A DNA stretch of 60,432 bases, the filler included. It is 5 parts of 5 records of this genome, joined end to end, with 100 filler letters (N's around TTAATTAATTAA, not from the genome) between each part and the next. Parts side by side here need not be neighbours in the genome. Positions count along the whole stretch, not along the records: positions 35,293 to 45,359 come from SRR31156797_26028; 4 more parts are not named here. The stretch is one strand, 5' to 3'. This document shows, piece by piece, positions 1-60,432 of the stretch (position 1 is its first letter; each line of letters opens with the position of its first letter). The position numbers were made by a program, and so were the translations under genes. The notes under the pieces are model-generated. The model worked only from the letters and a program-made list of their open reading frames with translations, was not told the origin of the DNA and searched no databases.

Positions 1-175
1 GAACTGCTTCGAGGTCGCCTTCTCGACGACCGATGTGAAGAAAATGATGAACAGATCCGTTTCCCGTGGCGCCAAGGTATTGAAGGAGCCCGAAGGAAAG
101 CCCTGGGGCCAGACCGTCGCCTATGTGGAGGATCCCTTCGGGACCATCGTCGAGATCTGCACTCCCATCGATTAA
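1..175 (+). CDS. VOC/glyoxalase family protein, 3' fragment
   Basis: Frame 2 reads NCFEVAFSTTDV...GAKVLKEPEGKPWGQTVAYVEDPFGTIVEICTPID*. PWG...DPFG..VEI is the typical VOC C-terminal signature. Truncated by the window start. Confidence 0.8.
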   Translation, partial: NCFEVAFSTTDVKKMMNRSVSRGAKVLKEPEGKPWGQTVAYVEDPFGTIVEICTPID

Positions 176-190
176 GCGGCCTCGAATCGG

Positions 191-236
191 CAGAATCGTA
201 AGTTCTCCGGAGGGATTCCGGGAACTTACAATTCTG
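191..236. terminator. Long imperfect hairpin after the VOC gene
   Basis: CAGAATCGTAAGTTCTCCGGA-gggat-TCCGGGAACTTACAATTCTG, a near-perfect ~20-bp stem. Confidence 0.5.
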
Positions 237-320
237 AGAGCGCTATGGACGATGCCCTGAAAGCCAATCAAAGGACTGATGAAATTCAAACATCAGTCAT
301 TCATACAGCATTCCTCATAT

Positions 321-349
321 TTGACAATGTACACTCTGCTCATTAGAAT
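321..349 (+). promoter_or_regulatory. sigma70-type promoter of the MCP gene
   Basis: TTGACA-17 nt-TAGAAT, followed by an RBS (GAGG) before ATG 382. Confidence 0.7.
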
Positions 350-381
350 TCTGTAATGTCTAAAGTCAGTAGAGGTAAAAA

Positions 382-2157
382 ATGAATCTGAAAACAAAAG
401 TCATTGTCTTAATACTATCCGTGCTTATGCTTTCTGTACTAATGAATTATTTTACAGTAAGAAATAACCTGAAACAAAATGAACGGTTGATCTCGTTAGT
501 TGAAAATGATTTTGATTTATTTACTGATGCATGGACGATCAAATGGCTCGATGAGGTTTTGACCCACAGCGTGAGCAGATACATTCAAACGGCAGATGAA
601 AAATGGATTGAAAGATACAATTATCATGTAGGCCTTCTTGATGAGGTTTTTGCGGAGCTTGAGAGCAAGGCGACGAAAGAACAGATGAAGTTGTTTGATG
701 ATACCGCTTCTGCGAATGCAAAATTAGTAGAATATGAAGATGCCATTTTTGCGCTTGTTGATTCTGGTAAAAACCTGGAGGCAGCGGAAATCCTTAACGG
801 AGATTACGAAGTTCAGAAGGAAATATACGTCAAGTCAGTTAATGATTTTTTTAACTCACAGAGTGATAAAGTTGAGTCAGAGAAGGCTACTCAGATTGAA
901 GCAAATATTACAAATATTAAAATGACGGTTTTTATTGCTTCGGTGTTTTTATTAGTCACTTTGACATTGGGATTGATGCTTTACTTCTCAATAATGAATC
1001 CCTTGCGAAAAATGCAGACCCTACTGAACAAAGGGGCTTCCGGAGATCTTACAATCAAAACAACTTTGACTTCGAATGACGAGTTCGGTCAGATGGGGAG
1101 TAAGTTCAATCACTTTATAATTACTTTGGGAGATATGATTAAAGATATCATCAAGTCTGTTGCCGACAGCAGCGGCTTCAAAGATGACGTCGTGTCGTCT
1201 ACAGAGGAGACATCGGCAGCGGTTAATGAGATAAGCGCCAATACCAACTCTATGCAATCTCAAATGAAGAGTATGAATGATTATGTTCAAAACAATGTAA
1301 CGGCAATTGAGCAGATTTCCTCCAATATCATGTCCATGGACGGCCAGGTAACGAACCAGGCTTCTATGGTGGAAGAGTCGACAGCGGCCATTACGGAAAT
1401 GATAAGCTCGCTGAACAGTGTCAGCAATGTAACGAAGGCGAAAAAGGAGTCTACTTACAGGTTGGGTGAGGTCACTGATCTCGGCAGAGAGCAAATGACA
1501 AAGACAAATGAAGATTTCCTTGGAGTTGTCGATCAAATCTCATTTGTCCAGGAAATGGCTAATACAATAAACAGTATTGCATCGCAAACCAATCTTCTCT
1601 CCATGAATGCGGCCATTGAGGCTGCTCATGCCGGGGATTCGGGGAAGGGATTTGCCGTAGTCGCTGATGAAATACGTAAACTTGCTGATTCTACAGGCGT
1701 ATCTTCAAAGCAAATATCAAATAGCATAAAAGAAATAACGTCTCAGGTTCAGATTACAAGAAAGAACAGTGAAAAGCTTTCAGAAGTATTCGAATCTATA
1801 AAACATGAGATCGAATCCACTATAGATGCCTTCTCTGAGATTGATCAGAGCGTGAGTGAGCTGCAAATCGGTGGGAAGCAGGTCCTGGAGGCTTCAGAGC
1901 AGATCAACCAGGTCACTTCGTCGATACGATCTGCATCAAATGAAATGAAAATCGGTGTTGAGCAGATTGTTTCCTCATCCGAATCGGTTCGGTCTATATC
2001 CGAGAATGTGCTTCACGGCTTTTCGGAAATAACAATTGGAAACTCGGACATCGTGAAATCTATGGAATCGATTCGAGGTCAGGTCAAGGTTCTGGATTCC
2101 TCTCTTAGTCACATACAATCAAAAATAGATTGGTTTGTCACAGAGGATAAACAATAA
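382..2157 (+). CDS. Methyl-accepting chemotaxis protein
   Basis: Two TM segments around a periplasmic helical sensor, then HAMP (GDLT...DEFGQM) and the signalling hairpin [37 protein letters not shown]. Confidence 0.95.
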
Positions 2158-2236
2158 GAGAATGATTCCCCCGGTCCCGGCATTCCGTCTCATTTCGAAG
2201 GGGCGGCGCTTTTGAGGGAGGAATGGCTGCGGCGGA

Positions 2237-3142
2237 TCAGATCTGATGGCTCGACTCATGGCACACCAGCTCTATGAACCGGGAGATATAGGGTTTCTCC
2301 AGGGCGTTCTTCCTGTACACGATGCCGCTGGGAAAGGGGGGACGGCGCATCTCCTTGTTGATCTCAAAGATATCGAAGCGTTTCGCCTGCCGGGCAATCG
2401 GAACGGGGAGGGAGGTGATGTACTTGTTTCGGGAGAGGATCTCGTAGAGATTGAGTATGGAAGATGTGACCAGCTTGATTCTTTTTTTGTAGGACAGGCT
2501 GATCATATGGGCCTCCTCCAGGTCCTTGATCTCATAGGTGTTGGCGTGGCTGAAAACGGCGAAATCATACCGGGCCACCTCCTTCTCGGTGACGGCCTGT
2601 CCCGATGCGAAAAGGGGGTGGGAGCTATGGGCGTAGAAGGAGAATCCCACCTCGATCAGGGGCCTGATCACCACCCCCTGCTCCGAACGGAGGGAGCCGA
2701 TGTCGCAGAGGATCACATCGTACTCTCCCTTGAGGAAGTCCTCATACAGATCGAAGGAGTAACCAGTCCGGATATTAACGCATATGTCGGGCCTGTCCGT
2801 TTTATAGCGTTCCATGATGCGGGGGATGACGCCGTACTGCCAGACCGTGCCGGAACCGACCCTGAGGAACTGCATCTCATTCTCTTTCAGGTAGCGAAGC
2901 TCATCCATGGCGTAGCCGAACTCCCTCTTCATGGAACAGACCTGATGGTAAAGGGCGATCCCGTAGGGAGTGGGTACGACCCCCCGGTTCTTCCGATCGA
3001 ACAAGGTGTATCCCAGCTCTTCCTCCAGCAGCCGGATGCTTCTGGACAGGGCGGGCTGGGCGATGTGGAGCGTGTCGGCCGCCCTGAGGATGCTGCCTGA
3101 TTCCACCACGGCCTTGAAATGTTCCAGATATTTGTGAAGCAT
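2237..3142 (-). CDS. LysR family transcriptional regulator
   Basis: N-terminal HTH (FKAVVESGSILRAADTLHIAQPALSRSIRLLEEELGYTLFDR), ~300 aa, divergent from the TTT operon. Confidence 0.95.
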   Translation of the reverse strand: MLHKYLEHFKAVVESGSILRAADTLHIAQPALSRSIRLLEEELGYTLFDRKNRGVVPTPYGIALYHQVCSMKREFGYAMDELRYLKENEMQFLRVGSGTVWQYGVIPRIMERYKTDRPDICVNIRTGYSFDLYEDFLKGEYDVILCDIGSLRSEQGVVIRPLIEVGFSFYAHSSHPLFASGQAVTEKEVARYDFAVFSHANTYEIKDLEEAHMISLSYKKRIKLVTSSILNLYEILSRNKYITSLPVPIARQAKRFDIFEINKEMRRPPFPSGIVYRKNALEKPYISRFIELVCHESSHQI

Positions 3143-3161
3143 GCTCTCCCCTCCGATTGGA

Positions 3162-3232
3162 ATAGGTATATAATATTTATATATCTATCAAGAATATTGG
3201 TATTGGACAATATACCAAACCGATCTTATCAT
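3162..3232 (+). promoter_or_regulatory. LysR box-like inverted repeat and sigma70 promoter of the TTT operon
   Basis: ATAGGTATAT-N7-ATATATCTAT (3162-3188, contains T-N11-A). TGGACA-17-TATCAT at 3204-3232. Confidence 0.6.
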
Positions 3233-3294
3233 AAATCATCATTTGTTTTGTCTGCCGCGTTTTGAGACATGGCAGTCCCTAAAAGGAGTAATAC

Positions 3295-4302
3295 ATGAAA
3301 AAGAAAATGACAGTGCTTGCCTGTCTGATCGCCGTCCTGGCCGCGCCTCTGTTCGCCGAAGGCCAGCAGGACGCTGCCGCCTCTTATCCCAGGAGACAGA
3401 TCCAGAATATCTTCCCCTGGTCACCGGGTGCGGCCTATGCTGTGTCCCAGGTGGTCGCAGCGGAGATGGGTAACCAGCTTGGCAAGAACGTTGTGGTCAC
3501 GTCTACTCCCGGCGCCAGCGGAGTCAAAGCCGCCAAGACAATGATGACCAAGCCCGCCGACGGCTACACCATCTTCGACGGCTATGTGGCACCTCTTATC
3601 CTGGCCCCCCTCTTCGGTAACGCCGAGTACAGTTACAAGGATTTCAAGCCCCTCTACGCTGTCGCTTCCAACGGCTTTGCCATCGCGGTCAGAAGGGACG
3701 ATGTGCGTTTTGACGACCTGCCCGCTCTGGTCGACCATGCCCGTCAGAACCCCGGTGAACTGAAATACAGCGCCGGAGCGGATATCTCCCTTCCCCATAT
3801 GTCGGCCGCCGCCATGCTGAAGAACTCCAACGCCGTATGCCGCTTTATACCTTATAACGATACGGGAGACGGCCTGAAGGAACTCTTTGCCGGCGAGCTG
3901 GACTTCATGGTTGTGAACTCTGGAAACTACAAAAGCAATACGGAGGAGCTGCGCGTCCTGGCCGTCCTCAGCGATTTGGAGCAGCCTGGTTTCCCCGGCG
4001 AAAAGCTGGTGAAGGATTTTGGAATCAGCATCGGTCTGGACGGACTGGCCGCGACAGGCTGGACCTGGTGGGTCGTTCACAAGGATACCCCCGATGCGAT
4101 TGTTGAGATCATGCGAAAGGCCATGAAAACCTCCCTGGACAGTCCCAAGGTACAGAAGCAGATCCGGGACATCGGTTTTGCCACTCTTCCCTCGGATGTC
4201 TACTCTCCTGAAAATTACGAAGAGCAGTGCGGCAAGATTAACGCCCAGCTTCAGGCGGCTCTCGATGCCATCCAGTGGGAAAAGGATATGGTGAAAAACT
4301 GA
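3295..4302 (+). CDS. tctC: TTT substrate-binding protein (TctC/Bug)
   Basis: Signal peptide ending LFAEGQQD (spirochaete-style). Bug-family motifs YP.R.I..I.PWSPG, VVVTSTPGASG, KPADGYT. Confidence 0.9.
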   Translation: MKKKMTVLACLIAVLAAPLFAEGQQDAAASYPRRQIQNIFPWSPGAAYAVSQVVAAEMGNQLGKNVVVTSTPGASGVKAAKTMMTKPADGYTIFDGYVAPLILAPLFGNAEYSYKDFKPLYAVASNGFAIAVRRDDVRFDDLPALVDHARQNPGELKYSAGADISLPHMSAAAMLKNSNAVCRFIPYNDTGDGLKELFAGELDFMVVNSGNYKSNTEELRVLAVLSDLEQPGFPGEKLVKDFGISIGLDGLAATGWTWWVVHKDTPDAIVEIMRKAMKTSLDSPKVQKQIRDIGFATLPSDVYSPENYEEQCGKINAQLQAALDAIQWEKDMVKN

Positions 4303-4320
4303 TTCGTTTCCGGAACACGG

Positions 4321-4352
4321 ACCGGCCCTTCTTCCCCCCGGGGAGGGCCGGT
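4321..4352. terminator. Stem-loop after tctC
   Basis: ACCGGCCCT...AGGGCCGGT, a typical mRNA-stabilising hairpin after a binding-protein gene. Confidence 0.5.
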
Positions 4353-4393
4353 ATGCCGGATAGCCCTTAGATCATTTTTAAAATGGAATAACT

Positions 4394-4900
4394 ATGAAAT
4401 TGTCTGAAAAACAGAAATCCGAACTGCCTGTGGCTCTGTGTTTTCTCGTTCCCCCTCTGTATGCCCTCTATGAAATACAGACTCATTTTGTCGAAGCGGG
4501 AATGCATACCGGAGGAGGCGTTTCCAATGCCGCCCTTTTCCCCAGGCTCATCTCCATCCTGCTCATCATCATTACGGCAGTCAAAATCCTGATGCTGCTG
4601 TTTCTGCCTGATAAAGAGGAAGCCCCTTCCTCCGATCGCTTCAGCCTTATTAAGAGGGGGAGACGAAAATCCCTCTTCCTTATGTTTCTGACCTTCACAG
4701 CCTTTCTGGTCTGTCTGAGTATACTGGGATACTACGTTGCGACTCCCCTGGCCCTTGCGGTCTTCTTCATACTGCTGGGGGTGAGAAACGGGGGGCAGGT
4801 CATCTCCCTGTCCCTGGGCGTGACTGTGCTGATATGGTTTGTTTTTTCCCAGCTGTTACAGATCGTACTGCCCGTCGGTCGATTCGGCCTCTATTTTTAG
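4394..4900 (+). CDS. tctB: TTT small membrane subunit (TctB)
   Basis: About 4-5 TM helices, ALFPR and LGYYVAT motifs, C-terminal LP.G. Lies between tctC and tctA. Confidence 0.85.
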   Translation: MKLSEKQKSELPVALCFLVPPLYALYEIQTHFVEAGMHTGGGVSNAALFPRLISILLIIITAVKILMLLFLPDKEEAPSSDRFSLIKRGRRKSLFLMFLTFTAFLVCLSILGYYVATPLALAVFFILLGVRNGGQVISLSLGVTVLIWFVFSQLLQIVLPVGRFGLYF

Positions 4901-4912
4901 CAGGAAGTCATC

Positions 4913-6420
4913 ATGATATTTGAAATACTGAGAGCGGGAATCCCGGTTTATTTCGGAGCCTCCCAGATCTTTTTACAGCCATGGGCGTTTTCATGGGGAT
5001 CATCATCGGCATCCTTCCGGGACTCGGCCCCCTTCTGGGACTGACACTGCTGACCCCCATGGCCATGAATATGAATCCCTTCACCGGTATGGGCCTTCTG
5101 CTGGGCGTGTTTGTCGGCGGTACCTGCGGGGGAGCCATCTCGGCGATCCTGCTGCGGATTCCCGGAACCCCCATCGCCGCGGCCACCCTGCTGGACGGAT
5201 ACCCCCTGGCCCAGAAGGGGAGGGGACACTTCGCCGTGGGGCTGGCCGTCGCCGCCTCCGCCCTGGGCGGGATCATCGGAGGACTGTACCTGATATTCTG
5301 TTCTCCCGTACTGGCGAAGTTCGCCCTGAAGTTCGCCCCTCCCGAATACTTCGCCCTGGCTCTGACCGGAGTGATCTGCATCGCCATCGTCTCCAGGGAG
5401 TCCACCACCAAGGGCCTGATGACCGGAATGCTGGGCCTTCTGCTGGCCACCGTGGGCATGGATCCCTTCGTCAGCGAATACCGCTTTACCTTCGGCACCA
5501 TCGCCCTGTCCGGGGGAATCGGCATCGTCCCCATGGTCATCGGCCTGTTCGCTGTGAGCGAGATGTTCAATCAGGTGGAATCGGGAGACATGGACAAGAG
5601 CCCCCGTCTGAAGGCCTTTCTGCCTCCCGTCACATCGGTGACCTTCGCCCTCAAGCGCTGGGTCAACCTGCTGCGCTCCAGCTCGCTGGGGACCTTTATC
5701 GGAGCCCTTCCCGGAGCCGGATCGGTCATCGCCAGCTTCGTGTCCTATACCGTGGCCAAGAGTACCGCTAAAGACGGGGACACATACGGCACGGGGAATC
5801 CCGACGGCGTCATCGCCACCGAGGCCTCCAACAACGCCTGCTGCGGCGGCGCCCTGATCCCCTCCCTCTCTCTGGCCCTGCCGGGGGATCCCTGTACGGC
5901 GGTACTTCTGGCGGCGCTGATGCTGCTGGGCTACCTTCCCGGCCCCAAGCTCTTCACCGACAGCCAGGAGCTGGTGGGGGGCGTGTTCATGGCCTACATT
6001 ACGGCCAACGTGTTCCTCCTGATCATAGGGCTTCTGTTCATACCCCTGTTTGTCAAGGTGCTGAACGTCAGGAAGAAGTTCCTCATACCCGTGGTCCTGC
6101 TGTTGTGCGCCATCGGCGCCTATGGAATGGAAAGCTCTGTAAACGATCTGTGGAGCATGCTGGTCTTCGGGGCGATCGCCTTCTTCCTCAGCAAGTTCGA
6201 CTATCCCCTGTCCCCTTTCGTGATCGCCCGGGTTCTGGGGCCGATTATGGAGGAGAACTTCAGACGGTCCCTGGTTATGTCGGACAGCGACTACTCCATC
6301 TTTCTGTCCAGACCGATCTGCACCTCCGTACTGATCGCCAACGCTATCCTTCTGTTTTTTACGCTGGTGCCGGTGAAATCTATTATCAAAAAAATGAGAG
6401 CCCATGGAGCCGAAGCCTGA
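4913..6420 (+). CDS. tctA: TTT large permease (TctA); apparent 1-nt frameshift near 4970-4974
   Basis: Motifs GILPGLG, GGAISAILLRIPGTP, GALPGAG, EASNNA. The RBS-preceded ATG at 4913 is out of frame with the body ORF starting at 4981; one extra T in the T5 run joins them. Confidence 0.9.
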
Positions 6421-7976
6421 TGAAAACCATATTCCTTTTATTTGATTCCCTGAACCTGAGAGCCCTCAGCTGTTACGGAGGGACGACGACGACTCCCCAC
6501 TTCGACAGACTGAAGAAGGAGAGCGTCTCCTTTTCCAACCACTTTTCCGGGAGCCTGCCCTGCATGCCCGCCCGACGGGACCTGCTGACGGGGCGATACA
6601 ACTTCTTCCACTCCGCCTGGGGGCCCCTGGAACCCTATGACAATGTGCTGACCGATATCATGCGGGACGAAAAGGATGTGTACAGCCATATCATTACGGA
6701 TCATATCCACTACTTTGAAGACGGCGGCGCCTTCTATCACACCCGGTACAACACCTGGGAGTTCTTCCGGGGGCAGGAGTACGATCCCTGGATACCCGTG
6801 GTCAATCCGGATTTGGAAGCGCTGGCGGAGCAGTACGATCCCCGGCACTACAACTTCACCACTGATGCCAGGGGAGGGCATAAGCTGCAGCACGCCCTGA
6901 ACAAACAGCATGCCCTGAAAAGCCGCGGGGAATTTCCCCTGACCCAGTGCTTCGATTCGGCCATCCGCTTCCTGGACATCAACGGGACGGAGGACGACTG
7001 GTTCCTGCAGCTGGAGTGCTTCGATCCCCATGAACCCTTCGATATCCCAAGGGAGTACCTGGAGCGCTTCGAACTGGACGAGTCCCTGGATGCCGGGGCG
7101 GTTCTGAACTGGCCCAACTACGCCAGGGTCGTGGAATCGCCGGATGAGGTGAAGCGGATCAGGCGGAACTACCAGGCCCTGGTGGCCTTCTGCGATGACC
7201 AGCTGGGCAGGCTGCTGGATTATATGGATGAGAAGAAGATGTGGGACGATACGGCTCTGATCGTCACCACCGACCACGGCTACCTGCTGTCCGAGCATGA
7301 CTGGTGGGCCAAGACGATCATGCCTCCCTATCAGGAGATCTCCCATATCCCCCTGATGGTTCGCCATCCCGATTACAGGTCCAGGGCGGGCGAGTCGCGC
7401 CGTTTCACAACCTCGGCCATAGACATCATGCCCACCATACTGGACTGGCACGGCTGCGGGATACCGAAGGAGGTCCGGGGCCGTTCGCTGACGGCCCTCC
7501 TGGACAGGGATTCGGATGAGCGCAGGGTGGTGACTTCCGGTATCTTCGGGGGCTGCTCTCTGATCACAGACGGCAGGTACAGCTACTACTATTTCCCCGA
7601 ACACCTGGACAGTACGGGGCTGAATGAGTACAGGATCCATCCCTGCCATATGAGGTCCCAGTTCTCACTGGACGAACTGCGCAAGATGGATATCTGCGAC
7701 GGGTTTGACTTCACCAAAGGGATTCCCCTCTTGAAGATACCCGGACGGGATGACTCCAAGAGGATTCCCAACCACGACGCCCAGGGCTTCCAGGACAACG
7801 GTACGAGGCTGTTCGACCTTCGCTCCTGTCCCGATGAGTCGGAGCCCTGCGAACTGATACCGGAAGTGGTGCGCTATCTGGAGAAGGAGTATGCCTCGAT
7901 CATGAGGAACCATGACGCCCCGGAGGAGATGTTCGACAGGTTCCGCCTCTCCGGCCGGACCGCCGCCTGCCTGTAG
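6420..7976 (+). CDS. Cys-type (formylglycine-dependent) sulfatase
   Basis: The ATG overlaps the tctA stop (TGATG). MKTIFLLFDSL start, CMPARRDLLTGR (CxPxR), DPHEPF, TTDHGY. Confidence 0.93.
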   Translation: MKTIFLLFDSLNLRALSCYGGTTTTPHFDRLKKESVSFSNHFSGSLPCMPARRDLLTGRYNFFHSAWGPLEPYDNVLTDIMRDEKDVYSHIITDHIHYFEDGGAFYHTRYNTWEFFRGQEYDPWIPVVNPDLEALAEQYDPRHYNFTTDARGGHKLQHALNKQHALKSRGEFPLTQCFDSAIRFLDINGTEDDWFLQLECFDPHEPFDIPREYLERFELDESLDAGAVLNWPNYARVVESPDEVKRIRRNYQALVAFCDDQLGRLLDYMDEKKMWDDTALIVTTDHGYLLSEHDWWAKTIMPPYQEISHIPLMVRHPDYRSRAGESRRFTTSAIDIMPTILDWHGCGIPKEVRGRSLTALLDRDSDERRVVTSGIFGGCSLITDGRYSYYYFPEHLDSTGLNEYRIHPCHMRSQFSLDELRKMDICDGFDFTKGIPLLKIPGRDDSKRIPNHDAQGFQDNGTRLFDLRSCPDESEPCELIPEVVRYLEKEYASIMRNHDAPEEMFDRFRLSGRTAACL

Positions 7977-8012
7977 AGGCCTGACAGACAGACAAACCGT
8001 GACTGAACCCTT

Positions 8013-8047
8013 GCCATCGGACCCGTCCCTGTCCGATGGCTTCTTTT
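8013..8047 (+). terminator. Rho-independent terminator
   Basis: GCCATCGGAC-loop-GTCCGATGGC followed by TTCTTTT. Confidence 0.7.
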
Positions 8048-8110
8048 ATCGATTGTCCTTAAGCCGGGTGAATAGCCTGATCAAGAGAGGCAGGCGACCG
8101 CAGGATAGGG

Positions 8111-11100
8111 CTATCCATCCAATACCCGTCTCATCATCTTGAACAGCTGGTTCTTATCGACCGGTTTCATCAGGAATCCGTTCAGGCCGTTCCTCTTCAT
8201 CTCTTTCACGTCTTTTTCCGGGCTGAACCCGGACAAGAGGATGATCCTGGCATCGGGGTCGATCTCCCTGATCCTCTTGAAACTCTCGCTGCCGCTCATA
8301 AGCGGCATAATCATATCGACCAGAACCAGGTCCGCCCCGTCTGCCTGGAACCGCTGCACCCCCTCCAGGCCATTGACGGCGGTGCTCACGTTATAGCCCT
8401 GGATCTCCAAGAGGGTAGACATGGTCTCCCTCACAATCGATTCGTCCTCAATCAGGAGGATGCGCTCACCCTTTCCGGTGTTCTCCGGCATGTCCTGGCC
8501 CTGCGGCCGCTCCTGATCACGAGGCTCATTCTCCCCGACCGGCAAGAGAATCGTAAAGGTGGTGCCCACGCCCACAGAACTCTCCACTGAGATGGAGCCC
8601 TTATGCTGTTTCACCGTGCTGTAGACCGATGAAAGTCCCAGCCCCGTTCCCTTTCCCTGTTCCTTGGTGGAAAAGAAGGGCTCGAAAATCCGGCTGATCG
8701 TCAGCGGATCCATACCCGAGCCCTCGTCGCGAATCGTCATGGACACATAGGGCCCCGGCTCCAGCTCCGCCGTGCCGGGGATAAAGTGGTTGCTGTCGAC
8801 CCTCACATCCGCCGTTTCGATATAGAGCCTGCCCCCTTCCTCCATAGCATGGGCCGCGTTGAGACCCAGGTTCAGCAGGGTGTTCTGGATCTGTGAGGAA
8901 TCGCAGTTGATCATGGAGGAAAGGGCTCCCTGGTGAATGGATATCTCGATCCGGCGGTCAAAGGTCCTCTCCATCAGGGCGACCGTATCATCGATGATAC
9001 GGTGCAGGTCGATCGCCTTGAACGAGCTGGACTGCTTGCGTGCGAAGAAAAGAAGCTTCTTGGTCAGGTCGGATGCCCTCATGGCCGCATCGTTAATCAT
9101 ATCGATGTACTTTCCGGGGCCCTGGCTTCCGGATGGCAGATTCTCCCTCAACAGATTGGTGGCTCCCAGAATCCCGGTGAGCATGTTGTTGAAATCATGG
9201 GCCACCCCGCCGGCCAGTTGGCCTATGGCTTCCAGTTTCTGGCTCTGGCGAAGCTGCTCCTGCAGGGCGATCTCTTCGCTCACATTCCGGAACACCAGAA
9301 CCATGCCATAGACCTCTCCCGCTTCTGACGCGATGGGGGCCCCCGAATCGGCTATGTGATATTCGGTTCCGTCCCTTGAGATCAGAAGGGTGTCACGGGA
9401 CAGGCCGTCGGCCTTTCCGGAACTGAGGATCTGGTCAACCGGGCTCTCGAAGGGGGCTCTGGTTTCGGCGTCTATGGTATGGAACACCTCCTTCAGCATC
9501 CTGCCCCTGGCTTCCCCGGCGGTCCACCCCGTCAGGGATTCGGCAACGGGATTCAGTCTCGTGACCAGGCCCTCCGTGTCGGTCGCGATCACCGCGTCCC
9601 CTATGGAATTCAGTGTAATGAGGAGGTTTTCTTCACTCTGGCGCAACTTCATCTCGCTCTTTTTTCTCTGGATGATCTCAAAGTGAAGCCTCTCCAGATA
9701 CCACATGACGGTCAGGAGAGTCAGGGCGATGGCAAGGATAAGGAGGAACCTGAACAGCCTGGTTTTCCAGAAGGGGGGGATGACGTTGATAACCAGGGAG
9801 CGTCCGGTTTCGTTCCATACCCCGTCGTTATTGGATGCCTTCATCCTGAGAACATACCGCCCCCCTTCCAGTCCGGTGTAGCGGCCCCTGGGATTAGCTC
9901 CGCTGTAGTACCAATCTTTGTCCCGGCCTTCCAGCATATAGGCGAACCTGTTCTCTTCTGGCTTCGTATAGTTGAGAGCGGCGAACTGGAATTCGAAGAA
10001 ATTCTCCTTCCAGGAGAGGGTAATCTCATCCAGCAGCTCCGGAGCCTTTCCCAGGTCCACCGGAACCCCTCCCTGGCTCAGGCCGCTCAGGTAGACGGGG
10101 GGGACGAGGGGATTGTCCCGGATTTCCCTTGAGTGGAAGGCGTTGACGCCGAACGCCCCGCCGAACCACATCCTGCCGTCACGGGATTTGAAACTGCGCC
10201 AGACATGGTTATCCTGCACCCCGTCGTTAGAGGTATAGACCGTTACGACCTCCTTGGTCTCGATATCAAACTTGATTATCCCCGTATCGGTCGTCCCGAT
10301 CCAGAGGTGGCCTTCGTCATCCTCCTGAATCGTCTGATTGACACCGGACGTGGGAAATCCCGTCGCCTTGCTGAAGTGGCGGAAGGTCTCCGTTTCCCGG
10401 TCCATCAGGTCCATCCCGTGGGTGAATCCCCCTACCCAGAAATTCCCTTTGCTGTCTTCAAACACGGTGGACTGCTTTGTGAATCCGATGCTCTCCGGAT
10501 CGTCGGGATCATGAACATAGCGGGTGAACAGCAGGGTCTTCTTATCCAACCTGCACAGGCCTCCGAAGGTGGACGCCCAGATTCCTCCCCGCCCGTCGTC
10601 CCAGGAGGACCAGACCGTTCCCTGGCTGATGCTCTGAGGGTCAGCCGGATCATGCACGAAGTGGGTAAACACCCCGGTCCTCTTGTTTAACCGTTCCAGT
10701 CCGGAGGTGAGGGATATCCATAGAACATCCTCGTCATCCCTGTCCTGAACCAGGTTGCCCCCGGTTGAGGTATTGATCATCATACTGGTCGGATCCCCGG
10801 GGATGTTCATATACCTTTTCACGGTGACCAGCTCGGCCGTATCGAACAGGGACAGAACGCCCCTGTTGCTGAGCATCCACAGATGCCTGTCGTCCTCCCA
10901 GGCCATGGCTATGACGACATTCCCCAATTGAGGATCCACATCATCATACATCAGATGGGAGAAGCGTCCCGAGTCGGGATCCAGGATATTCATACCGTTC
11001 ATCCCGGAAATCCAGATATTCCCCTGTCCATCCTCTTCAAAAACCAGGACCGTATCGCCTATCAGGCCGTCCGGATCAGCGGGATTGTAGCGGTAACGAG

Positions 11101-12049
11101 GGAACTTGCGGCTCCGGGGATCGTACTTGTCGATCGTCCCGTTCAGGCTGTTGGTCACCCAGAGGATATGGGAAACAGGGTCTTCGAAAACGCTGGTTAT
11201 GAGATTGGAACTGAGGGAATGGGAATCCGCCGGATCATGTCCGTAGGCGTAAAAGCGATCCCGCCGGGCATTGAGCCTTTCCAGGCCGGCTACGGCGCTG
11301 TCCAGGTGGCAGATCCAGATATTCCCCTGTGAGTCTTCAATGAGGTTGAAGATCTTATCGTCCCGCAGCCAGCCGGCCCGGTCCTCGGCCCGGTAATGGA
11401 CGAACGACTCCGATTCCCTGTCGAAACGGTTCAGCCCTCCGTCCCAGGTTCCCACCCACAGTACGCCGTTACGGTCCTCCAGAAGGGACCACACCGTATC
11501 GCTGGAGAGGCTCTTCTCATCGGCGGGATCGGATCGGAAACGGGTCCATACTCCGGTTTTTTCATTATAGCGATTCAAGCCTCCCCCGGCTGTGCCGACC
11601 CAGATCATACCCTGGCGGTCCTGCAATACGGCGGTGACATTGTCATGGCTGATGGTGTTGGGATCGGCCGGGTCATGGGAAAAACGAAGAAACCGTCCGG
11701 TCTCTTTATCAAGGATATTGAATCCCGAGAAGGTTCCCAGGAGGATCCGCCCGTCCCCGGATACGGTCAGGCGCTGGGGGCAGTAGCTGTCGTTCCTGTC
11801 GCTGCTGATGCTCCCGGGATCGTTCGGATCGTGCCTGTAATGCCGAAACCGTCCGCTCTCCTTGTCATAGCTGTTCAGGCCGTTGTCCTTTGTCAGTATC
11901 CATATGACTCCGTCCCCATCCTCAGCCATGGAAACCGTTCCCGGGCCGGAGACGGAGTTGGGTTCGCCCGAGGGAAAATACCTGACTTCGTACCCGTCGT
12001 ATCTGGCGATGCCTCCGTAATAGCAGAACCAGATGAATCCCTGGGAATC
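8111..12049 (-). CDS. Hybrid sensor histidine kinase (Reg_prop beta-propellers, Y_Y_Y, TM, PAS, HisKA, HATPase, REC); 5' end truncated
   Basis: Repeated D..G.lWiGT..GGLN.yd units, Y_Y_Y (RFAYMLEG...YTGL.GG.Y), PAS (SIGDAVIATD), AHDFNN, FEPFFSTK..GKGTGLGL and a C-terminal receiver. The frame stays open up to the gap. Confidence 0.93.
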   Translation of the reverse strand, partial: DSQGFIWFCYYGGIARYDGYEVRYFPSGEPNSVSGPGTVSMAEDGDGVIWILTKDNGLNSYDKESGRFRHYRHDPNDPGSISSDRNDSYCPQRLTVSGDGRILLGTFSGFNILDKETGRFLRFSHDPADPNTISHDNVTAVLQDRQGMIWVGTAGGGLNRYNEKTGVWTRFRSDPADEKSLSSDTVWSLLEDRNGVLWVGTWDGGLNRFDRESESFVHYRAEDRAGWLRDDKIFNLIEDSQGNIWICHLDSAVAGLERLNARRDRFYAYGHDPADSHSLSSNLITSVFEDPVSHILWVTNSLNGTIDKYDPRSRKFPRYRYNPADPDGLIGDTVLVFEEDGQGNIWISGMNGMNILDPDSGRFSHLMYDDVDPQLGNVVIAMAWEDDRHLWMLSNRGVLSLFDTAELVTVKRYMNIPGDPTSMMINTSTGGNLVQDRDDEDVLWISLTSGLERLNKRTGVFTHFVHDPADPQSISQGTVWSSWDDGRGGIWASTFGGLCRLDKKTLLFTRYVHDPDDPESIGFTKQSTVFEDSKGNFWVGGFTHGMDLMDRETETFRHFSKATGFPTSGVNQTIQEDDEGHLWIGTTDTGIIKFDIETKEVVTVYTSNDGVQDNHVWRSFKSRDGRMWFGGAFGVNAFHSREIRDNPLVPPVYLSGLSQGGVPVDLGKAPELLDEITLSWKENFFEFQFAALNYTKPEENRFAYMLEGRDKDWYYSGANPRGRYTGLEGGRYVLRMKASNNDGVWNETGRSLVINVIPPFWKTRLFRFLLILAIALTLLTVMWYLERLHFEIIQRKKSEMKLRQSEENLLITLNSIGDAVIATDTEGLVTRLNPVAESLTGWTAGEARGRMLKEVFHTIDAETRAPFESPVDQILSSGKADGLSRDTLLISRDGTEYHIADSGAPIASEAGEVYGMVLVFRNVSEEIALQEQLRQSQKLEAIGQLAGGVAHDFNNMLTGILGATNLLRENLPSGSQGPGKYIDMINDAAMRASDLTKKLLFFARKQSSSFKAIDLHRIIDDTVALMERTFDRRIEISIHQGALSSMINCDSSQIQNTLLNLGLNAAHAMEEGGRLYIETADVRVDSNHFIPGTAELEPGPYVSMTIRDEGSGMDPLTISRIFEPFFSTKEQGKGTGLGLSSVYSTVKQHKGSISVESSVGVGTTFTILLPVGENEPRDQERPQGQDMPENTGKGERILLIEDESIVRETMSTLLEIQGYNVSTAVNGLEGVQRFQADGADLVLVDMIMPLMSGSESFKRIREIDPDARIILLSGFSPEKDVKEMKRNGLNGFLMKPVDKNQLFKMMRRVLDG

Positions 12050-12050
12050 C

Positions 12051-12150
12051 NNNNNNNNNNNNNNNNNNNNNNNNNNNNNNNNNNNNNNNNNNNNTTAATT
12101 AATTAANNNNNNNNNNNNNNNNNNNNNNNNNNNNNNNNNNNNNNNNNNNN
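12051..12150. other. Artificial contig spacer
   Basis: N44-TTAATTAATTAA-N44. Confidence 0.99.
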
Positions 12151-13035
12151 GGACTGGGAGCAGTTGACATGGTCATTGGGGTGCAGGTGCTGGTATTCCC
12201 CTTTGTTATAACCCATGATTTCCAGCCCCCGGTTGGCAATAACCTCGTTGGCATTCATATTAGTCGAGGTGCCGGCGCCGCCCTGAAACATGTCAACGGG
12301 AAACTGGTCGTGCAGCTTGCCGTCTAAGATTTCGTCACAAGTTTGGCAGATAGCCTTCATCCTGACCTCATCAACACTACCAAGCTCGTGGTTGGCCAGA
12401 GCAGTTGCCTTTTTAACCATTGCCAGAGCTTCAATCATGTGATCAAAATTAGTAAGATGAATCCCGGAAATGGCAAAATTTTCTATGGCCCGCTGGGTCT
12501 GAACGCCATAATAAACATGGTCGGAAATCTCTCGAGTTCCCAGAGAGTCATGCTCCCGGCGGAAACCGCTGATCACTATGGTATCATTTTTATTGTTTTC
12601 ATGCATTCTGTCAGCTAGCATTCGCATTCGACGATTAATGCAAACCGCAACCTGGGAAACAATCCGGTAAAAATAATCAGGATACTCCCCCTTAAACGCT
12701 TCAATATTATCCCGAGATATCTGCCATATTTTTACGCCGCCTCTGGTGAATGCACCGTTTGAGTGTGCATCATCTCCAAGGAAGGCCCCTTCGCTAATTA
12801 TGGATCCTGCAACCATGGAACCGGCCTTGCGGGCGATGCCATGCAAGCCGCGCATCAACTCCAACTCTCCTTCTAGGATAACTCCAGCCCATTGTCGTGG
12901 AGTGGCTTCATGAAAAATCCATTCATTTTGGCAATATACCTGTTCTTTGCCCTCAGTAAAAAAAAATGCCAGATCTTTTTCGCTAATGCCCGTTGATCTG
13001 GCTGCCAGTTGGATAATGCTCTGTTCAATTGTCAT
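12151..13035 (-). CDS. aspA: Aspartate ammonia-lyase with N-terminal cyclic nucleotide-binding-like domain; 3' end truncated
   Basis: From about residue 157: RREHDSLG...YYGVQTQRAIENF...QGGAGTSTNMNANEVIANR...HPNDHVNCSQS. The first ~145 aa follow a cNMP/CRP pattern (IFHE.TP...VILEGELEL...GSIISE). Confidence 0.9.
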
Positions 13036-13104
13036 CTTCTTAGTACACTTTTACCCCTGAAATATTCTAATGCCCCATCAACAGGACTCTATTCCTAATT
13101 TTAT

Positions 13105-13262
13105 GGGTACCTTAAAAAATTAGGTTTTTCGATTAAGGTCAGGTAAGTCCCGACTCCGAGGCGCACGATGAATTTTACCACAGGCATATGCTTGGTATTC
13201 CGAGGCCAAAATTTTGAGTGTAACGCCGAGATTGGAAGGAAAAGCAATTTTTCAAGGTATCC
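13105..13262. mobile_element. Putative MITE / non-autonomous repeat element (~158 bp)
   Basis: 17-bp terminal inverted repeats GGGTACCTTAAAAAATT / AATTTTTCAAGGTATCC (15/17), TA dinucleotides just outside both ends, an internal stem, and no credible ORF. Confidence 0.65.
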
Positions 13263-13453
13263 TTATGCCTTACTGCACCATTGCGCTATTGTTATCCCAC
13301 ACATCTCAAATACAAAAAAAAATTGCTACCAACAAAAGTTCATTCGGAACCTTATTGATTGCAAAATGAAAATGGAAGCAAACAACAATATACGGAAATA
13401 GGTTACTTTATTTCCCAACACTTACAGGCTAACAATGGTGGCCACTAAAAGAG

Positions 13454-13702
13454 TTAGCTTTTAAGATATTTCCTCAACCCTTTTTGTGTAATTATAGAAT
13501 GATTACCATCAATATCGCATTGAATTTCCCCAGACTGATGCATCCTCAAAAGGATATCTTTCAAACTAGTGCGGCTAAGCTGTAATTTTTTAGATATATC
13601 TTCAATATCTACCGCCATAGGACTCGAATGCTTCAAATTTTTATGCAGAATATCGAGAACACATAACTTTTCATTAAAGTCGGTTATCATAACTTTCTCC
13701 AA
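13454..13702 (-). CDS. Small winged-helix-like hypothetical protein
   Basis: 82 aa. VDIEDISKKLQLSRTSLKDILLRMHQSGEIQC...IITQKG fits a wHTH pattern. TTG start. Confidence 0.55.
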   Translation of the reverse strand: MEKVMITDFNEKLCVLDILHKNLKHSSPMAVDIEDISKKLQLSRTSLKDILLRMHQSGEIQCDIDGNHSIITQKGLRKYLKS

Positions 13703-13814
13703 ATAGTCAACACGTAATAATTAATCCCAAAAACGACGAATAAAAAATAAATATTTATTACAATTCCAGTAAAGTACATTAATAACAAAAGGCCTTGCCA
13801 CGCACCATTACTTC

Positions 13815-14774
13815 TCACTGGATATACTTCAGCCCCTTTATCTTGTGCGGCGAAATTTCCTGCAGCCCAAAGGCGCCTTTCAGATCATGTTCCAGCTGCT
13901 CATCATGCGTTATGACAACAAGCCCGAGTACATTTGGAACATTGGTGGTTGGCGAGACTTGAAGTTCCCTGTCCGTAGCATCAACTAAACATCCCCCCTT
14001 ATCCTCGGTCAGGATGGTTCCTTTGAGCCGATACCACCGCGACTGAAACGGCTGCAATCGAGTTAAAAGATCAGCGGCAGTTTTGCCTGCCGGCGGGAGC
14101 AGCACAAAGCTCACTGGGCGCCCCGCCTCTCCCCAGCCTGCGTACTGCTCCTTATCCACACTCTGATATGCCCCCGAACGATTCTTGAGCATTTCCAACA
14201 GATCCACATCGAACTCGTCAGATAAAAAGGACAGGATCGGCTTGTCAGGATACTTACTACTCAGGTCCGCCCGCAACTCATCGGCTTCAGAGTCAGAAAT
14301 TAAATTAGTCTTACTCAGAAGGACCAAGCCACTGGCATCAATCTGCTCATGGATCACCATAAGACTCTGCTCAAGAATGCGGTGGCGCAGGGCGTCAACC
14401 ACGCTCACCATACCTAAACAGGTGAACTGTCCAGCTGCTTTTTTGCCAATTACCTCAACAATATCCTGCAGGGTCGAAGGCTTAGCCAGACCGGAACATT
14501 CGACCAATATAAGATCCGGACAAATATCCCGGTAAGCGAGCACCGCATCAATAAATGAACCGGAAAGACAGGAGCAGAATATCTGCCCGGACTTCAACTC
14601 TTTGATTTCACCGCTGATATGCTCGTGATCAAGAAGCTTTGAATCCACCATCAGCTCCCCGAAATCATTAACAATAACACCGAGCTTCAGATGACTGTAC
14701 TTCTGCAGCATCAAATTGAGCAGGGTTGTTTTCCCCGCACCAAGAAAGCCGCTGACAAACAAATAGGAAATCAC
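13815..14774 (-). CDS. CobW/COG0523 (G3E) metal-chaperone GTPase
   Basis: SGFLGAGKTT, VIVNDFG, FCSC, VECSGLAKP, LSKTNL. Its start overlaps the MT2 stop. Confidence 0.9.
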   Translation of the reverse strand: MISYLFVSGFLGAGKTTLLNLMLQKYSHLKLGVIVNDFGELMVDSKLLDHEHISGEIKELKSGQIFCSCLSGSFIDAVLAYRDICPDLILVECSGLAKPSTLQDIVEVIGKKAAGQFTCLGMVSVVDALRHRILEQSLMVIHEQIDASGLVLLSKTNLISDSEADELRADLSSKYPDKPILSFLSDEFDVDLLEMLKNRSGAYQSVDKEQYAGWGEAGRPVSFVLLPPAGKTAADLLTRLQPFQSRWYRLKGTILTEDKGGCLVDATDRELQVSPTTNVPNVLGLVVITHDEQLEHDLKGAFGLQEISPHKIKGLKYIQ

Positions 14775-16123
14775 AGAAGATCCTCAATCTCGGCAAACAG
14801 TTCTGACTGCGACGGAATCAAGGAGGAGTACTTCAATTCGCCGTTGATATAAATTGAGGGAAGTTGCTTTACCCCCATTTCCCTGCAGCGGGCAATATTC
14901 TGAGGTTCTGTGTACATATATTCGACCACATCAATGGCGTAACCGAACTTATCCTTAGCATCCATGGCAACAGCAAGCATATAGGTACAGGCCGCGCAAG
15001 CAGTGGAATCGAGGGTAAACACTTCAACAAGAGGCTTGTCCAGGTTGGCATATTCCGGGAGTTCACCTTCAAAAACAATCTCCGTGGATTGATAATTTGC
15101 TATCATCTTGCGCACAGCCTCTGTGTTGTGGGCTGCCTGCTCTGCTGCAATCACGTTTTCCGCCGGCGTTTCATAAGGAAGGTCGCAGCCGGGGGCCAGG
15201 ATGTAATTATCAGTTGAAGGGAGCGAGTCGATCAGATCGATTGCACCTTTCATATTGTCCTGCTGCGATCCATGCAGCATCACCGTTGTCAGTGGGAGAT
15301 TCCCACCCAGCACAACATTATGCTTGTCACATATTTCCTTTGCTGCCACCAAATCGACATTTTCATCAACGGAAATGGAGTCGCAGCCGGTCAAACACAT
15401 CTGGTCCAATTTCTTGGTGGCATCACCACAGACAAAGAAGGAGGATCGGATTCCCTTTTCATGAATACACTCAAAAAGTTCAGAAAAAGGAGTATGCATA
15501 AACTTTTTGAAGTGTCTGGGTGAAATCTGCGAGATCATCGGATCCACTACAGCAATGACATCCATACCGGTCTCCATAACGTAACCGGCGACTTTTTTGG
15601 AGACCTCGCAGCAATACTGCATAAGACTCTGCATGTAGTCAGGTTTCTCTATCATATCCATAAAGATCTCCGTTCCGCGAAGATGAAGCGCCAGAGTGAA
15701 TGGCCCTGTGATAAGACCATAAAGTGCGGTGGTCTCGCCAAACGCTGCCTTGGCACGACGCATCACGTCCAGCTCTATGGGCAACCGCCCCATGTCGGCA
15801 GTAATTTCCTGCTCAACAATTTCATCTGTTTCAGCAAAGGGATGGGTTTTCACTGTGGGAGGGGAATCAGGAGCCCAGAGCAGCTCGCAACCAAGCATTT
15901 CAGCTTCAATCTGCAGATCAAACATAATTGGCTGACCGTCAGGCTTGTAAAGCTCATTAACTTTAAGTAGAGATTCAAAACACTTGCCAGCTTCCTTATA
16001 GACTTCTTCAGCATTATAGCCGACCAGTTTCCCGGCATGCACACCGGCAAAAGGAACCCATGGAATGGTATCAACTTTTTGTCTGTTAAGCACCTGAAGT
16101 ATAAGTTCTTTTCCTGTAGTCAT
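14771..16123 (-). CDS. UroD/MtaA-family methylcorrinoid methyltransferase (MT2) with C-terminal thioredoxin-fold domain
   Basis: PWVPFAGVH, EAEMLGC, GPFTLA, VVDPM.SQISP, LGGNLP, ILAPGCD. The C-terminal ~90 aa contain CAAC and GVKQLPSIYING. Confidence 0.85.
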   Translation of the reverse strand: MTTGKELILQVLNRQKVDTIPWVPFAGVHAGKLVGYNAEEVYKEAGKCFESLLKVNELYKPDGQPIMFDLQIEAEMLGCELLWAPDSPPTVKTHPFAETDEIVEQEITADMGRLPIELDVMRRAKAAFGETTALYGLITGPFTLALHLRGTEIFMDMIEKPDYMQSLMQYCCEVSKKVAGYVMETGMDVIAVVDPMISQISPRHFKKFMHTPFSELFECIHEKGIRSSFFVCGDATKKLDQMCLTGCDSISVDENVDLVAAKEICDKHNVVLGGNLPLTTVMLHGSQQDNMKGAIDLIDSLPSTDNYILAPGCDLPYETPAENVIAAEQAAHNTEAVRKMIANYQSTEIVFEGELPEYANLDKPLVEVFTLDSTACAACTYMLAVAMDAKDKFGYAIDVVEYMYTEPQNIARCREMGVKQLPSIYINGELKYSSLIPSQSELFAEIEDLL

Positions 16124-16264
16124 AGTATTTTCTTCTTTGAGATTACATTATGAGTTCTATTTAATACATACAATGCAGTTCACATGAGGATTCCAACCAA
16201 ACACAATGGGCAAAACCACATACAAATGCCTTGTAAATGTTTCGAAACAAAAAATTCTCCGGCA

Positions 16265-18085
16265 TCACCGGAAACACATTCCATTAACAAATTCGTCCTG
16301 AAAATCCTGATGACTAGACACAGCAACATGTTGAATGGAGAACACATTTTCTTTTATATCCTTTTTCAGGATATCCTTATCACAGAGGGCAAGCTTAGCT
16401 CCTTCCCCTGCAGCGTTCCCTAGAGAGACCACTTTTTCGAGATCAATCTCCGGGAAAACTCCTATTTTCCTGGCGCTCTCTTTGTTGACAAAGTTTCCAA
16501 AAGCACCTGCAAGAAAAATCCTATCAATTTCTTCAAATTTCACTTGGGCAACGTTGAGTAAAATATTAATACCTGCCCTGATCGCACCCTTTGCAAGCTG
16601 CAGTTCTCTTATATCCTTTTGACTTATATAAATGATGTCTCCGTTTTGACTTTCACTTTCATAAGCTAGGGCAATACGTTTTCTTCTGTTCTTTTTACAT
16701 ATTCTTTTTGATAAACAGTGAGTGTCGATTTGTTCAGGTTCTGCAATCCTGCCACTTTCATCGACAAGCCCTGTCCTTAGAAGCTGACTCACTATATCTA
16801 TCAGACCGGAACCGCAGATCCCTTTAGCCGGTGCATTATCTATGGTTGTAAAGTGCAGATCATCACCTATAAACATACTATTTATTGCCCCACTAAAGGC
16901 TTGCATACCATGCTCTATACTTGCACCTTCAAAAGCCGGCCCGGCAGCAGTTGAGCATGCATACATCTGCCCCTGAGCGGAAAGAACAATCTCTCCGTTT
17001 GTCCCCAGATCTACAATCAGGACATTTTCCTTACTTCTTTTGACACCTGAAGCAATAACCGCACCAAGCGTATCTGAACCGAGGAAGCCCCCTATGCCTG
17101 GTAAAAACACAACTTTCCCAGTGGTGTTCATACCTGAAATTCCAGCCTTGCCTGCACCTTCTACTATCATGTCCCTGGTGACAGGGTTAAACGGCACTCC
17201 AGAGAGGCTGACAGGATTGAGCCCCCAAAAAATATGCTGCATGGTAGCGTTCCCAACCAACACACTTTCATATATATGATTTTCTTTAATATGTGCCCGA
17301 CGACAGACTTTTTTTAACAGTTCGCTGATACCTTCTTTAACCTTTGCACTCAAGACATGAAGCCCGTCATCATTTTGCAGGCAAAAATTAATCCTTGATA
17401 TGACATCAGCGCCATAAGCTGCCTGTGGGTTCTGCATAGACTCAACACAAACCTGTTTACCAACACTCAAGTCTATGAGATAGCAGGCTATAGTGGTAGT
17501 TCCTATATCAATTGCAGCTCCAAATTTTGCATACCGTGTATCCCCACACTCAACATCTATAAGTTGTTCATCATAGAGGGTTAACGTAATTGCATTTCCA
17601 TAGAGTTTCTTATTGGATATTTTCCTAAGAACATCTAATTGAACATCAACCTTTCCAACAGTATCCCTGACACATTCAACTACAGAAAGATCATCTTCAA
17701 TACTTGGTTCATCGACATGTATTAATCGTTTAGAGATACTGCTCTTCACGAGGTATTTACCAGATGCCTGTATTTTCTCCTTTGAATGGTTAATGACTCT
17801 ATCTTCTGCAAGGCAGACAGTTGCCTGACCGTTTATAAGTGTTTTGCATGCTAACCGTATCCCCTTTTCTTTCTCCTCACAGGTCAGAAAACGAAGTTCA
17901 TCGCTGGAAAGATCACTGACATCTCCAGTCACCCTCACCTTGCATTTCCCGCAAATACCTTTTCCCCCGCAAGGAGTATACAGCAGAACATTTTCCTGCA
18001 CGAGGAGGTCAAGCAAGCTGCAACCTGCTCCCTTCAATTTAACAACCCTTTCCAATGGCTGCATATGTGATGCGATACAATTCAA
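16265..18085 (-). CDS. ASKHA-domain reductive activase of corrinoid proteins (RACE, COG3894) with N-terminal 2Fe-2S ferredoxin
   Basis: CGGKGICGKC..RLAC, AIDIGTTT, NPQ..YGADVISRI, DLGTNGE, STAAGPAFEG, GICGSG, DIRELQLAKGAI. AGGAGGAG RBS. Confidence 0.93.
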   Translation of the reverse strand: MNCIASHMQPLERVVKLKGAGCSLLDLLVQENVLLYTPCGGKGICGKCKVRVTGDVSDLSSDELRFLTCEEKEKGIRLACKTLINGQATVCLAEDRVINHSKEKIQASGKYLVKSSISKRLIHVDEPSIEDDLSVVECVRDTVGKVDVQLDVLRKISNKKLYGNAITLTLYDEQLIDVECGDTRYAKFGAAIDIGTTTIACYLIDLSVGKQVCVESMQNPQAAYGADVISRINFCLQNDDGLHVLSAKVKEGISELLKKVCRRAHIKENHIYESVLVGNATMQHIFWGLNPVSLSGVPFNPVTRDMIVEGAGKAGISGMNTTGKVVFLPGIGGFLGSDTLGAVIASGVKRSKENVLIVDLGTNGEIVLSAQGQMYACSTAAGPAFEGASIEHGMQAFSGAINSMFIGDDLHFTTIDNAPAKGICGSGLIDIVSQLLRTGLVDESGRIAEPEQIDTHCLSKRICKKNRRKRIALAYESESQNGDIIYISQKDIRELQLAKGAIRAGINILLNVAQVKFEEIDRIFLAGAFGNFVNKESARKIGVFPEIDLEKVVSLGNAAGEGAKLALCDKDILKKDIKENVFSIQHVAVSSHQDFQDEFVNGMCFR

Positions 18086-18234
18086 TCTAGGGCTCCTCCT
18101 ACTTGACTTTCAGATAAACAGGTCTTCACGGAACAATGACAGTGCTTCGCTGGTAATCATGAACAAACAGATTCCCTGGTGTCACCATGCGAAATGTAAA
18201 AATAAAGTTACAAGGAGAGGACATCATCCAAACG

Positions 18235-20217
18235 CTACCTTGCGTAACTAACAGGCTGAGCGCTCAAACTTGGCCGCCCGGTTGCAGTAACTCCAAATGC
18301 TGTCTCCACGTGAACCCCTTTAACTCCTTCAGCAGAATCAACAAATAAATCCCGGTCATTCACTATAATTTCGAAGTCTTGCACACCGGCTTTTCCTGCC
18401 TCTGCTTCAATTTTTTCATTGGCAATTTTGAGTGCATATATTTTTGCTTTTTCCACATCCTGAAATTTTACCCTTTCCCATGGTGCGTACAGCACCACAC
18501 CATCCGCAGAGTCCGTTTTAATAAGTATACTTATCCTTTGTATCCACTTCCCGGTTGCTGCTCCAACAGCATTTGCTACTTCATGGTTTTCAGGAATTAT
18601 AATTTCAGCATTAACTTTTTTAGCTACTGACGGGATATAAGCCTTTACCGGAGCGCCTACGGCTACAATAGGAAAATGAATCTTTGGCGTGATACCAAAT
18701 GACGAGTTGCTGTCTGGATGAAGCATTTTCCTGATAAAATACTGCGCATCACTGCTTTTCTTCAGCTGCACATCGCTCAGTTCACTATCAAGGAGAGTTT
18801 GAAAAATTAACTTGCTAATTTTTTCGCAAATTCTTTCTTTTGAATGTTCCAAAAAGCCATCGATGGTCATGCCAAGCTTATCGGCTAAAATTTGCGCCCC
18901 TATTCTAGAAGCGTCACTGTTCCATCGTGCATATACGCCGCTGGCATGCAGGATATCTGTTGGAGTAAGCGATATCTTTCGCACAACTCCTTTATCGAGC
19001 AGAGGGGCGATGTCGAAGAACCGATATTGCCTCCTCATACATTTCTCAACATACGAGGTCACATGCGGCCCTGACTCCAACAGCCTGACAAGGGCCTGCT
19101 CCTTTTCAGTGAAAGCATCACTTCCACTGGCAGCAACAAGCATTAAGCAATCGGCAGGATTTGATTTGGACACTGCCTGCTGCGTTTCCCGAAGACCTGC
19201 AAGCTCACCAACAAGATAGGGGTATTTATGAGCCGCGACACAAAGAGGTACCACTTTCTGAGGACCAATAATCAACTGCTTATTGCTGTCGGCCTGGATA
19301 TAACTGTCACCACCTACACCGTAAGTGTTTATGTCAACAGCCTGAACCCGGGTTAGCCACCCATCAACCGACGCACCTTCCGGGTTAACCTTTGGCACAC
19401 CACCCTGTACAACGGCAATATCTGTGGTCGTCCCCCCCATATCTAAAACCAGTGCATCTGTACAATCTGTTAACGAAGTGCTGCCAATTATACTTGATGC
19501 AGGACCGGAAAGGATGGTCTCAATCGGCCTTTCTTTAGCCACATTTTCATCCATCAACGACCCATCTCCTTTAACTATCATCAATGGGGCGTTAACATCT
19601 AAATCTGCAAGAACTGTATTTATTGACTCAATCAGATCAACTATTATTGGAACCAACTGAGCGTTTAAGACGGTGGTTACAGTTCTTTCGTAATAACCTA
19701 GGGATCTTGACAACTGATGTGCACAAACAACTGGAATACTCAACGCCTCCTGCACCTGTTGCAGTACATACAATTCATGCTCAGGGTTCCTCACGCTAAA
19801 ATATCCTGAAATCGCCACTGCACTTACTTTCCCCCTAAATTCATCGACAGCATCAATAATTTCCTGGGGATTGACATTCTCAAGAGAAACACCTTTGACA
19901 TCGTGTCCCCCTTTTATTTTCTTACAGTACTTTACCGGAAGCTTGCCTTCAGGCTTCCTTCCAATAATAATCAGCCCGGCCTCACAGCCACGACCTTCAA
20001 CAATTGCATTTGTTGCTAAAGTAGTTGATAGAGAAACCCCACAAATACCTTTCTTACCATCCACACCAAGCGAACACATGCACGCCTTTATGCACTTGGT
20101 TAAGTCATCATAGGTGGTCAACAATTTAGCTTTTTTTATGATGGCATGACTTGATACATCAAAAAGAACACCGTCGGTATAGGTGCCCCCTGTATCAATA
20201 CCTAATATTAGACTCAT
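18235..20217 (-). CDS. Hydantoinase/oxoprolinase family protein
   Basis: LGIDTGGTYTD, STTLATNAIVEGRG, ERTVTTVLNA, ETILSGPASS, DMGGTTTD, VANAVGA. Start placed at MSLILG (20217). Confidence 0.9.
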   Translation of the reverse strand: MSLILGIDTGGTYTDGVLFDVSSHAIIKKAKLLTTYDDLTKCIKACMCSLGVDGKKGICGVSLSTTLATNAIVEGRGCEAGLIIIGRKPEGKLPVKYCKKIKGGHDVKGVSLENVNPQEIIDAVDEFRGKVSAVAISGYFSVRNPEHELYVLQQVQEALSIPVVCAHQLSRSLGYYERTVTTVLNAQLVPIIVDLIESINTVLADLDVNAPLMIVKGDGSLMDENVAKERPIETILSGPASSIIGSTSLTDCTDALVLDMGGTTTDIAVVQGGVPKVNPEGASVDGWLTRVQAVDINTYGVGGDSYIQADSNKQLIIGPQKVVPLCVAAHKYPYLVGELAGLRETQQAVSKSNPADCLMLVAASGSDAFTEKEQALVRLLESGPHVTSYVEKCMRRQYRFFDIAPLLDKGVVRKISLTPTDILHASGVYARWNSDASRIGAQILADKLGMTIDGFLEHSKERICEKISKLIFQTLLDSELSDVQLKKSSDAQYFIRKMLHPDSNSSFGITPKIHFPIVAVGAPVKAYIPSVAKKVNAEIIIPENHEVANAVGAATGKWIQRISILIKTDSADGVVLYAPWERVKFQDVEKAKIYALKIANEKIEAEAGKAGVQDFEIIVNDRDLFVDSAEGVKGVHVETAFGVTATGRPSLSAQPVSYAR

Positions 20218-20443
20218 TACTTTTTCCCTTTTACAAAGAATCAATCAAACAGCTCGTGACACGAAACAACAACCGCTTGCACTCATAATTGTTTATCCAT
20301 TGAACTGTTTAAAATCCCCATCGCGTAAAGGATCTCTATTTTATTACATCTCAGACAGCCGCTATGTATCCACCACAGAGGCTCTAACTATCCGGAATCA
20401 CACATCTCGAAGACGCAAGTCGTTACAACAAGAGATGACGAGA

Positions 20444-20473
20444 CGGCGACTGACAGGGAAAAATCAGTCGCCG
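20444..20473. terminator. Hairpin downstream of the mttB homologue
   Basis: CGGCGACTGA-N10-TCAGTCGCCG, a perfect 10-bp stem. Confidence 0.55.
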
Positions 20474-20489
20474 CTCCGACACAGCGTCA

Positions 20490-21941
20490 TCAGTACAACT
20501 CTTCCCCTTTAAGTTCAGGGTATTGCTTCCTTAACTTCGCTTTCATTTCCGGATCAACCGGGCTTGGAATATGCTTCTTCAAAATTTTACTAACTACTTT
20601 GCGAGCTCGCTGTTCTGTAGTTAACGAACCACCCTCTTCCCACCTGACACGGGTTTGTCTGTCAGCAATTTTGGGAATAAAAAACTCCTTACGCAGATGG
20701 CTTACGGTGTGGTCTTCCGCCAGAAAATGGCCGGACGGCCCTACAGCCTTGATTACGTCAAGCGCGAGTGTATCTTCATTGACCTTGATACCCTTCATGA
20801 CGCGTAAGACGTTGCCAAGAATCTCATTGTCAATAACCATCTTGTCATAAGAAAACACCTGGCACATTTCAAGCAGACCAACTGAGTCATGAATAAAGTT
20901 ACTGCCGGACAAAGCGACGGTCATTGCAGTAACAGCACTTTCATATCCTGCCTGGCTATCATTTATTTTTGAATCCGACATACCGGCGGTTCCGTACATC
21001 GGAAGGTTATAAAACTGCGTCATTTGAGAGATAGCAGCATTGATCATGGCTGATTCAACGGCACCGGCCATATATGTACCTTCCCTCATATCCATAATAC
21101 TTGAAGTGGAACCGTACAAAATCGGGGTTCCCGGATTAACTAGCTGAGTAAGAGTAATACCTGCTAACGTCTCGGCATTATTCAACGCAACAGTACCGGC
21201 AATGGTGATAGGTGCGGTGGCACCAGCCAGCGGCTCAGACGAGACAACAAGCGGCAACCCTTTCCTTGCAATTTCAATGAGAAAGTCTGAATACAAATCA
21301 TCCATTACCAGAGGGCTGATCATCAGCACAATGAAGGACGCAATAGGGCGTTCCCGAAGATTTTCAACACCTCCGGCAATTTGTTCAGCTATGTCGATGG
21401 CTCCCTTCAACCCATCCATGGTGTACATACCACCGGTGACATGCTTGGTCGTATTGGTTAGTGCCCAGTAGAAGCGGTTAACATCAGAGTCTGTATCCGG
21501 TACATCCTGAGGATATGTATTGATAACGTAAAAGGAGACGTTATCGCAGTAATCCACCATACGCGCGATATCCCGCACATCATCGGTCCGCGACTTTCTC
21601 TTTTCACCGGACTCAAGATCCAGAGCGTATAATACGGTACCGCCTGTACCAAAATGAGTACGAGTACCTTCAAGATGCAGGTCATGCTTTTCATCCTGCG
21701 CATACAGCACTACTTTTGACGGCGCAGTCTCAATAGCCTTTTCAACCAGTGATCTTGGTATTTTAACTATTTCTGTCGCGTCATCTACCTCAGCTCCGTT
21801 CTTTGCAAAATACTCTCTTGCCTCTTTATTTTTAATTTTCATACCTGTTTCTTCTAAAATCGTCATAGAAGTCTCATGTATGGACTTGATGTCATCTTCG
21901 CTCAGCAAACTTAGCTGACCACCATCAACAGCTGGAAACAT
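20490..21941 (-). CDS. Trimethylamine methyltransferase (MttB) superfamily protein, non-pyrrolysine type
   Basis: IHETSMTILEETG, GATAPITIAG, QLVNPGTP, GMSDSK..DSQAGYES, GSNFIHDSVGLLE, VGPSGHFL. No in-frame TAG; Met sits at the position preceding SD.K. Confidence 0.93.
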   Translation of the reverse strand: MFPAVDGGQLSLLSEDDIKSIHETSMTILEETGMKIKNKEAREYFAKNGAEVDDATEIVKIPRSLVEKAIETAPSKVVLYAQDEKHDLHLEGTRTHFGTGGTVLYALDLESGEKRKSRTDDVRDIARMVDYCDNVSFYVINTYPQDVPDTDSDVNRFYWALTNTTKHVTGGMYTMDGLKGAIDIAEQIAGGVENLRERPIASFIVLMISPLVMDDLYSDFLIEIARKGLPLVVSSEPLAGATAPITIAGTVALNNAETLAGITLTQLVNPGTPILYGSTSSIMDMREGTYMAGAVESAMINAAISQMTQFYNLPMYGTAGMSDSKINDSQAGYESAVTAMTVALSGSNFIHDSVGLLEMCQVFSYDKMVIDNEILGNVLRVMKGIKVNEDTLALDVIKAVGPSGHFLAEDHTVSHLRKEFFIPKIADRQTRVRWEEGGSLTTEQRARKVVSKILKKHIPSPVDPEMKAKLRKQYPELKGEELY

Positions 21942-21985
21942 TGTTCATTCCTCTAAAGTGAGTAATAATTACGAGGGACGTGTAT

Positions 21986-22624
21986 CTAGGCAGCGTCCAT
22001 TAATCTATTGGCCAAATCAACAGCTGAAGACGCATCTGGTGCGTACTGTGCTCCTATCTCATCTGCAAAATTGTCAGTAATCGGAGAACCACCAACAATA
22101 ACTTTTAATCCGTCATACAAACCATTTTCCTTTAAGGCTTCTACGGTATCCTTCATGTTCACCATGGTGGTAGTCAGCATAGCGGCCATGCCAACAATGT
22201 CTGGCTCATGTTCTTTTACAGCTGCAACTATTGTTTCCGAATCAACATCCACACCCAGGTTGACAATTTCATATCCTGCACTTTCCATCATCATGCTGAC
22301 AAGCTTCAAACCAATGTCATGGAGGTCACCCTTAACTGTAGCAACCACGCAGGTGCCAACTTTTTCAATATCCCCTTCCTTGAGAAATGGTTTCAGCAAT
22401 TCCATTCCAGAATTCATAGCCTTGGCTGATACCAAAACCTCTGGTACGAACAGCTCCCCATCCTTAAAGAGCTCACCCACTTCACTCATTCCAGGAAGCA
22501 ATCCCTTGTTGATAATTTCTTTTGGGTCTGCCCCTTCATCAAGTGTCTTTTGTGTTAACGCTATAACTTCTGAAACATTGCCGTCGACAACATTTTCTGA
22601 AAGTTGTTCATATGCCTTTTCCAT
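21986..22624 (-). CDS. Methyltransferase cognate corrinoid protein (MttC/MtgC-like)
   Basis: LFVPEVL..AKAM, GDLHDIG (DxHxxG), NLGVDV, LTTTM, VIVGG.P. Confidence 0.95.
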   Translation of the reverse strand: MEKAYEQLSENVVDGNVSEVIALTQKTLDEGADPKEIINKGLLPGMSEVGELFKDGELFVPEVLVSAKAMNSGMELLKPFLKEGDIEKVGTCVVATVKGDLHDIGLKLVSMMMESAGYEIVNLGVDVDSETIVAAVKEHEPDIVGMAAMLTTTMVNMKDTVEALKENGLYDGLKVIVGGSPITDNFADEIGAQYAPDASSAVDLANRLMDAA

Positions 22625-23860
22625 TTATTTTCTCCTGAACTCCAATTGTAAATTCAAACTAAAGTATTTAATTATTCTTCGTTAACGATGTGCAGGACTG
22701 TGCGCCCGGCAGCCAGCCAGCATGACCGGTCCACTCACCAGCCGCAACACAACATTAAATTTTCTTTTTCCAGCACAGGTATTTTCTGCACCTGTGACAG
22801 ACTTTCGCGTTAAAAAAGTGAATCAAAACCATTCATTTTTACTGAATAGATTTTGAAAGCAGCTGATCGACAAACACCTCTTTATTTCCAATACGTTTCC
22901 ACGTGCCTGTTGTTTAACAACCGATATCTCTGTCGAATATATGGGGCGACCGCAGCAAGATTACCGGCAATACCAATTTATATTCCCAAGCCGATCTCAC
23001 TGTTAAAAAAACAATCCTCTGTAAAATCAGCTGAACTGCTCACCCCGAAGCAACGATGCAGAGCTTCCCACATTTTCTTTTACAGCTTTGCAATAGAGAA
23101 AATCCAACTACTAGAAAAGGCCAACGATTCATACTACCTGCTGTTCAATATCGAGAGAATCCTCCAATTTAATATTAATGTCAAGAAAAAAAAATTATCC
23201 TCAGGAACTTTTTACTTTCTCTACAAACAGAAGAAAGGCCAAGATGAATCAGGGCCAGCAACAAAAAAAACGACTCTTGCAACGGAAAATTACCTCGAAA
23301 CTTTAGAAACTTAGACACTACATCAACAATGAAACAGTGACCACGGAAGCACAACAAAGACGCTTGGCCTTCAGCCTGTAACAATTCCCCAGATCCAATT
23401 CACGTAAGAATACAGCCGATCTTGCGCCCCAACCACCCCGCAAGGAAAATGTGAAATAACGGTAACGGCATACCCTTATCTGCCTGCCCGCAAAGAGGAT
23501 CTTCACCATGCATATATGCTCAATACACCAGACAACTGGCCAGGCCTCTATCCCTACCCCCGCCTACCAGTGTGCCTTGAAGAGAGACAACGAAGGCCTA
23601 AGAAAACAATATGATTTCACTTTGCCCATAACCAAGTTACCCGAAGCATCATCACTTCCATGACCCCACTCCAGAACACCACTCCAGCAAACATTACAAA
23701 AATGAACATTTACCTACAATTTTGGTTACATTTTTGAAGATTCCCACGGGGAACCTTTTTGTCCTCATGGGAACAATACTGGAAAGAATAAAAATTTCCT
23801 GCGGTGAAACAAACTGTTATTGCGTGAAATTTATATTTTCTGCGACCTACCCTGCCAACA

Positions 23861-23876
23861 TGGCCCTACTTTTGCT
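23861..23876 (+). promoter_or_regulatory. sigma54 (-24/-12) promoter of glnK-amtB
   Basis: TGGCCCTACTTTTGCT (GG-N10-GC), about 50 nt upstream of the PII ATG. Confidence 0.75.
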
Positions 23877-23891
23877 GTTGAATTACCCTGA

Positions 23892-24263
<372 letters not shown>

Positions 24264-24287
24264 AATACAAATACTTCATATCAGGAC

Positions 24288-25799
24288 ATGGTAAAAAAAA
24301 TGCAAAAAAGACTGTTTGGTGCAACTATTTTCATGCTGCTACTTTTGAGCAGCTTATTCTTGCTCACCGAGACGAGCTTTGCTGCAACCGACAATACGGT
24401 TGAAGCTGCTGTTCAAACCTTCCCAAAAGAATTGTTTCAAGGAAAAACCCAAGATCAAATCCGCAAGGAACTCCCTGTTTCAGGTGCTTACAGAGACGAA
24501 ACCAGCCCCATTGAAGAAGAGGTCCAGGTCGAAATGGGGGGCAAATCCGTTACCGCCTCTATTGTTCGCTACCTGAGCCAACCAGAAATCCTGCAGTACA
24601 GAGGGGATGTCTTATGGACCTGCCTAGCAGCATTTCTTGTTTTCCTTATGCAGGCAGGTTTTGCCATGCTCGAAGCAGGTTTCACCCGAGCCAAGAATGC
24701 CGTAAACATCATGATGAAAAACATTTGCGACTTCTGCATAGGAACACTCGCCTTCCTGGCAATAGGGTTCCACATAATGTTTGCCGGACCAGACGAAAGC
24801 CTCTTTTTTCTCGGCTCCACCAGTGCAACACAGTGGGGATTCGCCTTCTGGCTCTTTCAATGCGTGTTTGCCGCAACTACTGCGACTATCGTTTCAGGCG
24901 GTGTAGCCGAAAGAACAAAATTTACCAGTTATCTTACCTACTCCGTTATCATCTGCGCCGTCATCTATCCTGTATTTGGTTCCTGGTGCTGGGGCAGCCT
25001 TCTTGACAGTTCAGGATGGCTCGAAGGAGTTCTTGGTGTCGGATTTTACGATTTTGCCGGCTCCACCGTTGTCCACTCAGTCGGCGGCTGGATTGCCTTG
25101 GCGGCTGCAATAGTTATAGGCCCGCGTATCGGAAAATTTGGACCCGACGGCAAAGCAAGAGCCATCCCGGGGCACAACCTTCCCTTTGCAGTTATTGGCG
25201 GCTTTCTCCTATGGCTTGGATGGTTCGGCTTCAACCCTGGCAGCACCACCACTTTTGACGGCAACTTGGCCCGTATTGCAGTAATGACCAACCTGGCTGC
25301 GGCTGCAGGCGGCGTATGTGCCATGACAACCATTTGGTGCATTTTCAAAAAACCAGATGTGGGCATGACCGTAAACGGCTTCCTCGCTGGGATGGTCGCC
25401 ATCTGTACAGCCGTTGACGTGGTCGACGTATACGGTGCCTTGATAATAGGTGGTGCAGCAGGCATCCTGGTCGTTCTCAGCGTTCTCTTCATAGAGAATA
25501 TCTTAAAAATCGACGACCCTGTCGGCTGCATTTCCGTCCATGGCATTTGCGGTGCCTGGGGAACCATCGCCTATGCATTCTTTGGAGTAGAGGCATTCAG
25601 CATAAAAGTGCTTATGGCGCAGCTCATAGGAGTAGGTTCAGGCTTTGCCTGGGCTTTCGGCACAGGCTTTGTTCTCTTTTTTGGCATCAAGCATACCATT
25701 GGCCTGAGAGTCTCAGAAGAAGAGGAAATCGAAGGGCTTGACATTCTCGAGCACGGCAACGAAGCGTATGCCGGCTTTGGCCTGGATAGACACCTTTAA
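24288..25799 (+). CDS. amtB: Ammonium (methylammonium) transporter AmtB
   Basis: FLMQAGFAMLEAG, DFAGSTVVHSVGG, LWLGWFGFNPGS, DDPVGCISVHG. Twin His retained. Confidence 0.97.
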   Translation: MVKKMQKRLFGATIFMLLLLSSLFLLTETSFAATDNTVEAAVQTFPKELFQGKTQDQIRKELPVSGAYRDETSPIEEEVQVEMGGKSVTASIVRYLSQPEILQYRGDVLWTCLAAFLVFLMQAGFAMLEAGFTRAKNAVNIMMKNICDFCIGTLAFLAIGFHIMFAGPDESLFFLGSTSATQWGFAFWLFQCVFAATTATIVSGGVAERTKFTSYLTYSVIICAVIYPVFGSWCWGSLLDSSGWLEGVLGVGFYDFAGSTVVHSVGGWIALAAAIVIGPRIGKFGPDGKARAIPGHNLPFAVIGGFLLWLGWFGFNPGSTTTFDGNLARIAVMTNLAAAAGGVCAMTTIWCIFKKPDVGMTVNGFLAGMVAICTAVDVVDVYGALIIGGAAGILVVLSVLFIENILKIDDPVGCISVHGICGAWGTIAYAFFGVEAFSIKVLMAQLIGVGSGFAWAFGTGFVLFFGIKHTIGLRVSEEEEIEGLDILEHGNEAYAGFGLDRHL

Positions 25800-25819
25800 T
25801 ATAACCTTCTCACATCAGG

Positions 25820-25860
25820 CAACAGGGGTTTTCGAGTATGCCTCAAACCCCTGTTGATTT
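25820..25860 (+). terminator. Terminator after amtB
   Basis: CAACAGGGGTTT...AAACCCCTGTTG, a 12-bp stem. Confidence 0.7.
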
Positions 25861-26058
25861 ACAAAAACTGCAATTTCAGCAGTACACCACAGTGCTTGCA
25901 CTTACCTCTGAGCACGATCAGGCAGAAAAACATTGCATTACTATAGTTATCCAGCCCACCTATGCGCACCCGGAGCACTGCTGAGCAGTTTCAGCTCGAG
26001 GGCAAGGCGAGGTTATATTTTATTCGCCAAATAGCTTAACAACACTTTAGCTAAAAAA

Positions 26059-26124
26059 TTTCTTTGAAAGAAAAAATAATTCCTAGGAAGAAATTATTTA
26101 CTTGTATTATTTCTTATTAGGAAT
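26059..26124. promoter_or_regulatory. Three WTTC-N7-GAAW operator-like palindromes upstream of mgsA
   Basis: TTTC-tttgaaa-GAAA (26059), ATTC-ctaggaa-GAAA (26079), TTTC-ttattag-GAAT (26110). Confidence 0.55.
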
Positions 26125-26343
26125 TATTTTTTATTTTTATGAATTTTAGATTGAAAGAACGACACTCAACACATTGACTCTTTCACGATACCATTCAAGT
26201 GCAACGAGATTTAGAGCCAGGTCAGCTTCACCCTGTTACTTGCAAGTCCAAAGCTGACCGGTACATACATTTTACTTGTGTTACGGGCAACCAGCTCCAT
26301 GAACAGAAAAAGCCTGTAGCATGATACAAATTGGAGGACTGCC

Positions 26344-27264
26344 ATGTGCGGCATAGCAGGTATCCTGTTTAAACACAACAAAACAAGAAACTTTAACCAA
26401 TCGACAGGCACAGCCCTGACTGAAATGCTCGACGCAATACTTCACAGAGGACCAGATTCTGCTGGTTGGGCCATTTACAAAGAGCCCCTTCCCGATACTC
26501 TGCGCATGCGTTTCATCATCCCTGAAAAAGGAACAAAGGAGCAGGAGCTCGAAAAGGTCAATACGCTGCTTACAGAGCAAGGTGTTTCAATTGTCAAAAC
26601 CGAACACCTCGGCTGCTCTCTGGGTGTGCATGCAAAATACAATGGCGACATCCTTACTCTCACCCACGCTATTGAAAAAGAACTTAAGCCGGTTTCCATT
26701 GGCCAGAGTCTAGATATTCTCAAGGATGTGGGACAACCCATGGAGCTGGCTCCACAATATCGCATCAACGAATTCAATGGCAGTCACGGCATTGCCCATA
26801 TTCGGCTGGCCACAGAGTCCGGGGTGCACGCAGATACTGCCCATCCGTTCTGGGCCTGCGGTTTTTCAGATATCTCCACAGTTCATAACGGCCAGGTGAC
26901 CAACTACTGGATCATGAGGAGACGGCTTGAACGATTCGGCATGACGTTCCAGACTGAAAACGACACTGAACTCATTGCCGTTTACCTGGCCTACCAGATG
27001 AGTTGCGGGGCAGACCTGGAAGATGCTCTCAAGGCCTCTCTGGAGGACCTTGACGGCACTTTCTCCTATCTCGTAGCCACCAAAAATGCTATCGGCTATG
27101 CCAAGGATAAACTTGCAGCAAAACCCATGGTGAAATACGAAAATGACGAAATGATCGTTCTGGCATCAGAAGAGGTAGGAATTAACCGCCTGTTCCCAGG
27201 CCAAGCTCTGGAAACAAGCGAACCAGCCCCCATGACATACGGTCTATGGTCCCGGGCAAGTTAA
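26344..27264 (+). CDS. mgsA: Class II glutamine amidotransferase, N-methylglutamate synthase subunit A-like (MgsA/GlxB)
   Basis: N-terminal nucleophile MCGIAG, HRGPDSAG, H.RLATES, AHPF, VHNGQ, ENDTE. Precedes the GXGXG/FMN gene and gmaS. Confidence 0.85.
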   Translation: MCGIAGILFKHNKTRNFNQSTGTALTEMLDAILHRGPDSAGWAIYKEPLPDTLRMRFIIPEKGTKEQELEKVNTLLTEQGVSIVKTEHLGCSLGVHAKYNGDILTLTHAIEKELKPVSIGQSLDILKDVGQPMELAPQYRINEFNGSHGIAHIRLATESGVHADTAHPFWACGFSDISTVHNGQVTNYWIMRRRLERFGMTFQTENDTELIAVYLAYQMSCGADLEDALKASLEDLDGTFSYLVATKNAIGYAKDKLAAKPMVKYENDEMIVLASEEVGINRLFPGQALETSEPAPMTYGLWSRAS

Positions 27265-27400
27265 ACGGTATCCCGACCGCCCTTCATCTAATTGTTAAAC
27301 ATGAACGTCCGGCTTCAACCGGTCTTGAAGTTTCATTATCAGTTATGTCAGGCATACACACAAAACTTCGCCGACCGCTGACTGTTCTAAGGAGCACTAT

Positions 27401-30400
27401 ATGGCAACCATAGATCTTTCCCAAATGCCGACGCGCACAGCAAACGAAGTTATCCGCGGTTACGGGGCTATTCACGAACCTATTGAAATCATCAACCCAG
27501 ACGCCAGACATTATATAGGTGTCGGCCTAACCTCAGCGGTACCAATAACCATTCACGGCTCTGCCGGTTATTTTTGCGGCGGCTTAAGTGACGGCCCAAT
27601 CATCACTGTTGAAAAAAATGTCTCATGGGGCGTCGGTGACAATATGCTTTCCGGCACCATTTATGTTGGCGGAAACGCAGGTGCCATTGCAGGAGTTGCG
27701 CTGAGAGGCGGAGATATTATCATCAACGGCAATATGGGTTCAAGATCCGGCCAGGTGATGAAAAAAGGCACCCTGTGCTGTTGCGGTAACTCTTCTTTTA
27801 TGGCCGGCTACATGATGTACGGCGGTCGAATTATAATTCTGGGCGACTCCGGGCAGAAGGTTGGCGAAAACATGGCCGGCGGAGAAATATATGTTGGAGG
27901 GACCATTAAGTCACTGGGCGCAGACGCAATGGAGGTTGCCCCGACAGACATTGATCTTGAAGATATCACGACTTTTCTAAAGGCCCACGATATTACTTTT
28001 CCTGGCACTTTTAAAAAGATTGTTTGCGAAGGAAAAGACCTGAAATATTCTATTCCGGAGCCACCTTCCAAAAGAACGCCTTTTCCCCGTTTCTCCGGCC
28101 CGGACGCCCCGTACTGGAATGACAAGGTCGTCGAAGATGCCCGAGTCAAAGGCAAGATCGGCAGATATCGTCTCCGTGGATTCGGCGCATCACGGCATGT
28201 CCCCCATTTTAACGATATCACCTTCAAAAAACCACTCACCGCCTTTAATCCTGAAGTCCTGAAAAAGGTTAACTTGCGGACCTTTATCGGTGATCGACAT
28301 GGAGCACGTGCCCTGGATCTTTCCATGCCAGTAATGATTGCGCCAATGAGTTACGGAGCAGTCAGCCCAGCGGTCAAGCGCGCACTGGGACAAGCCTCAG
28401 CCATGTCTGGGATCAGTGAGAACACAGGTGAAGGTGGAATGTATTCAGTGGAGCGCGCCGAAACCACCCAACTCATTGCCCAGTGCCTGTCTGGCCGGCT
28501 AGGCTGGAATATCCATGACATGCAGCGCGCCGACGGAATCGAGCTCTATATCTCACAGGGAGCCAAGCCAGGACTTGGTGGACAGCTGATGGCGGCAAAA
28601 CTCACCAAGGAAATTGCCGCAATACGGGGCATTGCTGAAGGCATGGACCTCAGATCGCCTTCCCGCCACCCTGACGTGCTTGGGGGAGACGACCTTATCA
28701 TGAAGATCAGGGAGTTCAGGGAAGCCGTAGGCTGGCGTTTACCAGTAAGCCTTAAACTAGGAGCCGGAAGAACAAGAGATGATGTCAAAATTGCGTTCAA
28801 GGATGACCTGGATTTCGTTGAACTCGACGGGCTTCAGGGTGGAACCGGCGCAGGCGGAAACGAAGTTCTGGAATATGTTGGCATCCCAACTATTTCGGCC
28901 ATTATGGAAGCCATGGACGGTCTCGATGAAATAGACGCAACTGGCCAACTTCCCATTGTCCTGATGGGGGGGATCCAGAACGGGGTGGATGCCGCCAAGG
29001 CCATCGCCCTGGGCGCAGCGGCAGTTGGCATAGGCACCCCTATTCTCATTGCAGGGGGCTGCATAGGTTGTATGCAGTGCATAACGGGCAAATGCCCACT
29101 TGGTATAACGACCCAAAACCCCAAACTGGTGGATCGTTTTAATGTCCAGGAAAATGCCTTGCGAATGCACAACTACCTTGAATCATTCAGATGGCAGATG
29201 GCAGCAATTACTAACGCACTTGGCCATAGCGACGTCCACAGCCTGTGCCGGGATGATCTTGTCGCACTTACTCCCGAGGCAGCCGAATTGACCAGGCTCC
29301 CATACCGTCCGGACTTACGTCCCGAATCGCTACCGACCACCGTCAAGCCTGAAAAGGAAACCGGCACAGCAAACTATCCGAAGTCTTCTCTCGAGCGGAT
29401 CCAGAAGATGGCTCAAGCTGAAGGGGATGAATCCAGAGAAGAAATTCTCGTGCAGTCATTAACCCCGAGACCCAATCCTTTTCCAGATAACCATGCACCG
29501 AGCTTTGACGATGTAGTTTTCCTCTCTGCAGCGCTCACCCGACTGGTTATTGACCCTTATAGGGAGGACTGCTCCACTAAAACCTGTATTACCAGAATTA
29601 CCGGACTCGGCAAACCAGATCCAGATCAACCCAGATTGAACCTTGAAACACCGGTTATAGCCACCGGTTTTGACGCTGCTCCAGAGCCTGTTAAAAGAGC
29701 GCTGGACAGAGCGCTGACAGCCTGCGGTGCGGCCTACCTCGGTTCGAGCCCTCTTACTGAAAGCAGCAGCACAGCCTGGCTTCAGCAGGTCACATCCGGC
29801 GTAGCGCCTTCAGCATCCGCAGCAGGACTTGTTTACGGGGCCGACGTCAGTAGTGACGAGATTAAGCGGTTGAACCCAAAACAGATACTCGGTCGATACA
29901 CCAGGAGCGGAACTGTTACCGAGGCCGTGGACAATTGCCTGGAACAAAAGATGGATCTCTTGCTCCTTGACTCTAGCAAAGGTATCGAATCGCCCTGGCC
30001 TGAACTGGACGGAGAGTTTGACCTCACCGTCATGCGCGATGCTATCGCAAGACTAAGGCAAGTAAATAAGGAAGAAGAGGTTGCGCTTGTCAATTTCGGT
30101 GGTCTGCGTTCTGGCACGGATTTAGCAAAATCTCTAGCGTTCAATTGTACGAGTTCTGTCTATGCAGTGGCATTGGCTATCGCAATGGGCGGAGTGACCG
30201 ACAATGGAAAAATTGATTTTTCTAATGCTCACGATGAATATAAAATGGCTGGCGCTGCAGAAAAATTTATTCGGGCCACTACCCAGGAAGTTGCGATCAT
30301 TTCCAGGTGCGCAGGCAAAACCAACATTCATAACTTGGAGCCGGAAGACATGCGGAGCATGACTATTCCGACCGCCAAGGCTCTTGACCTGCCCATGACC

Positions 30401-30430
30401 TCTGGTCAGGTCAAGCGTGAAGGGTTTTAA
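27401..30430 (+). CDS. Fused N-methylglutamate synthase B/C-like protein: GXGXG domain, FMN glutamate-synthase domain and a second degenerate FMN-type domain
   Basis: aa ~1-215 GXGXG beta-helix. aa ~235-640 IAPMSYG, NTGEGG, SQGAKPGLGG, DLRSPSRHPD, DG.QGGTG, CIGCMQC....CP. aa ~700-1009 repeat the MgsC-type ends (PSFDDVVFL...; CAGKTNIHNLEPED). Confidence 0.85.
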   Translation: MATIDLSQMPTRTANEVIRGYGAIHEPIEIINPDARHYIGVGLTSAVPITIHGSAGYFCGGLSDGPIITVEKNVSWGVGDNMLSGTIYVGGNAGAIAGVALRGGDIIINGNMGSRSGQVMKKGTLCCCGNSSFMAGYMMYGGRIIILGDSGQKVGENMAGGEIYVGGTIKSLGADAMEVAPTDIDLEDITTFLKAHDITFPGTFKKIVCEGKDLKYSIPEPPSKRTPFPRFSGPDAPYWNDKVVEDARVKGKIGRYRLRGFGASRHVPHFNDITFKKPLTAFNPEVLKKVNLRTFIGDRHGARALDLSMPVMIAPMSYGAVSPAVKRALGQASAMSGISENTGEGGMYSVERAETTQLIAQCLSGRLGWNIHDMQRADGIELYISQGAKPGLGGQLMAAKLTKEIAAIRGIAEGMDLRSPSRHPDVLGGDDLIMKIREFREAVGWRLPVSLKLGAGRTRDDVKIAFKDDLDFVELDGLQGGTGAGGNEVLEYVGIPTISAIMEAMDGLDEIDATGQLPIVLMGGIQNGVDAAKAIALGAAAVGIGTPILIAGGCIGCMQCITGKCPLGITTQNPKLVDRFNVQENALRMHNYLESFRWQMAAITNALGHSDVHSLCRDDLVALTPEAAELTRLPYRPDLRPESLPTTVKPEKETGTANYPKSSLERIQKMAQAEGDESREEILVQSLTPRPNPFPDNHAPSFDDVVFLSAALTRLVIDPYREDCSTKTCITRITGLGKPDPDQPRLNLETPVIATGFDAAPEPVKRALDRALTACGAAYLGSSPLTESSSTAWLQQVTSGVAPSASAAGLVYGADVSSDEIKRLNPKQILGRYTRSGTVTEAVDNCLEQKMDLLLLDSSKGIESPWPELDGEFDLTVMRDAIARLRQVNKEEEVALVNFGGLRSGTDLAKSLAFNCTSSVYAVALAIAMGGVTDNGKIDFSNAHDEYKMAGAAEKFIRATTQEVAIISRCAGKTNIHNLEPEDMRSMTIPTAKALDLPMTSGQVKREGF

Positions 30431-30474
30431 GCTGCAGGTGAACAAGCGACAATCACTCCATACCTGTTTTCAAT

Positions 30475-30509
30475 CTGGAGCCGGACTGGAAGGCACCGGC
30501 TCCAGCTTT
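30475..30509 (+). terminator. Hairpin after mgsBC
   Basis: CTGGAGCCGG-N11-CCGGCTCCAG followed by CTTT. Confidence 0.55.
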
Positions 30510-30697
30510 GGAGCACATTTTACATTACTTGCAAACTTATTCAGTTAAACAATTTCGATTGCAATAAGATTCCGGAGCTTTGCACAAACAGCACATATTT
30601 TTTTGCCTAAAAATTTACATATTTGAAATTAAAATATTTCTTGCTTTGCATGTTTGTGACTAATAATTTTTCGCTCAAAAGATATCCAGGAGACACA

Positions 30698-32080
30698 ATG
30701 AAGACCAAGGAAATCAACAAGAAAGAACAAATAAAAACTGAGTTAACCGAAAGAGGAATTGAGTTTATCTTGACCCAGTTTGTCGACATTGACGGATGCC
30801 CCAAGGTCAAGCAGGTGCCAATTGACAGCTTTGACGCTGTCGTGGAAGATGGGGCAGGTTTTGCAGGTGCTGCTGTTTGGGGCATGGGGCTCGGACCTGA
30901 AAGCCATGACTTAATGGCGAGGACCGATCTTGACACCTTTACCCAGCTGCCCTGGCAGCCTAACGTTGCTATGGCCGCCTGTGACCTGTTTGTCGACAAA
31001 AAGGCCTGGCCCCTTTGCCCAAGAACCAACTTGAAAAGGATGCTGGCTCGCCTTGCTGAAAGGAACATGATCCTTAATGGTGGCTTCGAACCCGAACATT
31101 TCCTGGTGGTACGCGACGGTAACAAAATTAAGCCATGGGATCCCAGTGGAATCGATACTCTAGCTAAACCCTGTTATGACTTCAAGGGACTGTGCCAGAG
31201 CATGGACTACCTTCAAGATATCACCCGCTACGGCAACGCAATGGGATTTGGCATTTACCAGAGCGACCATGAAGACGCAAACGGTCAGTACGAAATTAAC
31301 TATGGTTGGACTCACGCTCTTGGAGCAGCCGACCAATTAATCCACTTTAGAATGCTGTCTAATCAGGTAGCGCGCAAATACGGCGCCATAGCAACCTATC
31401 TAGCCAAACCCTTTGCTAACAAGACAGGCTCAGGTGCGCACTTCCACTTTCATGTTGCCGACCTGGAAACAGGTCACAATCTCTTCCCTCTTCCCCAAGG
31501 AGAAACGGACTGGAAAGGACTTGGGATGTCAGAGACTGCCATGTATTATGTAGGCGGACTCCTCAAACACATACGTGCCCTGACAGCATTGTCATCACCG
31601 CAGGTCAATTGTTACCGACGTATCCAGAGTGGAGAATTTGTTTACTCCTCTGATTCTGGAAATACCTGGACTCCCTCTTTTGGCTCGTACGGAGATAACA
31701 ATAGAACTCAACTACTGAGGAGCCCAGCTCCCAACCGATTTGAGGACAGGTCACCCTCCGGCATGGTCAATCCTTACCTCTACCTTGCCGCTCATATCGG
31801 AGCAGGACTTGACGGCATTGAAAACAAAATTGACCCGGGCGAAGCAATTATTGGTAAAAATGTGTGGAACATGTCCATCAAAGAGCGAAAGGAAATGGGC
31901 ATGATCCTCCTGCCTCAGAACCTCCTGGAAGCCGTGGGAGAACTGGAAACAGATGAAGTAATCAAGGAAAGTATTGGTCCAATTGCAGATGAATTTATAC
32001 ACCTGAAGAAGGCTGAATGGGGTACTTACATGCGACACGTTACCTCCTGGGAAATAGACAGAACCCTGACCATGTTCTAA
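30698..32080 (+). CDS. gmaS: Gamma-glutamylmethylamide synthetase-like type III glutamate-ammonia ligase (GmaS/GlnT)
   Basis: GAGFAG, D.L.KPCYD, YQSDHEDANGQYEIN, TGSGAH.H, SG.TW.P...SYGDNNRT, NPYL. GGAG RBS before ATG 30698. Adjacent to mgs genes. Confidence 0.85.
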   Translation: MKTKEINKKEQIKTELTERGIEFILTQFVDIDGCPKVKQVPIDSFDAVVEDGAGFAGAAVWGMGLGPESHDLMARTDLDTFTQLPWQPNVAMAACDLFVDKKAWPLCPRTNLKRMLARLAERNMILNGGFEPEHFLVVRDGNKIKPWDPSGIDTLAKPCYDFKGLCQSMDYLQDITRYGNAMGFGIYQSDHEDANGQYEINYGWTHALGAADQLIHFRMLSNQVARKYGAIATYLAKPFANKTGSGAHFHFHVADLETGHNLFPLPQGETDWKGLGMSETAMYYVGGLLKHIRALTALSSPQVNCYRRIQSGEFVYSSDSGNTWTPSFGSYGDNNRTQLLRSPAPNRFEDRSPSGMVNPYLYLAAHIGAGLDGIENKIDPGEAIIGKNVWNMSIKERKEMGMILLPQNLLEAVGELETDEVIKESIGPIADEFIHLKKAEWGTYMRHVTSWEIDRTLTMF

Positions 32081-32126
32081 AAAACCTCCCCTCCTCCGAC
32101 TTAAACATGTTGAAACAACCTCCAAA

Positions 32127-32168
32127 TGTGCCTGGGGCCAGATGTAAACCCAGGCACACATTTCTTTC
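32127..32168 (+). terminator. Hairpin after gmaS
   Basis: TGTGCCTGGG-N12-CCCAGGCACA followed by CATTTCTTTC. Confidence 0.55.
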
Positions 32169-32198
32169 AAAACGACTACAGCGACTGAAACAATAAAA

Positions 32199-32669
32199 AT
32201 GGCTTATAATCACATCCTGGGTTTACTAAAAAAAAGCGGACTGCCCTACACCCTACATGACCACCACCCAGTCACCACGATAGAAGACGCCAGATCCAAA
32301 GTACCCCATTTAACAGTGAACCTGATTAAAACTGTCGTTTTTCACATCAAAGACAGCCACTGGATTCTTGCCGGGGTCAACGGAACGGATCGCATCCACT
32401 ACAAACATCTCGGAGATGCCTTTGGGGTCAACCGGAAACTGCTCCGATCAGTCTCCCCATCAGAGGTTGAGTCAGAACTGGGATTTCAAATCGGCGGGGT
32501 AGGCCCATTTCCGGTAAATGACGATATCAGGATAATTCTGGATCAAGAATTGATGAACCTGGGCACGATTTTCTGTGGAAGTGGAAAAAATACAGTTACC
32601 ATCGAGATGGCCGTACATGATCTGGCTGCGGTGACAGAAGCAAGGGTTGCAGCTATCAGGAAAGAATAA
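32199..32669 (+). CDS. YbaK/ProX-family aminoacyl-tRNA editing domain protein
   Basis: H.PVTTIEDA, LIKTVVF, LGFQIGGVGPF, IILDQ, CGSG. Confidence 0.88.
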   Translation: MAYNHILGLLKKSGLPYTLHDHHPVTTIEDARSKVPHLTVNLIKTVVFHIKDSHWILAGVNGTDRIHYKHLGDAFGVNRKLLRSVSPSEVESELGFQIGGVGPFPVNDDIRIILDQELMNLGTIFCGSGKNTVTIEMAVHDLAAVTEARVAAIRKE

Positions 32670-32673
32670 CTGC

Positions 32674-33276
32674 TCAACCGGCATCATGGGCCCGATGCGA
32701 GACCATGACGGAAAGAAATCGTATGGGCAGGTGAATAAGTTCCTCTGGCCCGTGAGTCGCATCAGAGTTGAAGAGCAGGGAATCACCAGGCTCCAGATGA
32801 TAGGATCCGTTGGCAAGGGTGTACACCATCTCACCCTCCAGCATATAAATGTATTCCATCCCCGAGTGCTGGAACAAAGGAAAGACCTCGGATTCTTCAT
32901 TCAAGGTTACTAGATAGGGCTCAACTGTAACATTCTTACCAAGACTGTGACCTAGAAGTTGGTACTGATGCCCTGTACGGCTCCCTCGCCTGTCAATGGC
33001 GACCCCCTGACCAGCCTTAACAAAACTGGCATCGCGCTCCTCCTCAAACTTTCTAAAAATAGCAGTAAGAGGTATATTTAGAGCCAAAGACAACGATTGA
33101 AGAGTGGATAGCGAAGGAGAGGTGTTACCGGTTTCAATTTTGGACAACATCCCTGCCGACAAAGAGGCCAAGTTCGCTAGTTCGGCAATTGTTAAACCGA
33201 TCTTTTTTCGATATCCTCTAATTTCTCTGCCGATGGACCGTTCAATGGTATTTTCAGTCCCGTTATCTCCACTCAT
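32674..33276 (-). CDS. XRE-family HTH-cupin transcriptional regulator
   Basis: GLTIAELANLASLSAGMLSKIETGNTSPSL plus a cupin (FQHSGMEYIYMLEGEM...PGDSLLF....HGP). This type is often seen beside methylamine/glycine-betaine loci. Confidence 0.92.
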   Translation of the reverse strand: MSGDNGTENTIERSIGREIRGYRKKIGLTIAELANLASLSAGMLSKIETGNTSPSLSTLQSLSLALNIPLTAIFRKFEEERDASFVKAGQGVAIDRRGSRTGHQYQLLGHSLGKNVTVEPYLVTLNEESEVFPLFQHSGMEYIYMLEGEMVYTLANGSYHLEPGDSLLFNSDATHGPEELIHLPIRFLSVMVSHRAHDAG

Positions 33277-34276
33277 TATCCGCCCTTAAGGTTATATTAG
33301 TCGCAAGCCCTGCTGGCTACCGATGGCTTTCCAGTAACATACAAACAGGAGATCTCATTTCAGCCTTTTTTTCAACTCCCACTTAAAGCGTCCTGACCAG
33401 CCTGTCACAAAGTCTCAACTTTTCCGTTTCTTGCATGACAGCAATCAACATCACTACGATTTTAACTTAAAAAGACAAAAACAGTAAAAAACAAATTGCC
33501 GCTTTTGCAATATAGTAATTTAACAAAATAGCATTAATTTAAAAAAAATCCAATTATTTATTGCATTTCCCACAAAACAATTAGATTTTTTCATGAAAAA
33601 ACAGACTATATTTATCAACAGCCTTTTAATTAATACCTATTTACCAAAAGAAAATAACAAACTATAGCACATGCACTTTAAAGTGAATAACAAACCTGGA
33701 GACCCATTGCAAAACTTAAAACACATTGCGAAAGCTTAACAATTTACTAAATGAACACAACGCCAACACTGCTATTTAGTATTTATCGATGACAACGACG
33801 AACTTGAACAGATTACGTTGTTATGAAGATGCTCTCGTAAAATCAAACACAAACAAGCCTTAAACACAACCAACGAAAAAATGCTGACTGTCAGCAGCAC
33901 CTATTTAAGAAGGATACCATCTCAAGGAACCTTCAACAATCTCTGTGCAAAAGACTTTAATTAGTTCAATGATTACCAATGACGCTCTCTTTGAGTTTAC
34001 CAAAGGAAAGATATTATCGATAAACGGCATGAAATTTTTTATACTAGACAGAGACGGAAGGGAGAGAAAATGCGTCCTCCTTTAGCAGCAGGCTACCTAA
34101 GAAGACACGACGTGACACCGCCTCTATGCAAGAGGTCATGTCACATTTCTTTGACTAAACTCAGTTGAGCACACCAGCCTGTTTACAAATAATTAAAAAC
34201 GAAAAAAGGCGGTAAAGCAGCCATAAAACTGCTCCGAATCTGCCCGCCTAAGTAGAGAGAACCTAATTGGAAATCT

Positions 34277-34990
34277 ATGAACGTATTAACTGAAATCAAC
34301 ATCAAAGTGACCCCCCAGGAAGTCCTACGCCCCCTGTGCCGTGGACGGAGGGATCCTTCCTGGATGCTCGATGAAGCAAAAACGGCTATTGAGACGGCCT
34401 TCGACCTCTGGCGCCCGGTTATCGTTTTTGAATGGGTCTGGGTTTTAGGTATGAACGGCGAGACAATGACCGTTCTTGCCGAGCAAACTGGACAGAAAGC
34501 CCAACTTCAAATCGGCCCACATATCCACCTCCTTTCAAAGGCTGAGATGGCTCTGGTTTCTATCAACAGCATTGGCGCCAAACTGGATCAAAAAGTCAAT
34601 GAACTGAACCTGACTGGGGAAAACCTCGCAGCATACATCCTGGACAGCGTTGGGGTTGTGGGATTAAGCAAGGTTGGTAGTGCAGCTTCGGCCCTGGCCG
34701 AACAAGAGGCTGCCCAAAGGTGCTGGGGCGTCGGGCCTCGATTAAGCCCCGGCTCTTTGGAAGGATGGTCCGTGGAAGGGCAGCAGGACCTCTGCAGCCT
34801 ACTTCCTTTAGAGAAGGGAGGACTCAAACTTAACCAGAACGGCCTGATCATTCCGTTTAAGTCTGCTTCCGGCCTGATTGGCCTGGGGCCGGAATACCAA
34901 TCTTCAAAAGTAGGGTCAGTGTGCAAGCTCTGTGAGCACAAAGACACCTGCTGGCGCAGGCAACCAGACACAACCGAAAACCGTGGATAA
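34277..34990 (+). CDS. Stand-alone methionine-synthase activation-domain-like protein
   Basis: SIGAKLD...AYILDSVG, RLSPG..GW...Q, IIPFKSASGLIGLG, C-terminal CKLC..C. Confidence 0.7.
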   Translation: MNVLTEINIKVTPQEVLRPLCRGRRDPSWMLDEAKTAIETAFDLWRPVIVFEWVWVLGMNGETMTVLAEQTGQKAQLQIGPHIHLLSKAEMALVSINSIGAKLDQKVNELNLTGENLAAYILDSVGVVGLSKVGSAASALAEQEAAQRCWGVGPRLSPGSLEGWSVEGQQDLCSLLPLEKGGLKLNQNGLIIPFKSASGLIGLGPEYQSSKVGSVCKLCEHKDTCWRRQPDTTENRG

Positions 34991-35192
34991 TCAGGCATTA
35001 AAAAACTAGTTTTTCTTACAGCATAACAGAGCGCAACAGTCTCCGTCATGACGCAACAGCCCATGCAGCAGGTAACCAACCAACAGAAAAAATAACTATA
35101 GAGAGAAGATGAATCCGACTCTGCGATCAGGATGTCGAGATGATGAGGAGTACGATATCGAGGATGTGGTGATCATGTGATGCAGAAGAGTA

Positions 35193-35292
35193 NNNNNNNN
35201 NNNNNNNNNNNNNNNNNNNNNNNNNNNNNNNNNNNNTTAATTAATTAANNNNNNNNNNNNNNNNNNNNNNNNNNNNNNNNNNNNNNNNNNNN
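35193..35292. other. Artificial contig spacer
   Basis: N44-TTAATTAATTAA-N44. Confidence 0.99.
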
Positions 35293-35293
35293 A

Positions 35294-36031
35294 ACTGCAT
35301 TAGCTTTTGCTATGCCTGATGATGGTGGTTACGTTGTAACCCCTTCAACTGGTCATTATACTGAAGACGAAGTTGTTGACAGCAACGGTGCTGACAAGAA
35401 CATCACTTTCTGGGAACTACCGTTATGGATACAACTATCCGTAGTAGGTGGAGCAACTCTATCTACCTTTGCATTTTTAAAATACCTCCCTCTTCTTCTC
35501 GGAAAAATATTTACAAAAGGCACTAATCCTAAACTTGAAGCAATAGTCGCTTACATATCTAAGAATCCAGGCTGTCTTGAGATTGAAATTGCTGAGAATC
35601 TGAATCTAAAGAGAGGCACCTTAAGGTACTACCTTACAAGATTACAATCCTCTAATTGCACACATACGATTAGAAAAGGCAAGATAAAAGGTATTTTTCA
35701 CATCACCTGCTCAAAAACGGAAGATCAAAAAATCCTTGATCTGCATAAGAGAAACGGGACCCGTAAAAAGCTGATCGAGATTATAGCAAAGAACCCGGGT
35801 GTAACAGGTCAGGAACTGTCTGAAGATCTCAATGTTGACAAGAGTACAGTACACTGGCACGTCAAAGAGCTCCATGCAGATGAATTCATCAACTTCGAAA
35901 AAGATGGGAGATTTAAAAGATATTATCCACAGTCTGCTTTGGTATCTGATGACAACAACAGTAATATGTTAAAAATGGAGGAGAATCAGACTTTCTCCTC
36001 TCTTCAAAACTATGAGATTAAATCTAAATAG
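35294..36031 (+). CDS. Membrane-anchored double winged-HTH transcription regulator; 5' end probably truncated
   Basis: The frame is open from the gap (TALAFA-MPDDGGYVVTP). An acidic segment is followed by a TM (FWELPLWIQL...) and two wHTH repeats (YISKNPG...IAENLNLKRGTLRYYL; IIAKNPG.T..ELSEDLNVDKSTVHWHV). Confidence 0.85.
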   Translation, partial: TALAFAMPDDGGYVVTPSTGHYTEDEVVDSNGADKNITFWELPLWIQLSVVGGATLSTFAFLKYLPLLLGKIFTKGTNPKLEAIVAYISKNPGCLEIEIAENLNLKRGTLRYYLTRLQSSNCTHTIRKGKIKGIFHITCSKTEDQKILDLHKRNGTRKKLIEIIAKNPGVTGQELSEDLNVDKSTVHWHVKELHADEFINFEKDGRFKRYYPQSALVSDDNNSNMLKMEENQTFSSLQNYEIKSK

Positions 36032-37121
36032 TTACCAGTCCAAACCCGTAAACAGGGTCCTTTCCTGAACTTCCAAGGTCAATCGCATTAGAGCAAAGAA
36101 GCTCTCTTACTTCCTGTGAAGTCAGGGACTGATTCTCACTTTTAACCAAGGCAGCAACTCCGGTTACAAAAGGTGTTGCCATTGATGTTCCTGATTCTGT
36201 CGTATAGCCGTCATTCAGGAATGTTGAATAGATACTTACTCCGGGTGCAGCTAACTCTACTTCATCTCCGTCAGAACTCCATATTGGTGCAATTCCAGTG
36301 CTGTCAATGGCTGAAACTGCTATTACAGAGTCGAACTTTGCAGGATACTCAACATTATTCGAAGTAGTATCTCCATCTCCACTGTTACCAGCTGCAGCGA
36401 CCAAAAGAACATCTGAACTATATGCATTATCACATGCTTCTTCAAAAGCCTGCGAATAAGCAGTAGTTCCAATACTCATAGAAACTATATCCATATCATT
36501 TGCAACAGCCCACTCTATGCCTTCTATAACATCAGATATCTGCCCATTACCACTACTGTCTAAAACCTTGACAGCGTATAATTCAGAGTCATATGCTACA
36601 CCAACGACACCAATAGAGTTGTTACAGGCAGCTATTATGCCAGCAACATGTGTACCGTGGCCATTGTCATCATCCCATTTCTTACTGCTTTTGTCTCCTA
36701 CCAAACTTACTCCACCTGCTACATCCAGATCGGAATGTTTCTTGCTTATTCCAGTATCTACTACAGCAATCTTAATCCCGGCTCCGGTTGAATTGCTCCA
36801 GGCATCTGGCGCGTTTACCTCAGAAACACCCCAATCGATGACCTGTGAGGATTGAGTATCTTTCTTTTCAATATCAATAGAGATATCATTCTCTATATAC
36901 CGAATTTTCTTTTCACTGGACAGATCTTCTATGGTAGATTCAGATATATCTGCAGAAAAAGCATTGATTTGTTGATAAATAGTGTAATTTGAAATGTTGT
37001 ATTCTTCAAGGATAGCAGTGTCTATATTTCCACTATATCCTACAATTAATGGTTTAGCGTTTGCTGCTAATGGTAGTGGTAACAATACCATTGTGATTAG
37101 AAATATTGTTTTGATGTGCAT
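36024..37121 (-). CDS. Secreted subtilisin-like serine protease (S8)
   Basis: Signal peptide, I9-like prodomain, catalytic triad VVDTG / HGTHVAG / SGTSMATP. Confidence 0.96.
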   Translation of the reverse strand: MHIKTIFLITMVLLPLPLAANAKPLIVGYSGNIDTAILEEYNISNYTIYQQINAFSADISESTIEDLSSEKKIRYIENDISIDIEKKDTQSSQVIDWGVSEVNAPDAWSNSTGAGIKIAVVDTGISKKHSDLDVAGGVSLVGDKSSKKWDDDNGHGTHVAGIIAACNNSIGVVGVAYDSELYAVKVLDSSGNGQISDVIEGIEWAVANDMDIVSMSIGTTAYSQAFEEACDNAYSSDVLLVAAAGNSGDGDTTSNNVEYPAKFDSVIAVSAIDSTGIAPIWSSDGDEVELAAPGVSIYSTFLNDGYTTESGTSMATPFVTGVAALVKSENQSLTSQEVRELLCSNAIDLGSSGKDPVYGFGLVTI

Positions 37122-37207
37122 AGTTTCTCCTGTGGCGAGGCTTTTGTTTATTTTTGCTCACCCGGCCTATTAACATTCAAAATATTATGGGCAACTTTAT
37201 TAACATC

Positions 37208-37228
37208 TTATGGCCATACTATCCAACT
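37208..37228 (-). promoter_or_regulatory. Conserved 21-bp motif, copy 1 (subtilase promoter)
   Basis: Coding strand AGTTGGAT-agtat-GGCCATAA, then 4 nt, then a TTAATAAA TATA-like box. Confidence 0.75.
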
Positions 37229-37306
37229 ATCAAAAACATAACTTCTGTATCACACTAAAAATATGATTACATTGTATGATCTTTAAAAAATGTCTGTATC
37301 TCTTGA

Positions 37307-37705
37307 TTAATCTGACCACTCAAGACTACACTGATAATAGTTCTCCCCAACCTTCATGTGCTCAGTACTGTTGTTATACAAAATCATATAGAACTCATCC
37401 AAGTTCTCCATAACCTCTTCCTCCTCAAAAGGAACTTTGCTTTTACCATTAGGAGAAAAGAGTGCCTTCTGTACATAGGGATACTTTTCCAAATCCTCTT
37501 GGGCAAATTCAACAAAATTGCCTGGTTCCCCCCGAGCTGGCTTTACTATTACATAAAGACCTGCATCGGGATTGTCTATAACTTGTACAGGCTCGTCTAT
37601 AACTGCTCCGGGATTGTATATAACTAAAAAGAAGTAAGCAATAGCAATCACAGCAGAAAGAATAACAACGCCACCAATAACTTTTAAACCTTTATTTAAT
37701 TTCAT
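37307..37705 (-). CDS. Membrane-anchored hypothetical protein (partner of the metalloprotease)
   Basis: One N-terminal TM helix and an acidic soluble domain. GAGG RBS. Directly downstream of the metalloprotease. Confidence 0.7.
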   Translation of the reverse strand: MKLNKGLKVIGGVVILSAVIAIAYFFLVIYNPGAVIDEPVQVIDNPDAGLYVIVKPARGEPGNFVEFAQEDLEKYPYVQKALFSPNGKSKVPFEEEEVMENLDEFYMILYNNSTEHMKVGENYYQCSLEWSD

Positions 37706-37755
37706 TCTATTATCCTCATAAAAGTAAAGTAGAGTTTCCTCTACTTATATTTTTG

Positions 37756-38475
37756 TTAGAAGTGATATCTATTGTTCCCAATAATGCTATTGCAGTCGCT
37801 GCACCATTCATCTGTTGAATAGCAATGTTCATAGTTCATTATGCAGACTGGAAGATCAGAATCTTTATGGTCAGGACAGCCATAGTTATGAGATGCTTCG
37901 TGTTGAGCAACATGCCAATCTCCACTAGAACTTTGATGTTTTAAAATCCATGTATCAGCAAGAGGACCATTTTCAGCCTTCCCTCCTGAATCCATGTCTT
38001 GACCTGTAAAAACAGCTAGCATGTCACAACCCTGTTTATTGCTCGGCCAGTTTATATCATATTCGGCATCATCCATCAATTCACTACCATCAGTCTCACT
38101 GTCATCACTTTCCCATTCGTCATAGACATATACTATAAAGTTGATATCGTGATCAGCATAGAATGCATTATCTGCAGTTTCTATGGTATCAAATGCTTCC
38201 TGTTGCCAGTTGTTACCAAAATGAGCTCTGTACTCTTCATCTGCATCAATCAATACATATACACTAACTATGGATTTCGTACCTACTGATGTCTGGTTAC
38301 TCTGTGCAGATATCAGATTTTCAGTTGCAGCATTTTTTAAATCTTCTGAATAGTTTTCAGGCAAACGCTCCAGATCTTCAAAACTCTCAATCTTTGCACC
38401 ATCAGGTTTCAAGTCTTTTTCGATGAACTTTCTAACAGTTTCAGGATTATCATCAGTAGCAAAGTAATTGTTCTT
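37756..38475 (-). pseudogene. Metzincin-type zinc metalloprotease lacking its 5' end
   Basis: QHEASHNYGCPDH and Met-turn CIMNY. The frame is open from 38475 after a TAG at 38478-38476, with no ATG, RBS or signal peptide upstream. Confidence 0.7.
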
Positions 38476-38566
38476 CTATTTTTTCTTATTCTCAAAAATT
38501 ATGGTTATTAATATGAAGACAGGAATTCTTGTATAGATAATTCAGGTTAATCGAAAAAAAATAACT

Positions 38567-38752
38567 CTAGATTTTTGTTCGCTTAACATATTGTTGTAAA
38601 AAAACAGTAAGTATCGAAAATAACAATGTCAAAACCAGTAAAAATAAACTGAACTCATCTTTGAGCCACGATAGATAAGCATTATAGAAAGCAGTCACAA
38701 TGGCTATTAATCCAAAAAATCGAGATAGTTGTGTATATAGTTGTACGTCCAT
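38567..38752 (-). CDS. 61-aa two-TM protein, putative immunity protein
   Basis: GGAG RBS and two hydrophobic helices. Follows the secreted precursor. Paralogous to 41344-41529. Confidence 0.75.
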   Translation of the reverse strand: MDVQLYTQLSRFFGLIAIVTAFYNAYLSWLKDEFSLFLLVLTLLFSILTVFLQQYVKRTKI

Positions 38753-38818
38753 GTGAAATCTCCGATTGTTAATATCTTTATGTTCTAGATAAATAAAAAG
38801 GGAAGTTTAAATCTCCCC

Positions 38819-39616
38819 TCAAATATAAAAATAGTCTACTTCAACATGCATCATGCCCGTTGGAGTCAAGAAGAAGTCGAGATATATGTCTCGGTAGTCT
38901 ACATCATAGTATTCAGGAATAGCAGCAAGAATTGCAGCAGCAATTGCAGCTAGTCCTGCAGCAGTACCCATACTGAAAAAAGCCAACACAGCAATAATAA
39001 TTCCGCCGGTCACCAGAAGATCTGCATATTGAAGATTATTGTAAATCAAAACAGAACCCCATGGGGCAGTACTTGGGACATCTATTTTAGTCGACCTCAA
39101 ACTAACGGATTCTTCGTTGCTTGAAGAATCTAATACTTCTTCGTTGAGAGTATCAATTTGTTTTTTAGGCACCTCTATGATCTCATTTGATTTTTTAGTT
39201 TTACCATCAACAGTCAATGATTGCTCAAAATTGCACAAAATACTTTCCTGTTTCTCTTCAATTATTGATGAATCCATCACAAAATTAAAATCATTTCCGA
39301 GATACTTGACGTGAGTAGAACCATCTGCTTTTATTATTCCTGAGACAGTTCCCTTTGTCTTCAAGGTTTTAAGTTTGTTGTCCACTTCTTTTTCAACATT
39401 AATTTTAAAATCACCGGTATAATAGATGTCTTCTCCAATTTTTTCATAACTACTAATTTTGACATCAAGGTCATGAACTGTAATATCCTTAGATTCCAGC
39501 ATTTGCTCATACCAAGCAATCTCAGCTCTGGCACTTGCAGCGGGCACAAATGCTAAACTAACGACTAATAGTGCCATGAACATAGCACTTATTTTGATTT
39601 TTCCATTTAGTTTCAT
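38819..39616 (-). CDS. Secreted precursor with hydrophobic, bacteriocin/halocin-like C-terminal domain
   Basis: Signal peptide ...LVVSLAFVPAASA, charged pro-region, linker SSSNEESVSLRS, then a Gly/Ala-rich hairpin LLVTGGIIIAVLAFFSMGTAAGLAAIAAAILAAIP. Confidence 0.7.
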   Translation of the reverse strand: MKLNGKIKISAMFMALLVVSLAFVPAASARAEIAWYEQMLESKDITVHDLDVKISSYEKIGEDIYYTGDFKINVEKEVDNKLKTLKTKGTVSGIIKADGSTHVKYLGNDFNFVMDSSIIEEKQESILCNFEQSLTVDGKTKKSNEIIEVPKKQIDTLNEEVLDSSSNEESVSLRSTKIDVPSTAPWGSVLIYNNLQYADLLVTGGIIIAVLAFFSMGTAAGLAAIAAAILAAIPEYYDVDYRDIYLDFFLTPTGMMHVEVDYFYI

Positions 39617-39798
39617 TTATTTTTACCTCTATTACCTACTCCAAGGCAAGATTCCGTAAGCTTTAAACACTATCATAGCAAACATTTCTATGCCTCAGGG
39701 CAATTCCGAGATTCAGGACACTATTACCAACACTGTTTGAATCTCGGCTACATTTATTCATGTAGCAATTAAAAAATCTAGATCTACTTATTAAGAAA

Positions 39799-39819
39799 TT
39801 ATGGCCTTATCATCCAACT
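39799..39819 (-). promoter_or_regulatory. Conserved 21-bp motif, copy 2
   Basis: Coding strand AGTTGGAT-gataa-GGCCATAA, then 4 nt, then TTAATAAG. Confidence 0.75.
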
Positions 39820-39867
39820 GAAGTATTAGATCTATTTTCCCTAGATGTTTCTCAAGTCTGATGACTA

Positions 39868-39888
39868 AGTTGGATACTATGGCCATAA
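39868..39888 (+). promoter_or_regulatory. Conserved 21-bp motif, copy 3
   Basis: AGTTGGAT-actat-GGCCATAA, then 4 nt, then TTTATATT. Confidence 0.75.
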
Positions 39889-39966
39889 TTTTTTTATATT
39901 ATCTATAAATTAATGAGTTTAGATCGAAATTAATGAAAATGAGACCTCTATTGGGGAGCTAACGGT

Positions 39967-40722
39967 TTGAATCATACAGCATTAATTATCCTCTTTATCA
40001 TATTTGCTTCAGGCTGTATTGATACAAGTACAAATAACGAATCCACATCCACTGTATTACCAGATGGACAAATAGAAACTTACAGCAACACCAGCACTGT
40101 AACACCAGATGTAGAAAATCAGAATGAGATCACCGATAATTCTAACGTTGCCATTGGTACAATGTCAAATATCACTCAATGGTTTTCTGAAAAAGATAAT
40201 AAGAATACTATTTACGCTCTTGTTGGAGATACCATTATAATTGAACTCGAAGAAAATCCCACAACAGGATATTCATGGAATATGAAACACAGTGAAGGAC
40301 TCGAACTTAAAGAAGACACATACTTCGCAACGAGTATAGATGCAGAACTGGTAGGAGCACTAGGTTCTCGTATGTGGTTCTTTGAGGTCACTGAAACAGA
40401 TGAGCAGGTTGTGTCCGGAATCTATGTGCATCCATGGGAAGAAGTTACAGGAACCGAAGACAGCTATGAACTGACAATCGATGTTGTTCCGGAAAGTGAA
40501 CTTATAAAGACTACTGGAACTGTGACGTACAACGACCTTGAAGGCGGATTTTATGGAATAGTGGGCACTAATGACACGAGATATGACCCGGTGAACCTAC
40601 CGGATGATTTTAGAATTGATGGAACGGAAGTCAGATTCACAGCTTATCCACATGATGATATGATGAGTTTCCACATGTGGGAACAGATAATAGAAATAAG
40701 GACTATTAGTCCGGTTTTATAA
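39967..40722 (+). CDS. Lipoprotein with protease inhibitor I42 (chagasin) domain and an additional C-terminal domain
   Basis: Lipobox-like ASGC, S/T-rich linker, GDTIIIELEENPTTGYSW, Y.HPWE. Confidence 0.85.
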   Translation: MNHTALIILFIIFASGCIDTSTNNESTSTVLPDGQIETYSNTSTVTPDVENQNEITDNSNVAIGTMSNITQWFSEKDNKNTIYALVGDTIIIELEENPTTGYSWNMKHSEGLELKEDTYFATSIDAELVGALGSRMWFFEVTETDEQVVSGIYVHPWEEVTGTEDSYELTIDVVPESELIKTTGTVTYNDLEGGFYGIVGTNDTRYDPVNLPDDFRIDGTEVRFTAYPHDDMMSFHMWEQIIEIRTISPVL

Positions 40723-40787
40723 GCAACTTGAAACTGAAAATATTAGAAATAAACAAGATTATTTGTTAATACTAAAAAGAGGAAACA

Positions 40788-41318
40788 ATGACAGCCAAAT
40801 CCAAAACTCTTTTAGTCCTCATAATCGTTGCAGCACTTCTGGGAACAGCTATCTACTTCATTCAGGTGAACTACTTCGACACCCAACAAGGAATCATTTA
40901 TTCAGATTATGGCATCAATGTTTCCGATTACAGGGAACTGGTTGGCTCTTCAAGTGATGTATTTACAGGGAAGGTTATCAAACAGGTTGACACGTCAACA
41001 GAACCACATTTGCGAACGTATTTCAGTGTAGAGGTCATAGAAACGATAAAAGGTAACGCTACTGGAAACGTCGTCGTAAACCAGCCAGGTGGATATGAGT
41101 ATATGTTCGTCTGGAAATATCTGGTTCTTGAGAAAGGAGATGAACTGCTGCAGCCGGGGGAACCCTATCTTTTTGTTACCAAAGGGGATGATGAAAGTGG
41201 GTACATCTTTGCTCCTACATATGGTAACCTTTTAATCGAAGACCAGGAGGATTACCAACAGAAGATGGCAAGATTCCAGAAAGCATTTGCAGAGGAGATT
41301 CCTTTTGAGTTTCCTTAG
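40788..41318 (+). CDS. Membrane-anchored/secreted hypothetical protein
   Basis: N-terminal TM, then a beta-rich domain (ELVGSSSDVFTGKVI...VEVIETIKG...LLQPGEPYLFV). GAGG RBS. Confidence 0.75.
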   Translation: MTAKSKTLLVLIIVAALLGTAIYFIQVNYFDTQQGIIYSDYGINVSDYRELVGSSSDVFTGKVIKQVDTSTEPHLRTYFSVEVIETIKGNATGNVVVNQPGGYEYMFVWKYLVLEKGDELLQPGEPYLFVTKGDDESGYIFAPTYGNLLIEDQEDYQQKMARFQKAFAEEIPFEFP

Positions 41319-41343
41319 CTACTACCATCATTGAGGTTTTCAT

Positions 41344-41529
41344 ATGAATACACAGTCAAGTAAAAAAACATCTCGATTTTTTGGAATAATAGCTTTCATA
41401 GCTGCATCCACTAATTTTTATCTAGGGGTGATTAAAGACAATTCCAGTTCGACACTACTTATTCTAACATTAGTTTTTCTCTTTCTTTCAGTCATTGCAC
41501 AGATATTTGAAAAAAGACATGAAGAATAA
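41344..41529 (+). CDS. 61-aa two-TM protein, orphan paralogue of 38567-38752
   Basis: 27/61 ungapped identities by manual alignment (SRFFG.IA, N.YL, KD, LL.LTL.F, KR). GAGG RBS. Confidence 0.75.
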   Translation: MNTQSSKKTSRFFGIIAFIAASTNFYLGVIKDNSSSTLLILTLVFLFLSVIAQIFEKRHEE

Positions 41530-41727
41530 AGAAGCTTCAACATTGTATCTTTAGCTTAATTTCTTTTCATTTCAAGCCCAGTTACAATAAAAATAATAGC
41601 TTGAAAGGTGGAATCTTAAAATATTTTATGAAATATCTTCTTCTAATTACTATAAGCGAAGAAACCTGAAAAGAGTTCAAACCAGAATAGAACTCAAAAA
41701 CAAAAAAAGATGAAAAAAGAAAGAGCC

Positions 41728-42621
41728 TCAAACGAGGTCTTTCAGGTGGAACTGGTACTTGCCGAGCTTTCCGCCGTAGTTTCCTGCGGTGATCTTTGAG
41801 ACACCAGGAACTGCGATAGCTGCTTCGATACCTGCCTTTGTTGCTTTCTGGATAGCATCCTCATCTAGACCGTTGATGACAAGCTCGTAAACTGCCTTTA
41901 CACCCTCTGGGATCTCGGTGCCTTCTACCTTGTCCCTGATGGATGGGCAGAACTTCTCGTTTGCAGTTGCCTTCATGAACTTGTAGTTGTTGAATCCTGC
42001 TTTTGAACCACTTGCAACAATTCCGCCTGGGAATGGAGTGATTGTACCTTCAAGGTCCTTGATAGCTTCTACTGCAACTTCTGCTGCTGTGAGTGCTGTC
42101 ATCTGGCTGTCTCCGAAGATAAAGAAGTTACCGCCTGCAATACCTGCAACAGCGCCGATGTTCTCTTCTACGAGGAAGTCGCCTTCCATGATAGGGATGC
42201 TGTACATCTTGCGACCGCCGACTTCTGTCTCGGATTCCATTCCGTCACCGAAGAACTTGAGTTTAAAGCCCACGTTGAACTGTTTCTCAGCATCTGGAAG
42301 ACCGTTGAAAACAGCTGTTGTTGGTGCTGTAAGCACACACTGACCGAGGCGCTCAAGTAACTGGTGCTCGAGTGATTCGTATCCGAAGGTGCAGATCTGG
42401 ATGTATACACCAGGTCTTCCGTCAGGAGTCTCGTCAGGACCAACGAACTTTTCAATACCTGCTTCTGCAGGACACATAATAACAGAGGTACCAAATCCGG
42501 TTGCTTCAAGTGCAGCTATCTCTGCCCAGCGTTTTGTTGCTGCGGTGATAAGCACTCTTGAAATTTTGATTGGAAACGCTTCTGCAAAAGTATCTTCGAT
42601 TTCTACTCCATTGATATCCAT
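41728..42621 (-). CDS. ftr: Formylmethanofuran-tetrahydromethanopterin N-formyltransferase
   Basis: [71 protein letters not shown]. Confidence 0.97.
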
Positions 42622-42731
42622 AATAATCCCTTGTTTCAAGTTGAAATTGTAGCTGTGAACATATTACATGCCAAGCTAGCATTGCAGTAATACAAGACAA
42701 TTACAATACATATACTCTTCGAAAAGTAAGA

Positions 42732-44408
42732 TTATCTTCCACCGTATTTGCGATATGTCTTATCAAAGAGTGCAAACATTTCCCTGTCAATTTCCCTGTA
42801 TTTACCAATCTCAAAGATCGCTTCGTTAACAAAAATAGAGACTGGTTCTATATTTGAAAGGTTTGCAAAGCTCTTTGATGAACTTGCTGTTGATTCAACC
42901 ATCTGTTCCCTTATCGATATTTCACAAACCTCAAGGATTGCATTGACTGCATTTGAAGCCTGATCCTCGTGACTATTCTGTGCCGCAACCGTGCAGAAAT
43001 ATTCCATTACAGGGATTATCCTTGAGACCTTCTCATCGGAATGTTTCCTTGCGGCAACAACTCCTATGTCTTTTAGTGCTGCAGTAGTATCAAGGATCGA
43101 ATCTTTTCCAAAGATCTCCCCGATCTCTTTTAAGGCATCGATCACTTTATCAAGGCAATCATGCTTTTTCAGGTCAGGAGATTCATGAACGGTCTTTATT
43201 CCTATGTCCCTGAGTGCGTAGATGATGAGCTTTTTCAGGTGTTCCTGATCCTTATTGTCCACTGTGCGTGCAAACTCCAGAAGAACAGTTCTCACATTGT
43301 CCATGGTAAGTATGTCTGCATTTGATGCTGCATCAAGAGCTATCTTTTTCAGGAGTATTACTGATTTTTCCGTTGGCTCAAGCATATCTTTTTTTGCAGT
43401 TGCAATTCCGATCTGTCCGGTTGCTATTGCAAGTTTGTGCAGGGGTGTAGACACCATTTTGTTGGTGAGAATATCATTAAAATCTTTAAGGTTCTTTGAA
43501 TGCCTAATCAGTGACAGTTTGTCAAGAGGAAGGAAATGCTCTTTTTCCCTGTATATTTCAAAAAAGCCGGTCATATTGTCGATGGTATCAAGTGTGAAAC
43601 TTTCCATATCAGCATCAGCACATTGTTTTCCAGTGGAACCAAAGGCGTCTATAACTTCTATCAGGGCAAATCTGTTTTTTTCGTCCTCTGCCAGAATTGC
43701 AAGATGGTAAAGATGCTTATTCAGATGTTTGATAATGAGAGCCTTGTTTCCACTTGAAGCCAGAACCTTTGTGCACAATTCAGGAATCCTCTTTATACCA
43801 ACGGATGCAACGAAAAGATCCTTGTTTCTTATTGAACCACGAATGATATCTATTATGGGCTGAAGAGGATCAATATTTCCTTTTCCTGATTCCAGTTTCC
43901 GGTAGCTTTCGTTTACATCATAAATCTGGAGATCCCTGATGAATTTATCATAGTATGAAATTGAAGCTTCTTTTCTCAGGTATTCAGCCAGGAAAAAGGC
44001 CAGTACCGAGAGAATGAATGAATAAGCAAGGAGAAGAATCATACCGGCTGACCTGAATGTTCCAAGAAAGTGCATAATGGATGATGCAAGTGCAAACGTT
44101 CCGATGGTATAGGAGAACATATCGGTCAAAGAGTCTCTTTTTCCGGCAAGCCACAGAGAAGTATACCAGAATATTGCAAAACAGATACCAAGGATGATAT
44201 TATTCCAGAAGAAATCCATTTGCTGCCCTTTTAGCAAAGTTGCAATAAAAGCGAGCTGGATAACCAGTGCACCGATGGCAAGATCGGCACCTACATCCCT
44301 TAGATTGATTTTCAGGTAGTTCTTCACCAAAATGTCTGCAATAAGGAAGAGCGATATCACACCACTTATAAGGGCTGTGTCAACGATGTCTGGTATCAGG
44401 ATTTCCAT
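42732..44408 (-). CDS. Hypothetical membrane protein: ~5 N-terminal TMs and a helical (HEAT/ARM-like) repeat region
   Basis: Hydrophobic first ~145 aa, then recurring L..IG..A units (ALRDIGIK, ALKEIGEI, ALKDIGVVA). Confidence 0.75.
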   Translation of the reverse strand: MEILIPDIVDTALISGVISLFLIADILVKNYLKINLRDVGADLAIGALVIQLAFIATLLKGQQMDFFWNNIILGICFAIFWYTSLWLAGKRDSLTDMFSYTIGTFALASSIMHFLGTFRSAGMILLLAYSFILSVLAFFLAEYLRKEASISYYDKFIRDLQIYDVNESYRKLESGKGNIDPLQPIIDIIRGSIRNKDLFVASVGIKRIPELCTKVLASSGNKALIIKHLNKHLYHLAILAEDEKNRFALIEVIDAFGSTGKQCADADMESFTLDTIDNMTGFFEIYREKEHFLPLDKLSLIRHSKNLKDFNDILTNKMVSTPLHKLAIATGQIGIATAKKDMLEPTEKSVILLKKIALDAASNADILTMDNVRTVLLEFARTVDNKDQEHLKKLIIYALRDIGIKTVHESPDLKKHDCLDKVIDALKEIGEIFGKDSILDTTAALKDIGVVAARKHSDEKVSRIIPVMEYFCTVAAQNSHEDQASNAVNAILEVCEISIREQMVESTASSSKSFANLSNIEPVSIFVNEAIFEIGKYREIDREMFALFDKTYRKYGGR

Positions 44409-44469
44409 GCGAATATATTGTACATGTTTATTTATATATATATTGAAATTAAACCATATTAGCTAAAGT

Positions 44470-45359
44470 CTAGTTTCTACCAATAGATAACATTCTTGCA
44501 TTTATTGCTACTATAATTGTACTCAGGGACATCAGAACTGCACCGGCTGCAGGCGATAATAGTATTCCCTGCTGGTAAAGTACACCTGCAGCAAGAGGGA
44601 TTGCCAATGCGTTGTAACCTGTAGCCCAGAAAAGGTTCTGTATCATCTTGCCGTAGGTTGCCCCGGAAAGATCTATAATTGCCAGAACATCTATAGGATT
44701 GCTTTTTACAAGCACTATGTCCGCTGTTTCCACTGCAACATCGGTGCCTGCTCCAATGGCTATTCCGACGTCAGCCTGTGCCAGTGCAGGTGCGTCATTG
44801 ATACCATCACCCACCATTGCTACTGTAAGCCCTCTTTCCTGAACTTCCTTTATTCTGGATGCCTTTTCCCCCGGGAGTACTCCTGCAAAGTACTCATCAA
44901 GTTCTATCTGCCCGGCCACGCGTTCAGCCACCTGTTCCTGGTCACCGGTAAGCATTATGCACTTAATTCCCATTTCTTTCAGTTTGCCTACGGTTTCCTT
45001 TGACTCGGGTCTGACAATATCTTCCAGTGCAACGGCTCCAACTGCATTTCCATCAATCAGAACAAAGACTGTGGTTTTTCCCTGAATGTCTATATCTTTC
45101 AGCTTTTCTTCAGGATAACTGATATTTTCTTCCTTAAGGTATCCGGGACTAACAACTTGAACCTCTTTCCCATTAACCGTTCCCTGGGCACCTTTTCCTG
45201 CTATTGCACTGAAATTCTCAACATGGAAAATACCTTCTGAAGAGTCAATAATCGCCTTTGCTATGGGGTGTTCGGAGTTTGCTTCGATTGAAGCTGCATA
45301 TTTCAGTATTTCCTCTTTTTCGATGTTTTCATCGAAAAAAAAGACATCATTAACACCAA
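44470..45359 (-). CDS. Heavy-metal (Cu) translocating P1B-type ATPase, 3' part
   Basis: SEHPIAKAI, MLTGD, MVGDGINDAPALA, QNLFWATGYN, LMSLST. Truncated at the gap. Confidence 0.93.
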
Positions 45360-45459
45360 NNNNNNNNNNNNNNNNNNNNNNNNNNNNNNNNNNNNNNNNN
45401 NNNTTAATTAATTAANNNNNNNNNNNNNNNNNNNNNNNNNNNNNNNNNNNNNNNNNNNN
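45360..45459. other. Artificial contig spacer
   Basis: N44-TTAATTAATTAA-N44. Confidence 0.99.
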
Positions 45460-45460
45460 G

Positions 45461-46204
45461 TGGGGCGTCATTCCGATAATTAATGAAAACGACACCGTGG
45501 TTGTGGCGGAACTCAAGTTTGGAGACAACGACACCCTGGCCAGCATGGTCACGGCGCTGGTGGAAGCCGACCTTTTTATCAACCTGACCGATATGGACGG
45601 CTTGTACGACCGGGATCCCAGGTTGGACAGGGCCGCGCAATTTATACCGGTTGTGGAAAGCGTGGGGGCCAGAATAGAGGCCATGGCCAGCAGAATTCCG
45701 GGCGCCCTGGGCGCGGGCGGAATGTATACCAAGATCCTGGCCGCCAGAAGGCTGGCCCGCCAGGGCATCCCGTCCATAATAGCCAGCGGGGCCAGGCCCG
45801 ACACCCTGGTTCGTATCATGAACGGAGAACAAGTCGGGACGTTGTTCCTGCCCAGGGCCAAGACCATAAAATCCAGGAAAAACTGGATTGCCTTCACGGC
45901 CAAGCCCAAGGGCCGGATCATTATCGACGACGGGGCCAAAAAAGCCATTCTCGGCAACGGGAAAAGCCTCCTGCCTCCAGGTATCCTGGAGGTCAGGGAT
46001 GCATTCCACCTGGGCGACTCGGTCAGGGTCATTGATAAGCAAGGCGAGTTGGTGGCCGTGGGGCTGACAAACTATTCATCGGAAGAACTGGGCCATATTA
46101 TCGGCTGCCACACCTGCGACATCGAGGAGCGACTCGGTTACAAGCATTCCGATGAAATTATACATCGCGATAACATGGTTATCGGCAAGGACCTTGGTTT
46201 ATAA
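45461..46204 (+). CDS. proB: Glutamate 5-kinase, 3' part
   Basis: IPIINENDTV, FGDNDTLA, GGMYTKI, PUA domain, IIHRDNMV. Confidence 0.95.
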   Translation, partial: WGVIPIINENDTVVVAELKFGDNDTLASMVTALVEADLFINLTDMDGLYDRDPRLDRAAQFIPVVESVGARIEAMASRIPGALGAGGMYTKILAARRLARQGIPSIIASGARPDTLVRIMNGEQVGTLFLPRAKTIKSRKNWIAFTAKPKGRIIIDDGAKKAILGNGKSLLPPGILEVRDAFHLGDSVRVIDKQGELVAVGLTNYSSEELGHIIGCHTCDIEERLGYKHSDEIIHRDNMVIGKDLGL

Positions 46205-46377
46205 AGCGACTGCCTGAAAAGCAGTGTAATATCCGGCGGCCGGCGCAGGGGTTTGGAATTGCCGTTGTCGCCGATTTGTTTCTTAGACTTGCATTGCCAA
46301 AGTATTTAGACATTTAGTATACTGATAGATGCATGGTTCCAGGTGAGATTACTTCTAAATTTAATGGAGGTCGGGAC

Positions 46378-47634
46378 GTGGATGTTCACCAATTGATGGT
46401 CGAATTGGCCGCAAAGGCTAAAGACGCAGCCAGAAAGCTAGCCAGTCTGGATACAGAGACAAAAGACCGGGCCCTGTTGGGTTTGGCGGACGCTCTTTTG
46501 GAAAACAAGGATAAAATCCAGGCTGAAAATAAAAAGGATGTGGAAGCAGGCATTGAAAACGGGCTTTCCTCGGCCATGATCGACAGGTTGACCCTGTCGG
46601 ACAAAGTGATAGATTCCATGGTCCAGGGGCTCAAGGAAGTCGCGGCCCTGCCCGACCCGGTCGGAGAAGTAACAGGCATGACCTACCGTCCCGGAGGATT
46701 GCAAGTGGGGCGGGTTCGCATTCCCCTGGGGGTAATTGGCTTTATTTATGAATCAAGACCCAACGTCACCATAGACGCGGCCGCCCTTTGCCTTAAATCC
46801 GGCAACTCAGTTATTTTAAAAGGCGGGTCCGAAGCCATTAATTCAAACATGGTCCTGGCGGACGTCATGTCTGAAACCTTGTCCAAATACGGAACGCCGC
46901 CCGCGGCGATCCAGGTCGTGCCGACCACCGACCGCAAGGCCACCACGGAATTGTTATCCCTGGATGAACATGTAGACATCATCATTCCCCGGGGCGGCGA
47001 GGGACTTATTCGTTTTGTGGCTGAAAATTCGCGCATACCCGTGTTGAAGCATTATAAAGGCGTGTGCCATGTGTACGTGGATGAATCGGCCGAGCACGAC
47101 ATGGCGGTCGACATCTGCATGAATTCCAAGGTTCAAAGGCCAGGCGTATGTAATGCCGCCGAAACCCTTTTGGTCCACGAAGCAGAAGCGGACGGCTTCC
47201 TCCCCAAGGTCGCCAAAGCCCTGGAAGACGTCGGGGTAGAACTCAGGTGTTGCCCGGAAGCCCTGAAGCGACTGCCCGGCAGGAAGGCGGCCGAGGAATC
47301 GGACTGGCCCGAGGAATTCCTCGATCTGATCCTGGCCGTCAAGGTAGTAAGAGATATGGATGAGGCCCTCGATCATATCGATAAATACGGTTCAAAACAT
47401 ACGGACGCCATTGTCACTTCCGATTACGGCCGGGGAAGGCGTTTTGTGACCGAAGCGGATTCTTCCCTTGTCCTGGTCAATGCTTCCACCCGTTTCAACG
47501 ACGGCGGACAATTGGGACTGGGCGCCGAGATTGGAATCAGCACGTCCAAGCTCCATGCTTTCGGACCCATGGGCCTGCGTGAATTGACTACAACCAAATT
47601 TATCGCCTACGGAACAGGCCAGATCAGGAAGTGA
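46378..47634 (+). CDS. proA: Gamma-glutamyl phosphate reductase
   Basis: PLGVIGFIYESRPNVT, PRGGEGLI, CNAAETLL, NASTRFNDG, GAEIGIST. GGAGG RBS before GTG 46378. Confidence 0.97.
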   Translation: MDVHQLMVELAAKAKDAARKLASLDTETKDRALLGLADALLENKDKIQAENKKDVEAGIENGLSSAMIDRLTLSDKVIDSMVQGLKEVAALPDPVGEVTGMTYRPGGLQVGRVRIPLGVIGFIYESRPNVTIDAAALCLKSGNSVILKGGSEAINSNMVLADVMSETLSKYGTPPAAIQVVPTTDRKATTELLSLDEHVDIIIPRGGEGLIRFVAENSRIPVLKHYKGVCHVYVDESAEHDMAVDICMNSKVQRPGVCNAAETLLVHEAEADGFLPKVAKALEDVGVELRCCPEALKRLPGRKAAEESDWPEEFLDLILAVKVVRDMDEALDHIDKYGSKHTDAIVTSDYGRGRRFVTEADSSLVLVNASTRFNDGGQLGLGAEIGISTSKLHAFGPMGLRELTTTKFIAYGTGQIRK

Positions 47635-48311
47635 TGGGCGCTTCCGGGTTAAAACTCGGTCTTTTGGGAGGAACATTCAATCCAATCCACTACGGCCACC
47701 TTCGCGCGGCGGAAGAGGTCGTGGATTTATTTAATTTGGATAAAATGTTTTTCGTGCCTTCGGCCCGGCCTCCTCACAAGGAGGCCGCTCCCCTGGAAGA
47801 AATGGAACACCGGTTGGAAATGACCAGGTTGGCCATTGCCGATCGCCCGGGATTTATTATTTCCGATTTGGAAAATCGCAGGCGCGGTTTTTCTTACACT
47901 GTTGAAACTCTCCGGCAATTTCACGAAAGATACGGACCGGGCGTTCAACTTTTTTTTATTACCGGTCTCGATGCTTTTCTGGAAGTCGATTCCTGGAAGG
48001 AGTATCGCAGCCTTTTCAACCTGGCTGATTTCGTGGTCATTACCAGGGGCGGCGGCGAACCGGATGCCATAGCCGGTCTTCTAAAAAACAGAGTGTCGGA
48101 TGATTATGAATGGGATAAAGACCTGGAGGCGTTTACCAGTTCCGCGTATCAAACGGTTCACTTCAGAAAAATCGTCAGGCTCGACATTTCATCCACCGGC
48201 ATCCGGTCCCGGCTGGAAAACGGCCGAACCATAAGATACCTGCTTCCGGAAAACGTGAGGCAATATATAATTGATCATAATTTATACAAACAACCAACAT
48301 TAAGGAGGTAA
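47634..48311 (+). CDS. nadD: Nicotinate-nucleotide adenylyltransferase
   Basis: GGTFNPIHYGH, SYTVETL, FITGLD, ISSTGIR. Confidence 0.95.
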   Translation: MGASGLKLGLLGGTFNPIHYGHLRAAEEVVDLFNLDKMFFVPSARPPHKEAAPLEEMEHRLEMTRLAIADRPGFIISDLENRRRGFSYTVETLRQFHERYGPGVQLFFITGLDAFLEVDSWKEYRSLFNLADFVVITRGGGEPDAIAGLLKNRVSDDYEWDKDLEAFTSSAYQTVHFRKIVRLDISSTGIRSRLENGRTIRYLLPENVRQYIIDHNLYKQPTLRR

Positions 48312-48322
48312 AGACCCGCGAA

Positions 48323-48688
48323 GTGGAAGACAAGGCACGTCAGACCGCCGATCTTATTGTAGAGGCGGCTAAGAAACATAAAGCCTTTGACTTGGTGCTA
48401 TTAAAACTCAGCGATTTGACTTCGCTTACCGATTACTTTTTCATTTGCTCCTGCCGCTCCAGCCGACAAGTGCAAGCCGTTGCTGAAGACATAATTTTAA
48501 AAGTTAAAAAAGAAGGCAAAAAACGATCTTTGGGCGTAGAAGGCATGAACCAGGGCCAATGGGTTTTGATTGACTACGGCGATGTTATCGCCCATGTTTT
48601 TTACGAACCGGTCCGACAGATGTACGATCTTGAAAGTCTGTGGAACGAAGCTCCGAGGATCGAATTTGAAACCAGCATGAATGACTAA
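48323..48688 (+). CDS. rsfS: Ribosome silencing factor
   Basis: KA.DLV, DYFFICS, WVLIDYGDVIAHVF, YDLESLW. Confidence 0.95.
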   Translation: MEDKARQTADLIVEAAKKHKAFDLVLLKLSDLTSLTDYFFICSCRSSRQVQAVAEDIILKVKKEGKKRSLGVEGMNQGQWVLIDYGDVIAHVFYEPVRQMYDLESLWNEAPRIEFETSMND

Positions 48689-48724
48689 TATCAGTTGCTG
48701 ATTTATTAGTCCGGAGGTTCCTTG

Positions 48725-50191
48725 ATGGACCGTTCAGCCCGGCGCGGCCGATTTTTCGGGTGTATAGCGTTTTTGCTCGTCCTGACTCTCATCTGTCCTG
48801 CTAATTATGCCTGGTCCCTCACATATGAAGAAGAGCGAAAACTTGGTAAAAAGACTTATGAACTGATCAAAAGCAAGATGAAACTGGTCGATGACCCGGT
48901 CGTGAACGATTACGTGGACGGGCTCGGCCGTAAAATACTGGCCAACATTCCCAACCTGCATTTTGATTATCACTTTTCCGTAATCGATCACGGCGTGATC
49001 AATGCTTTTGCCACGCCGGCCGGGTATATCTACATTCACAGTGAAACCATAATGTCCATGACATCGGAAGGGCAGCTCGCCGCCATTCTGGCCCACGAAA
49101 TAGCACACGTGACCAGCCGGCACATTTCCGAAAGGATAGATAAGAGTAAAAAGCTTAACGTGGCCACGCTTGGCGGACTTTTGGCCGGCATCCTTTTGGG
49201 CGGCGCGGCCGGCCAGGCCCTGATGGCCGGAAGCATGGCCGGAGGCATACAGGCCCAATTGGCCTTTTCAAGACAGGATGAAAGGGAAGCGGATCATAAG
49301 GGTCTGGATTACCTGGTTGGGGCCGGGTACGATCCCCGGTACATGATCGAGGCCTTTTCCATAATGCTGAACAAGGCTTATGCTTCGTCGGATAGTATAC
49401 CGACTTACCTGACCACTCACCCGGGACTCAGCGACAGGATCATTACCGTAGAAGCCCTGATGTCGGGTAAGCCGCAATACAGCGCGGTTCGGGGCCGGGG
49501 CGACGACAAGGCCTTCCGGGCAATTAAAAACAGGGTGCTGGCCACGCTGTCCGATACAAACAGGGCCCAAAACTATTTCAATCATTTGCTCAAGAAAAAT
49601 CCCAATAGCGCGGAAGCCCATTACGGCCTGGGTATAATCGCCCTGCGCAAGCAGAACTACAATGAGGCGATCGGCGAGTTGAAGCTGGCCTTAAAGGCCG
49701 AACCTGCCAATGCCAGCTACATGGCCGACCTGGGGACGGTCCTGTATCATAAAAAAGATTACGACGGCGCTATTAAAATGTTGAGCCAGGCCCTGGTGCT
49801 CAGGCCTAAAAACACAACCGCGCTTTACTACCTGGGGCGGATTTATGAAGACAGGGGAGACGTAAAAAAAGCGCGCGAACTTTACTCCCGGCTGTTGCTT
49901 GAAAACCCGGATCACTCCGACGGCCTGTACCGCCAGGGTATGATTTACGGCCGCCAGGGAGACTTGGCCCGGGGCCACCTGCACACAGGCTTGCATTTCA
50001 AGATAGAAGGTCAATACGACAAGGCCCTATATCATTTGAAAAAGGCCAAGGAAAACGCCCGGTCCGCGCCCCCGGAAATCCAACGACGCATTGATGAAAC
50101 CCTGAGTCAAATCAAGCCAAAGAAAAAGGGTGAAAAGGATAAAAAAGACAAGGAATCCAGGGAAGAATCAGGTAAAGAAGCCGGGTCCTGA
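48725..50191 (+). CDS. M48 family metalloprotease with TPRs (BepA/YfgC-like)
   Basis: Signal peptide, INAFATPAG, AHEIAHV, FSRQDEREAD, THP, then TPR repeats. Confidence 0.9.
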   Translation: MDRSARRGRFFGCIAFLLVLTLICPANYAWSLTYEEERKLGKKTYELIKSKMKLVDDPVVNDYVDGLGRKILANIPNLHFDYHFSVIDHGVINAFATPAGYIYIHSETIMSMTSEGQLAAILAHEIAHVTSRHISERIDKSKKLNVATLGGLLAGILLGGAAGQALMAGSMAGGIQAQLAFSRQDEREADHKGLDYLVGAGYDPRYMIEAFSIMLNKAYASSDSIPTYLTTHPGLSDRIITVEALMSGKPQYSAVRGRGDDKAFRAIKNRVLATLSDTNRAQNYFNHLLKKNPNSAEAHYGLGIIALRKQNYNEAIGELKLALKAEPANASYMADLGTVLYHKKDYDGAIKMLSQALVLRPKNTTALYYLGRIYEDRGDVKKARELYSRLLLENPDHSDGLYRQGMIYGRQGDLARGHLHTGLHFKIEGQYDKALYHLKKAKENARSAPPEIQRRIDETLSQIKPKKKGEKDKKDKESREESGKEAGS

Positions 50192-50737
50192 TTAGTTTTT
50201 TTACATTAAGGGCGGAGCGAAAACGTCGTTCACCGGTCTATCCTATCGCCCCTGTGAAAGCTGAAACTATAGTCTCAACTTTCTCACCTCGATCAACCAA
50301 TTTTGCATCCGCTGCGAAAGCAGGGGTTCATCTTTGCCGTTCGCCGATTTTAATTTATTACCTCCACCGCCCTTTTTGGCTTAAGGGCGGTTCGCGAACC
50401 GACCGCAACGGACTTTACCTCATCTTATTATCTCAATACATTATCTTTCCACTCCGGGAGCCAATATCAAAATACTTGTTTCCTGAAAGAGGGAATTGTG
50501 GTAGGTGTTTTCTTAACTGATGTGAATTGCTGTATTCTTACTGTTGACCGGAAGCTGAGTTGTTTAGGGGGCTTAAAAATGTCTTATCACAAAGAAAAAA
50601 AATCTTTCCAATTCTAATTGGTATCTATTCAAAAGTTTAGTGCTGTTTTGAACGGCGGACCGTTGATAGCTGTTTAAATGCTGTCACGGCATAATGCCGT
50701 ACTCCGAGGTGCAAGCGGCGATCTAAAGGGGGAAGCC

Positions 50738-51668
50738 ATGCTTAGCCGTAGAACTCTATTTTGTTATTCCACAGTCCTGACATTCATGTTCCTGATAATT
50801 GTTCCAACCTTGGCCCACGGGGGGACCAAGTCGGATATTTTTCTGACTGCCGTTAGCGCTTATAAAAATAAAAATTACGCCACGGCCTTTAAATTTTTTC
50901 TTCCGCTGGCCCACCAGGGAGATCCCGCTGCTCAAAACAATCTGGCGGTTATTTATGAGAAAGGTCATGGCGTCCCGCAGGACTACCAGGAAGCCGTGCG
51001 GTGGTATACGGAGGCGGCCCGGCAGGGCTATTACATTTCCCAATTCAACCTGGGGAAAATTTATCATCAAGGCGTTGGCGTCCCCCGGAACTACGAGGAA
51101 GCCTTGAAGTGGTATGGGAAAGCCGCAATGCAGGGGCATTCCATGGCCCAGTACAACCTTGGATGCATGCACCTGAAAGGCCTTGGAACTCCTCGGGACA
51201 ACAAAGAGGTTCTTAAATGGTTTATGAAAGCCGCCAGGCAGGGAGAAGCGAAAGCCCAATTCAACCTTGGATTCATGTACGTGGAAGGTTTAGGCGTTCA
51301 GCAGGATTGCCAAGAGGCGATCAATTGGTATACGAAAGCCGCACGCCAGGGAAGTTCCAAGGCCCAATACAACCTGGGAATATTTTTTGAGAGAGGCCTT
51401 GGCGTCCAACAGGATTACAAAGAGGCGGTCAAGTGGTATGCGCAAGCCGCCAGTCAGGGAGAATCAAGCGCCCAATCAGCCTTGGGGATCGCTTATTATT
51501 TCGGGCGCGGCGTCCCAAAAGATTACGTAAAGGCCCATATGTGGCTTGATTTGGCGGCCGCCAAAGGAGAAAAGATCGCTGCCGCGACAAGGAATCTTTT
51601 TGCCCTGCTCATGACCCAGGCCCAGGTCGAGGAAGCTGAACGCCTTGCCAGGGAGTGGAAGCCGGAGA
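50738..51668 (+). CDS. SEL1-like repeat protein; 3' end truncated
   Basis: Signal peptide and about six AQ.NLG..Y..G.GV.QDY.EA.KWY..AA.QG repeats. Confidence 0.92.
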
Positions 51669-51768
51669 NNNNNNNNNNNNNNNNNNNNNNNNNNNNNNNN
51701 NNNNNNNNNNNNTTAATTAATTAANNNNNNNNNNNNNNNNNNNNNNNNNNNNNNNNNNNNNNNNNNNN
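51669..51768. other. Artificial contig spacer
   Basis: N44-TTAATTAATTAA-N44. Confidence 0.99.
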
Positions 51769-52043
51769 AAATGATCTTTTGCAGAACTATCATAAACATA
51801 AGGATGCGATGGACAATAGTTTTGCTAACCGGAAGTCATGAATAACTTCAAGCATCCCGAAGGATCCGGCGAAGCCGGCACGATCAAAAAAGATGAATCA
51901 AATAATCATTGCTTTCAACTCTTTTTTTGCATACCGGTAATTAAAAGCCGCGATGATTCCCAATAAATTGGTAGTCTGTAATCATGACAGGCATGCAGGA
52001 TATCATGAGCAATTCAAATGGGGATTTCTACAGAGCCGCAAAA

Positions 52044-53132
52044 TCAAAGAAAATCGCTCAAAAATGTCTGCCTCTCATCTATCTTCTCGAGTTTTGTCAC
52101 TCCCACTCCAAGCAACCTGAACCTGCCTTTTCCCATGAATTCCTCCATCAGTCCAAGGGCTGTTTTTCTTATGGTTTCCTTATCTGTTGTGGCAGCAGTG
52201 AGTGTCTTTGCCCTTGTATAAGTTCTGAAATCTTCAAAGCGCACCTTGATCGTCACAGTCCTGAATCGGAATCGTTTTTTGATCATTGATGCGTGGACTT
52301 TCTCTGTAAGTCCGGCGAAAACCTTTTCGATCTCCAGTGGATTGGAAATGTCCTCTTCAAAAGTGTCCTCGGTGCTTACTGACTTGACCTGTTCCCGCTC
52401 TTTTACTTCCCTTGTATCGATGCCGTTTGCAAGCTGGTGCATAACAACGCCGAATTTGCTGAATTTAGCTATAAGAAGCTGGACATCACAGTTTGCAAGC
52501 TGTCCTACGTTCTCAATTCCCATTTCTTTAAGGACGGGTTGTGTTTTCCTGCCGATTCCAGGTATCTTCGATATATGCAGAGGAAACAGGAAGTCCTGCA
52601 CGTTTTCAGGCCTGACAACTGTTAAGCCATCCGGTTTATTGAAGTCCGAGGCTATCTTTGCAATTACTTTGTTTGGTGCAACTCCTATGGAGCAGGTGAG
52701 TCCGTGGAGGCGTTTTACCTCGCTTTTGATCTTCTCTGCAAGCAGGGTGGCCGACTCATAGTCATCGATTGAGTCACCGATGTCAAGGTATGCCTCATCC
52801 ACACTGACCTGCTGGAATTTGTCAGCAAATATTCGTATGGTGTTCATGATCTCAAAGGATACTTGCTTGTAGAGCTTCATGTTCACTTTGAGGTATGCAG
52901 CATCGGGGCATAGTCGGTATGCCTTTGATATTGGCATGCCCGAATGTAAACCGAATTCCCTTGCCTGATAGGAGCAGGTACTGACGACTCCCCTTCCACT
53001 GCCACTCTTTGGATCGGAACCAACTACCACCGGCATGCCTTCCAGTTCAGGTCTGTCCCTTACCTCGACGGAAGAGTAAAAACTATCCATGTCAAGATGC
53101 AGTGTTATCCGTTCCCTGGGTGAGTTTTCCAT
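52044..53132 (-). CDS. dinB: DNA polymerase IV (Y family)
   Basis: HLDMDSFYSSVE, CSYQAR.FG..SGMP, SVDEAYLD, AKIASD.NKPDG, RLLGV. Confidence 0.96.
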   Translation of the reverse strand: MENSPRERITLHLDMDSFYSSVEVRDRPELEGMPVVVGSDPKSGSGRGVVSTCSYQAREFGLHSGMPISKAYRLCPDAAYLKVNMKLYKQVSFEIMNTIRIFADKFQQVSVDEAYLDIGDSIDDYESATLLAEKIKSEVKRLHGLTCSIGVAPNKVIAKIASDFNKPDGLTVVRPENVQDFLFPLHISKIPGIGRKTQPVLKEMGIENVGQLANCDVQLLIAKFSKFGVVMHQLANGIDTREVKEREQVKSVSTEDTFEEDISNPLEIEKVFAGLTEKVHASMIKKRFRFRTVTIKVRFEDFRTYTRAKTLTAATTDKETIRKTALGLMEEFMGKGRFRLLGVGVTKLEKIDERQTFLSDFL

Positions 53133-53248
53133 TTGATGCTTATGTATATTTGGAGATTTATCTAATTATGCATGCTTTTTGCCTGCGGAACCCTGATATA
53201 AGATACTGACCTTGAACGACTATCTGATGAAGGAGAAAAGATACAGGT

Positions 53249-53536
53249 ATGTATGAGTATATTGCCATGCTGGCATATGTTGTTGTTCTCTTCCTTACTT
53301 TACGGGATATACGTATCTATAAAAGGACGAGGATTCAGTCCTATCGTAAGGGAGCTATCAAAGGCATCCTTGCATCAACGATAGTCCTTGTCGGGATCGT
53401 TGTTACATACATAAACCCTAATTTTGGACTTCTGCTGGTTCTAATTGCTATTTTCCTGAATCAAAAAGGAACCAGGGATCCTGTTTTCAGGGATGCAAAA
53501 ACAATGGATCGTCTTCTGGGAAAGACTGATATATAA
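53249..53536 (+). CDS. Small membrane protein (3 TM)
   Basis: 95 aa with hydrophobic segments and RDIRIY..T...SYRKGA. AGG RBS. Confidence 0.7.
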   Translation: MYEYIAMLAYVVVLFLTLRDIRIYKRTRIQSYRKGAIKGILASTIVLVGIVVTYINPNFGLLLVLIAIFLNQKGTRDPVFRDAKTMDRLLGKTDI

Positions 53537-53666
53537 TAGAGTCTTCAGATGCAGTTCCACTAATCCAAAAGGTATAAATGTGAGGGTATTTATTATAACC
53601 CGCACAAGCTACTATTATAGAGTTTCATCTTAATCTTATAATGAATAATCACAATGGAGAATTATC

Positions 53667-53861
53667 ATGGGAAATATTAGACAAACAAATATCAAGAGAA
53701 TCGCAATTCGCTTAGCCGAAAACCACGGTGACGTATTTACAACAGACTTTGACACAAACAAGCATCTTGTGACAAAGTACACAACCATCGAGAGTAAGGT
53801 TATCAGAAACCGTGTGGCAGGTTACGTTACAAGAAAGATGACACACAGACCAATAGAGTAA
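53667..53861 (+). CDS. rps17e: 30S ribosomal protein S17e
   Basis: MG.IR...[27 protein letters not shown]. Confidence 0.96.
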
Positions 53862-53886
53862 AGGTTTCTGGAGAGGGGATGTTCCC

Positions 53887-54762
53887 ATGTTCGAAGGAGT
53901 TATGCCTGCTCTTGTAACGCCATTCTCAAATGACAATACAATTGATGCTGAAAGTTTCAGAAATATTATCAATCATGTTGAGGAAGGTGGCGTTTCCGGA
54001 GTCGTTGCCTGTGGTACGACCGGTGAATCTGCAACACTTTCAACTGCAGAACACAAGGAATTGATTAACCTTTGTGTCGATTGTGCAAAGGTTCCTGTGG
54101 TAGCGGGTACCGGTTCGAACAACACTTTAGAAGCAATCGAGCTCACTAAACACGCGGTTGACGCGGGAGCTGCTGGTGCTCTTATCATTTCCCCTTATTA
54201 TATTAAGCCCAATAATGCAGGGCTAATTGCTCATTTTACAAAAGTAGCAGAGTCTGCTGACATTCCCATCATATTGTACAATGTACCTTCCCGTACAGGG
54301 CAGAACATGCCCCTGGAAGTCATTGTAGAGCTTTCAAAGCTGGAGAACATTGTCGCTGTAAAGGAAGCAAGTGGAGATCTGGACAGGGTTTCACAGATAC
54401 TTGAAAATACCATTGATGAAGATTTTAAGGTGCTTTCAGGTGAGGATGGCCTGACTTATCCTATACTTGCACTGGGTGGTGGCGGAGTGATCTCGGTAGT
54501 TGCTAACATTGTTCCTGAAAAGATGGTTCAGCTTTCAGAGGCAGTTAATGCCGGTGACCTTGCAACTGCAAGAAAGCTTCACTTTGAGATGGCACCACTT
54601 ATACGTGCATTATTTACAGAGACTAATCCTATTCCTGTTAAGCGCGCAGTTGAGCTTATGGGACTTTCAAGCGGAAAAATGAGACTTCCACTCGCTCCGC
54701 TTAGTGAAGAAAACAGTGTTGCACTTGAGAATATTCTTCGCAACATGGGGTGCATTGCATGA
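53887..54762 (+). CDS. dapA: 4-hydroxy-tetrahydrodipicolinate synthase
   Basis: ALVTPF, GTTGES, GTGSNNT, LYNVPSRT, VKEASG, TNPIPVK. Confidence 0.97.
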   Translation: MFEGVMPALVTPFSNDNTIDAESFRNIINHVEEGGVSGVVACGTTGESATLSTAEHKELINLCVDCAKVPVVAGTGSNNTLEAIELTKHAVDAGAAGALIISPYYIKPNNAGLIAHFTKVAESADIPIILYNVPSRTGQNMPLEVIVELSKLENIVAVKEASGDLDRVSQILENTIDEDFKVLSGEDGLTYPILALGGGGVISVVANIVPEKMVQLSEAVNAGDLATARKLHFEMAPLIRALFTETNPIPVKRAVELMGLSSGKMRLPLAPLSEENSVALENILRNMGCIA

Positions 54763-55550
54763 TAAATGTCGGAGTTATGGGCGCATCAGGAAGAATGGGC
54801 AGGCTCATTATAGATAATATCATCAGGTCAGAGGACACATGTCTGACATCGGCGTTCGATCTTGTTAATATAGGCAAAGATATCGGCGAGGTCGCTCATA
54901 TCGGTACTCTGAACGTACCAATATCTTCAGTTGATGATATGGAATCCGCTCTGAAGGAAAGTGGTACTCAATTACTTATTGATTTCACGATCGCCAATGC
55001 AACTGCAGATAATGCTCCAAGGGCAGCGGCAGCAGGTGTTGACCTTGTGATTGGTACAACAGGGCTTTCTCCTGAGCAGAAAAAGACCATTGAGGATGCC
55101 ATTCTCGAGAATGGTGTATCAGGGATAATCTCACCTAACTATTCCGTAGGTGTGAATGTATTCTTCAAGATCCTCGGAGAAGCTGCAAAGTATCTCGGTG
55201 ATATGGACATAGAGATAATCGAAGCTCACCACAATCAGAAGAAGGATGCTCCAAGTGGTACTGCAAAGGGTGCTGCTGATGTTATCAGTAAGGCTCTTGG
55301 TGGCAAGGAATATGTTTACGGACGTGAAGGCATGGCACCTCGCGGAAAGGAGATAGGCATGCATGCAGTCCGTGGTGGTGACATTGTCGGTGATCATACA
55401 GTTCTCTTTGCCGGAGATGGTGAGAGAATCGAGATTAAACACCAGGCACATTCAAGACAAGCGTTTGCAGGCGGCGCAGTGAAAGCAGCTGCATGGATTG
55501 GCGATGCAGAACCTGGTCTTTATACCATGCAGGATATTCTGGGGCTTTAG
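54759..55550 (+). CDS. dapB: 4-hydroxy-tetrahydrodipicolinate reductase
   Basis: GASGRMG, IDFT, VIGTTG, EAHHNQKKDAPSGTA. ATG overlaps the dapA stop. Confidence 0.97.
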   Translation: MINVGVMGASGRMGRLIIDNIIRSEDTCLTSAFDLVNIGKDIGEVAHIGTLNVPISSVDDMESALKESGTQLLIDFTIANATADNAPRAAAAGVDLVIGTTGLSPEQKKTIEDAILENGVSGIISPNYSVGVNVFFKILGEAAKYLGDMDIEIIEAHHNQKKDAPSGTAKGAADVISKALGGKEYVYGREGMAPRGKEIGMHAVRGGDIVGDHTVLFAGDGERIEIKHQAHSRQAFAGGAVKAAAWIGDAEPGLYTMQDILGL

Positions 55551-55760
55551 GCCCAAACTCTTTTTTTTTGGTCAACATCTGTTCATTTGTGGCACAAAAA
55601 AGTCATGTTGTGTCCATGATTCTCTCTAATACGGGAAAACAAGTGCCCATCTATTATATATGTCGGACCATATATAATTAAATCTAGTAGCATGTGTATC
55701 TGAAGCCATTGTTACTACCTCCAACCGTTTCTTCCTTCCTTTTTTTTCTTTTTTCCGGCT

Positions 55761-56231
55761 CTACAGTAGTTGCTCTGCAATATTTTCCACAATTACCCTG
55801 CCGCAATAAAAACATCGAATTTCCAGATCTGTATCTTCAGTATTCACCTTAAATTTCGATGTAATCGGTTCATTGCTGTTGGATATACAGTTGGGATTTA
55901 TACATCTGACAACTCCTTCTACAAAGGAAGGAATCTGCACTTTGTATTTCCTTGCAACATTAAAGTTGCGTATGATATTTATGGTTGCATTGGGTGCAAT
56001 TAGTGCAATCCTGTCAACTTCTTCACCTTTAAGCTCACGGTTTTCGATCTTGACAACATCCTTTTTCCCGACTATTCCCTGGGAATTGAGTAGTATACTC
56101 ACAACACCCTGGGATGAATCAGGAAGTCCCAGTATTTTCAGTACGTTAAGAGCTTTACCTGCTGTAATATGGTCTATCACAGTACCATTCTCGATACGGC
56201 GGACTCTTAACTCCGTCTCGATACCACTCAT
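55761..56231 (-). CDS. pyrI: Aspartate carbamoyltransferase regulatory chain
   Basis: IENGTVIDHI, KDVVKIE, CINPNCIS, CFYC. Confidence 0.96.
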   Translation of the reverse strand: MSGIETELRVRRIENGTVIDHITAGKALNVLKILGLPDSSQGVVSILLNSQGIVGKKDVVKIENRELKGEEVDRIALIAPNATINIIRNFNVARKYKVQIPSFVEGVVRCINPNCISNSNEPITSKFKVNTEDTDLEIRCFYCGRVIVENIAEQLL

Positions 56232-57154
56232 TCAATAGCCCCCAGTACAAGTCCCAGAAGTGCCATACGTACCGGTACTCCATAGAACGCCTGCTTGAAA
56301 TAGCATGCATGGCTCGTGTCATCCACACCCGGATCAATCTCATTCACTCTTGGAAGAGGGTGCATTATCTTCATTTCAGGTTTTACATTTTTCAGGGTAT
56401 CCGCTGTTATCTTTAGGCGGTTGGCAACTTTGTGATACTCTGCAGGGTCCGGGAATCTCTCTTTCTGTATGCGGGTCATATATAGGACATCAACATCATC
56501 GATTGCATCTTCCATGGAATCCGTTTCAGTTATCTTTGCACCTCTGGATACGATATCGCTAATGATCTCTTCGGGCATACGCAATTCTTTTGGGGAAATC
56601 AACGTGATCTGTGCTCCGTAAAGGGACAGCGAGTAACAGAGGGAGTGGACAGTCCTCCCGTACTTAAGATCTCCTGCAAGCGCGATTTTCAGCCCTTCCA
56701 GATGGCTCTCCCGTTTAATTGTATAAAGGTCAAGAAGTGTTTGTGTCGGATGATGCCCTGCACCATCTCCTGCGTTAAGTATTGGGACCCTGGAGAATTC
56801 AGAAGCCAGATGCGCAGCTCCTTCCCTTGGGTGACGCAGCACCATGGCATCAACATATCCATCCACAACTCTGACAGTATCTGCCAACGTTTCTCCTTTA
56901 GCTATGGAACTTGCATCCACTGACCCCAAGTTCAGTACGTCTCCTCCAAGTCTAAGCATGGCAGTCTCAAAAGACATCCTTGTTCTTGTACTTGGTTCAA
57001 AAAAGAGGACAGCAAGGATTTTCCCGGCAAGCAGGTCTGATCTCTGTTCCCCGCGTGCAATTGGTTCCATTTTTTCAGCAGCATTGAGGATATGGTCAAT
57101 CATTTCCCTGGAAAAGTCCCTTGTTGAAATGATATGTTGGTGCTTAAATTTCAT
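56228..57154 (-). CDS. pyrB: Aspartate carbamoyltransferase catalytic chain
   Basis: FFEPSTRT, NAGDG..HHPTQ, TRIQKER, MHPLPR. Confidence 0.97.
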   Translation of the reverse strand: MKFKHQHIISTRDFSREMIDHILNAAEKMEPIARGEQRSDLLAGKILAVLFFEPSTRTRMSFETAMLRLGGDVLNLGSVDASSIAKGETLADTVRVVDGYVDAMVLRHPREGAAHLASEFSRVPILNAGDGAGHHPTQTLLDLYTIKRESHLEGLKIALAGDLKYGRTVHSLCYSLSLYGAQITLISPKELRMPEEIISDIVSRGAKITETDSMEDAIDDVDVLYMTRIQKERFPDPAEYHKVANRLKITADTLKNVKPEMKIMHPLPRVNEIDPGVDDTSHACYFKQAFYGVPVRMALLGLVLGAIE

Positions 57155-57208
57155 CGACTACTAAAGGCATTGCATGGAATATAATATTTCCCTGCTATCA
57201 TACAACGT

Positions 57209-57661
57209 TTAGAACTTACATCCTTTTTTCTGTATTTTGTCTGCAAGTTCTTCCCATTTTTCCGTGTCAACATCTTCACATATGTGCCGGTTCTTGAAAA
57301 TAGCCTTTCTTTTAGAAGGAGTCACCAGTTCCCTGAGGTCCATCATGGCCCGTCTGACACCTGCCGCCTTGTCAAAAAGATTCTTCGCCTGATTGCAGCT
57401 CAAAGGCTCGGTCTCAAGTCTCTCTTCATACTCTTTTTCCTTTTCGTAGAGTACTTCCAGAAAGCTGTCTATACTGTTCAGGTCGTCCTTGTCCAGTTTC
57501 GGCTTGTTAACGATCTCCCATACAATCTCATGGAGATCAACGTCCTTTTCTTCCAGTCTTACTTTTCGGGGTATTGCTTCTCCTACCCAGAAAAGGCTTT
57601 TATGAAGTCGGTTGAGCAATTTTTGCCTTTCTTGATCTGATATCTCGTCATTTTCAGCCAT
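57209..57661 (-). CDS. Conserved methanogen hypothetical protein (DUF5788-like)
   Basis: ER.KLL.RLH..L.WVG..IP...L.E..W...G..RA..DL, a pattern recalled for a euryarchaeal DUF. GGAG RBS. Confidence 0.6.
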   Translation of the reverse strand: MAENDEISDQERQKLLNRLHKSLFWVGEAIPRKVRLEEKDVDLHEIVWEIVNKPKLDKDDLNSIDSFLEVLYEKEKEYEERLETEPLSCNQAKNLFDKAAGVRRAMMDLRELVTPSKRKAIFKNRHICEDVDTEKWEELADKIQKKGCKF

Positions 57662-57740
57662 TTTTTCTCCTTTTTATTTCCTGATTATACTTTTTCCGTG
57701 ATTAAATTTATAGGTTTTCAAGTATTTTAGTAGTGTAAGT

Positions 57741-59039
57741 ATGTCCAAAGGTGATCGTATTAAACCAATCATTCAGGTGGCTCTTGATCTTTTAGAAACG
57801 GACAGAGCAATACAAATTGCGAAGGAATCCCTTGAAGGCGGAGCTGACTGGATTGAGGCAGGTACTCCTCTTATTAAGAGCGAGGGTATGGATGTTATCC
57901 GGAAACTCAGGGATAAATTCCCGGGAAAAACAATAGTTGCAGACATGAAAATAGCCGATACCGGTGCCATGGAAGTTGAAATGGGTGCAAAGGCGGGAGC
58001 TGACATCGTGGTTATTCTTGCCAGTGCTGATGACTCTACTATACAGGAAGCAGTCCGTGCCGCACGTAAGTACGGTGTTAGGATAATGGCAGACCTGATA
58101 TCTGCGGCAGACCCTGTTATTCGCAGTGTTGAACTGGAAAATCTTGGTGTTGACTATATCAACGTCCATGCAGGTATAGATCAGCAAATGACAGGTCAGG
58201 ATTCACTTGCCCTGATGAAACAAATAGTAGACAAAGTCTCTGTCCCGGTTGCCATAGCAGGTGGACTTGATGCAAGTTCCTGCTCACAAGCAGTTGCGGC
58301 AGGTGCTGATATAGTAATAGTCGGAGGTAACATTGTCAGATCGTCCAATGTGACAGCTTCTGCAAAGACCATCAGGGAAAGTATTGATTCTCCATCTTTT
58401 ACGCAAGCTACGAAAAAGACGCCTGACGAGGAGATACGTCTGGTTCTTGAAAATATATCCACTCCAAATATTTCAGATGCGATGCACCGTAAAGGAGCTA
58501 TGCAGGATATTATTTCCATGCTTCCGGGGAAGAGAATGATCGGTACTGCCGTAACAGTCCAGACTTTCAAAGGAGACTGGGCCAAGGCTGTGGAAGCCAT
58601 TGATGAGGCAAAGGAAGGCGATGTCATTGTTATTTACAATGGCAGCAGGCATGTGGCTCCCTGGGGCGGTCTTGCAACACTGAGTTGCCTGAATAAGGGA
58701 ATAGCCGGTGTTGTCATAGACGGAGCTGTCAGGGACATAGATGATATACGGACCATAGGCCTGCCTGTCTTTGCAAGCTGTCATGTTCCAAATGCAGGAG
58801 AGCCGAAGGGCTTTGGTGAGATCAATTCTGAAATTGTTTGCGGCAACCAGACAGTCAAGCCTGGGGATTATATCGTTGGCGATGACAACGGTGTTGTTGT
58901 TATTCCACGGGAACGCGCCTATGAGATTGCAAGACGTGCAAAGGAAGTCGAAAAAACAGAACAGCGCCTTTTTGAAGAAATACGCAGAGGATCAACCCTC
59001 TCTGAAATCATGAAGCTTAAAAAATGGGAGAAACACTGA
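57741..59039 (+). CDS. Bifunctional 3-hexulose-6-phosphate synthase / RraA-like domain protein
   Basis: [32 protein letters not shown], then STPNISDA...GDW...WGG...DGAVRD...VGDDNGVV. Confidence 0.93.
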
Positions 59040-59040
59040 A

Positions 59041-59799
59041 ATGATCGAAATATTGAAAGTGCTCGCATGCATGCCCTTTTTACTTTATTCCTGCTATGCT
59101 GACATAAAGACCCGCCGTGTGTCTAACGATGTATGGTTTATGATGTTTGGTGTGGGATTTATCTTCATCATGTATGATTTTATGACATACGGTGTTCCGT
59201 ATCTTATACGAAACATACTCACATTCCTTTTCATATTCGCTTTTGTGTACATACTTTTCCAGTTCGGAGCATTCGGTGGTGCGGATGCAAAGGTACTCAT
59301 GGTGATATCTCTGATAATTCCCACCTTCCCTCAGATTACCCTTGGTTCAACAATGCTCCCCATAGATGGGGTCCCGTTTATCAATGTATTTGCTTTCAGC
59401 GTCTTTGGTAATTCGGTGATTCTGACTGTTATAGTGCCAATAGGTCTGTTCCTGTATAACCTAATTAAAAATCCATCAGAATCCCTGAAGCGTCCGTACT
59501 ATATGTTTATTGGTTACATCATGCCCATATCCAAACTGGAACGGGGACATTTCCGTTTGCTGGACTCTTACAGGGAAACTAAGGAAGGTATTGAATTCAA
59601 ATTTGCAAGATCAGGTACCGAGATTAGCAAAGAAGTGATTTCTGAACTGAAAGGTTACCAGAAAGCAGGTAAGGTAAAGGATGGTGTATGGATCACTCCG
59701 GGCTTACCATTCATGATTCCTATTACTGCCGGTTTTATTACAGCAGTTGTTTTTGGAGACCTTATATTCTATATAACCATGCAATTCATGATAATGTGA
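59041..59799 (+). CDS. flaK: Prepilin/preflagellin (archaellin) peptidase, A24
   Basis: Y.DIKTRRV.N, FGGADAK, C-terminal VWITPGLPFMIPI. Confidence 0.9.
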   Translation: MIEILKVLACMPFLLYSCYADIKTRRVSNDVWFMMFGVGFIFIMYDFMTYGVPYLIRNILTFLFIFAFVYILFQFGAFGGADAKVLMVISLIIPTFPQITLGSTMLPIDGVPFINVFAFSVFGNSVILTVIVPIGLFLYNLIKNPSESLKRPYYMFIGYIMPISKLERGHFRLLDSYRETKEGIEFKFARSGTEISKEVISELKGYQKAGKVKDGVWITPGLPFMIPITAGFITAVVFGDLIFYITMQFMIM

Positions 59800-59877
59800 A
59801 TTGCTTTTTTCTTTTAATTGCCCCTTTCACTATCTTTTAATACCTCCAATTCTAAACTATTAATTGGAGATAGGTTT

Positions 59878-60006
59878 ATGACAGAAAAGACAACTGATGA
59901 CAAAAAGCCGAAAAAAGACGATGGTAAAGAAGCAAAAGTAAACCCTGTTCACCCAGGGGATCAGAGGGTTCGCCCAAAGAGGCACCTGCTGGATACATGT
60001 GAATAA
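59878..60006 (+). CDS. 42-aa small hypothetical protein
   Basis: GGAG-ATAGG RBS, MTEKTTDDKKPKKDDGKEAKVNPVHPGDQRVRPKRHLLDTCE. Confidence 0.5.
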   Translation: MTEKTTDDKKPKKDDGKEAKVNPVHPGDQRVRPKRHLLDTCE

Positions 60007-60031
60007 TTGTATTTGCAATTCCAGTTGTTTA

Positions 60032-60432
60032 TCACTTCTTTTTGATAAGCGACTGGTACACTTCTTTTATTTCTTCATCAGAATAAGTTCCACCCAGTTT
60101 CTCTTTTATACTCCTGATAAGGTCCTCTTCCAGTTCATCCAGTGCTCTGAGCACGATTTCTTTTTTAAGCGCCGGTTTTTGAATGGTTGATGAGGATACC
60201 TTTTTTTTGCTTTTCTTTTTAGTGGGAGCTTTTGGTATGGCTTTCTCGCTGGTCTTAACTTGCGGTTCCAGTGCCTCCAGATGTTCTGTGATCTCTTTGA
60301 GGAACCTGTCGCCGTATTTCTTCAGCTTGTACTCTCCAACACCCGTAATCTTCAACAGTTCTTCTCTGCTTCGTGGTTTTCTGGCAGCCATCTGCCGAAG
60401 GCTTGTATCTGCAAATACGATGTATGGGGGCA
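60032..60432 (-). CDS. recQ: RecQ-like helicase C-terminus (HRDC domain)
   Basis: PPYIVFADTSLRQMAARKPRSREELLKITGVGEYKLKKYG. Truncated by the window end. Confidence 0.85.
   Translation of the reverse strand, partial: PPYIVFADTSLRQMAARKPRSREELLKITGVGEYKLKKYGDRFLKEITEHLEALEPQVKTSEKAIPKAPTKKKSKKKVSSSTIQKPALKKEIVLRALDELEEDLIRSIKEKLGGTYSDEEIKEVYQSLIKKK

Follow-up and report, generated by a model that had tools for sequence, protein, structure and literature searches.

The genes of contig SRR31156797_25982 may well specify a version of the N-methylglutamate (NMG) methylamine pathway that works without oxygen and in which NMG is demethylated onto a corrinoid; we put the probability of this reading at roughly 0.55. 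As known from aerobic methylotrophs and from marine bacteria, the NMG pathway consists of GmaS, MgsABC, and MgdABCD, and we found no published account of a corrinoid variant in the literature. Comparison with related genomes shows that MttB systems are functionally coupled with gmaS and mgs, and that cluster MttB and mgd-like operons are mutually exclusive among the 12 genomes compared.

Gene content of the locus

The window is a 60-kb stretch in which five contigs are joined by runs of N, with the locus contig at positions 12151–35192 (23,042 bases). A minus-strand corrinoid operon is divergent from plus-strand glnK-amtB-mgs-gmaS genes (Table 1). The gene content that a sequence-only reading had proposed for this contig is borne out by Pfam and NCBIfam matches, save for a 'Met-synthase activation-like' gene, for which there is a sub-threshold PF02965 match only; the fusion of mgsB and mgsC was correctly described, but with some 370 further C-terminal residues left unmentioned.

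Several accessory genes recur in relatives. CobW is kept in L001 and L002 (75% identity), and is directly followed there by a full-length, 619-aa homologue of the truncated lyase (cNMP_binding, Lyase_1, and FumaraseC_C domains). YbaK is kept beside gmaS or mgd genes in L001, L002, G397, G768, G664, and G665, and the XRE-cupin regulator is found in nearly all related clusters. The methylcorrinoid methyltransferase (MT2) has MtaA (4ay7) as its best solved relative, and scores 146 bits, under the cut-off, on the TIGR01463 subfamily model. The Hydantoinase_A-like protein has no HyuB partner at the locus, and Atlas returned its family name alone; a homologue (45% identity) also adjoins the MttB orthologue of Sporomusa malonica.

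Table 1. Features of the locus contig, in window coordinates
Feature	Position	Strand	Evidence
cNMP-binding + Lyase_1 (aspartase/fumarase class) protein, 5' part, cut by contig end	12151..13035	-	Pfam
CobW/HypB/UreG-family GTPase, putative metal or cobalamin chaperone	13815..14774	-	PF02492, E 1.3e-33
MtaA/CmuA-type (URO-D fold) methylcorrinoid methyltransferase (MT2) + C-terminal Thioredoxin_3	14771..16123	-	PF01208, E 3.4e-56; PF13192
RACo-type reductive activator of corrinoid enzymes (2Fe-2S + ASKHA ATPase)	16265..18085	-	PF14574, PF17651, PF00111, PF17650
Hydantoinase_A/oxoprolinase-like ASKHA protein	18235..20244	-	PF01968, PF05378, weak MutL
Non-pyrrolysine MttB-superfamily methyltransferase (MT1)	20490..21941	-	PF06253, E 1.1e-120
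Rfam PYLIS_3 match inside mttB	20882..20981	-	45 bits, gathering score 38
Corrinoid (B12-binding) protein	21986..22624	-	PF02310 + PF02607
Divergent intergenic region, 1.3 kb	22625..23924	.	sequence reading
Intergenic ORF	22853..23314		no family assigned by Pfam/NCBIfam profile searches
Sigma-54-like site, 48 nt upstream of glnK ATG	23861..23876	+	1 mismatch to consensus; motif count in window 34, 31.9 expected, not above chance
GlnK/P-II nitrogen regulator	23925..24263	+	PF00543, E 3.6e-33
Amt-family transporter (AmtB)	24288..25799	+	PF00909; TIGR00836 over cut-off
MgsA-like class-II (Ntn) glutamine amidotransferase	26344..27264	+	PF13522, PF13537; starts MCG
Fused MgsB (GXGXG) + MgsC (FMN Glu_synthase), 1009 aa	27401..30430	+	PF01493, PF01645
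GmaS (gamma-glutamylmethylamide synthetase)	30698..32080	+	TIGR03105 over cut-off; likely ATG 30698, listed ORF from TTG 30623
YbaK/ProX-type aminoacyl-tRNA editing-domain protein	32199..32669	+	PF04073
XRE-HTH + cupin regulator (PuuR-like)	32674..33276	-	PF01381 + PF07883, weak PuuR match
237-aa ORF, possibly MetH activation-domain-like	34277..34990	+	PF02965, E 0.15, 11.9 bits, residues 168-215; not significant

Linkage of MttB with gmaS and mgs

The association of the two divergent halves is kept through rearrangement. Two related genomes carry the same genes on one strand, in the order glnK-amtB-mgsA-mgsBC-gmaS-ybaK-corr-mttB-hydA-RACo-MT2-cobW-lyase (L001 and L002), and a second MttB lineage, 46–48% identical to the locus MttB, occurs within gmaS/mgs clusters in a further four Desulfobacterales genomes or contigs; in L060, G775, and G713 its gene separates mgs from gmaS, and in G122 it adjoins them. 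This second MttB is accompanied by a corrinoid protein of its own and by an MT2 of the pterin-binding type, and the two gmaS-linked lineages form separate clades in the MttB tree, where the sequence-only reading had proposed placing the locus protein. Because the same genes stay together in a different order, and because the linkage recurs with a second MttB lineage, it goes beyond chance. At L049 glnK-amtB-mgsA-mgsBC-gmaS stands alone, with neither an MttB nor an mgd system within 10 kb.

Distribution of NMG dehydrogenase-like genes

Mgd/Sox-like dehydrogenases are present in all seven of the sampled GmaS-bearing genomes without MttB in the cluster (G397, G593, G507, G552, G664, G665, and G768) and in none of the five with it (G001, G002, G122, G775, and G713). 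The Fisher probability of this split, calculated by hand, is 1/792. Only two changes on the GmaS tree are needed to explain the contrast, so that the 12 genomes represent no more than two independent events. DAO/SoxA/SoxG-like genes lie within the gmaS module itself in G397 and G593; the other five dehydrogenase orthologues, at 60–64% identity, are outside it and are followed by SoxA- and SoxG-like genes in G507, G552, G664, and G768, the G665 contig being cut at that point. In the genomes with cluster MttB the best dehydrogenase match is 29% identical in G001 and G002, 42% in G775, and 32% in G713, with none in G122. No full-length SoxA-like protein occurs in G001, G002, or G122, and no SoxB-class protein over cut-off in G001 or G002. 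The contig had been described as free of mgd/sarcosine-oxidase-like genes, and tblastn extends this to the entire window, with no DAO/SoxA/SoxG-like sequence anywhere in its 60 kb. G001 and G002 encode a weakly matching DAO and Fer2/Pyr_redox pair, and G002 also an 820-aa DAO-GcvT protein; these may be NMG oxidisers, which weighs against the corrinoid reading.

Besides lacking an mgd-type operon, the closest relatives, G001 and G002, have neither pylD nor an MtmB-family gene. Two genomes of the second MttB lineage do carry pylD, so the 'avoiding pyrrolysine' part of the original proposal is not general. All five MttB-linked genomes encode CdhC/acetyl-CoA synthase. The host is a sulfate-reducer-type bacterium.

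The MttB active site and its relatives

Judged from its sequence, the active site of the locus MttB is neither of the pyrrolysine nor of the MtgB type. The reading frame has no in-frame stop, and Met321 (AUG) occupies the pyrrolysine position, where true mttB has UAG; the score on the trimethylamine methyltransferase model TIGR02369 is 515, 10 bits short of the 525 cut-off. The score to MtgB is 316 bits. Passages of the published work give Y97, R312, H348, and F356 as the betaine-binding residues of MtgB, report R312 as conserved across all characterised non-Pyl MttB members, and describe all of these members as acting on quaternary amines, which tells against NMG, a secondary amine, as substrate. 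Alignments to 7xcl and 9yce place T, Y, D, and C at these positions in the locus protein, and since none of the four is kept it is unlikely to be a betaine enzyme. The PYLIS_3 match begins at the Met321 codon and recurs in L001, L005, L006, L046, and L060; its many non-canonical pairs lead us to read it as coding-sequence conservation.

The MttB/corrinoid system could instead demethylate some other imported N-methyl compound (for instance dimethylglycine, sarcosine, or a different N-methylated amino acid), with gmaS/mgs merely belonging to the same methylated-amine/nitrogen regulon and the methyl of NMG removed by another, unrecognised enzyme. The nearest relatives of the locus MttB, at 73–81% identity, are in Bacillota (Dethiosulfatibacter aminovorans, S. 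malonica, and a Clostridia MAG) whose genomes have no GmaS over cut-off, and this tells against a replacement of NMG dehydrogenase, as originally proposed, even as the rearranged linkage, the second lineage, and the dehydrogenase distribution support it. A GmaS match at E 1e-90 occurs in 0 of 401 genomes sampled from the phylum of the Clostridia MAG, in a search that had no positive control. Encoded alongside the S. malonica orthologue are a betaine-type (BCCT) transporter, a DAO, and a GcvT-SHMT fusion, suggesting that the substrate is an N-methyl compound taken up from outside, for example dimethylglycine or sarcosine; corrinoid-dependent dimethylglycine demethylation has been proposed for other anaerobes in passages of PMC9768040, and the MttB site residues are common to the whole subfamily, whether gmaS-linked or not. 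The 78% orthologue of the Clostridia MAG, however, shares its gene row with a GltS-like Na/glutamate symporter, which we count in favour of NMG, and no betaine-type transporter was found in the Desulfobacterium-type clusters, where Amt is the sole transporter. An imported substrate would also leave unexplained why the Mgd/Sox-like operon is missing just where MttB is in the cluster, and why two separate MttB lineages are inserted between mgs and gmaS. We consider such a substrate unlikely, though the likeliest of the alternatives to NMG demethylation.

The Mgs proteins and the ligase

The MgsA-like protein retains its Ntn cysteine, and the additional C-terminal domain of MgsBC is TIM-barrel-like, with a weak Glu_synthase match (E 0.15), an AF2 model of pLDDT 67, and Foldseek matches to FMN/phosphate-binding barrels. 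Each of the three Mgs domains has homology to a domain of GltB, and a GltD-like Fer4_20 + Pyr_redox_2 protein, of the kind that typifies NAD(P)H-dependent glutamate synthase, lies in seven related clusters (G397, G122, L060, G768, G664, G593, and G775). The 'Mgs' proteins and this partner might thereby be an archaeal-type glutamate synthase, with MttB demethylating gamma-glutamylmethylamide itself to glutamine, midway in a GS-GOGAT cycle. We judge this improbable: an amide nitrogen would, from established chemistry, be a very poor leaving group for Co(I) attack, the GltD-bearing module in G397 and G593 is joined to sarcosine-oxidase-like genes, whose products oxidise secondary amines and not amides, and no GltD-like gene was found in the window cluster or in those of G001 and G002.

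The ligase, on its residues and profile scores, is GmaS. It scores 481 bits on TIGR03105 (cut-off 469.6), and among solved structures it comes closest to two of GmaS, 9qur ('Glutamate--methylamine ligase', 388 bits) and 7cql (326 bits), with true glutamine synthetases (GS) at 235 bits or below. Alignment shows it to retain Tyr147, Gln175, Asp177, Glu179, Glu186, Asn188, Lys30', Arg312, and Arg317, the GmaS signature as given in passages of the published structural work. By the same passages the full methylamine pocket of GmaS is present, with the ammonium-binding Asp50' of GS replaced by Ala, the Glu of the Glu-flap replaced by Trp, and the ammonium-binding Ser53 of GS missing. That the plus-strand genes are ordinary ammonium assimilation (GlnK, AmtB, type III glutamine synthetase, and split glutamate synthase) next to a functionally unrelated corrinoid operon is less probable still, for although glnK-amtB come first in the operon behind a sigma-54-like site, NCBI names TIGR03105 'type III glutamate--ammonia ligase', and the five-gene unit at L049 is on its own, these substitutions argue otherwise, as do the recurrent MttB linkage, the mgd-type genes at 25 of 78 metagenome loci of the GmaS tree plus G397 and G593, and the presence in each of G001 and G002 of two more GS genes and of additional genes with a Glu_synthase domain, by which the plus-strand ligase is not the housekeeping enzyme.

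Proposed pathway and relation to known systems

In the proposed corrinoid-dependent NMG pathway, methylammonium would be taken up by the Amt transporter, with GlnK as its gate, and be joined to glutamate by GmaS at the cost of ATP, giving gamma-glutamylmethylamide, which the MgsA amidotransferase and fused MgsBC flavoprotein would convert to NMG, freeing nitrogen. The non-pyrrolysine MttB would then move the methyl group from the nitrogen of protonated NMG onto the Co(I) corrinoid protein and regenerate glutamate, a step replacing the sarcosine-oxidase-like NMG dehydrogenase. The MtaA-type MT2 would hand the methyl on, most likely to tetrahydrofolate and hence the Wood-Ljungdahl pathway, and RACo would keep the corrinoid active, perhaps with CobW and the hydantoinase-like ATPase. 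NMG as the MttB substrate is our inference, as are the identity of the methyl acceptor and the flux direction.

The complete GmaS signature and the three Mgs domains are shared with the aerobic NMG pathway, and classical gmaS loci with mgd genes likewise contain an XRE-cupin regulator and Amt genes (Amt at 25–32% identity). The locus differs in lacking MgdABCD – on the contig, in the window, and in G001 and G002 – in its MgsB-MgsC fusion with the extra barrel domain, and in a host lineage with acetyl-CoA synthase. The combination of a non-Pyl MttB-fold MT1, corrinoid protein, MT2, and reductive activator is that of MtgB-MtgC-MtgA, which transfers methyl from glycine betaine to tetrahydrofolate in Desulfitobacterium hafniense, and of the MtpB, MtcB, MtyB, and MthB systems of Eubacterium limosum; in contrast to these, the locus has no betaine-binding residues or betaine transporter, its MT2, instead of being pterin-binding, belongs to the MtaA type and bears a thioredoxin-like domain, and the proposed substrate, NMG, is a secondary amine. 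Likeness to the pyrrolysine-dependent MttB/MtmB of methanogens and some bacteria lies in the TIGR02369 score, in the PYLIS_3 match from the equivalent codon, and in the Thr and Tyr that occupy two of the MtgB positions both in the locus protein and in Methanosarcina barkeri MttB, but the AUG codon and the lack of pylD and MtmB-family genes in G001 and G002 set it apart. GS-GOGAT with GlnK-AmtB offers homologous folds and the same set of transporter, regulator, ligase, and amidotransferase/FMN protein genes in order, whereas the locus ligase has no ammonium site and relatives have separate GS and Glu_synthase genes.

If the proposed pathway is correct, it would allow methylamine to be used without oxygen or pyrrolysine, with a corrinoid system replacing the usual last enzyme.

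Gene organization of the contig

The window consists of five contigs separated by runs of N, and the genes in question are on contig 12151-35192. The gene list drawn up for this contig by the sequence-only reading is confirmed by Pfam and NCBIfam matches (see table), although its assignment of the last open reading frame as a methionine synthase activation-like gene holds less well, with a MetH activation domain match of only E 0.15. The corrinoid methyltransferase MT1, the B12-binding protein, the second methyltransferase MT2 and a RACo/RamA-type reductive activator all lie in one operon, the full set of a three-component corrinoid system. The order of this operon is the same in L001 and L002, the loci of the closest relatives, Desulfobacterium MAGs G001 and G002.

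Positions of genes, sites and neighboring features in the window and in related loci
Feature	Stretch	Position	Strand	Remarks
First contig	window	1-12050		G+C shift from 42% to about 57% near base 2000; encodes MCP, LysR regulator, TctC-type receptor, large hybrid sensor kinase
cNMP-binding + aspartase/fumarase-class lyase fusion	window	12151-13035	-	780 bp beyond cobW; cut by contig end
CobW	window		-
MT2	window	14771-16123	-	MtaA/URO-D-type methyltransferase fused to C-terminal thioredoxin-like domain (Thioredoxin_3)
RACo	window		-
Hydantoinase_A-like ASKHA protein	window	18235-20244	-	No HyuB partner; follows MttB
MttB-family protein	window	20490-21941	-
Rfam PYLIS_3 match	window	20882-20981	-	Begins exactly at the Met321 codon of mttB that replaces UAG
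Corrinoid protein	window	21986-22624	-
Sigma-54-like -24/-12 site	window	23861-23876	+	One mismatch; 48 nt upstream of glnK start
GlnK	window		+	Beyond 1.3-kb gap
AmtB	window		+
Class-II amidotransferase (MgsA)	window		+	Starts MCG
GXGXG + Glu_synthase fusion (MgsBC)	window		+	1009 aa
MgsBC C-terminal domain	window	29318-30427	+	Last ~370 residues; conserved, without Pfam family
GS-like ligase	window		+
YbaK-like protein	window		+
XRE-cupin regulator	window		-	After YbaK-like gene
Last open reading frame	window	34277-34990
Lyase fusion gene	L001	17850-19709		Directly after cobW, as also in L002
5S rRNA + 3' 23S rRNA matches	L001 (G001)	20200-20420	-	~0.5 kb past cluster-ending lyase gene
Double-MttB row	L003 (Clostridia MAG)	9269-21276
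Hydantoinase-like gene	L004 (Sporomusa malonica)	11555-13522		45% identity to window protein; follows MttB
Guanidine-I riboswitch	L004	13778-13873	+	85.7 bits; just downstream of hydantoinase-like gene
Corrinoid protein + pterin-binding MT2	L140 (G507)	383-1848		Directly after gmaS; no MT1 near

When aligned with MtaA (4ay7), the MT2 keeps the two Cys and has Phe for the His of what we take to be the zinc ligands (two Cys and one His). The hydantoinase-like protein follows MttB in G001 and G002 as well; the second-lineage clusters described below, the D. aminovorans locus and the Clostridia MAG locus lack it. An ESM Atlas search with this protein returned a family name only.

The sigma-54 motif is not enriched in the window as a whole (34 matches vs 31.9 expected), and it is only the placement of the single site ahead of glnK that is suggestive. 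When the intergenic region was scanned for sigma-70 sites and terminators, it scored under the shuffle mean.

The GmaS-type ligase and the Mgs proteins

The ligase scores 481 bits against TIGR03105 (curated cut-off 469.6), and the solved structures closest to it are two of GmaS (9qur, 388 bits; 7cql, 326 bits), with true glutamine synthetases (GS) at 235 bits or less. Residues that distinguish GmaS – in the methylamine pocket, the catalytic center, the GS ammonium site and the Glu-flap – are those listed in PMC7948447. By that list, Tyr147, Gln175, Asp177, Glu179, Glu186, Asn188, Lys30' and Arg312 are all identical in an alignment to 7cql (7cql chain numbering runs 20 above that of the paper), the GS ammonium-binding Asp50' and Ser53 are absent (FAGAA, with Ala at Asp50', where GS has FDGSS), and a Trp at the RhGmaS Trp300 position replaces the Glu-flap glutamate of GS. 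Judged from its sequence, the ligase is a GmaS and not a glutamine synthetase, and is predicted to ligate methylamine to glutamate at the expense of ATP. Two additional GS genes, along with other Glu_synthase-domain genes, are present in each of G001 and G002, so the cluster is probably not their housekeeping GS-GOGAT system.

All three parts of MgsABC – a class-II amidotransferase with N-terminal Cys, a GXGXG domain and an FMN-type Glu_synthase domain – are found beside gmaS, and the same mgs/gmaS order recurs in 12 related genomes. In pairwise comparisons, the FMN domain of the window shares 33-46% identity with Mgs from classical loci vs 31% with a paralogue in G001. Several relatives add a GltD-like subunit to their mgs clusters.

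The C-terminal domain of MgsBC has an AF2 model with a mean pLDDT of 67 (core >90), and its Foldseek matches are FMN/phosphate-binding TIM barrels (TM 0.35-0.43). In other GmaS-bearing genomes and loci (G397, G122, L060, G768, G664, G593, G775) the domain is attached not to MgsBC but to a GltD-like protein with Fer4_20 and Pyr_redox_2 domains. The barrel was considered as an MT1 and ruled out, as the mgd-type clusters of G397 and G593 contain it too.

The MttB-family protein

PF06253 covers the full length of the window MttB (residues 9-472, E 1.1e-120), and Met321 aligns with the pyrrolysine (X of 7xcl) of M. barkeri MttB. Whereas a true Pyl-MttB gene has an in-frame UAG read as pyrrolysine, the window mttB contains no in-frame stop, and its product falls below the cut-off of the trimethylamine methyltransferase model TIGR02369 (515 vs 525 bits). 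The glycine-betaine site of D. hafniense MtgB, as given in PMC13080624, consists of Y97 and F356 (cation-pi) together with R312 and H348 (carboxylate); none of these four is kept in the window protein, which has Thr, Cys, Tyr and Asp at Y97, F356, R312 and H348, respectively. The same paper describes the Arg of this site as conserved in all characterized non-Pyl members, whereas the window MttB has Tyr at this position, as does Pyl-MttB. The window MttB is a member of an uncharacterized non-Pyl branch.

PYLIS_3 was also matched in the stop-free mttB genes of L001, L005, L006, L046 and L060, in each from the codon that replaces UAG. The window's group has AUG at this position; the second gmaS-linked group (below) has CAG, one step from UAG, in G122 and G713, and CAA in L060 and G775. 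The match is read as coding conservation because many of the model's pairs are non-canonical.

Linkage of MttB with gmaS and mgs

A GmaS search was positive for 5 of 401 genomes in a phylum sample and 9 of 401 in an order sample, with G001 in both; 80 metagenome loci were kept from 303 relatives, and an MttB scan of species genomes found 11 loci. The synteny of gmaS/mgs with MttB, corrinoid protein and RACo that had been proposed from the window alone recurs, complete and reordered, in the two Desulfobacterium MAGs (88-89% identity), which carry all window genes on one strand in the order glnK-amtB-mgsA-mgsBC-gmaS-ybaK-corr-mttB-hydA-RACo-MT2-cobW-lyase. The gene set has thus been held together through a rearrangement.

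A different MttB, 46-48% identical to that of the window, lies between or beside mgs and gmaS in genomes G122, G775 and G713 and in metagenome locus L060, together with a corrinoid protein and a pterin-binding MT2 of its own. In the MttB phylogeny that the sequence-only reading had called for, the two gmaS-linked groups form separate clades, with the window's group nested among Bacillota sequences. That MttB/corrinoid systems are functionally coupled to gmaS/mgs is well supported.

Complementarity with NMG dehydrogenase, and pyrrolysine genes in relatives

No DAO-, SoxA- or SoxG-like sequence, the subunit types of the N-methylglutamate (NMG) dehydrogenase MgdABCD and of heterotetrameric sarcosine oxidase, was found by tblastn anywhere in the 60-kb window; beyond the window, mgd and pyl genes were sought in relatives. 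In G397 and G593, DAO- and SoxA-like genes (and a SoxG-like gene in G397) lie inside the same module of xre-cupin, mgsA, mgsBC, GltD-like protein and gmaS, with ybaK in G397, and G397 has no MttB-family gene. Neither MttB nor an Mgd/Sox-like system adjoins gmaS in G507, G552, G664, G665 and G768; an orthologue of the G397 DAO (60-64% identity) is present elsewhere in each genome, and SoxA- and SoxG-like genes come after it in all but G665, whose contig stops there. Among the genomes with a cluster MttB, identity to the G397 DAO is at most 29% in both G001 and G002, 42% in G775 and 32% in G713, with no match in G122; no SoxB above the cut-off was found in G001 or G002, and no full-length SoxA-like protein in G001, G002 or G122. 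An Mgd/Sox-like dehydrogenase is present in 0 of 5 genomes with a cluster MttB vs 7 of 7 without (Fisher 1/792, by hand), a contrast that corresponds to only two changes on the GmaS tree. G148 and G115 were left out of this 12-genome count; their GmaS are 46 and 43% identical, their gmaS-mgs order is classical, and there is no MttB within about 20 kb.

The check for mgd and pyl genes called for by the sequence-only reading found no Mgd/Sox-like dehydrogenase in the window, G001 or G002, and no pylD in G001 or G002, which also have no MtmB-family genes; pylD is present in G775 and G713. Stop-free MtmB homologues occur in G122, G775 and G713. Acetyl-CoA synthase is encoded by 5 of 5 MttB-linked genomes.

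G507, with a corrinoid protein and MT2 next to gmaS, also has an mgd-like operon, and could represent an intermediate or remnant state. In L163 (G664) and L164 (G665) no more than a few kb separate the mgd-like operon from a further, distantly related MttB-family gene with a corrinoid protein, and methylamine-type and betaine-type modules are therefore neighbors in these genomes.

Substrate of the MttB proteins

The claim that MttB demethylates NMG divides into two parts. Its coupling with gmaS/mgs is upheld by recurrent clusters and by mgd complementarity; for the donor, we infer most economically that NMG is the putative source of the methyl group, favored as the only donor that would account for the absence of the dehydrogenase. 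Several findings count against NMG. The nearest relatives of the window MttB are in Bacillota without GmaS; locus L049 has the five-gene unit glnK-amtB-mgsA-mgsBC-gmaS alone; and the substrates of all known non-Pyl MttB members, as far as the literature consulted describes them, are quaternary amines. None of 401 sampled genomes of the Clostridia MAG's phylum matched GmaS, in a search that had no positive control in that group.

Genes for a BCCT transporter, a DAO, a pterin MT2 and a GcvT-SHMT fusion surround the S. malonica orthologue, a context that suggests an imported N-methyl compound as substrate. In the Clostridia MAG the row runs corrinoid protein, MttB (78% to the window's), sigma-54 activator, corrinoid protein, second MttB, URO-D MT2, GltS-like Na/glutamate symporter (51 bits) and a 610-aa double CN-hydrolase, and its ending in these last two genes fits a glutamate derivative as substrate.

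Taken to its full extent, the NMG reading holds that both MttB lineages are NMG:corrinoid methyltransferases, which would make them the superfamily's first enzymes for a secondary amine, and that each has displaced a flavin-dependent NMG dehydrogenase in Desulfobacterales; we put this at about even odds (roughly 0.5).

Discussion

Anaerobic use of monomethylamine is currently ascribed to the pyrrolysine enzyme MtmB, the NMG pathway is regarded as an aerobic trait with gmaS as its marker gene, and methylamine is regarded as a 'non-competitive' substrate of methanogens. Among the papers surveyed, some of them by title or the opening of the abstract, none was found to link gmaS or the NMG pathway with MttB/corrinoid systems or the Wood-Ljungdahl pathway.

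If the NMG reading is correct, sulfate reducers would be able to take methylamine all the way to methyl-tetrahydrofolate and ammonium, feeding the Wood-Ljungdahl pathway and needing neither oxygen nor pyrrolysine. In anoxic marine sediments they could then compete with methanogens for methylamine, and surveys of gmaS would be counting anaerobes as well. NMG would also represent a new substrate class for the MttB superfamily, and many uncharacterized Bacillota members, including those of the gut, may use N-methyl amino acids rather than betaines.

Follow-up and report, generated by a model that had tools for sequence, protein, structure and literature searches.

Transmembrane one-component regulators of the ToxR/CadC-like kind have been surveyed in bacteria and archaea (PMC10269533), and reg239, the putative regulator described here, resembles them, as far as the available part of that survey describes them, in that a single protein holds both a DNA-binding domain and membrane span(s). 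The differences are a tandem pair of wHTH domains (HTH_24 / HVO_0163_N type) and, in proteins of its type, an N-terminal signal segment and a second span with a very short outside part. Halocin C8 is described as ProC8, comprising HalI and HalC8, with a regulator gene, halR, beside the structural gene, and a hydrophobic stretch is needed for the activity of halocin H4 (bioRxiv 10.64898/2026.07.27.741052, available part). Like pre265, the exported protein discussed below, these halocins are exported archaeal precursors (~280-360 aa), and the hydrophobic stretch of H4 and the regulator gene beside that of C8 also have counterparts here. However, pre265 has no halocin family match in Pfam or NCBIfam, carries a Sec and not a Tat signal and has no cysteine in its C-module, and the putative protector is encoded by a separate downstream gene and not by the N-terminal part of the precursor; the kinship with halocin C8 suggested by an earlier note on this DNA was thus not supported. 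Polymorphic toxin systems, in the portion of PMC3482391 at hand, share with this locus a small downstream gene, extra copies of it and the location in a variable region, but the locus lacks what defines them, a constant carrier with toxin cassettes that vary at the C-terminus. Archaeal "dark matter islands", for some of which the authors of PMC4158269 suggest inter-microbial conflict, are likewise lineage-specific, fast-changing clusters of exported or membrane proteins with peptidases, judged from the accessible text; the present locus differs in having a definable promoter element with a probable regulator, and a module of two genes that recurs. Our literature search found no description of an exported-protein regulon of the reg239 type or of its operator.

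We give a probability of roughly 0.5 to the reading that this locus is a hypervariable secretome region beside ftr, in which cassettes stand under one promoter and under the control of reg239, and in which pre265 and sm61a form an effector and protector pair. Each cassette would start with the same extended promoter and encode only exported or membrane proteins, the cargo here probably being an intact subtilase, a decaying M12 peptidase, an extra I42 copy, two genus-specific anchored proteins and pre265/sm61a. A cue outside the cell would let reg239 switch the motif-bearing gene set on. The uncharged helical hairpin of pre265 would be shielded and could enter membranes, sm61a would be the small cognate membrane protein that protects against or tames it, and sm61b would be a spare protector. 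The logic of the pair would resemble that of a bacteriocin plus its immunity protein, and the pair may serve to kill competitors.

The variable region beside ftr

The window, i.e. the whole stretch of 60,432 nucleotides analysed here, consists of five contig pieces linked by N44-TTAATTAATTAA-N44, which apart from the joint listed in Table 1 occurs at 12051-12150, 45360-45459 and 51669-51768. The left edge of the island at 35293 is a contig end, and the island described here is its sequenced part. The gene calls rest on ORFs, Pfam, NCBIfam and hydropathy, and by these means the genes named in the earlier note were all recovered.

Table 1. Features of the island and its flanks (positions count along the window)
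Feature	Position	Strand	Basis or detail
Artificial contig joint N44-TTAATTAATTAA-N44	35193..35292	.	Left boundary of island
reg239, transmembrane regulator with two wHTH domains	35312..36031	+	HTH_24, two stretches, 5e-19
S8 subtilase, secreted, intact, I9-like propeptide	36024..37121	-	Peptidase_S8 2.4e-61, Inhibitor_I9 3.5e-4
S8 promoter	37198..37228	-	Motif 37208-37228, TATA box 37198-37203
tm132, N-terminal membrane anchor	37307..37705	-	Hydropathy
M12 metallopeptidase gene, 5'-truncated	37756..38412	-	Reprolysin_5 5e-22
sm61a, 61 aa, two membrane helices	38567..38752	-	Conserved loop YNAYLxWF.D
pre265 (265 aa)	38819..39616	-	Sec-type signal peptide, hydrophobic stretch of 41 residues at 195-235
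pre265 mRNA 5' leader, conserved, structured	39692..39748	-	11-bp stem-loop 39705-39748, 3-bp hairpin 39692-39701
pre265 promoter	39789..39819	-	Motif 39799-39819, TATA box 39789-39794
I42 operon promoter	39868..39898	+	Motif 39868-39888, TATA box 39893-39898
I42 chagasin-type inhibitor lipoprotein	39967..40722	+	Inhibitor_I42 2e-23, lipobox FASGC
anch176, N-terminally anchored protein	40788..41318	+	Hydropathy
sm61b, sm61a paralog	41344..41529	+	47% identical to sm61a
Conserved flank: ftr and 558-aa membrane protein	41728..44408	-	ftr 41728-42639, 558-aa gene 42732-44408

The G+C content is 36.9% in the island, 47.9% in ftr and 40.3% in the gene after ftr, and in the relatives the variable regions (34-37%) likewise differ from the core flanks (41-45%). 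While ftr, a core gene of methanogenesis, and the 558-aa gene lie side by side in 13 of the 14 fetched relatives, the island genes are absent from this place in the closest relative (88% identity) and in six others, the remaining relatives holding different subsets. By these comparisons, which drew on 36 Methanolobus genomes, the region beside ftr is hypervariable, AT-rich and built of cassettes, in line with the AT-rich accessory island of the earlier note. Gene content is patchy, and genes are decaying and rearranged between genomes.

Low G+C, patchy and decaying genes and rearrangements between genomes would also be seen if the island were what is left of a virus, a plasmid or another mobile element. 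We regard this as extremely improbable, given that the region has one fixed place in the chromosome, flanked by genes conserved in the genus, and given a search of 35293-45359 by ORF calls and Pfam in which no integrase, replication or capsid-type ORF was found.

A shared promoter element and the regulator reg239

The extended promoter reads AGTTGGA-N4-W-N-G-R-CCATAA, followed after a 4-nt gap by a TATA box, and contains a near-palindromic TATGGCCATA core. That three promoters of the island share one motif had been noticed before and proved correct, with three copies in the window and none expected in 100 shuffles; the I42 operon promoter is inverted relative to that of pre265. A relaxed pattern gave 66 matches in 21 of the 36 Methanolobus genomes, as against a single match for the reversed control. 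Among the 35 motif instances of the non-redundant fetched loci, 31 are followed by an ORF at a distance of ≤450 nt. Of these 31 ORFs, 30 encode a hydrophobic signal or anchor at the N-terminus, compared to 320 of 735 when every ORF of these loci is counted. Positions 26-31 from the motif start, which lay outside the search pattern, show T-W-A-A-T-A in almost every one of the 34 full-length instances. Among the cargo of this putative regulon in relatives are peptidases of the C39-like, M12 and S8 types as well as beta-helix proteins.

The contig end removes the 5' end of reg239 and hence the N-terminal signal segment present in its full-length relatives of 243-269 aa; hydropathy places a hydrophobic span at residues 38-56. 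The gene is convergent with that of the S8 subtilase and overlaps its 3' end, and the convergent pair is also kept in L063, L064 and L001. In relatives, the regulator gene is the second of a two-gene operon, behind a lipoprotein gene, a pairing with a small exported partner that presumably resembles ToxR-ToxS. In 13 places a reg homolog or this operon is preceded by the motif on the same strand, at a distance of 56-451 nt, and such a position before the regulator's own operon suggests autoregulation. The motif is present in 13 of the 14 genomes with a reg homolog (E<=1e-40) and in 8 of the 22 Methanolobus genomes outside this set, there with at most two copies each, a link between regulator and motif that consists of position and co-occurrence among related genomes, i.e. 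non-independent samples. In other genera (L003, L009, L077) the reg homolog is divergent and lies upstream of pre265, the promoter of which keeps AGTTGGA together with an inverted TCCAACT.

We therefore consider a co-regulated set of exported proteins under a membrane-spanning double-wHTH regulator, as had been claimed for this island, to be well supported by the motif counts, the exported or membrane nature of the targets and the 13 sites at reg operons. reg239 itself would most likely bind the AGTTGGA...CCATAA element. The alternative that the element is not its operator, and either spread as a promoter cassette when genes were duplicated or marks promoters for an alternative TBP/TFB, is rather unlikely. 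In its favour, the element stands where a BRE would lie, always 4 nt from the TATA box, and several contigs of G001 have the same long promoter stretches, as gene duplication would give. Against it, the core stays constant while flanks and downstream genes differ, also across genera; the near-palindrome and the inverted TCCAACT are expected of dimeric wHTH sites; and the element precedes reg operons and tracks the presence of reg.

Peptidases, inhibitor and anchored proteins

The S8 subtilase has a signal peptide and the D/H/S catalytic motifs at residues 120, 155 and 311, and its copy in G095 is 88% identical. The M12 gene encodes the HEASHNYGCPDH motif at residue 171 and no signal peptide. 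Nucleotide homology to the L001 copy begins at 38443, and the ~190 nt coding for the L001 signal peptide are missing here; the truncation reported in the earlier note is thus real. The L001 copy is itself split into two frames, and the M12 gene is probably decaying. The I42 gene occurs in 33 of the 36 Methanolobus genomes. In nine of ten fetched loci it has a core context without the motif, a motif-driven copy near ftr being found only in G074, and by this comparison the island I42 is an extra copy of a genus-wide gene placed under the motif. anch176 is conserved and Methanolobus-specific, with 15 homologs of 59-84% identity; it adjoins ftr in L028 and L031 and is also present in L063. The tm132 family, for which a Pfam search gave no match, belongs to Methanolobus and is common in the region next to ftr, with 40-50% identity in L001, L027, L028, L031 and L036.

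These genes bear on the proposal that the whole island is a single interference system of the polymorphic-toxin or halocin C8 kind, with a variable C-terminal toxin, sm61b as orphan immunity gene, M12 as truncated toxin and I42 and anch176 as defence. The common promoter, the small gene 3' of the precursor with its second copy and the truncated M12 gene are compatible with it, and a protein-atlas search gave a weak lead to a "Gpos_C8-like" cluster (score 0.77, within chance range). However, M12 belongs to an ordinary secreted-protease family whose gene is decaying here and in G001, so that a toxin cassette is not supported, and the distribution of I42 and the conservation of anch176 across the genus do not agree with an island-specific defence. 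The supposed constant leader is a signal peptide common to many unrelated secreted proteins of the Methanosarcinaceae. With the evidence from pre265 given below, the proposal is very unlikely and already contradicted in its defining features.

pre265 and its small membrane partner

In pre265 the signal peptide is followed by an amphipathic beta domain of seven strands (residues 46-150), a variable, Ser/acid-rich linker (151-176) that precedes the hydrophobic stretch, and a conserved C-module (177-265) of three strands and an uncharged helical hairpin (197-232). An AF2 model (pLDDT 75.6, pTM 0.72) shows amphipathic strands, with the hairpin, in which 2 of 40 residues are charged, wrapped by beta strands. 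Column identity is highest in the C-module (0.61), followed by the N-domain (0.57) and the linker (0.38). The C-terminus is thus the most conserved part of the family, where the polymorphic-toxin model has variable ends, and when 1.84 billion proteins were searched with a profile, the C-module turned up in none above 318 aa, which argues against its being a cassette of large carrier proteins. P0020, a short form that occurs naturally, has the signal peptide and the C-module only. No match to toxin, bacteriocin, halocin or colicin families was obtained in Pfam and NCBIfam. The mRNA leader has 85.5% of cells paired, compared to 17-47% when slid, with compensatory change in seven pairs, and an Rfam search gave no match.

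Pore-forming colicins hide an uncharged helical hairpin in a soluble-looking fold and are countered by integral-membrane immunity proteins. pre265 resembles them in such a hairpin, in a conserved C-terminal "business end" behind more variable N-terminal parts, and in the adjoining gene for a small multi-helix membrane protein, with orphan protectors in non-producers. It differs in lacking a sequence match to the colicin domain, in the predicted wrapping of the hairpin by beta strands and not by a helix bundle, in export by a Sec signal peptide, in a partner on the same strand with only two helices, and in its host, an archaeon without an outer membrane. Under the usual rules of Sec translocation, a protein with a Sec signal and an uncharged hydrophobic hairpin of ~36 residues would stay in the producer's membrane; these features suit a toxin and an envelope protein with an anchor equally well.

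It is accordingly possible, but on balance not probable, that the regulon serves the envelope or nutrition without antagonism: pre265 would be a surface protein anchored in the cell's own membrane by its hairpin, sm61 an assembly or stabilising partner, the proteases would scavenge protein or remodel the surface, and the I42 copy would shield the cell's own envelope from them. Besides the Sec signal and the long hydrophobic stretch behind a Ser/acid-rich linker, reminiscent of stalked surface proteins, the full-length conservation of the pre265 family over several genera, the lack of a toxin domain, the conservation of I42 and anch176 as genus genes and the predominance of peptidases and beta-helix surface-type proteins in the regulon speak for this alternative. 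Against it stand the patchy distribution of full-length pre265 (12 of 177 Methanosarcinaceae genomes, two of these copies broken), the short form P0020, which would have nothing to display, and the behaviour of the partner genes.

An sm61 homolog lies downstream of pre265 homologs in all 14 loci, and pre265 was never seen alone. This strict coupling agrees with the earlier note and makes sm61a the putative cognate partner of pre265. Of the 177 genomes, 33 have sm61, 21 of them without full-length pre265, in agreement with the orphan copies claimed before; in G140, 228 bp stand in place of the pre265 ORF, while sm61 is retained with 96% nucleotide identity. sm61 outlasts pre265 and never the reverse, an asymmetry that agrees with an effector that inserts into membranes and has a cognate protector, and that speaks against an assembly partner.

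Family B, which is unrelated to pre265 (family A) and shares only the signal peptide with it (hhalign), repeats this layout, with a small hydrophobic ORF downstream in 22 of 26 loci; the four loci that lack one count against the effector and protector reading. Its partner types switch with the effector subfamily, which counts against the envelope alternative. The MERQ-type partner was detected in 24 of 177 genomes, and its copies include orphans that adjoin orphan sm61 genes. Of the toxin/immunity reading, the coupling of the pair, the orphan sm61 genes and the layout of family B have stood, and the polymorphism, the match to a toxin family and the defensive role of I42 and anch176 have not.

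A run of T8 follows the stop codon of sm61a. No pre265-type gene adjoins sm61b, and its orthologs (70-71% identity) adjoin ftr in G091 and G094, also without pre265. Orphan sm61 genes occur in arrays with other small membrane genes, a clustering that counts against the envelope alternative, and sm61 could have a separate role of its own.

Gene content and variable setting of the island

The five contig pieces of the window are chained by N44-TTAATTAATTAA-N44 linkers and differ in G+C (54.3, 46.0, 39.0, 51.4 and 43.4%); adjacency across a joint is meaningless, and the pieces need not stem from a single organism. Because an artificial linker adjoins it, the left edge of the island is a contig end, which is the sole reason why the 5' end of the gene for the regulator reg239 is cut off. 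All nine island genes listed in the earlier note were recovered by ORF calling, Pfam, NCBIfam and hydropathy (Table). Judged by how public sources label its homologs, the organism belongs to Methanolobus. In the following, G-numbers denote genomes of relatives and L-numbers loci fetched from them.

Table. Features of the window and of loci in relatives, with positions where available.
Feature	Position	Description
Linker N runs	12051-12150, 35193-35292, 45360-45459, 51669-51768	artificial joints between pieces
Contig piece carrying the island	35293-45359	
reg239		double-wHTH regulator; two HTH_24 stretches (Pfam)
S8 subtilase		signal peptide, intact Asp/His/Ser triad
tm132		132 aa, anchored at the N-terminus
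M12 metallopeptidase	nucleotide homology to L001 from 38443	Reprolysin_5, without signal peptide
sm61a		61 aa, two helices
pre265		265 aa, Sec signal peptide, 41-residue hydrophobic stretch close to the C-terminus
I42 lipoprotein		chagasin-type; strand opposite to pre265/sm61a
anch176		176 aa, anchored; strand opposite to pre265/sm61a
sm61b		61 aa, 47% identical to sm61a; strand opposite to pre265/sm61a
Promoter element, three copies	37208-37228, 39799-39819, 39868-39888	21 nt
Y-x-V-T-P sites, window	35312-35360	
Y-x-V-T-P sites, relatives	L001 4563-5728; L003 8495-9706; L063 7357-8582; L064 6540-7792	
Partial ftr copies	L064 (G078:C44) 12390-12539 and 14929-15531	within a motif-rich secretome region
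pre265 5' fragment	G001:C46:29318-29569	first 85 residues
pre265 leader	39692-39748 (- strand)	11-bp stem-loop and small GCC/GGC hairpin
Hairpin between pre265 and sm61a	38753-38818	GC stem, T5 run
T run after sm61a stop	38553-38566	T8

The description of the region as an accessory, AT-rich island is confirmed by its variable content beside ftr and by its low G+C. The island has a G+C of 36.9% compared to 47.9% for ftr, and in relatives the variable parts lie at 34-37% and the core flanks at 41-45%. While ftr adjoins the gene for a 558-aa membrane protein in 13 of the 14 fetched relatives, gene content beyond ftr varies between genomes. No island gene was found beside ftr in the closest relative (558-aa protein 88% identity) and six others; further relatives carry at this place anch176 (L028, L031), an sm61b ortholog (L034, L065), a reg homolog (L036) or tm132 homologs (L027, L028, L031, L036). 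G095 has there five copies of the promoter motif described below, anch176 (73%) and a second reg, together with an S8 gene 88% identical to that of the window and convergent with a reg gene (74%). The convergent S8/reg pair is also present in G078, where S8 is devoid of residues 85-168, and in G001 S8 is reduced to two C-terminal remnants. The two partial ftr copies in L064 (92% identity over residues 254-303 and 73% over residues 58-303) suggest that the ftr-adjacent island was duplicated or moved along with ftr pieces.

A second hypervariable slot was observed in the Methanosarcina-like genomes G005, G140 and G119 (L005, L049, L108), adjoining two conserved genes whose products measure 272-273 aa and 246 aa (called as 316 aa in L005). 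Its content is pre265 and sm61 in G005, sm61 only in G140, and in G119 several small membrane genes of the MERQ type, ABC-transporter genes and other secreted proteins. Archaeal loci of variable content that combine peptidases with secreted and membrane proteins were described earlier and tentatively linked to conflict (PMC4158269).

The subtilase carries the membership features of S8 (Pfam 2.4e-61; Asp, His and Ser motifs at residues 120, 155 and 311; signal peptide). The M12 gene has a Reprolysin_5 domain (4.6e-22) and a HEASH motif, yet the 5' part coding for the signal peptide is absent: nucleotide comparison with L001, whose own copy is split over two frames, reveals that approximately 190 nt coding for the signal peptide are missing in the window, so that the proposed truncation is a genuine loss. 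The I42 domain of the lipoprotein (Pfam 2.4e-23, profile positions 4-91 of 91) has a predicted inhibitor role. The designation of the I42 and anch176 genes as accessory does not extend to their families, given that the lipoprotein is found in 33 of 36 Methanolobus genomes and that the 15 anch176 homologs (59-84% identity) belong to Methanolobus in every case. Since I42 stands elsewhere usually in a core, motif-free context (9 of 10 loci; the sole motif-driven copy like that of the window is in G074, 73% identity, near ftr), the island copy looks like a recruited paralog.

A shared promoter element and its candidate regulator

The three window copies of the promoter element, where 0 are expected, precede S8, pre265 and the I42 operon. 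Its cores are AGTTGGA and GGCCATAA, and the near-palindromic core reads TATGGCCATA in two of the three. The element was seen again in loci of relatives, which bears out the shared motif reported for the island. In G001, the genome with the closest pre265 copy, it occurs 15 times at one mismatch compared to 0 for a reversed control, preceding operons that encode signal-peptide proteins, and the relaxed pattern AGTTGGANNNNWNGRCCATAA gave 66 matches in 21 of 36 Methanolobus genomes versus 1 for the control. For 35 instances in non-redundant fetched loci, an ORF was sought at most 450 nt downstream on the same strand and was present in 31; of these ORFs, 30 encode a product that starts with a hydrophobic signal or anchor segment, in contrast to 320 of 735 among all ORFs of the same loci. 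Outside the search pattern, positions 26-31 past the motif start read T-W-A-A-T-A in nearly all of the 34 full-length instances, and the element therefore stands at a fixed distance of 4 nt from a TATA box. The cargo in relatives comprises C39-like cysteine peptidases, M12 peptidases, NosD/beta-helix and HEAT-repeat proteins and many proteins without a family. We regard the shared promoter as genuine and consider it highly probable that the genes behind it are co-regulated as one regulon. Literature searches, with most subscription journals outside their coverage, yielded no description of the element, the regulon or the pre265 family.

Five full-length relatives of reg239 (243-269 aa) consist of an N-terminal signal segment, a second hydrophobic span and then two wHTH domains; the span reaches a KD value of 1.5-1.8 in all six copies examined, and the N-terminal segment is present in the five full-length ones. 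Thus, reg239 combines a DNA-binding domain and a membrane span in one protein, by which a transmembrane regulator is recognized; its cytoplasmic part would comprise about residues 70-239. This class is common in archaea (PMC10269533). At 13 places in 9 genomes, the element precedes, by 56-451 nt and in the same orientation, either a reg homolog or a two-gene operon with the order lipoprotein, then regulator; beyond the contig end in the window, a lipoprotein gene and a copy of the motif would accordingly be expected. It is present in 13 of the 14 genomes with a reg homolog (E<=1e-40) versus 8 of 22 others, each with at most 2 copies, counts that are not independent because the genomes are related. 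In other genera (L003, L009, L077), a reg homolog of 35-37% identity lies divergently upstream of pre265; in the pre265 promoter of these loci AGTTGGA persists, preceded at 11-13 nt by an inverted TCCAACT and followed by a TATA box. Position and co-occurrence suggest that reg239 binds the element as an autoregulated transmembrane regulator, and it is probably the factor in question. The locus supplies an operator-like sequence, a candidate transmembrane regulator and a list of target genes, by which a whole archaeal secretome regulon becomes open to direct testing.

The signal segments of the regulator and of the lipoprotein from the gene immediately ahead of it are each directly followed by a Y-x-V-T-P motif (e.g. 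GGYVVTP), which is conserved across genera and may serve for processing or pairing.

The pre265/sm61 pair, a look-alike family and their possible role

The family of the exported protein pre265 (family A) is very small, with 12 homologs among 5.8 billion clusters and 33 matches, the longest of 318 aa, in a profile search of 1.84 billion representatives. Full-length pre265 is encoded in 12 of 177 Methanosarcinaceae genomes, and two copies are broken (by a stop codon in G122, split in G123). A metagenome scan with alignment A1 of the family gave 2 loci, one of which duplicates L001, and tblastn against phage and plasmid collections gave no match. The many remaining matches of the genome search extend over no more than the first 30-60 residues. 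Numerous unrelated secreted proteins of the Methanosarcinaceae have a near-identical signal peptide (..LLVS.AFVPAVSA), for which reason the "constant leader" is a lineage-wide signal peptide, and homology searches return many false relatives that match only this part.

An AF2 model from 24 sequences (pLDDT 75.6, pTM 0.72) predicts seven long antiparallel strands at residues 46-150 with hydrophobic residues at alternating positions, a low-confidence linker (151-176), one strand, then a hairpin of two helices at 197-213 and 219-232 (2 of 40 residues charged) and a last beta hairpin. An earlier model from 13 sequences was poor (pLDDT 57) and its Foldseek search against PDB empty; with the better model, neither Foldseek against PDB nor a BFVD search gave a hit at E<=0.001. 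A wide VIA-align search found no clear fold match, the best Z of 6.5 falling on autotransporter and porin barrels, within the range of common arrangements. In alignments of 13 and 24 members, column identity is 0.61 in the C-module (residues 177-265), 0.57 in the N-domain and 0.38 in the variable linker. With regard to a proteolytic release of the C-terminal peptide, a trait of halocin C8, this linker and an S8 protease gene in the vicinity were noted. The C-module consensus comprises TK.DLPS.AP.GS, the hairpin, DIY.D.F and EVDYYY, with an invariant C-terminal EVDY.Y motif. The natural short form P0020 (144 aa) possesses only signal peptide, linker and C-module, and therefore the C-module seems to function without the beta domain. 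A stand-alone copy of the first 85 residues (E 7e-35, open frame of 104 aa), at another place in G001 than the full copy, is a 5' fragment and not a C-terminal cassette.

These data speak against the polymorphic-toxin model put forward in the earlier note. In such toxins a constant carrier bears a variable C-terminal toxin, whereas in pre265 the C-module is the most conserved region; their cassettes reside on large carriers, whereas the pre265 module was found in no protein longer than 318 aa among the 1.84 billion representatives. A downstream small gene with orphan copies is a shared feature, and sm61 would be the candidate immunity gene. Kinship to halocin C8 is not supported either. The HalC8 peptide is cysteine-rich, whereas the C-module of pre265 contains 0 Cys. 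In contrast to the Tat signal of halocin C8, the signal peptide of pre265 is of the Sec type with no RR within the first 30 residues. The preprint bioRxiv 10.64898/2026.07.27.741052 names the halocin C8 domain model TIGR04449 and describes a precursor from which halocin C8 is cut and which also yields the immunity protein, a regulator gene upstream, and a membrane-spanning stretch required for the activity of halocin H4. pre265 matched 0 families in Pfam and 0 in NCBIfam at E<=0.01, the latter copy being assumed to include TIGR04449. In the protein atlas, its top score (0.87) was to unnamed Bacillota clusters and the sole named lead, 'Gpos_C8-like' (0.77), was not backed by the other tests. 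Therefore, membership of pre265 in the halocin C8 family fails on the features examined, on which halocin C8 and, presumably, H4 serve as analogies and not as kin. We regard the polymorphic-toxin or halocin-C8 picture as improbable, while the regulon, the variable AT-rich island, the coupling of pre265 and sm61 and the orphan sm61 genes of the original interpretation are retained.

All 14 pre265 loci, from the window, 12 genomes and one metagenome contig, have downstream of pre265 a homolog of sm61, which encodes a two-helix membrane protein, in agreement with the predicted co-occurrence of small gene and precursor; L010 carries two tandem copies of sm61. The sm61 family is present in 33 of the 177 genomes, in 21 of them without full-length pre265, and no pre265-type gene was found upstream of orphan sm61 at the 18 such places fetched. 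Several orphans reside within arrays of other small membrane genes. At the site in G140 that is syntenic with G005, a stretch of 228 bp stands in place of the pre265 ORF, while sm61 is retained at 96% nucleotide identity, and sm61 is intact beside both broken pre265 copies. A prediction of the complex of sm61a with pre265 residues 176-265 scored 0.01, which was counted neither for nor against binding. A holin role of sm61 was also considered in view of its small size, two helices and charged tail; against it, pre265 carries a Sec signal itself and lacks a lytic enzyme domain. Archaeosortase-type sorting signals consist of a motif, one helix and a basic tail; this candidate was rejected for the pre265 C-terminus, which has a hairpin and an acidic beta tail instead.

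A second family (family B), unrelated to family A, occurs in 24 of the 177 genomes with the same layout: a similar signal peptide, a different body and, near the C-terminus, a hairpin rich in glycine and alanine that often contains a proline turn, in front of a tail with KIGSHWY.I at its end. Of 26 loci, 22 have a small hydrophobic ORF next in line; at least five unlike partner types occur, and they change with the subfamily. The commonest, the MERQ type, is found in 24 of the 177 genomes and also as an orphan adjoining orphan sm61 (L054, L060). As the alignment of the two families by hhalign (A4 versus A5, 97% probability) is confined to 34 signal-peptide residues, a common origin of their C-terminal modules is not supported. 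An S8 gene with 64% identity to that of the window is immediately preceded in G065 by a family-B module and the 72-aa partner of this module, and in G001 a family-A module immediately precedes an S8 remnant; hence, unlike modules occupy one slot beside the subtilase.

A harmful membrane-active protein with a cognate protector is expected to leave this pattern, in which the effector never occurs without its partner and the partner often without the effector; the patchy and decaying effector, the partner types tracking subfamilies and the orphan arrays lead to the same expectation. Nevertheless, a role in the cell envelope without antagonism is an alternative that we regard as possible, though less probable. 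By the usual rules, an uncharged hairpin of 36 residues would hold a Sec-exported protein in the membrane of its producer, and sm61 may act in its own right. Weighing both, we assign a probability of about 0.5 to the combination of a regulon with effector/protector logic. Pore-forming colicins have a membrane immunity protein, and this pairing is the closest working analogy for pre265 and sm61; the modelled hairpin at 197-232 beside amphipathic strands and the adjacent two-helix gene amount to a resemblance only, and pre265 is not a colicin member since it has no match to the Pfam domain. The candidate bacteriocin-like module would represent a new family, and the regulon governed by a transmembrane regulator would be of a known kind.

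More tentatively, families A and B may together form a new class of Sec-exported, membrane-inserting archaeocins, a doubtful extension of the effector/protector reading. The weapon would be a beta-wrapped, uncharged, glycine/alanine-rich helical hairpin, each paired with a cognate small membrane immunity protein, and the orphan arrays seen in other genomes would be collections of immunity genes. The transmembrane regulator of Methanolobus would sense competitors and fire the weapons together with secreted proteases, and the subtilase next door would mature them. To our knowledge, very little is known about how methanogens control their exported proteins and compete with one another. If the toxin/protector idea holds, methanogens would have their first defined system of protein antagonism, which would also account for many orphan genes of small membrane proteins in the Methanosarcinaceae; if it fails, the module would still represent a membrane-embedded unit of two proteins that is new in kind. 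Cultivated genera carry the pre265/sm61 module and its family-B look-alike (named holders are Methanococcoides burtonii, Methanohalophilus portucalensis and Methanolobus species), and the toxin-plus-protector idea is therefore testable in existing strains.

Leader RNA and intergenic signals around pre265

The long 5' UTR of pre265 contains a structured leader (approximately 150 nt in all) that is conserved among 9 upstream regions of several genera; 7 of its 14 pairs show compensatory changes, and pairing holds in 85.5% of cells versus 17-47% when slid. Rfam gave no match at E<=1 over 35294-41750. The leader may be a regulatory RNA element.

Between pre265 and sm61a, a hairpin with a T5 run and a TATA-like TTTATTTA approximately 45 nt ahead of the sm61a start precede sm61a, which may therefore have its own promoter. 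A T run also follows the sm61a stop, and the truncated M12 gene may be poorly transcribed.
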